DNA from: Macrostomum lignano
Lineage: Eukaryota
Direction: 5' to 3'
Assembly (NCBI GenBank): GCA_002269645.1
Contig: NIVC01004230.1
Span: 1 to 28,233, forward strand
Length of the DNA stretch: 28,233 nucleotides
Each line of letters opens with the position of its first letter. Position 1 is the stretch's first letter. Position numbers and translations under genes: made by a program. Shown here in pieces: positions 1 to 28,233 of this stretch. The notes under the pieces were generated by a model that worked only from the letters and a program-made list of their open reading frames with translations, searched no databases and was not told the DNA's origin.

Positions 1-154
1 TCCTTCGGAGGAGAAAGGGGAAGAACTCCCATCACCGAATTCCATTCCCTGAAATATCCACCAACTGAAATTGCATTTCTTGAACCCTATTTTCCCAATC
101 GTCTCCAAATTCTTTACAAAACCTTTCAAAGACCATGGTCAAAGACTCTCACGT

Positions 155-1310
155 CTCTGATATCTCCTCTCTCCTCTCTTTGCTATTATCGTGACTCTCT
201 TCTCTCTCCTCTCTCTCATCTCATCTCCACCCCTACTCCTTATTTATCTCTTCTCCCTTGTCTTTCGTCTGTACCTTCTCCTGTCTCTTGTCTCCTCTCT
301 TCTCTCATATCTCTCCTCTTCACTTCTGTCTCCTGTATCCTCTCTTCGCTCTATCTCTTCCTCTTCTCTTCTCTCTCATGTCATCTCTACTCACTTGTCT
401 ATCGTCTCTCTTAACCTCTCTTTCTTCTCTTTTCTCTCCTCTCTGCTCTCATTTTTTCATATCTCATATACGCTCTCACACTCTACTTTCTTGTCTCCCA
501 TCCTTCTTTCTCCTTTCCACTATCCCCTGTCTCTGTCTTCTCTCTTTTCTATCCTCTCGCATTCTCTCTTCTCTCCTCTCCTGTGCTCCTTTCATCTTCT
601 CCCCTCTCTTCTCTCCTCTCCTTGCTCCTTTCATCTTCTCCCCTCTCTTCTCTAAATCTCTAATCTCTTCTCTGTTATGTCCTCACTCATCTCTTCTCAT
701 CGCATCTCTCATCCCTCCTCTCCTCACTACTTTCCTCTCTTAACTCTCTCATCTCTGATCTTTCATCTCTCTCCTCTCTCCTCTCTCTCTTCTCCTTTCG
801 CTTCTCTCTCCTCTCTCTCCTTCTCATCTCTACTACCTTATTTATATCTTCTCCCTGATCTTCGTCTCTACTCTCTCCTGTCTCCTTCCTCCCCTCTTTT
901 CTCCTCTCTTCTCTCTCTCCCTCCTCTCTCATCTCTCATCCTTCATCTCACTCTTTCTTTCTCCTCTACTTTCCCCTCTCTTCTATTTTCTCTGTACGCT
1001 CTTATCCCTCATCTATTCTCTATCCTATCATCTCTCTTGTCTCTCTCTGTTATCTCATATCTCCCCTCTCATCTCCCTATCTCGCTTTTCTCTTCTCCCT
1101 CCTTTGTTCCGGCCTTACTCCCCTCTTCTCTCCCATCGTTTAGCGGAATGGGCGTTCGCGCCTTCCCGCTGCTGTGTCCCCCGGGACAGCCCTGCAGCTA
1201 AGTCTCCCATCTGTCATGTCTAATCTCTCCACTCATTTCTACTCTGTTTTCTATCATCTCATCTCTCTTCTCTTTTCATTCTTCTCTTTACTCTCTTCTC
1301 TGACTGATTG
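155..1310 (+). repeat. Long CT-rich (polypyrimidine/polypurine) tract of unit A
   Basis: Near-exclusive C/T on plus strand; homologous tracts at ~2715-3755, 5475-6195, 7695-8410, 12855-13130, 14950-15480 and a fragment at ~17245-17400. Confidence 0.95.
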
Positions 1311-1599
1311 AAGATGGCAAATTCATCAAGATCCTCTCCGCAAAGCAGTCCGTGCAACTGAAAACCATCGAAATCCTCTCCTTGAAACTTAATTCCATTA
1401 AAATCGTCTCCATAAAACCGAAATCAATCATAAATTATCTCCGCGAAACAGAAATACTCTCCGTGAAACTGAACACCATCGAAATCCTCTCACGAAACAG
1501 AAATCCTCTCCGTCAAAATTAAAACATTGAAATCGTCTCCGCTAACTGGACTCAATCAATTTTTTTCCGTCAAACAACTTAACACTCCGGATTCATTGG

Positions 1600-1632
1600 T
1601 TAGGGTTAGGGTTAGGGTTAGGGTTAGGGTTA
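1600..1632 (+). repeat. Interstitial telomere-like (TTAGGG)5
   Basis: Five perfect TTAGGG units at 1600-1629. Homologous tracts: 3985-4007, 6580-6618, 8797-8817, 10026-10047, 11653-11668, 13353-13380, 27086-27096. Confidence 0.95.
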
Positions 1633-2557
1633 AAGCTACACATAGCTTCGTGTTAAAAGGCACTGATAAAAATATTGAACTAATTGAATCAATTCATTGC
1701 GCAACCGATTTCACAGTCAGTAAGTATCAGTCTCAGTTAAAGTTATTAAAAACATTGCGCAATCTAAATCAACCCTCCAATACACAGCAGCAGTGAGAAG
1801 TTGAATCCTCCCCCCAACTTTGTCTATTACGTCTCGCAAAACTGAGTACAATTTTTGCAGAAAGTTAAAAGTATGGAAATACTTTTTTAAATGCTGAGCT
1901 TTTTCTTTTCATATTTAAAGCAAACAACTTATATCCCCGAACTCAGCGTTGCAAGATCTTTCCAGCAATATCAGTTTCTCCTATCAAAGTTTAAACTCGA
2001 GGAACATTTAGCGTTTAAAACTGTCTGATTTATAGCATTGAAGTATCGAGTGTACGTTAACTGCCTGCTTGCAAGTTGATGCATTGAATTTCAATGTCCA
2101 ACAAATACACAGGGCTGCCCATTGAAAGGCAGGAAAACTTATCAGTAGCCATATCATTGCGCAATTATCTATACAGTCAGCCAGTGAGCCAGGGTCCAAG
2201 TGTACACACGCAGCCACTGAGAACGCTCCCACCCCCCACTGGAAAGAAAATACACTACAGAGATAGGGAAAAGTTGTGGCGCAATCACTAAAAATTCATG
2301 CATTTTTTCAGCTCCAAGCAGAAAGAGGGGACAATTAAGATTATCAAAGGTCAAGATTCAAGTTTTCTGCTTTTTTGAGGATCTTAGAAATTAAAATTTC
2401 AGAATTAAAATAGCCTATAGCCGACCTCGGATAATTTCCAATCTTCCCATATAAGTTTCAACGCTGAGTTGGCACTATTCAAGGAGGAGTTGTCGAAATG
2501 ACAGACAGACAGACAGACAAACAACACGTCAACTTTAGTATATATAGACGAGTGGAA

Positions 2558-2574
2558 CTCCTCCTTCGGAGGAG
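2558..2574 (-). terminator. Helitron 3' subterminal hairpin (rolling-circle termination signal)
   Basis: Perfect 7-bp stem CTCCTCC/GGAGGAG with GAA loop on the element strand, 9 nt from the 3' end; repeated at each junction. Confidence 0.85.
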
Positions 2575-2977
2575 AAAGGGGAAGAACTCCCATCACCGGA
2601 ATTCCATTCCTGAATTATCCATCAACTGAAATTCCATGTCTTGAACCCATCTTCCAAATCGTCTCCAAATTCTTTACAAACCTTTCAAAGACCATAGCTC
2701 AAAGACTCTTACGTCTCTCATATCTACTCTCTCCTCTCTTCGCTATTATCGTGACTCTCTTCTCTCTCCTCTCTCTCATCTCATCTCTACCCCTACTTCC
2801 TTATTTATCTCTTCTCCCTCGTCTTTCGTCTGTACCCCCTCCTGTCTCCTCTGTTCTCTGTTCTATCACATCTCTATTCTTCACTTCTGTCTCCTGTCTC
2901 CTCTCTTCTCTCTTATCTCTCCTTCTTCTCTTCTCTCTCATATGTCATCTCTACTCACTTATCTATCGTCTCTCTTA

Positions 2978-2979
<2 letters not shown>

Positions 2980-3069
<90 letters not shown>
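2980..3069 (+). repeat. Pure (CT)45 microsatellite
   Basis: Uninterrupted CT dinucleotide run; the same position is only ~(CT)6 in other units. Confidence 0.95.
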
Positions 3070-3071
<2 letters not shown>

Positions 3072-6000
3072 TCTCATTTCTTATATCTCATATACGGTCT
3101 CAGACTCTACTTTCTTGTCTCCCATCTTTCTTTCCTCCTTTCCACTACCCCCCGTCTCTTCTCTTCTCTCTTTTCTAATCTCTAATCTCTTCTCTCTTAT
3201 TTCTCACTCATCTCTTCTCCTCGCATCTCTCATCTCTCCTCTCCTCACTACTTCCCTCTCTTAACTCTCTCATCTCTGATTTTTCATCTCTCTCCTCTCT
3301 CCTCTCGCTCTTTTCCTTTCGCTTCTCTCTCCTCCCTCTCCTCTCATCTCTACTACTTTATTTATATCTTCTCCCTCGTCTTTCGTCTCTACTCTCGTCT
3401 GTCTCCTTTCTCCCCTTTTTTCTCCTCTTTTCTCTCTTCTCTCTCCGCTCCTCTCTCATCTCTCATCCCTCATCTCACTCTTTCTTTCTCCTCTACTCTC
3501 CCTCTCTTCTATTTCCTCTGTACGCTCTTATCCTTCATCTATTCTCTCTCCTATTATCTCTCTTGTCTCCCTTTGCTATCTCATATATCCACTCTTATCT
3601 CCTCTCTCCTCTTCGCTTTTCTGTCCTTCGTTCCCGCCTTAATCCCTCTTCTCTCCATCTGTCATGTCTAATCTCTCCACTCATTTCTACTCTGTTTTCT
3701 ACCATCTCATATCTCTTCTCTTTTCATTCTTCTTTTTATTCTCTTCTCTGACTGATTGAAGATGCCAAATCAATCAAGATCCTCTCCGCGAAGCAGAAAT
3801 CCTGTCCGTGCAACTGAAAACCATCGAAATCCTCTCCGTGAAACTGAAGAGAATCGAAATCCTCTCCGCGAAACAGAAATCCTCTCCGTGAAACTGAAAA
3901 CCATCGAAATTCTTTCTTTTAAACTGGACTCAATCGAAATTTTCTCCGTCAAAAAGAATAAATATCAGGATTCATTGGTTATTGTTAAGGGTTAGGGTTA
4001 GGGTTAGAGCTACACACAGCTGCGTGTTCAAATAAAAAATGAACCAATTGAATCAATTGATTGCGCAACCGATTTCACAGTCAGTCAGTATCAGTCTCAG
4101 TTAAAGTTAGCAAAAAAATTGCGCAATCTAAATCAACCCTCCAGTACACAGAGACCGACCCCTTTTCAATACGCAGTGGCAGTTAGAAATTGAACCTCAA
4201 ACTTTTGGGGGCATTGAACAAAAAAATGAGTACAATCTTTGCATAAAGCTAAAAGTATGGAAATGGTTTTTTGAAACATTTTATATCCTCGAACTCAGCG
4301 TTGCAAGATCTTTTCAGCAGTATAAGTCTCTTCTCTTAAAGTTTAGAACTCGAAGAGCAGTTAGCGTTTGAAAGTTCCCGTTTTAAAGCATTGAAATGTC
4401 GCGTGTACGTTCACTGCCTGCCAAAGAGGCTCGCAAGTTTATTCATTTACTACACAGGCCGGCTATTACACAGGGCAGCCTATTGAAAGGCACAGATAAT
4501 AAAACAAAATTGATGGCGCAACTGATTTCACAGTATGTCAGTATCAGTCTCAGTTACAGTTAACAAAAAGATTGCGCAATCTAAATCAACCCTCCAATAC
4601 ACAGCGCCCGACCGCCTTCCACTACGCAGTGGCAATTAGCAATTGAACCCCCCAAATTTATCTCTGACCTATCGCAAAAATAAGTACAATCTTTGCAGCA
4701 AGTTAAAAGTAAAAGTAATAAAATCGTTTTTTGAATGCTGTGCTTTTAATTTTTACAGTTAAAGCAAACAACTTATATCCCTGAACTCAGCGTTGCAAGA
4801 TCTTTCCAGCAATATAAGTCTCTCCTCTCAAAGTTCAAAAATCGAGCAACAGTTAGCATTTGAAACTTTCTGATTTAAAGCATTGAAATATCGAGTGTAC
4901 GTTCACTGCCTGCTAGAGAGGCTCGCAAATTGATGCATTGAATTTCACTGTCCGCCAGTTAGCTAGGGTCCAAGTGTACACACGCCGCCACTGAGAACGC
5001 TCCTATCCCCCCACTGGAGAGAAAATACACTGCCAAGTTAGCAAAATTTTATGGCGCAATCACTTAAAATTCATGCAAATTTTCAGCTCCAAGCAGAAAG
5101 AGGGGACAATTAAGATTATCAAAGGTCAAGACCGCCGTTTTCTGCTTTTTTGAGGATCTTAGAAATTAAAATTTCAGAATTAAAATAGCCTATAGCCGAC
5201 CTCGGATAATTTCCAATCTTCCCATATAAGTTTCAACGCTGAGTTGCACTATTCAAGGAGGAGTTGTCGAAATGACACACACACAGACAGACAAACAACA
5301 CGTCAACTTTAGTATATACGAGTGGAACTCCTCCTTCGGAGGAGAAAGGGGAAGAACTCCCATCACCGGAATTCTATTCCCTGAAATATCCATCAACTGA
5401 AATTCCATGTCTTTAACCCTATCTTCCAAATCGTCTCCAAATTCTTTACAAAATCTTTCAAAGACCATAGCTCAAAGACTCTCAAGTCTCTCATATCTCC
5501 TCTCTCCTCTCTCTCATCTCATCTCTACCCCTGCTCCTTATTTATCTCTTCTCCCTCGTCTTTCGTCTGTACCTTCTCCTGTCTTCTGTCTCCTCTCTTC
5601 ACTCTTATCTCTCCCTCTTCTCTCCTCTCTCATATGTCATCTCTACTCACTTATCTATCGTCTCTCTTAACCCTCTCTCTCTCTTCTCTTTTCTCTTCTC
5701 TCTGCTCTCATTTCTCATATTTCATATACGCTCTGACACTACTTTCTTGTCTCCCATCTTTCTTCCTCCTTTTCACTATCCCCTGTCTCTTCTCTTCTCT
5801 CTTTTCTATTCTCTCCATTCTCTCTTTTCTCCTTTCCTTGCTCCTTTCATCTCTCTCCTCTCTCCTCACTCTCTTCTCCTTTCGCTTCTCTCTCCTCTCT
5901 CTCCTCTCATCTTTACTACCTTATTTATATCTTCTCCTAGTCTTTCGTCTGTACTCTCTCCTGTCTCCTCTCTCCCCTGCTCTCTCATCCCTCATCTCCT

Positions 6001-6219
6001 CATCTCACTCTTTCTTTCTCCTCTACTCTCCCCTCTCTTCTATTGCCTCTGTACGCTCTTATCCCTCATCTATTCTCTCTCCTATCATCTCCAATCTGTC
6101 ATGTCTAATCTCTCCACTCAATTATACTCTGTTTTCTATCATCTCTTCTCTCTTCTCTTTTCAGTCTTCTCTTTACTCTCTTCTCTGACTGATTGAAGAT
6201 GCCAAATCCATCAAGATCC

Positions 6220-6520
6220 TCTCCGCGAAGCAAAAATCCTGTCTGTGCAACTAAAAACCATCGAAATCCTCTCAGTGAAACTGGACTCCTTCGAAATCCT
6301 CTCCTTGAAACTTAAATCCATCAAAATTGTTTCCATAAAACAGAAATCAATCATAAATTATCTCCGCGAAACAGAAAGCCTCTCCGTGAAGCTGAACATG
6401 ATCGAAATCCTCTCCGTGAAACTGAACACTATGGAAATCCTTTCGTGAAACTGAACACCATCGAAATCCTCTCCACGAAACAGAAATCTTCTCCGTCAGA
6501 ATTTAAACATTGAAATCGTC
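6220..6520 (+). repeat. ~30-bp minisatellite (gaaatcctctccgtgaaactgaacaccatc and variants)
   Basis: Degenerate tandem copies in every unit (~1330-1545, 3775-3950, 8435-8740, 9855-9990, 11520-11610, 13150-13300) and in both arms of the large element (~15490-15610, ~27013-27055). Confidence 0.85.
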
Positions 6521-6579
6521 TCCGCTAAACTTGACTTAATCGATTTTTTTCCGTCAAACAACTCAACTCGCCAGATTCA

Positions 6580-6618
6580 TTAGGGTTAGGGTTAGGTTAG
6601 GGTTAGGGTTAGGGTTAG
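6580..6618 (+). repeat. Interstitial telomere-like tract (5 TTAGGG + 1 TTAGG)
   Basis: Direct reading of sequence. Confidence 0.95.
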
Positions 6619-7537
6619 AACTACGCACAGCTTCGTGTTAAAAGGCACAGATAAAAATATTGAACTAATTGAATCAATTCATTGCGCAACCGATTTCACA
6701 GTCAGTCAGTATCAGCCTCAGGTAAAGTTAACAAAAACATTGCGCAATCTAAATCAACCCTCCAATACACAGCAGCAGTGAGAAGTTGAACCCTCCCCCC
6801 AACAATCTTTGCAGATTAAAGTACAATCTTTGCAGAAAGTTAAAAGTATGGAAATCGTTTTTCAAATGCTGTGCTTTTTCTTTTCATATTTAAAGCAAAC
6901 AACTTATATCCCCGAACTCAGCGTTGCAAGATCTTGCCAGCAATATAAGTTTCTCCTCTCAAAGTTTAAAACTCGAGGAACAGTTAGCGTTTGAAACTGT
7001 CTGATTTATAGCATTGAAGTATCGAGTGTACGTTCACTGCCTGCTTGCAAGTTGATGCATTGAATTTCAATGTCCAACAAATACACAGGACTGCCCATTG
7101 AAAGGCAGGAAAACTTATCAGTAGCCATATCATTGCGCAATTATCTATAAAGTCAGCCAGTGAGCCAGGGTCCAAGTGTACACACGCAGCCACTGAGAAC
7201 GCTCCCACCCCCACTGGAAAGAAAATACACTACAGAGATAGGGAAAGTTGTGGCGCAATCACTAAAAATTCATGCATTTTTCAGCTCCAAGCAGAAAGAG
7301 GGGACAATTAAGATTATCAAAGGTCAAGATTCAAGTTTTCTGCTTTTTTGAGGATCTTAGAAATTAAAATTTCAGAATTAAAATAGCCTATAGCCGACCT
7401 CGGATAATTTCCAATCTTCCCATATAAGTTTCAACGCTGAGTTGGCACTATTCAAGGAGGAGTTGTCGAAATGACAGACAGACATACAGACAGACATACA
7501 GACAGACAAACAACGCGTCAACTTTAGTATATATAGA

Positions 7538-9762
7538 CGAGTGGAACTCCTCCTTCGGAGGAGAAAGGGGAAGAACTCCCATCACCGGAATTCTATTCCC
7601 TGAAATATCCATCAACTGAAATTCCATGTCTTTAACCCTATCTTCCAAATCGTCTCCAAATTCTTTACAAAATCTTTCAAAGACCATTGCTCAAAGACTC
7701 TCAAGTCTCTCCTATCTCCTCTCTCCTCTCTCTCATCTCATCTCTACCCCTGCTCCCTTATTTATCTCTTCTCCCTCGTCTTTCGTCTGTACTTTCTCCT
7801 GTCTTCTGTCTCCTCTCTTCACTCTTATCTCTCCCTCTTCTCTCCTCTCTCATATGTCATCTCTACTCATTTATCTATCGTCTCTCTTAACCCTCTCTCT
7901 CTCTTCTCTTTTCTCTTCTCTCTGCTCTCATTTCTCATATTTCATATACGCTCTGACACTACTTTCTTGTCTCCCATCTTTCTTCCTCCTTTTCACTATC
8001 CCCAGTCTCTTCTCTTCTCTCTTTTCTATTCTCTCCATTCTCTCTTTTCTCCTTTCCTTGCTCCTTTCATCTCTCTCCTCTCTCCTCACTCTCTTCTCCT
8101 TTCGCTTCTCTCTCCTCTCTCTCCTCTCATCTTTACTACCTTATTTATATCTTCTCCCCAGTCTTTCGTCTGTACTCTCTCCTGTCTCCTCTCTCCCCTG
8201 CTCTCTCATCCCTCATCTCCTCATCTCACTCTTTCTTTCTCCTCTACTCTCCCCTCTCTTCTATTGCCTCTGTACGCTCTTATCCCTCATCTATTCTCTC
8301 TCCTATCATCTCCAATCTGTCATGTCTAATCTCTCCACTCAATTATACTCTGTTTTCTATCATCTCTTCTCTTCTCTTTTCATTCTTCTCTTTACTCTCT
8401 TCTCTGACTGATTGAAGATGCCAAATTCATCAAGATCCTCTCCGCGAAGCAGAAATCCTGTCGTGCAACTGAAAACCATCGAAATCCTCTCGTGAAACTG
8501 GACTCCTTCGAAATCCTCTCCTTGAAACTTAAATCCATCAAAATAGTCTCCATAAAACAGAAATCAATCATAAATTATCTCCGCGAAACAGAAATCCTCT
8601 CCGTGAAGCTGAACATCATCGAAATCCTCTCCGTGAAACTGAACACCATCGAAATCCTTTCGAAACTGAAAACCATCGAAATCCTCTCCACGAAACAGAA
8701 ATCTCTCCGTCAAATTAAAACATTGAAATCGTCTCCGCTAAACTGACTTAATCGAATTTTTTCCGTCAAACAACTCAACTCTTCGGATTCATTGGTTTAG
8801 GTTAGGGTTAGGGTTAGAACTACGCACAGCTTCGTGTTAAAAGGCACTGATAAACTATTGAACTAATTGAATCAATTCATTGCGCTACCGATTTCACAGT
8901 CAGTCAGTCAGTATCAGTCGCAGTTAAAGTTAACAAAAACATTGCGCAATCTAAATCAACACTCCAATACACAGCAGCAGTGAGAAGTTGAACCCTCCCC
9001 CAACTTTATCTATTACGTCTCGCAAAACTGAGTACGATTTTTGCAGAAAGTTAAAAGTATGGAAATAGTTTTTTAAATGCTGTGCTTTTTCTTTTCATAT
9101 TTAAAGCAAACAACTTACATCCCCGAACTCAGCGTTGCAAGATCTTTCCAGCAATATAAGTTTCTCCTCTCAAAGTTTAAAACTCGAGGAACAGTTAGCG
9201 TTTGAAACTGTATGATTTATAGCATTAAAGTATCGAGTGTACGTTCACTGCCTGCTTGCAAGTTGATGCATTGAATTTCAATGTCCAACAAATACACAGG
9301 GCTGCCCATTGAAAGGCAGGAAAACTTATCAGTAGCCATATCATTGCGCAATTATCTATACAGTCAGCCAGTGAGCCAGGGTCCAAGTGTACACACGCAG
9401 CCACTGAGAACGCTCCCACCCCCCACTGGAAAGAAAATACACTACAGAGATAGGGAAAAGTTGTAGCGCAATCACTAAAAATTCATGCATTTTTTCAGCT
9501 CCAAGCAGAAAGAGGGGACAATTAAGATTATCAAAGGTCAAGATTCAAGTTTTCTGCTTTTTTGAGGATCTTAGAAATTAAAATTTCAGAATTAAAATTG
9601 CCTATAGCCGACCTCGGATAATTTCCAATCTTCCCATATAAGTTTCAACGCTGAGTTGCCACTATTCAAGGAGGAGTTGTCGAAATGACAGACACACAGA
9701 CAGACAGACAGACAAACAACACGTCAACTTTAGTATTAATAGATAGATAGATAGATAGAAGA
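7538..9762 (-). mobile_element. Non-autonomous Helitron unit D (2225 bp; very similar to unit C)
   Basis: 3' CTCG 7538-7541, hairpin 7547-7563; 5' TC at 9762 followed by (CTAT)n. Confidence 0.85.
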
Positions 9763-11394
9763 CGAGGCCAACTCCTCCTTCGGAGAAGAAAGGGGAAGAC
9801 CTCCAATCAGCGGAATTCCATTCCCTGAACTCCATCAGCGGAATCCCATTTTCCAACACCTCTCCGCGCAACAGAAATCGTCTCCGTGAAACTGAACACT
9901 ATCGAAATCCTCTCCGTGAAACTGAACACCATCGAAATATTCTCCGCGAAATAGAAATCCTCTCCGTGAAACTGGATTAAATCGAAATTTCTACGTCAAA
10001 CAGCCCAGCTCTCAGAATTCATTGGTTAAGGTTAGGGTTAGGGTTAGAGCTACACACAGCTGCGTGTTGAAAGACGCCGTAAAAACATTGAACCAATTAA
10101 ATTGCGCAACTTATTTCTCAGGCAGTCAGTATCAGCCTCAGTTAAAGTTAACAAAAAGATTGCGCAATCTAAATCAACCCTCAAATACACAGCAACCGAC
10201 CCCCCTTCCAATACGCAGTGCAGCTAGAAATTGAACCCCCCCCTCACCAACTATTGGGGGTCGGTCGAACCCCCATTGAACTCCAAAATGAGAACAATCT
10301 TTGCAGAAAGCTAAAAGTATGAAAATCTTTTCTTGAATGCTGTGAATTTAATTTTCATATTTAAAGCAAAAAACTTATATCCCGAACTCATCGCAGCAAG
10401 ATCTTTCCAGCAATATAAGTCTCTCCTCTCTAAGTTCAAAACTCGAGCAACAGTTAGTGTTTGAAACTTTCTGATTTTAAGCATTGAAATATCGAGTGTA
10501 CGTTCACTGGCTGCAACAGTGAATTGCAATTGTCTATACAGTCAGCCCGTGCGCCAAGGTCCAAGTGCACACGAAATGATTGCGCAATCTAAATCAACCC
10601 TCCAATACACAGCGACTGACCCCCTTCCGCAGTGGCAATTAAAAGTTTAACCGCCCCCCCTCCCACCAACTGTTGGGGGGTTGGTCGAACCCCATTGAAC
10701 CCCAAAATGAGTACAATCTTTCCAGAAAGTAAAAAGTATGGAAGTTGTTTTCGATCGCTGTGTTTTTTTCTTTTCACATTTAAAACAAACAACTTATATC
10801 CCCGAACTCAGTGTTGCAAGATCTTTCCAGCAATATAAGTCTATTCTTTTAAAGTTTAGAACTCGAGCAACAGTTAGCGTTTGAAATGTCCCGATTTAAA
10901 GCATTGAAGTATCGAGTGTACGTTCACCTGCCTGCTAAAAAGGCTCGCATGTTGATGCATTGAATTTCAGTGTGCAAAAAATACACCGGGCTGCCTAATT
11001 GAAAATCAGAGCACGTATCGTTGCGCAATTGTCTATACAGTCAGCCCGTGCGCCAAGGTCCAAGTGTACACACGCCGCCACTGAGAACGCAGCACCCCCA
11101 CTGGAGAGAAAATACACTGCAGAGATAGGAGAAAGTTATGGCGCAATCGCTCAAAATTCATGCAAATTTTTAGCTCCAAGCAGAAAGAGGGGACAAATAA
11201 GATTATCAAAGGTCAAGATTGCAGTTTTTTGCTTTTTTCGGGATCTTAAAATGTAAAAATAAAAAATTGAAATAGCCCACTGCCATCCTCGGAAAATTTG
11301 CAGTTTTCCCATATAAGTTTCGACGCTGACTTGCAAGTCGTCTAGGAGGAGATATGTATCACACAGACAAACAACGCACCAGTTTTAGTATTAA
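9763..11394 (-). mobile_element. Non-autonomous Helitron unit E (1632 bp, subfamily 2, no CT tract)
   Basis: 3' end gttggcCTCG at 9763, hairpin 9772-9788 with one mismatch; divergent 5' block (aatagcccactgc). Confidence 0.8.
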
Positions 11395-12697
11395 CGAGGC
11401 CAACTCCTCCGATGGAGGAGAAAGGGGAAGAACTCCCATCACCGGAATTCCATTCCCGAAACCCCTTAGCTGAATCCCATGACCCGAATCCCATCATCAA
11501 AACATCTCCAAATCCATCAAACTCCTCTCCGCGAAACAGAAATCCTCTCCGTGAAACTGAAAACCATCGAAATCCTCTCCGTAAAACTGGACTCAATCGA
11601 AATTTTCTCCGTCAAAAAGAACTTAACTCTCAGGGTTCAGTGCCATCAGTGGTTAGGGTTAGGGTTAGAGCTGCACAGAGCTGCGGGTTGAAAGGCGCCG
11701 ATAAGAATATTGAATTAATTGAATCAATTTATTGCGCAACCGATTTCTCATTTAGTCAGTATCAGGCTCAGGTAAAGTTAACAAAATGATTGCACAATCT
11801 AATTCAACCCTCCAATACACAGTGGCAGTAAGAAGTTGAACCCTCCCCATAACTTTATCTACGCTCGTATTACGTCTAGCGAAACTAAGTGCAATCTTTG
11901 CAGAAAGTTATAAGTTCGGAAATAGTTTTTTAATGCCGTCCTTTTGTTTTCATATTTAAAGCAAACAACTTATACCTCCAAACTCAGTGTTGCAAGCTCT
12001 TTCCGGCAATATAAGTCTCTTCTCTTAAAGTTTAGAACTCGAGGAGCAGTTAACGTTACAACTTTCCGATTTAAAGCATTGAAATATCGAGTGTACGCTC
12101 ACCGCCTGTTAAAGCGACTCGCAAGTTATGCAATGAATTTCACTGTCCTACATACAATACACAGGGCTTCATATTGAAAGGCAGAACAACTTAACAGTAG
12201 CCAAATCATTGCGCAATCATCTATACAGTGCGCCAGCGAGCCAGGGTCCAATTGTACACACGCAGCCACTTAGAACGCCCCATCCCCCAACTGGAGAGAA
12301 ATGCACTGGCGAGATAGGAGAAAGTTATGGCGCAAGCAATCAAAATTGATGCATTTTATCAGCTCCGAGCAGAAAGAGGGGACAAATAAGATTATCAAAG
12401 GTCAAGATTGCAGTTTTCTGCTTTTTTAGGGATCTTAAAATGTGAAAATAAAAAATTGAAATAGCCCACTGCAGTCCCCGGAAAATTTGCAGTTTACCCA
12501 TATAAGTTTCAACGCTGACTTGCAAGTATTCTAGGAGGAGTTATGCAACACACAAACAAACAGACAAACAAACAAACAATCATCGCACCAACTTTAGTAT
12601 TAGGAGAGAGAAGTTTTAGTATTAAGAGATTGAGCCGTTCGGGAGATAATCGATTGCATACAAGCAAGCAAGCAAGATTTTCATTTTTAGTATATTA
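11395..12697 (-). mobile_element. Non-autonomous Helitron unit F (1303 bp, subfamily 2, stacked 5' ends)
   Basis: 3' gttggcCTCG at 11395, hairpin CTCCTCC-GAT-GGAGGAG 11404-11420 (plus-strand reading); 5' block like unit E plus ~100 bp of extra 5'-end-like sequence. Confidence 0.8.
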
Positions 12698-13352
12698 CGA
12701 GTGGAACTCCTCCTTCGGAGGAGAAAGGGGAAGAACTCCCATCACCGGAATTCCATTCCCTGAAATATCCATCAACTGAAATTGCATGTCTTCAACCCTA
12801 TCTTCCAAATCGTCTCCAAATTCTTTACAAAACCTTTCAAAGACCATAGCTCAAAGACTCTCACGTCTCTCATATCTCCTCTCTCCTCTCTGTTATTATC
12901 GTGACTCTCTTCTCTCTCCTCTCTCTCATCTCTACCCCTACTCCCTTATTTATCTCTTCTCCCTCGTCTTTCGTCTGTACCCTCTCCTGTCTCGTGTCTC
13001 CTCTCTTCTCTTTTATCTCTCCCTCTTCTCTCCTCTCATATCTTATCTCTACTCACTTATCTATCGTCTCTCTAAACCCTCTCTCTCTCTTCTCTTTTCA
13101 TTCTTCTCTTTACTCTCTTCTCTGACTGATTGAAGATGCCAAATCCATCAAGATCCTCTCCGCGAAGCAGAAAAATCCTGTCCGTACAACTGAAAACCAT
13201 CGAAATCCTCTCCGTGAAACTGGACTCCTTCGAAATCCTCTCCACGAAACAGAAATCCTCTCTGTTGAAATTAAAACATTGAAATCGTCTCCGCTATACT
13301 GGACTCAATCGAATTTTTTTCGTCAAACAACTCAACTCTCCGGATTCATTGG

Positions 13353-13380
13353 TTAGGGTTAGGGTTAGGGTTAGGGTTAG
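13353..13380 (+). repeat. Interstitial telomere-like (TTAGGG)4
   Basis: Direct reading of sequence. Confidence 0.95.
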
Positions 13381-14715
13381 AACTACGCACAGCTTCGTGT
13401 TAAATGGCACTGATAAAAATATTGAACTAATTGAATTAATTCATTGCGCAAACGATTTCACAGTCAGACAGTATCAGTTTCAGTTAAAGTTAACAAAATG
13501 ATTGCGCAATCTAAATCAACCCTCCAATACACAGCAGCAGTGAGAAGTTGAACCCTCCCCCCAACTTTATCTATTACGTCTCGCAAAACTGAGTACAATC
13601 TTTGCAGAAAGTAAAAGTATGGAAATAGTTTTTTAAATGCTGTGCTTTTCTTTTCATATTTAAAGCAAACAACTTATATCCTCGAACTCAGTGTTGCAAG
13701 ATCTTTTCAGCAGTATAAGTCTCTTCTCTTAAAGTTTAGAACTCGAAGAGCAGTTAGCGTTTTAAAGTTCCCGTTTTAAAGCATTGAAACATCGAGTGTA
13801 CGTTCACTGCCTACCAAAGAGGCTCGCAAGTTTATTCATTCATTACACAGGCCGGCTACTACACAGGGCAGCCTATTGAAAGGCACAAATAATAAAACAA
13901 ATTGATGGCGCAACCGATTTCACAGTCAGTCAGAATCAGTCTCAGTTAAAGTTAACAAAAAGATTGCGCAATCTAAACAGCCGTCCAATACACAGCGCCC
14001 GACCCCCAATTGAATTGGCAATTGAACCCCCCCCCCAAATTTATCTCTGACCTATCGCAAAAATAAGTACAATCTTTGCAAAAAGTTAAAAGTATGAAAT
14101 CGTTTTTTTAAATGCTGTGCTTTTAGTTTTAATATTTAAAGCAAGAAACTTATATCCCCGAACTCAGCGTTGCAAGCTCTTTCCAGCAATATAAGTCTCT
14201 CCTCTCAAAGTTCAAAAATCTAGCAACAGTTAGCATTTAAAAATTTCTGATCCAAAGCATTGAAATATCGAGTGTACGTTCACTGCCTGCTAAAGAGGCC
14301 CGCAAGTTGATGCATTGAATTTCAAGGTTCAACAAAATCACAGGGCTGCCTATTGAAAATTAGAACACAAATCCTTTTGCAATTATCTATAAAGTCAGCC
14401 AGTGAGCCAGGGTCCGATTGTACACATGCAGCCATTTAGGACACCCCATCCCCCACTGGAGAGAAAATACACTGCAGAGATAGGGAAAAGTTGTGGCGCA
14501 ATCACTAAAAATTCATGCATTTTTTCAGCTCTGAGCAGAAAGAGGAGACAAATAAGATTATCAAAGGTCAAGATTAGAGTTTTCTACTTTTTTGAGGATC
14601 TTAGAAATTAAAATTTCAGAATTAAAATAGCCTATAGCCGACCTCGGATAATTTCCAATCTTCCCATATAAGTTTCAACGCTGAGTTGCCACTATTCAAG
14701 GAGGAGTTGTCGAAA

Positions 14716-14716
14716 T

Positions 14717-14758
<42 letters not shown>

Positions 14759-14771
14759 GACAGACAAACAA
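14716..14771 (+). repeat. 5'-subterminal (CA)n/(GACA)n microsatellite of unit G
   Basis: Same slot holds (GACA)n or (CAAA)n at ~2498, 5273, 7472, 9687, 11361, 12547 and 27986; a microsatellite just inside the 5' end is a known feature of several animal Helitron families. Confidence 0.9.
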
Positions 14772-16084
14772 CACGTCAACTTTAGTATATACGAGTGGAA
14801 CTCCTCCTTCGGAGGAGAAAGGGGAAGAACTCTCATCACCGGAATTCCATTCCCTGAATTATCCATCAACTGAAATTCCATGTCTTGAACCCCATCTTCC
14901 AAATCGTCTCCAAATTCTTTACAAACCTTTCAAAGACCATAGCTCAAAGACTCTTACGTCTCTCAAATCTACTCTCTCCTCTCTTCGCTATTTTCGTGAC
15001 TCGCTTCTCTCTCCTCTCTCTCATCTCATCTCTACCCCTACTCACTTATTTATCTCTTCTCCCTCGTCTTTCGTCTGTACCCTCTTTTGTCTCTTGTCTT
15101 GCTTCTTCTCTCTTATCTCTCCCTCTTCTCTTCTCTCTCATATGTCATCTCTACTCACTTATCTATCGTCTCTCTTAACCCTCTCTCTCTCTTCCCTTTT
15201 CTCTCCTCTCTGCTCTCATTTCTCAAATCTTATATACGCTCTCACACTCTCACACACACTCTCTCTCACGCTCTTATCCCTCATCTATTCTCTCTCCTAT
15301 CATCTCTCCTGTCTCCCTCTGCTATCTCATATCTCCCCTCTCATCTCCTCTCTCCTCTTCTCTTCTCTCTCCCTCTTCATTCTCGCCTTACTCTCCTATT
15401 TTCTCCCATATGTCATCTCTAATCTCTCCTCTCTCATATCTACTCTTTTCTATAATCTCTTTTCTCTTTTCTCTGACTGACTGAAGGTACCAAATCCTTC
15501 GAAATCCTCCGTCAAATAGAAATCCATCAAAATTCTCTCCGAGAAACAGAAATGTATCAAAATTTTCTTTGGGAAACTGAAAGCCATCAAAATCGTCTCT
15601 GTGAAACAGAACTTTATCAAATAATACATTATATCTACATGACAAAAATATTAAGTTTTTAGTTATATTTATTACATAAATTACATTGTCACAAAACACA
15701 ATCCACAGCAACCGTTGAAGTCGATAAGCATTAGAAAGCTATGGTAGAGCATCGCAATACATGTTAAGATTGACATCGGAAATAATAGGGGAAGGCGGAA
15801 ATGCTACACCAAAAGCGAAGGGCAACGCATTCACTGACGAATGACCAAAAAAGTGACTGACAGGCATGACCGAGAAAGATTACAAAAAGAGAAAGTGCGA
15901 CTTCCTGGGAACCCTACTACAGAAGCAGGAGCTATAATTTTATCTTCTAATAAATCGTTTGCATCGTAGAAACTAATAATTCTGAATTAATTTTACCATG
16001 TTTGATTAAACTAACTAAACTAAATAGCTATTAAATAGTATGGTTACATGTGGTCGCAAAAAAGAAAGAAAACAGAAAGTCAGT

Positions 16085-16516
16085 TCAGTTCGCCGCAGCC
16101 GGGTCCTCCTTGGGCGCCGCCGCAGACTCCTCAGCCAGGGTATCGCTCTTGTCGGGCTCGTCCTGGCTGTGGGGTCGCTTGGCTGGTGGTTCCAAATTGA
16201 GCTCGACGGTTGCGAACAGAACTTGCTCCTGCTCTTGCACCAGGGCTTCCAGTCGCTCGCACTCTCTCTTCTTGCGCTCCAGCTCAGCCTCGGTGTCTGT
16301 CAGTCGCTTCTTGTAGTCGTCCAGTTGCTGCCTTTGCTCAGCCACGACTTCGGCGAGTGATGCCTTGCTCTTCGATTCGTGTTGTAGTGTCTCGTGGTCC
16401 TCCTGAATTATTTCCGATGTCAATCTTAAGAATGTATTGAAGTGCTGCTCCATGGCTTTCTTCTGCTTGTCGAATTTCTCCAGGTTGCTGCCGGATTGTG
16501 TTGTGTGATGAGCCAT
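16085..16516 (-). CDS. Orphan 143-aa coiled-coil protein within the Helitron 3' region
   Basis: ATG-to-TGA ORF in a GC-rich island flanked by AT-rich DNA, same strand as RepHel; heptad-like E/K/Q/L-rich segment (LAEVVAEQRQQLDDYKKRLTDTEAELERKKRECERLEALVQEQEQ) and PPAKRP basic motif. No family recognised. Confidence 0.55.
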   Translation of the reverse strand: MAHHTTQSGSNLEKFDKQKKAMEQHFNTFLRLTSEIIQEDHETLQHESKSKASLAEVVAEQRQQLDDYKKRLTDTEAELERKKRECERLEALVQEQEQVLFATVELNLEPPAKRPHSQDEPDKSDTLAEESAAAPKEDPAAAN

Positions 16517-16969
16517 AAGTTAATTAAGTTAGGTAAGTGAATAGAGTAAATTAAGAAAAAAATTTGGACGTTATTTTGGGAACAGATATTTTTTCAGATG
16601 AATGGCTGCTGTCACATTTATCGGGCTAGATTTGCACAGAACTGGTTTAGAACTGGTTGGGGTAGCCAGCTAAAGGTTTTAGCACCTTGAAAAAAATTGA
16701 CAAAAAGGCCTGTGTCGAGATCAGTAGAAAGGTCTGTAGGATTTTTTCATTTACTCGTAGACATTGCAGTCATTGTGTAGGGTAGGCCTGCAGCTGTACA
16801 CTGTGAGCGCATAGAGAAAATCCAAGAGTTTGGGGTTGATTGTTAGAGGGTTAAGCTTATTTACGCTATTGAGTCAATACACTGTTGTCGTGGTGGGGGC
16901 CGATAGTTATTGAGGTGTAAAGGTGCAGAGTGTCATTTTAAAGTTGATAGTTTAAAGTTTAAAGTTTGT

Positions 16970-17239
16970 TCTGTAGCCTACTGGGCATTCACTGTGTACA
17001 CTGAACCCTATCACTTCACCGCTCGCCACCCCCGCCACCCCGGCCCCAACACGGGTTATTTGAATTGAATAGTTGTCAGAAAATTTAAAGAATGATTTTT
17101 TCTTGAATGCTGTGCTTTTTGTTTTCATGTTTAAAGCAAGAAACTTATATCCCCGAACTCAGCGTTGCAAGCTCTTTCCAGCAATATAAGTCTCTTCTCT
17201 CAAAGTTTAAAACTCGAGGAACAGGTTGCGTTTGAAATT
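16970..17239. repeat. Direct repeat copy 1 (pairs with 26302-26596)
   Basis: tctgtagcctactgggcattcactgtgtacact...ctatcacttcaccg, GC-rich spacer, aacacgggttatt..., then unit-derived block ending gaaatt. Confidence 0.9.
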
Positions 17240-17625
17240 GCGTCTGTACTCTCTCCTGTATCTTTTCCCCCTCTTTTCTCATATCTTTCCCCCCCTCTTT
17301 TCTCATATCTTCTCTCTCCTCTCTCCTCTACTCTCTCATCTCTCATCCCTCATCTCACTCTTCTTTCTCCTCTACTCTCTCCTATTATCTATTTCCTTCC
17401 TATTAACTTTAACTTTAATAAATTATCTCTTGTAGACATTCTGATCAATGCTTGGCAGTTAGTTGTTTTGATAACGGAGTCTAATTTTCTTTGCATTAAC
17501 TGGTTTTTCGTACTCCATATCGCTTTCCCTACTGAGGAGCTTTGCAATATCCCCTCAAATCCCTGCACTCCTGTCACTCCCTCACCATTTGAAATATCCC
17601 ATCAGAACTCTGCACCCCTGTGACC

Positions 17626-17785
17626 CAGGGGCGTAGGGAGGGGGAGTTAGGGGGGATGTATCCCCCGAAGAGCCTGACCAAAACTTTTTTGTTGCCCTTT
17701 GTTGCTATACATGCTACCACGTGACTCTGCATAGCACTTTTACCTTGGTGTATCCCTCCGTAGGAAATTCCTGGCTACGCCCCTG
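17626..17785. mobile_element. 160-bp MITE with 11-bp terminal inverted repeats
   Basis: CAGGGGCGTAG (17626-17636) ... CTACGCCCCTG (17775-17785). CAGGGG termini resemble hAT-type MITEs; flanks cccctgtgac/cccctgtcac are only an imperfect duplication. Confidence 0.7.
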
Positions 17786-18739
17786 CCCCTGTCACGATCC
17801 CTCACCATTTGAATATCTCCAAGGAAGAATTCTCATTCGCTAAGTAATTTCGTGTAAATGATTTAGGCAAGTCGGAGACGAAAGTTATTAATTGAAATTT
17901 ATTAGAAAAGGCCTCAACACGTGTAAGTTTGAAGATTTCCTGCCCTTCTGTGCCTCATTTCACGAAGCCACATGTGTTCAGTTATGACTTAAAAAGGCGT
18001 TTTGACATTGTGTAGAAGCAGGTATTAAAGTTTAGCAATTGATTTGAGATTTAGTAATATATAGTGATGATATAAGCTGTAACAATCATACATTGAAGGA
18101 AATTTGTGAAGAGGCCTTTTTCATATAATTACTATTTGTATTTACATTGAAAAATTTAGAATTGTACATTATTTTACTTTAGTGACGCAGAAAAGTTAAA
18201 AAGCATAATAAAAATAGCAGTAGAAGTATCGAGCTGGGATTTTTATATAGGAAGTGAAAAATATGAAAGTGCTTAATTGTAGCAACTAAATTTTAATAAC
18301 AATTTTCCATCGCTTAGTTCTACTGATAGAAAATTTTGGCAAATAGCTATTTACAACCTGGGGAATGTATTTGTACGCATGATAATGGAGGGCATCCTGA
18401 AAAAAAGAATTTGTAGAGAAAGGATAAAGTGAATTTGATAAATTAATCGACAATTCTTTGTGGCTGATAGAATCCCCATATGGAACAGTTAATTGACAGT
18501 CTTGAATAGCTAGCAGCGAATTTTTCTAGCTTAGCGGGAATTTTCACAAAGGAGCCAAAATTGCCGAGTTGCTATGAATTTCGACACGGCGTATGTAATT
18601 TTTGATGCCCTGAATTATCAAAGGGAATATTTGAATGGGTGAAATACAAATGTATGAGTAATATACAATAAATGAAGGGATGACATGCAGAATTCATGAG
18701 GCACCCGATCAGGGCAAGCACGATAAAACACTTGATCAG

Positions 18740-18986
18740 ATTGAAGCAATTGCACGGAGCTGCAGCTGGGCGCAAATTGGTCACAGCTTGGGCTTCAGCG
18801 ACTCCGAAGGCTGTCCAGGGGACTCTGGCCGGTGGCGTCCTCAGCTACCGGCGTGTCGACCCTCAGATCCCTGAGCAGCAACGGGCCATTGGGACAGCAG
18901 CAACGGGCGGGCTGATGGCACATTCAGCTCGGGTCGATGTTGAGAGGCCAGTCGTTGAAGTCAAGTTTGAGCAGCTCCGGCGGGAA
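18740..18986 (-). pseudogene. Decayed, frameshifted fragment of a Pif1/Helitron helicase (copy 2)
   Basis: Pieces FPPELLKLDFNDWP / QHRPELNV / NGPLLLRDLRVDTPVAEDATG align with FPPELLNRLDPNGLP / HHRLELKV / NGTRLLLRELRDNVLLAEVATG of exon 9 (20254-20072); several indels; weaker similarity continues to ~18740. Confidence 0.75.
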
Positions 18987-19339
18987 GGAAAATGAGGGGA
19001 GACTTTAAAGCATGAATCAAGTGTTCTAGGGCTATAAAAATCTTTTAATGTTTTAATATTAAAAAGCAATAAAAAAGTGGGGCTTGATCGGGTGCAAATA
19101 AATTAATAGAAAGTGCGAAATATCAGTCTAGCCTGCAGCAGGGCGTTTCAGATGTTAATCTTAATTTCAAAATTTCATTATTTACTCGTATACTGCACGT
19201 GAAGCATTATTTGCTGTTAAATTTTTAGTTTGAACTTGCAAATTATAGCTTAAATAGAAATTAAGTTATAGATATTTTACTTTTGGCTGAGCTGCAGCCC
19301 AGACTTATTATTTACAATGACAAATCCGGCAAAAGAAGG

Positions 19340-19532
19340 ACACGAACCCGGTCACCTCGGCGCGCTGCTTTGCCTGCGAGGGAGCTGTCGCAGGTCAGTG
19401 TTGCGCGCCGCGGGATGAAGGCCGACCGCCTTTGAAACTGGGCCGCAGCGACCACGGCGACCAGTTCATTGTCCCGCAGATCTCGATGAAGTAACCGGGC
19501 TCTACGTCAGCGGCGAGGTCAGAAGTTGCGTG
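19340..19532 (-). pseudogene. Decayed fragment of a Pif1/Helitron helicase (copy 1)
   Basis: 19500-19408 translates ARLLHRDLRDNELVAVVAAAQFQRRSAFIPR, ungapped 17/31 identical to TRLLLRELRDNVLLAEVATGIYRGRQVFIPR of exon 9 (20131-20039); two in-frame TGA codons just upstream. Confidence 0.75.
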
Positions 19533-19765
19533 CTAGGGTGAGAAAATAAAAATTTGGCAGTCAAATTGAGTATGAAAATTCGAGTCAATTTCCGTTATAG
19601 ACTCCCTAAGCATCTATGTCGGTGTCGGCTACTTTCAGACTTAAATTTTGACTTTTAATTTCCATATTGCCGGTATTGCCATATTTATATTTCGGGTCAC
19701 CCAAAAAAGTACAGGCTGAAATACACTAAATTCAGCTAACGACACTAAAATATGTATTTAGGGAT

Positions 19766-21558
19766 TTAACAATTGAACTTACCAATGAGCTGCCGCAGTA
19801 CGATGTTCTGCGTCCGACCGCCTGGGGCGCGCACCTTGACGCCCGATGCACTCCGCGCACGACTCAGAGCCACGTAGAGCTGGCCGTGCTGAAAGCAGCC
19901 TGTCGTCAGGTCGACGGCGTAGGTGCTCAGCGATTGGCCCTGGCTCTTGTGGATGGTCATGGCGAAGCATGGCCGGATTGGAAACTGCAGGCGGCGGAAC
20001 GTGAAGGGCAGCTCAGTAGGACTCGGCTCCTGTGGGATTCGCGGGATGAACACCTGCCGCCCACGGTAGATGCCAGTGGCGACCTCCGCGAGCAGCACGT
20101 TGTCCCGCAGCTCACGCAGCAGCAGCCGGGTTCCGTTGCACAGCAGCGGTGGGTCGAGGTTCCGCATCATCATGACCGGCATGCCGACCTTGAGCTCCAG
20201 CCGGTGATGCGGCAGGCCGTTGGGATCAAGTCGGTTCAGCAGCTCCGGTGGAAAATTGGTAGCTGCCACATCGTCGTTCGGAATTGAATCGACTGATAGA
20301 TAGGCCCGACTGTCTCCAGGAAAGAGCGCCAGGCAGGCGGCGTTGGTCTCGTCTACCGTCCTGTTGAGCGGCGACAGAATGCTCCGCTCCGCGAACATCT
20401 GGTCACGGTGCGGGCTTGGCTCGAACGACGGGTAGACGTGCCGGATGAGCTGCTCAGTGGTCGTGTCATCAGGCATGAGAATCTCGCTAGGCAGGGAAAC
20501 CATGCCCTCTTCGTCCTCTGGTAGCTCTCCGTTGCCAACCTAATGGAATTGAGGAATAAAAGAGACATTTCACGTCATAGAGTTATTTATTTAGTCTCTG
20601 TAAGCATGCAGAAATCGATTTAGAAGAATATTGTACATATTTTGAAATTTGTTTTGGAACGTAGATTATTAATGAAAAGCATTAATTTAAAATTTCGTGC
20701 AAAATAGTGAAGGAATTATTTTCTCACCTGCATAAGAAAATCTGCGTAGCTTTTGGCATCAGAGTCGCTCTCGAGCCGCAGATTTCTGGTCAAGTGGTGC
20801 TGCTGGAAATGCGGCCACAAAGCCGACTGAGTCAGGCAGGCGTCGATCGTGTTCGCCTGCGTTCCTCCGGGCACCACAGCCAGCAGCTGGCGGAAGTCGC
20901 CGGCTAGCACCAGCAGCGCTCCTCCGAACGGCTGCTCGACCCGCAGCAGATCTCGCAGAGACCGGTCCACGATCTCCAGGTCCTTGCGGTGAGTCATCGG
21001 TGCCTCATCCCACACGATGATTCGCGCATTCCGCAGAATCTCTGCGAGCTTGCTCCGCCTGCCGATGGAGCAGAAGGCACTGTCTTGCCGAACTGCGCAG
21101 ACGGGTATCTTAAACCTGGGCGGAGAGGATGAAGATTCAAGTTGAACAGCAAAGCTCGATATGAATTGATTAGGAAACGGAAGCCGCTAAAATATGCAAG
21201 CAAGAGTCACAAAAAGTGCTAGCAAAGCAGAAATAAAATCAGAAAGGGCGGCTCACATTGAATGTGCGGTCCTTCCACCGGGAAGAATGGTCGCCGCAAT
21301 TCCAGACGATGCCACCGCTACAGCAATCTGACGCTTCGCTCGAGCAGAATTAAGCAGAAGCGTCAGCAAGAATGTCTTGCCCGTGCCGCCGGGAGCATCG
21401 ATAAAGTACAGACCGCCACCGCCGGCCTGCATGCTGGACTGAATGGCGTCGAAAATGGCCCGCTGCTCGCCAGTCAGGGTGCCGATTTGCGCCATGACTT
21501 TTGCCTGGAGCTCAACTGCTTCTTCGTTTGTCGGCAGGCAGTCAGTAAGTCGGTGGGT
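19766..21558 (-). CDS. Pif1-like helicase domain exons 7-9 of RepHel
   Basis: ORFs 21253..21495, 20716..21015 and 19766..20503 carry helicase motifs I-VI; junctions AHSM/FKIP and FLMQ/VGNG restored by GT-AG introns 21116-21256 and 20540-20727. Confidence 0.95.
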
Positions 21559-24500
21559 CTGGGAAAGAGAAAAGAAATTGCTTATAGAAGATTTTGTTTA
21601 TCAGTTCTGCATTAAAGCTGCACTTTATAGCCTTCCTCAATAGTAAAATTTTCATATTACGTGATTATTTTTTCCGCATAAATGAGTACTGGTAAGAAAT
21701 AAAATTACAGAAATAATACTTTCATAAGAATAAGTGCACTTACCTGATCCGGCTCTACCCGTGGCTTAGGCAGGCCGTAGGCAGGCAGCTCGGATCCTCC
21801 CATGGTCTCCAGAAAGTTCTCCAGTTGCCGCAGCACTTCCGACTCGGCAGCTTCGGTGCTGTAGCCCTGGTGCAGCAGGTCGCCAGCCATGTCACTGGAG
21901 AACTCGCACCACAGCTTCGGTGGATCGCTGGGGTTACCATGGGTGAGAATTGCCGCGAAAAGCCGGCGCAGAGCTGCTGGCAGCCGCGTCTCCACAGCCT
22001 CGCGCATGCACAGCTGCCAGTGCTTGTCGTCTTCCAGCAGCCCTCTCGCCTGGCAAGCGGCCTTGAAGGTCGGCAGCAGGACGCCGTCAACAGTGCGCAG
22101 CGCCTCGAATGACGTCGGGCCGCGCACGTTCACCAAGAGCAAGCGCAAGTAGAAGCAGTCGCCCATCCGAGGACTGACTGTGTAAATGCGGCCGATATTG
22201 CCGGTCGTCAGAACGCCAGCTGGCTGACCGGCAGTCTCTCGGCCGCGACCTGCGCGATGCCAGGTGTGCGCCCTGTTGTCCCAGGTGAAGTGCCGGGGCA
22301 CCTCTTGGTAGAGCAGGCCGCGGGCGACTTCATCTTGGCGACAGAGCTGGCAAGGTGTATGAATGTGTCATGATATTAATTATTACAGTAAAAAAAGCTG
22401 AGTAATGTTGACTGCTTTAATTAATTTGAAGCAATCTAGTATAAGCATTGCCTAGAGTACACAGAGATATAAGCAGAAGCAATAGTTGGCTGAAAGACTT
22501 ACATCAAAGAAGGCGGTCAGAGTCGTGTCTTTAGGCCGAGCAGCAACAGCCTGGGCCGTCTCGCGAGTGAAGAAGACCCGCTGCTCGCCCTTCAGATGGA
22601 CGGCGAGTCTGATCACAGGGGGGTATCGGCTGTGCACTTCAAAGCCCAGGATCGTATTGACCGCTTCCATTGGACCGATGTACCTGCCCAGAAGGTAGTC
22701 CTTGATCTCGTCAATCATCTTGCCGTGCGCCGACTGACCGACAGTAGGGGCAGTAGTGCTGGCTGACGCAGATGCAGCCTCTTGTCGGACTTGATAGGCA
22801 GCCATGTCGCTACCCTTGGTGATGTACTTGACGACATACTTGATCGCCTTGACTGTCGCGCAGATCTCGACATTAAGGTGACAGCGAAACTCGCGCAGCA
22901 GCGCTGGGCAGTACGGAACCACCCAGCGGTTGTCGAAGGTGAAATTCGCCTTCTGACCGCCGCGCAGCTTGGCCATCTTTGTCACCGAAAAGCCGCCCAT
23001 CTCGACAGATCTGCGGCAGTAGTGCGGGTAGCCGTCTTCTTCAACCCTAGTGGCTGCTAGGAATTCCCTCGGGTAGCGTTTGCTGCAGACCCCGTTCTCC
23101 ATGCACGGCGCCGCCGGGTTGAGCTGCTGGCCACACGGACCATGCAGCAGATTCTCGGCGACCAGCTTGTGCAAGTCCGCGTCGGCAACTGGGTCCGGGA
23201 TCTCGGCGCTGATGATTGAGTCGTACTGGTCCGGCTTCAGCTTGTCGGCTAGCCACAGCAGAGCGTGCACGTGGGGAAGACCTGGATGTGGATAAAATTT
23301 AATTTTATTGAAATTAACGAAATTTTGGAGGCGACAGATAATGCTACAGTTTAAAGCTTAAAAGTACACTTGCCTCGCTTCTGGTACTCCAGCGAGCAGA
23401 CTCGAGCCAGAGTATCTCCAAACAGACTCTTCAGCCTGTTTAGGAAGGCCTTCTTCTTCAGCTCGAACACCCGGGCGGTGATGTCCGGCCGATCGACGGC
23501 AGTCTGGCCCGGAAGCAGCTCAGCCAGAATCTCGGGCCACTTGGGGTTACACGTCATCGTCAGGAACAGGTCTGGGCGGCCATAGGCGTGAACGTATGCC
23601 ATGGCATCCTGCTGACGCTCAAGACGGTAACGTGGCCCTCCGACGTAGCTGGAGGTCAGGATGATATGCTTCCCGACTTCTTCCGGGTTGCCGTCGTCCT
23701 CGTGCAGCGCGTCTCGGAGACCGCGAAGACTCTCGGACTGCAGGTCTTTCTGGTGCTGCCGAATGAAGCTGAGGCGCTCGGACTCGATCTTGGCAGCCTG
23801 GTCCACCAGGTACTGCTGGAAGAGCCGGCGACCGTACAGCAGGCTGTTGAACTGGCCTGGCCGCACCTGAATCATGAAGGCGTAGAACTTCATGTTGGTG
23901 ATGCCGCGATCCTGCTTGAGCCCAATGTGCCAGCCGTCCTCACCGAAGGGGAATAGGAGCACATACTCCAACGGATCATAGGAGCGGTGGGTCTCGCAGA
24001 TATCTTGCAGGCCTGCGAATGAGTAAAAATAGAATTAGGAAGTAACTCTAGGGGAGAATAAAATTTTACGGCTCCTATAAATTAATTGCAGCTACTTCAT
24101 ATAAGCCATAATTGCAGTAAATTAATAATGTGCCTGTCAATGCCATAGAACTCACCACCATCTCTCAGACGCAAGATCACATCCCGTCGCTGCGCCTGAA
24201 TTACGCCTTCATCATCGCCAAGGTCCGTTAGGATGCCAACTTCACTGCACTCGGGCAAGTTGAAGCGCCGGACATGCTCCCCAGATGGGCGGGCATCTGA
24301 GTTAATCACGACCTTGGCGTTCTGCAGCTGCGGATCGCTGCGCAGCAAGTCGACTGCGGACTTGAAGCTGCGCACGTAGCTGTTGCAGTCGTGCAGAGTT
24401 GCCTGCAGTTCCGCCAGCAGACGGCTGTTCAGCCCGGTGGCCCACTGTAGTCGAGTTTGCAGCTCCTCGTCTACAAAGAAGACCTGGCAGAACCGAGCCG

Positions 24501-25967
24501 GGTCCCCGGGTTCGGCAACAGGCTGCCGATCCGATGGTGCATCTGACCATGGAGGATAAGCTCGGGTTCCAGCCGGGCTGCTCTCGCTGTGCGGCACCGA
24601 GAGATGTCATGTGGAGGGCGCCGTTGTACTTCCGAATGTCCTTGAGGAACTGCGAGCTGTCCGGATGCTCGCCAGTCAGCAGTCGCTTCAGGACATCGGG
24701 CGGATCACGGCGCGGCTCCAGGTGGGTCTGCCGTGGGGTTTAGAAAATTCCTCATCTTAAACAGGTTATAAAAATTACGGCATGGCAATCAGTAAAAAAC
24801 TAAAAAATGTAGCATTTGCATGCTCTTGCTAGGGTTTCATTAAGTGTCTAAAGCTTCATGCCATTGATAAAGTAATCAATAAAAGATCAATAAAACTGAT
24901 TAATAAAAACTGGACTCACCTTGCCAGAGTGGCAGCAGATGCTGGCTGGCTCGTCATTCCAGCGTAGCGCGCCGCAGTGCGGACACTGACGGTCCATGCG
25001 GCCGAGGACATGTGGCTGGTGTGCCAATTTCAGCAGTCTGAGAAGCAAAAAATGGGAAATGTAATTATGAGGATCATTTTAGTAAAGATGCTGAATGTGG
25101 ATATAAAGTCCTATTACGCTAGGAGCCTTTTACGTAAAGGTTGTAATGTATGGGCTACAAAAATATACATTAAAAATAATAATAAGAACTAATGAAAAAA
25201 GAACTAATAATACTTATCATAGAATATTATACACAGTAAAAGCATTGATGTACATTGTGAAATAAAAATGAGTGAAACGCCTACCTGTCTCGGCGCCGGT
25301 CTGCTTGCGCATGCAGACGCAGGTCGTGCTCATCAGCGGCCTCAGCCGTGCGACGCTGACTCTGTCGCTGCCGCTGCACGTCAAGGCGATGCATGTGGAC
25401 CGTCTCCGATTCACTCGCGCGGCATTCCGCTGTGTGCTGCCGGTCTAGCTCGCGGCGATGCTGGCGCTCGGCTTCACCCTCAGCTGCGCGGTCTTCAGCT
25501 GTTCGCAGCCGGTCCTGCTCGAGGCGATGCTGGCGCTCGGCTTCACCCTCAGCTGCGCGGTCTTCAGCTGTTCGCAGCCGGTCTGCTCGAGGCGATGCTG
25601 GCGCTCGGCTTCACCCTCAGCTGCGCGGTCTTCAGCTGTTCGCAGCCGGTCTGCTCGAGGCGATGCTGGCGCTCGGCTTCACCCTCAGCTGCGCGGTCTT
25701 CAGCTGTTCGCAGCCGGTCCTGCTCGAGGCGATGCTGGCGCTCGGCTTCACCCTCAGCTGCGCGGTCTTCAGCTGCTCGCAGCCGGTCCTGCTCGAGGCG
25801 ATGCTGGCGCTCGGCGTCGCCCTCAACTGCGCGTCTTTCCGCCTGGCAAAGCCGATTCTGCTCCAGGCGTGCTGCATGCTCCTCTGGTGTCTCGGAGTCC
25901 CTCGCTTCTTGGCACCAGATGCAGCGCGTGTAGAGCGGGACAAATTGCCTCGACCGCGTTTAGGCAT
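19766..25967 (-). CDS. Helitron RepHel transposase (Zn-finger + HUH Y2 Rep endonuclease + Pif1-family SF1B helicase), 9 exons, five -1 frameshifts in this sequence
   Basis: Manually spliced exons (minus): 25967-25285, 25037-24920, 24727-24156, 24012-23374, 23281-22503, 22346-21744, 21558-21257, 21115-20728, 20539-19766. Phases are all consistent after restoring 5 single bases; total ~1620 aa. Motifs: CPHCGALRW..ICCHSGK (Zn finger), PDLFLTMTCNPKW (Rep motif 1), EYQKRG/LPHVHALLW (HUH), KYVVKYITKG (Y2), FIDAPGGTGKT (Walker A), IVWDEAPM (Walker B), GDFRQLL, FAMTIHKSQGQSL, HGQLYVALSR. Exons GC-rich, introns AT-rich, with GT-AG ends except one GC-AG. Confidence 0.95.
22503..24012 (-). CDS. Rep (HUH, two-tyrosine) domain exons 4-5 of RepHel
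   Basis: ORFs 23351..23971 and 22452..23270 contain RPDLFLTMTCNPKWPEI, EYQKRG+LPHVH and KYVVKYITKGSD; joined in frame across intron 23282-23373. Confidence 0.95.
25317..25875 (-). repeat. 69-bp (23-aa) coding tandem repeat in RepHel exon 1
   Basis: Unit anchors at 25386, 25455, 25524, 25592, 25660, 25729, 25798, 25867 (spacing 69 or 68); repaired frame reads EQDRLRTAEDRAAEGEAERQHRL repeats. Confidence 0.9.
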
Positions 25968-26301
25968 TACAAAAGAAAGGAATATATTTAAAGAAAATAT
26001 TAAAAAAATATTGAAAGGCGATTGAAACAATCCGGCCAAATGTGGATTGGTGGTATCGAAAAAAACGTGACTTTATATAAAGCAATTAGCTGTCCCGTGC
26101 CTGCAGATTTGCGTCAAAAATCTCCACTTCTCTACACCAAGTGTACAAACATCGCTTTGATGAGTAAAACGCTGCCTAACCAACGAATCAGCGGACAGTT
26201 CTCTATGGATTAAATTTTTTCTTATCTTCAATGTACATACAGACAATCGATTTAGTTTATTAATTCAGGATTCACCGATGACTAAGCACGATTCATTGCT
26301 A

Positions 26302-26596
26302 TCTGTAGCCTACTGGGCATTCACTGTGTACACTAACCCTATCACTTCACCGCAGCCGCACCCCGGCCCCACCGCAGCCCGCCACCCCCAGCCCCAACGC
26401 GCCCTAACACGGGTTATTTAAATTGAATAGTGTCAGAAAATTTAAAGAATGATTTTTCTTGAATGCTGTGCTTTTTGTTTTCATGATTAAAGCAAGAAAA
26501 TTATAACCCCGAACTCAGCGTTGCAAGCTCTTTCCAGCAATATAAGTCTCTTCTCTTAAAGTTTAAAACTCGTGGAACAGTTAGCGTTTTGAAATT
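26302..26596. repeat. Direct repeat copy 2 (pairs with 16970-17239); candidate upstream regulatory module
   Basis: Same sequence order as copy 1 with a longer GC-rich spacer; lies 335 bp upstream of the RepHel ATG on the minus strand. Confidence 0.9.
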
Positions 26597-28041
26597 TACC
26601 GATTTCCCGACTGCTTGCCTGAGAGGCTCGCAAGTTTATTCATTGAATTTCACTGCCAAGCTAATACACAGGGCCGATAATAAAACCAATTGAATCTCGA
26701 CAGTCTATCTATTTACACTGTACAACTGCTATGTACACTCGGCCCAAGCCCTACCCCGTTCTGGGGAAACCATTAAATTTAACTCAACCCCCCAACACGC
26801 GGGGGGTTTTATTTGCATTGAACCCAGAACACGCGCACCCACCACCCCTCAATACACAGCGGCCCGCGGGCGGAGGTTGGGGTGGCTATTTTTACAAACT
26901 GGCTGCAGCCCCAGGCAGAGTAGAAAAAGAAAGTTATTGGGGGTCAAAAAGGCAGTTTTCTGCTTTTTTGAGGATCTTAGAAATTAAAATTAAAAAAACA
27001 GAAATTAAAACAGAAATCCTCTCCGTGAAACTGGACTCAATCGAAAGTTTCTCTGTCAAACAACTGAACTCTCAGGATTCAGTGGTTAGGGTTAGGTTGG
27101 AGCTTCACAGAGCTGCGTGCTAAAAGGCAGCGATAATAAAACATTGAACCAATTGAATCAATTGATTGCGCAATATATTTCTGTGTTAGTCAGTATAAGT
27201 CTCAGTTAAAGTTAACAAAAAGTTTGCGCAATCTAATCAACCTCCAATACAAAGCAACTGACCCCATTCCTATACACAGCGCCAGTTAGAAGTCGAAACC
27301 CCCAACTTTATCTCTCACTCTCGCCAAAATGAGTACAATCTTTGCAGAAAGTTTAAAGTATGGAAATAGTTTTTGCAATGCAGAGCTTTTAGTTTTCATA
27401 TTTGAAGCAAACAATTTATATCCATGAAATCAGCTTTGCAAGTTCTTTCCAGCAATATAAATTTTTTTCTCTCAAAGTTAAAAACTTGAGCAACAGTTTT
27501 GCGTTTGAAACTTTCTGATATAAAGCATTGAAATATCGATTGTACGTTCACTGCCTGCTAAAGAGGCCCGCAAGTTTATGCATTGAATTTCAAGGTTCAA
27601 CAAAATCACAGGGCTGCCTATTGAAAATTAGAACACAAATCTTTGCGCAATTGTCTATACAGTCAGCCAGTGAGCCAGGGTCGATTGTACACAGGCAGCC
27701 ATTTAGAACGCCCCATCCCCCCACTGGAGAGAAAATACACTGCAGAGATAGGGAAAAGTTGTGGCGCAATCACTTGAAATTCATGCAAATTTTCAGCTCC
27801 AAGCAGAAAGAGGGGACAATTAAGATTATCAAAGTGTCAAGACCGCCGTTTTCTGCTTTTTTGAGGATCTTAGAAATTAAAATTTCAGAATTAAAATAGC
27901 CTATAGCCGACCTCGGATAATTTCCAATCTTCCCATATAAGTTTCAACGCTGAGTTGGCACTATTCAAGGAGGAGTTGTCGAAATGACAGACAGACACAC
28001 AGACAGACAGACAAACAAACGCGTCAACTTTAGTATAGAGA

Positions 28042-28233
28042 CTAGCAATCTTCGCCCCCCGATGGGGGACATCTGGATAGAATCTCTGTTCTCTACAAGT
28101 AACAAAAAGACAGCCAGAAAATCCTTCACAAAGAGCCAGACAAACTGCTCAAATGAAGTGAATTGCAATAAGAAATCTTCCCAAGAACCACAAGCATCCC
28201 CAGATAGCAAGCATCCCCAGATAGCAAGCATCC
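28042..28233 (-). mobile_element. 3' terminus of a different Helitron family
   Basis: Minus strand: CCCCC-ATC-GGGGG(G) hairpin (~28055-28068) followed by cgaagattgCTAG (28042-28045) directly joined to the TC of the large element; sequence otherwise unrelated to the units. Confidence 0.7.
28191..28233 (+). repeat. 17-bp tandem repeat (caagcatccccagatag), 2.5 copies to window edge
   Basis: 28191-28207, 28208-28224, partial 28225-28233. Confidence 0.85.

Follow-up and report, generated by a model that had tools for sequence, protein, structure and literature searches.

Helitrons of mixed families joined head to tail in a Macrostomum lignano contig

The whole of a 28,233-bp Macrostomum lignano contig (the window, meaning the entire stretch of DNA analysed) consists of canonical-type Helitrons only, all on the minus strand, with the 3' end of one element joined to the 5' end of the next. 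It is almost certainly a genuine Helitron head-to-tail array. This array joins a known kind, since Helitron tandem arrays have already been documented in bats, flies, plants and fungi; the M. lignano chain mixes element families, and this mixture hints that new copies were attached to the ends of resident ones. Taking the array and such an accretion mechanism together, as a compromise between a firm part and a tentative one, we consider the joint reading fairly probable.

Results

Composition of the array

In element order, the chain starts with the tail of a second-family element and continues through one RepHel-coding element of 13.25 kb to seven non-autonomous elements of 1.3-2.8 kb, which have their termini in common with the coding element.

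28042-28233, minus strand: 3' part of a second-family non-autonomous Helitron, fused directly to the coding element's TC
14792-28041, minus strand: RepHel-coding Helitron, 13,250 bp; 5' end TCTCTATACTAAAGTTGACG, 3' end hairpin-TTCCACTCG
12698-14791, minus strand: mini 1, 2,094 bp; 5' TATATAC..., 3' TTCCACTCG
11395-12697, minus strand: mini 2, 1,303 bp; 3' TTGGCCTCG, hairpin loop ATC
9763-11394, minus strand: mini 3, 1,632 bp; 5' TTAATAC..., 3' TTGGCCTCG
7538-9762, minus strand: mini 4, 2,225 bp; 5' TC plus (TTCTA)(TCTA)n linker
5319-7537, minus strand: mini 5, 2,219 bp; 3' 1.85 kb 98-100% identical to a unit in contig L002
2549-5318, minus strand: mini 6 ("unit B"), 2,770 bp; ~100% identical to L001 5998-8775
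1-2548, minus strand: mini 7; contig end within the hairpin loop, last ~14 nt missing
1598-1627, plus strand: representative telomere-type tract, (GGTTAG)5, one tract per unit
3989-4006, 6583-6618, 8800-8817, 10030-10047, 11651-11668, 13351-13380, 27084-27095: further telomere-type tracts

A self-BLAST dot-plot, proposed as a check in the initial annotation, recovered direct repeats of 1.3-2.8 kb across 1-15,400 and the arms that long and short units share: both arms of the 2-kb repeats reappear at 14,805-15,434 and 27,002-28,037. The same two ends do bracket the 13,250-bp coding unit, as had been claimed. Of the seven minis described as complete, six are, and the unit at 1-2548 breaks off within its hairpin, where the contig ends. 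Minis and coding element have ~190 bp to 1 kb in common at the 5' side and ~0.8 kb at the 3' side; with only end regions in common and a split into several subfamilies, the minis are not the simple deletion derivatives that the term "miniature derivatives" had implied.

In the second-family tail, 17-bp tandem repeats occupy 28191-28233, a hairpin CCCCC-ATC-GGGGGG lies at 28055-28068 and the terminal sequence is ...GATTGCTAG (CTAG); a complete member of this family, with the same 17-bp repeats and 3' end, lies at L001 322-3218. This second-family 3' end is upstream of the coding element, and coding copies occupy mid-array positions in L001, L003 and L005, which contradicts the earlier placement of the coding element at the head of the array. 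The suggestion of a transposon-to-satellite conversion is not supported: units are 75-93% identical, unequal in length and of mixed families, a pattern that looks like accretion plus recombination and not like homogenisation.

Junctions and termini

The seven junctions (2548/9, 5318/9, 7537/8, 9762/3, 11394/5, 12697/8 and 14791/2) all proved exact when the junction sequences were printed. On the plus strand each reads ...TTTAGTAT(A/T)n(AGA), followed across the junction by CGAG(TGG/GCC)AACTCCTCC-TTC-GGAGGAG.... On the minus strand the hairpin and TTCCACTCG (or TTGGCCTCG) are fused to a 5' end, such that a hairpin with a 7-bp stem is followed by 9 nt ending in CTCG and then by the next 5' end (…TATATACTAAAGTTGACG).

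2558-2574, minus strand: example of the 3' hairpin; stem 7 bp, loop 3 nt, distance to the terminus 9 nt
5328-5344, 7547-7563, 9772-9788, 11404-11420, 12707-12723, 14801-14817, minus strand: further 3' hairpins

The stem of this hairpin is conserved, with a C-to-T change in mini 3 (a G-T mismatch in DNA), and the loop differs (GAA, ATC, AGA, AAC, GGA). The CTAG family has another stem (CCCCC/GGGGG) at the same place as the family-1 hairpin. Family-1 3' ends are CTCG, not CTRR. The annotated TC/CTCG termini hold for CTCG, while TC forms the 5' end of the downstream mini at just three of seven junctions (2548, 7537, 9762), the rest being TA or TT; the coding element's 5' end at 28041 is TC. "Seamless" describes the junctions in so far as host DNA is absent between units, but a TC/TA-rich linker of variable length (0-26 nt) separates CTCG from the conserved ATACTAAAG. 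Short 5' ends are also stacked two or three in series (window 12697-12590, where mini 2 has three such motifs; L005 5270-5400; L001 25468-25542).

The proposed termini are shown to be real element boundaries, because the similarity between near-identical copies from different arrays stops precisely at both of them. Copy boundaries that fail to coincide with the termini, which the initial annotation had named as grounds for refutation, were thus not seen in the contigs compared. The coding copies of the window, L001, L003 and L005 follow three different kinds of neighbour on their upstream side, and homology among them begins at the 5' end. Two arrays share unit B at ~100% identity across its 2.77 kb; identity drops to 81% immediately upstream of the 5' end, and then to ~60-70%. 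Mini 5 matches its L002 relative at 98-100% to the CTCG, immediately beyond which identity is 66% and then ~50%. Between the window and L004, identity is 98-100% up to 14792, next 94-97%, and after that 84-90% with large indels. The array edge in L005 opens with 5'-end motifs lying in non-Helitron DNA, and the termini are conserved across RepHel families whose proteins share just 79% identity.

The RepHel-coding element

19766-25967, minus strand: RepHel gene, nine exons; introns GT-AG, one GC-AG
25967-25285, 25037-24920, 24727-24156, 24012-23374, 23281-22503, minus strand: RepHel exons 1-5
22346-21744, 21558-21257, 21115-20728, 20539-19766, minus strand: RepHel exons 6-9
25417-25837, minus strand: 69-bp coding tandem repeat (23-aa, AEGEAERQHRLEQDRLRTAEDRA) in exon 1; 6 copies, 9 in L001
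16085-16516, minus strand: ORF2, 143-aa coiled-coil protein, downstream of RepHel on the same strand
27000-28041, minus strand: mini-type 5' module of the coding element
26377-26596, minus strand: ~220-bp direct repeat, upstream copy (fragment of the mini "A" region), flanking the gene region
17021-17239, minus strand: downstream copy of this repeat, 92% identical to the upstream copy
14792-15611, minus strand: 3' module in common with the minis

Identification as a Helitron is borne out by the subterminal 3' hairpin and by the RepHel gene, which has minus-strand Pfam domains Helitron_like_N (E 3e-53) and PIF1, as well as HUH (HVH), YxxxY and Walker A (GxGKT) motifs. Its nine exons splice cleanly, with an open frame of 1,311 codons from 24606 to the stop, and the gene matches M. 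lignano PAA48122.1 with 100% identity. The gene is therefore present, but whether the window copy is autonomous is uncertain, because it differs from an intact 1,688-aa paralogue in L001 by five 1-bp deletions in exons 1 and 3; two window copies of the 69-bp repeat are 68 bp long. ORF2 is annotated as a gene in L003 and has an intact homologue in the 79%-identity family of L002 (64% amino acid identity, dN/dS 0.44); beyond these there is a single further match, 92% identical, on a 595-bp metagenome contig.

A mini-type module, fused to a truncated 5' arm, makes up the first ~1 kb of the coding element. This module contains the first 30-bp repeat together with a 5' arm, a (TGTC)n microsatellite, the ~0.9-kb "A" region and (CCCTAA)2 (27084-27095); at ~27000 it passes into a second 5' arm, entering that arm at its position ~135. 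The L001 copy has a shorter 5' arm (190 bp) that continues directly into sequence like window 26955 and downstream. At the other end, the 3' module comprises 30-bp tandem repeats (15492-15611), a purine-rich tract, a ~160-bp 3' arm, a hairpin (14801-14817) and the terminal CTCG (14792-14795).

Arrays in other contigs

In at least five other contigs (L001-L005) the same families are likewise arrayed head to tail in a single orientation, and across six loci 28 of 28 examined 3' termini are followed by a 5' end in one orientation. All six loci were reached via RepHel proteins, so the sample is biased toward the neighbourhoods of coding copies, and solo insertions may occur elsewhere in the genome; in these loci, all near RepHel-coding copies, no copy was seen outside an array. 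Unit order differs among contigs, with no fewer than three types of 3' end and two or three families interleaved. Neighbours often belong to different subfamilies or families and have their nearest relatives (up to ~100% identical) in other arrays: in the 5' arm, neighbours are 83-94% identical, against 99-100% for the closest relatives in other contigs. The window's coding element is 97-99.4% identical to the copies in L001, L003, L004 and L005, yet the minis surrounding these copies differ by 7-25%.

Local duplication or multi-unit copying also occurs, since adjacent L003 units (60/1290 and 3606/5809) are identical in the compared 330-bp 5'-arm segment, window minis 4 and 5 are 99% identical there, and a two-unit block is common to the window and L003. 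Units are also mosaic, for example with a 5' arm that is 100% identical and 82-93% identity elsewhere, so arrays frequently exchange sequence by recombination or gene conversion, and such exchange could look like dispersal.

Discussion

We tentatively infer end-directed accretion as the main route of array building, and give it slightly less than an even chance. RepHel transposase normally cuts after the 3' hairpin-CTNG and joins the 3'-OH to a TC 5' end, giving a circular intermediate. In an array, RepHel would instead attach an incoming copy by its 5' end to a resident copy's 3' terminus, which would amount to integration at an existing 3'/5' junction, and each such event would add one more unit in the same orientation without intervening host DNA. 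Local tandem duplication, recombination between shared arms and occasional mobilisation of several units via an unrecognised terminator could later reshuffle the array. Among the sampled loci, we did not find a paralogous "empty junction" cleanly filled by an extra unit.

Helitron tandem arrays are usually explained by rolling-circle concatemers (PMC9248874, PMC11934779, PMC5148889), in which multimeric head-to-tail copies, produced by replication of a circular intermediate or by repeated termination failure, integrate in one event and become heterogeneous through later divergence and rearrangement. Precise 3'-5' junctions in a single orientation are what this explanation predicts, and the adjacent units that are identical or nearly so in the compared 5'-arm segment fit it too. 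We nevertheless consider it unlikely for this locus: one type of junction links families whose interiors are unrelated and whose 3' hairpins differ, neighbours are often less alike than copies in separate arrays, and young coding copies (98-99.4% identical) sit among much more diverged minis. One template cannot yield such a mixture without a pre-existing mixed array, and the data lean toward unequal unit ages within an array and subfamilies common to arrays.

Ordinary tandem or segmental duplication would make the 2-kb repeats a satellite-like product of unequal crossing-over, with the apparent termini as internal sequence, the RepHel segment brought in by chance insertion or by gene conversion through shared arms, and the copies in other contigs spread by large-scale genome duplication. 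M. lignano does have extensive recent duplications, large enough to copy whole arrays, and mosaic units, multi-unit blocks common to contigs and coding copies with three different rearranged 5' structures are in keeping with this. It remains improbable, as several observations independently fix the phase of the repeat: heterologous families switch exactly at the junction, homology between near-identical copies stops at termini that have Helitron anatomy and are conserved between RepHel families, the L005 edge begins at a 5' end, and unit order varies. Least credible of all is a PacBio assembly artefact, chimeric or collapsed, built from dispersed Helitron copies. The contig is short with both ends within repeats, and the 1-bp deletions in the coding copy could be consensus errors, but the same architecture recurs with different unit orders in the five other contigs, which measure 48 kb to 2.68 Mb, and the units, differing from one another by 7-25%, are easy to assemble correctly.

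The accretion proposed here would have a logic in common with the bacterial HUH/rolling-circle elements of the IS91/ISCR and IS608 families, in which the sequence cut at the element end is also chosen as target, resulting in oriented, end-adjacent insertions and tandem multimers. This is an analogy with prokaryotic elements that use different proteins without a fused PIF1 helicase, and we know of no experimental link between RepHel and such target choice.

Among eukaryotic systems, the tandem and truncated arrays that Helitrons form in plant centromeres (Xiong et al. 2016, as cited in PMC5148889 and PMC11934779) and the Fusarium Helitrons with multiple termini (PMC5148889) resemble those of M. 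lignano, as far as these accounts go, in their tandem units and stacked extra 5' termini. Both rolling-circle concatemers and insertion into another Helitron's 5' end have already been raised as explanations (PMC5148889). The Fusarium FoHeli elements have non-canonical termini and are rarely in tandem, whereas in the sampled M. lignano loci the array is the rule.

Other counterparts are known from the bat Myotis lucifugus, which has head-to-tail tandem Helitrons (Pritham and Feschotte 2007, as cited in PMC9248874), and from the Y chromosome of Drosophila pseudoobscura and D. affinis, which bears Helitron-1_DPe arrays (PMC9248874). By that account, these were detected with artificial tail-plus-head junction queries, include coding and many partial copies, and likewise consist of canonical RepHel Helitrons with a 3' end fused to the next 5' end. 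As described there, they repeat a single element, whereas M. lignano interleaves several non-autonomous subfamilies with a second family whose 3' hairpin differs and, unlike them, has its copies within arrays throughout the sampled loci. A subtelomeric Helitron-like repeat in Hydractinia (PMC11934779) and the Heli2Xen minisatellites of Xenopus (PMC12001565) also place Helitron sequence in tandem arrays of variable unit length, with internal minisatellites (30-bp, 24-bp, 23-bp and 17-bp repeats in M. lignano) and an association with telomere-type sequence. Those arrays are homogenised and their monomers are element fragments, in contrast to the complete, two-terminus and non-homogenised units of M. 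lignano.

Organization of the array

The window holds a real head-to-tail tandem array of Helitrons. Self-BLAST, serving as the self dot-plot suggested in the initial annotation, returns direct repeats of 1.3-2.8 kb across window 1-15,400, and both repeat arms are found again at 14,805-15,434 and 27,002-28,037. Inspection of the sequence at each of the seven junctions listed by that annotation confirmed every coordinate. Its strand was wrong: because the frames of RepHel, the Rep nuclease/helicase gene, lie on the minus strand, the elements are to be read on that strand. Each junction then runs from the hairpin CTCCTCC-GAA-GGAGGAG (7-bp stem) through 9 nt ending in CTCG and into the 5' end that follows, which has the pattern (TC)(TA/TCTA)n-TATATACTAAAGTTGACG. 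On the plus strand the same junction reads ...TTTAGTAT(A/T)n, then CGAG(TGG/GCC)AACTCCTCC-TTC-GGAGGAG.... All seven abut a 3' terminus to the next 5' terminus in the same orientation, and a CTAG/TC junction at 28041/2 is a further head-to-tail join.

Helitron units in the window, in element order (all minus strand; coordinates from the junctions unless stated)
28042-28233, 3' end of a family-2 element, by likeness to L001 322-3218
28041-14792, coding (RepHel-carrying) element, 13,250 bp, ends as in the minis
14791-12698, mini, complete
12697-11395, mini, complete
11394-9763, mini, complete
9762-7538, mini, complete
7537-5319, mini, complete
5318-2549, mini, complete (unit B)
2548-1, seventh mini, cut by the contig end

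Here minis are short non-autonomous elements sharing the ends of the coding element, six of them complete in the window; family 1 comprises the CTCG-ending elements, and family 2 is a second non-autonomous family. The coding element had been placed at the head of the array, a position that the family-2 3' end upstream of it (28042-28233) contradicts. The window is a whole contig, which ends while still within the array. Repeats occupy both of its ends, with position 1 falling in a terminal hairpin's loop and the final 43 bases belonging to a 17-bp tandem repeat.

The joins had been described as seamless. They are indeed free of host DNA, but they are not uniform, because a TC/TA-rich linker of 0-26 nt separates CTCG from the conserved ATACTAAAG. 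This linker varies even among copies that are ~100% identical. Likewise, the TC start attributed to the minis holds at three of their seven 5' ends and not at the others; among all eight 5' ends in the window, TC opens four (28041, 9762, 7537, 2548) and TA or TT the rest. An alternative parse of the junction, ...CCAC/TCG..., was rejected, as the edge of the array at locus L005 and the CTAG-family junction assign TC/TA, and not CTCG, to the downstream element. Two or three 5'-end fragments (20-100 bp each, starting ...ATACTAAA) can also be stacked in series before a complete element.

Stacked short 5' ends
Window 12697-12590
L005 5270-5400
L001 25468-25542

One open reading frame (window 7448-7687, minus strand) spans a junction: it begins in a 3' arm, crosses the hairpin and continues into the 5' end that follows. 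Used as a protein query for 3' ends adjoining host DNA in the gene calls of other assemblies, it gave no matches, and an exact-pattern scan for the 3' end over JGI metagenome contigs found nothing.

Every unit carries one telomere-type tract, (TTAGGG)2-6 on the plus strand, at a constant position between a ~0.9-kb 5' region and 30-bp tandem repeats. Long polypyrimidine tracts of variable length also lie on the plus strand, the element strand being purine-rich, with GC skew reaching -0.75; they are missing from the two shortest units. Low-complexity purine/pyrimidine tracts are all that the window has in common with L007 (P0092), a single copy from a more distant M. lignano Helitron family.

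Internal tracts in the window (plus strand)
1598-1627, 3989-4006, 6583-6618, 8800-8817, 10030-10047, 11651-11668, 13351-13380, 27084-27095, telomere-type
~160-1300, 2700-3750, 5480-6190, 7700-8410, 12900-13125, 14960-15480, polypyrimidine

Element boundaries at other loci

Five further M. lignano loci (L001-L005; L001 is on contig NIVC01001383) were obtained via members of RepHel's protein cluster and a related cluster. In the window and these loci together, all 28 of the 3' termini are followed by a 5' end in uniform orientation, and host DNA follows none (0/28, all in RepHel neighbourhoods), a sample that is biased because each locus was reached via its RepHel gene.

The initial annotation had named, as a finding that would refute it, copies elsewhere whose boundaries fall away from its proposed termini; in the loci compared, homology breaks at the 5' and 3' ends themselves, and on this evidence the refutation fails. 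The upstream neighbour differs among coding copies sharing 97-99.4% identity (a CTAG-ending element in the window, a ...CCACTCG mini in L001 and L003, a ...GGCCTCG mini in L005), and in each of the four their homology starts at the 5' end. At the other terminus, the window and L004 share 98-100% identity to 14792, then 94-97% in the 5' arm of the next unit, a generally conserved region of the units, and beyond it 84-90% with large indels. Unit B is ~100% identical to L001 5998-8775 across 2.77 kb, and just upstream of its 5' end identity drops to 81%, then to ~45-75%. The 3' 1.85 kb of the mini at 7537-5319 is 98-100% identical to an L002 unit as far as CTCG, past which identity is 66%, then about 50% over the next 100 bases, with unrelated elements downstream. 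A complete family-2 member, L001 322-3218, is flanked by family-1 units on both sides; from its start, TATATACTAAAAATG, it runs through 24-bp and 17-bp minisatellites to the terminal hairpin CCCCC-ATC-GGGGGG...GATTGCTAG, and the sequence switches around it fall precisely on the junctions. At the upstream edge of the L005 array, non-Helitron DNA gives way to 5'-end motifs. Together, these separate comparisons fix the phase of the repeat and show that the termini are real boundaries.

These loci hold other features. A second-family element in L002 (17204-24008) contains a 23-bp minisatellite of at least about 269 copies. Inside the first mini of the L005 array lies a ~1.74-kb element (5669-7407) bounded by the terminal inverted repeats CCGTGTGGCCATCTGATCAGG ... 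CCTGATCGGATGGCCACACGG; it is probably a DNA transposon of the cut-and-paste type or a MITE. A predicted fibronectin-type-III host gene, on the other strand, spans the entire L001 array (1-26661); presumably either the array is intronic or the gene model is wrong.

Termini and classification

By their protein, their hairpin, their lack of inverted termini and their copy boundaries, with similarity stepping at both the 5' and 3' ends and confined between the termini, the elements are canonical-type Helitrons. The 3' hairpin (7-bp stem, 3-nt loop, 9 nt from the end, -6 to -9 kcal/mol with DNA folding parameters) is constant in its stem and variable in its loop over 28 copies, and family 2 has a different stem at the same position. 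When the first 30 nt are reverse-complemented, they share no word of at least 7 nt with the last 300 nt. A Helentron/Helitron2 identity was rejected on this lack of an inverted terminal match, on a protein that stops just past the helicase C-terminal motifs, and on the absence of a Pfam endonuclease.

The elements depart from the canonical type in two respects: the inconsistent 5' TC, and the 3' terminus of the main family, which is CTCG (rarely CTTC or CTCT) instead of CTRR, a one-base departure at the third position. The interleaved family 2 has the canonical CTAG. In the arrays, all 28 of the 3' ends have T as the next base, and the 5' ends are almost always preceded by the G of CTCG or CTAG. 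At the single array edge seen (L005 ~5270) the flank is ...TTCCT followed by TCTAAATATAC, and thus not A; observations on a host A/T insertion site come from arrays plus this one edge, solo insertions being absent from the sampled loci.

The coding element

The spliced Rep/helicase protein is 100% identical to M. lignano PAA48122.1 (BOX15_Mlig001947g5) in a protein search, and the closest proteins from other organisms, at 43-46% identity, are Helitron helicases of animals. Pfam places Helitron_like_N at 23971-23351 (E 2.8e-53) and PIF1 at 21495-19766, with Pif1_2B also matched, all on the minus strand; the motifs are HVH (HUH), YVVKY (two-tyrosine) and GTGKT (Walker A). This composition identifies RepHel, at the sequence level, as a fusion of an HUH Rep nuclease with a PIF1-like SF1 helicase, the protein expected of a Helitron. 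Of its nine exons' introns, one is GC-AG (window 23282-23373, donor GCAAGT) and interrupts the Rep motif between YQKRG and LPHVH.

Coding features of the window element (minus strand)
25967-25285, 25037-24920, 24727-24156, 24012-23374, 23281-22503, RepHel exons 1-5, clean splice sites
22346-21744, 21558-21257, 21115-20728, 20539-19766, RepHel exons 6-9, clean splice sites
Exon 1 near 25,900; two 69-bp repeat copies; exon 3 at 24558 and 24506, five 1-bp deletions relative to L001
16516-16085, ORF2, 143 codons, coiled-coil, PPAKRP motif, about 3.2 kb 3' of RepHel

The initial annotation implied an intact coding copy, which needs correction. Starting at 24606, 1,311 codons can be read without interruption to the stop across six introns, and the N-terminal exons are out of frame: relative to the L001 copy (99.4% identical, 1,688-aa annotated product), single bases are missing at five places. 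These are either real inactivating mutations or long-read consensus errors, and whichever their origin, an intact paralogue exists in L001. Exon 1 contains a 69-bp (23-aa) coding repeat whose copy number differs between these 99%-identical coding copies, with six in the window (25417-25837) and nine in L001 (~10100-10760).

The coding element opens with a 5' module of the mini type, ~1 kb in length (28041 to ~27000), which meets a second 5' arm at position ~135 of that arm. The L001 version is shorter, its 190-bp 5' arm leading straight into coding-element-specific sequence. A ~220-bp direct repeat, 92% identical between 17021-17239 and 26377-26596, flanks the RepHel gene region and is a piece of the minis' 5' region; recombination between its two copies would remove the RepHel gene.

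ORF2 is intact in a second RepHel family (L002, ~15950-16410; RepHel protein 79% identical), with 64% amino acid identity and dN/dS of ~0.44, and occurs also at L003 18950-19381. In a large protein database its sole match beyond the two RepHel families is a single sequence, 92% identical, from a metagenome contig of 595 bp, and a Pfam search gave nothing beyond weak coiled-coil matches. ORF2 may be a lineage-specific accessory protein.

Relationships among units

A neighbour-joining comparison based on 330 bp of the 5' arm places the closest relative of many units (99-100%) on another contig, their own neighbours being just 83-94% identical; in a few cases adjacent units do not differ at all over this stretch. 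A two-unit block is common to the window and L003 at 95.6% identity, and coding copies differing by 0.6-3% are set among minis differing by 7-25%. Two simple origins were considered and set aside. Plain internal deletion of the coding element does not account for the minis, as 15611-17020, which includes ORF2, has no counterpart in them and the coding element's own 5' kilobase is a mini-type module. An 'A-B-A' insertion footprint around unit B is not clean, its flanking units being identical in the 5' arm only and 82-93% identical elsewhere.

How the arrays probably formed

The simplest reading of these arrays is growth by accretion, with the joining step inferred from sequence. RepHel joins a cut 3' end to a TC 5' end when it closes the circular intermediate. 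In accretion, RepHel would cut after a hairpin-CTNG and join a TC 5' end there, so that the 5' end of an incoming copy becomes joined to the 3' end of a resident one, and local duplication, shared-arm recombination and occasional mobilisation of several units would be added on top. One-shot rolling-circle concatemers drawn from a single template cannot give the observed pattern, since they do not yield interleaved families and ages. A satellite expanded by unequal crossing-over would leave unexplained why breakpoints sit exactly on Helitron termini. The initial annotation had seen a transposon-to-satellite conversion in progress here, a reading that the units do not bear out: the minis range from 1,303 to 2,770 bp and share 75-93% identity, several families are intermingled, and one unit is a 13-kb coding element. 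Because its units are complete elements, unequal in length and mixed in family, the array falls outside the usual meaning of satellite.

Accretion could take a stronger form, which we advance tentatively and think somewhat unlikely: a resident Helitron 3' terminus (hairpin and CTNG, then T) may be the preferred or even obligatory integration site, with mixed-family arrays built unit by unit via RepHel and the TC/TA linker left as a scar of joining. The case for such end-directed, IS91/IS608-like integration is circumstantial, consisting of junctions between heterologous elements, their single orientation, and the absence of any solo 3' end from the RepHel-biased sample. As for the linker, one copy of the 2.77-kb unit lacks it and another, ~100% identical, has TCTCTTCTACA; it is therefore either made at joining or a very unstable microsatellite.

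Significance and relation to known systems

To our knowledge, the origin of tandem Helitron arrays has so far been explained by analogy only, and transposition has reportedly been reconstituted for one bat element. In M. lignano, a single genome contains RepHel copies that are intact alongside several families of non-autonomous elements and dozens of tail-to-head junctions that are both precise and heterologous, and such arrays are natural material for separating concatemer replication from end-directed integration. They also lend themselves to studying how long tandem repeats are seeded by transposons. For genomic work on M. lignano, Helitron arrays account for one class of contig breaks and repeat-rich regions, and gene models, including that of the conserved accessory ORF, can be flagged as transposon-owned.

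Head-to-tail Helitron arrays as such are already documented, and M. lignano is a further case. They occur in rice, maize and other plants, including at centromeres, and occasionally in fungi; one study describes them in bats and on Drosophila Y chromosomes, counted with tail-plus-head queries (PMC9248874). Helitron-derived tandem repeats are known from Hydractinia subtelomeres (PMC11934779) and from Xenopus (PMC12001565). For M. lignano itself, our literature search turned up no publication describing Helitron arrays. What would stand out, should it prove to reflect end-directed integration, is that elements of different families are joined strictly head to tail: were M. lignano Helitrons to target resident 3' ends, IS91 and IS608 would offer the analogue, and these elements would represent a eukaryotic rolling-circle transposon with end-specific target choice.
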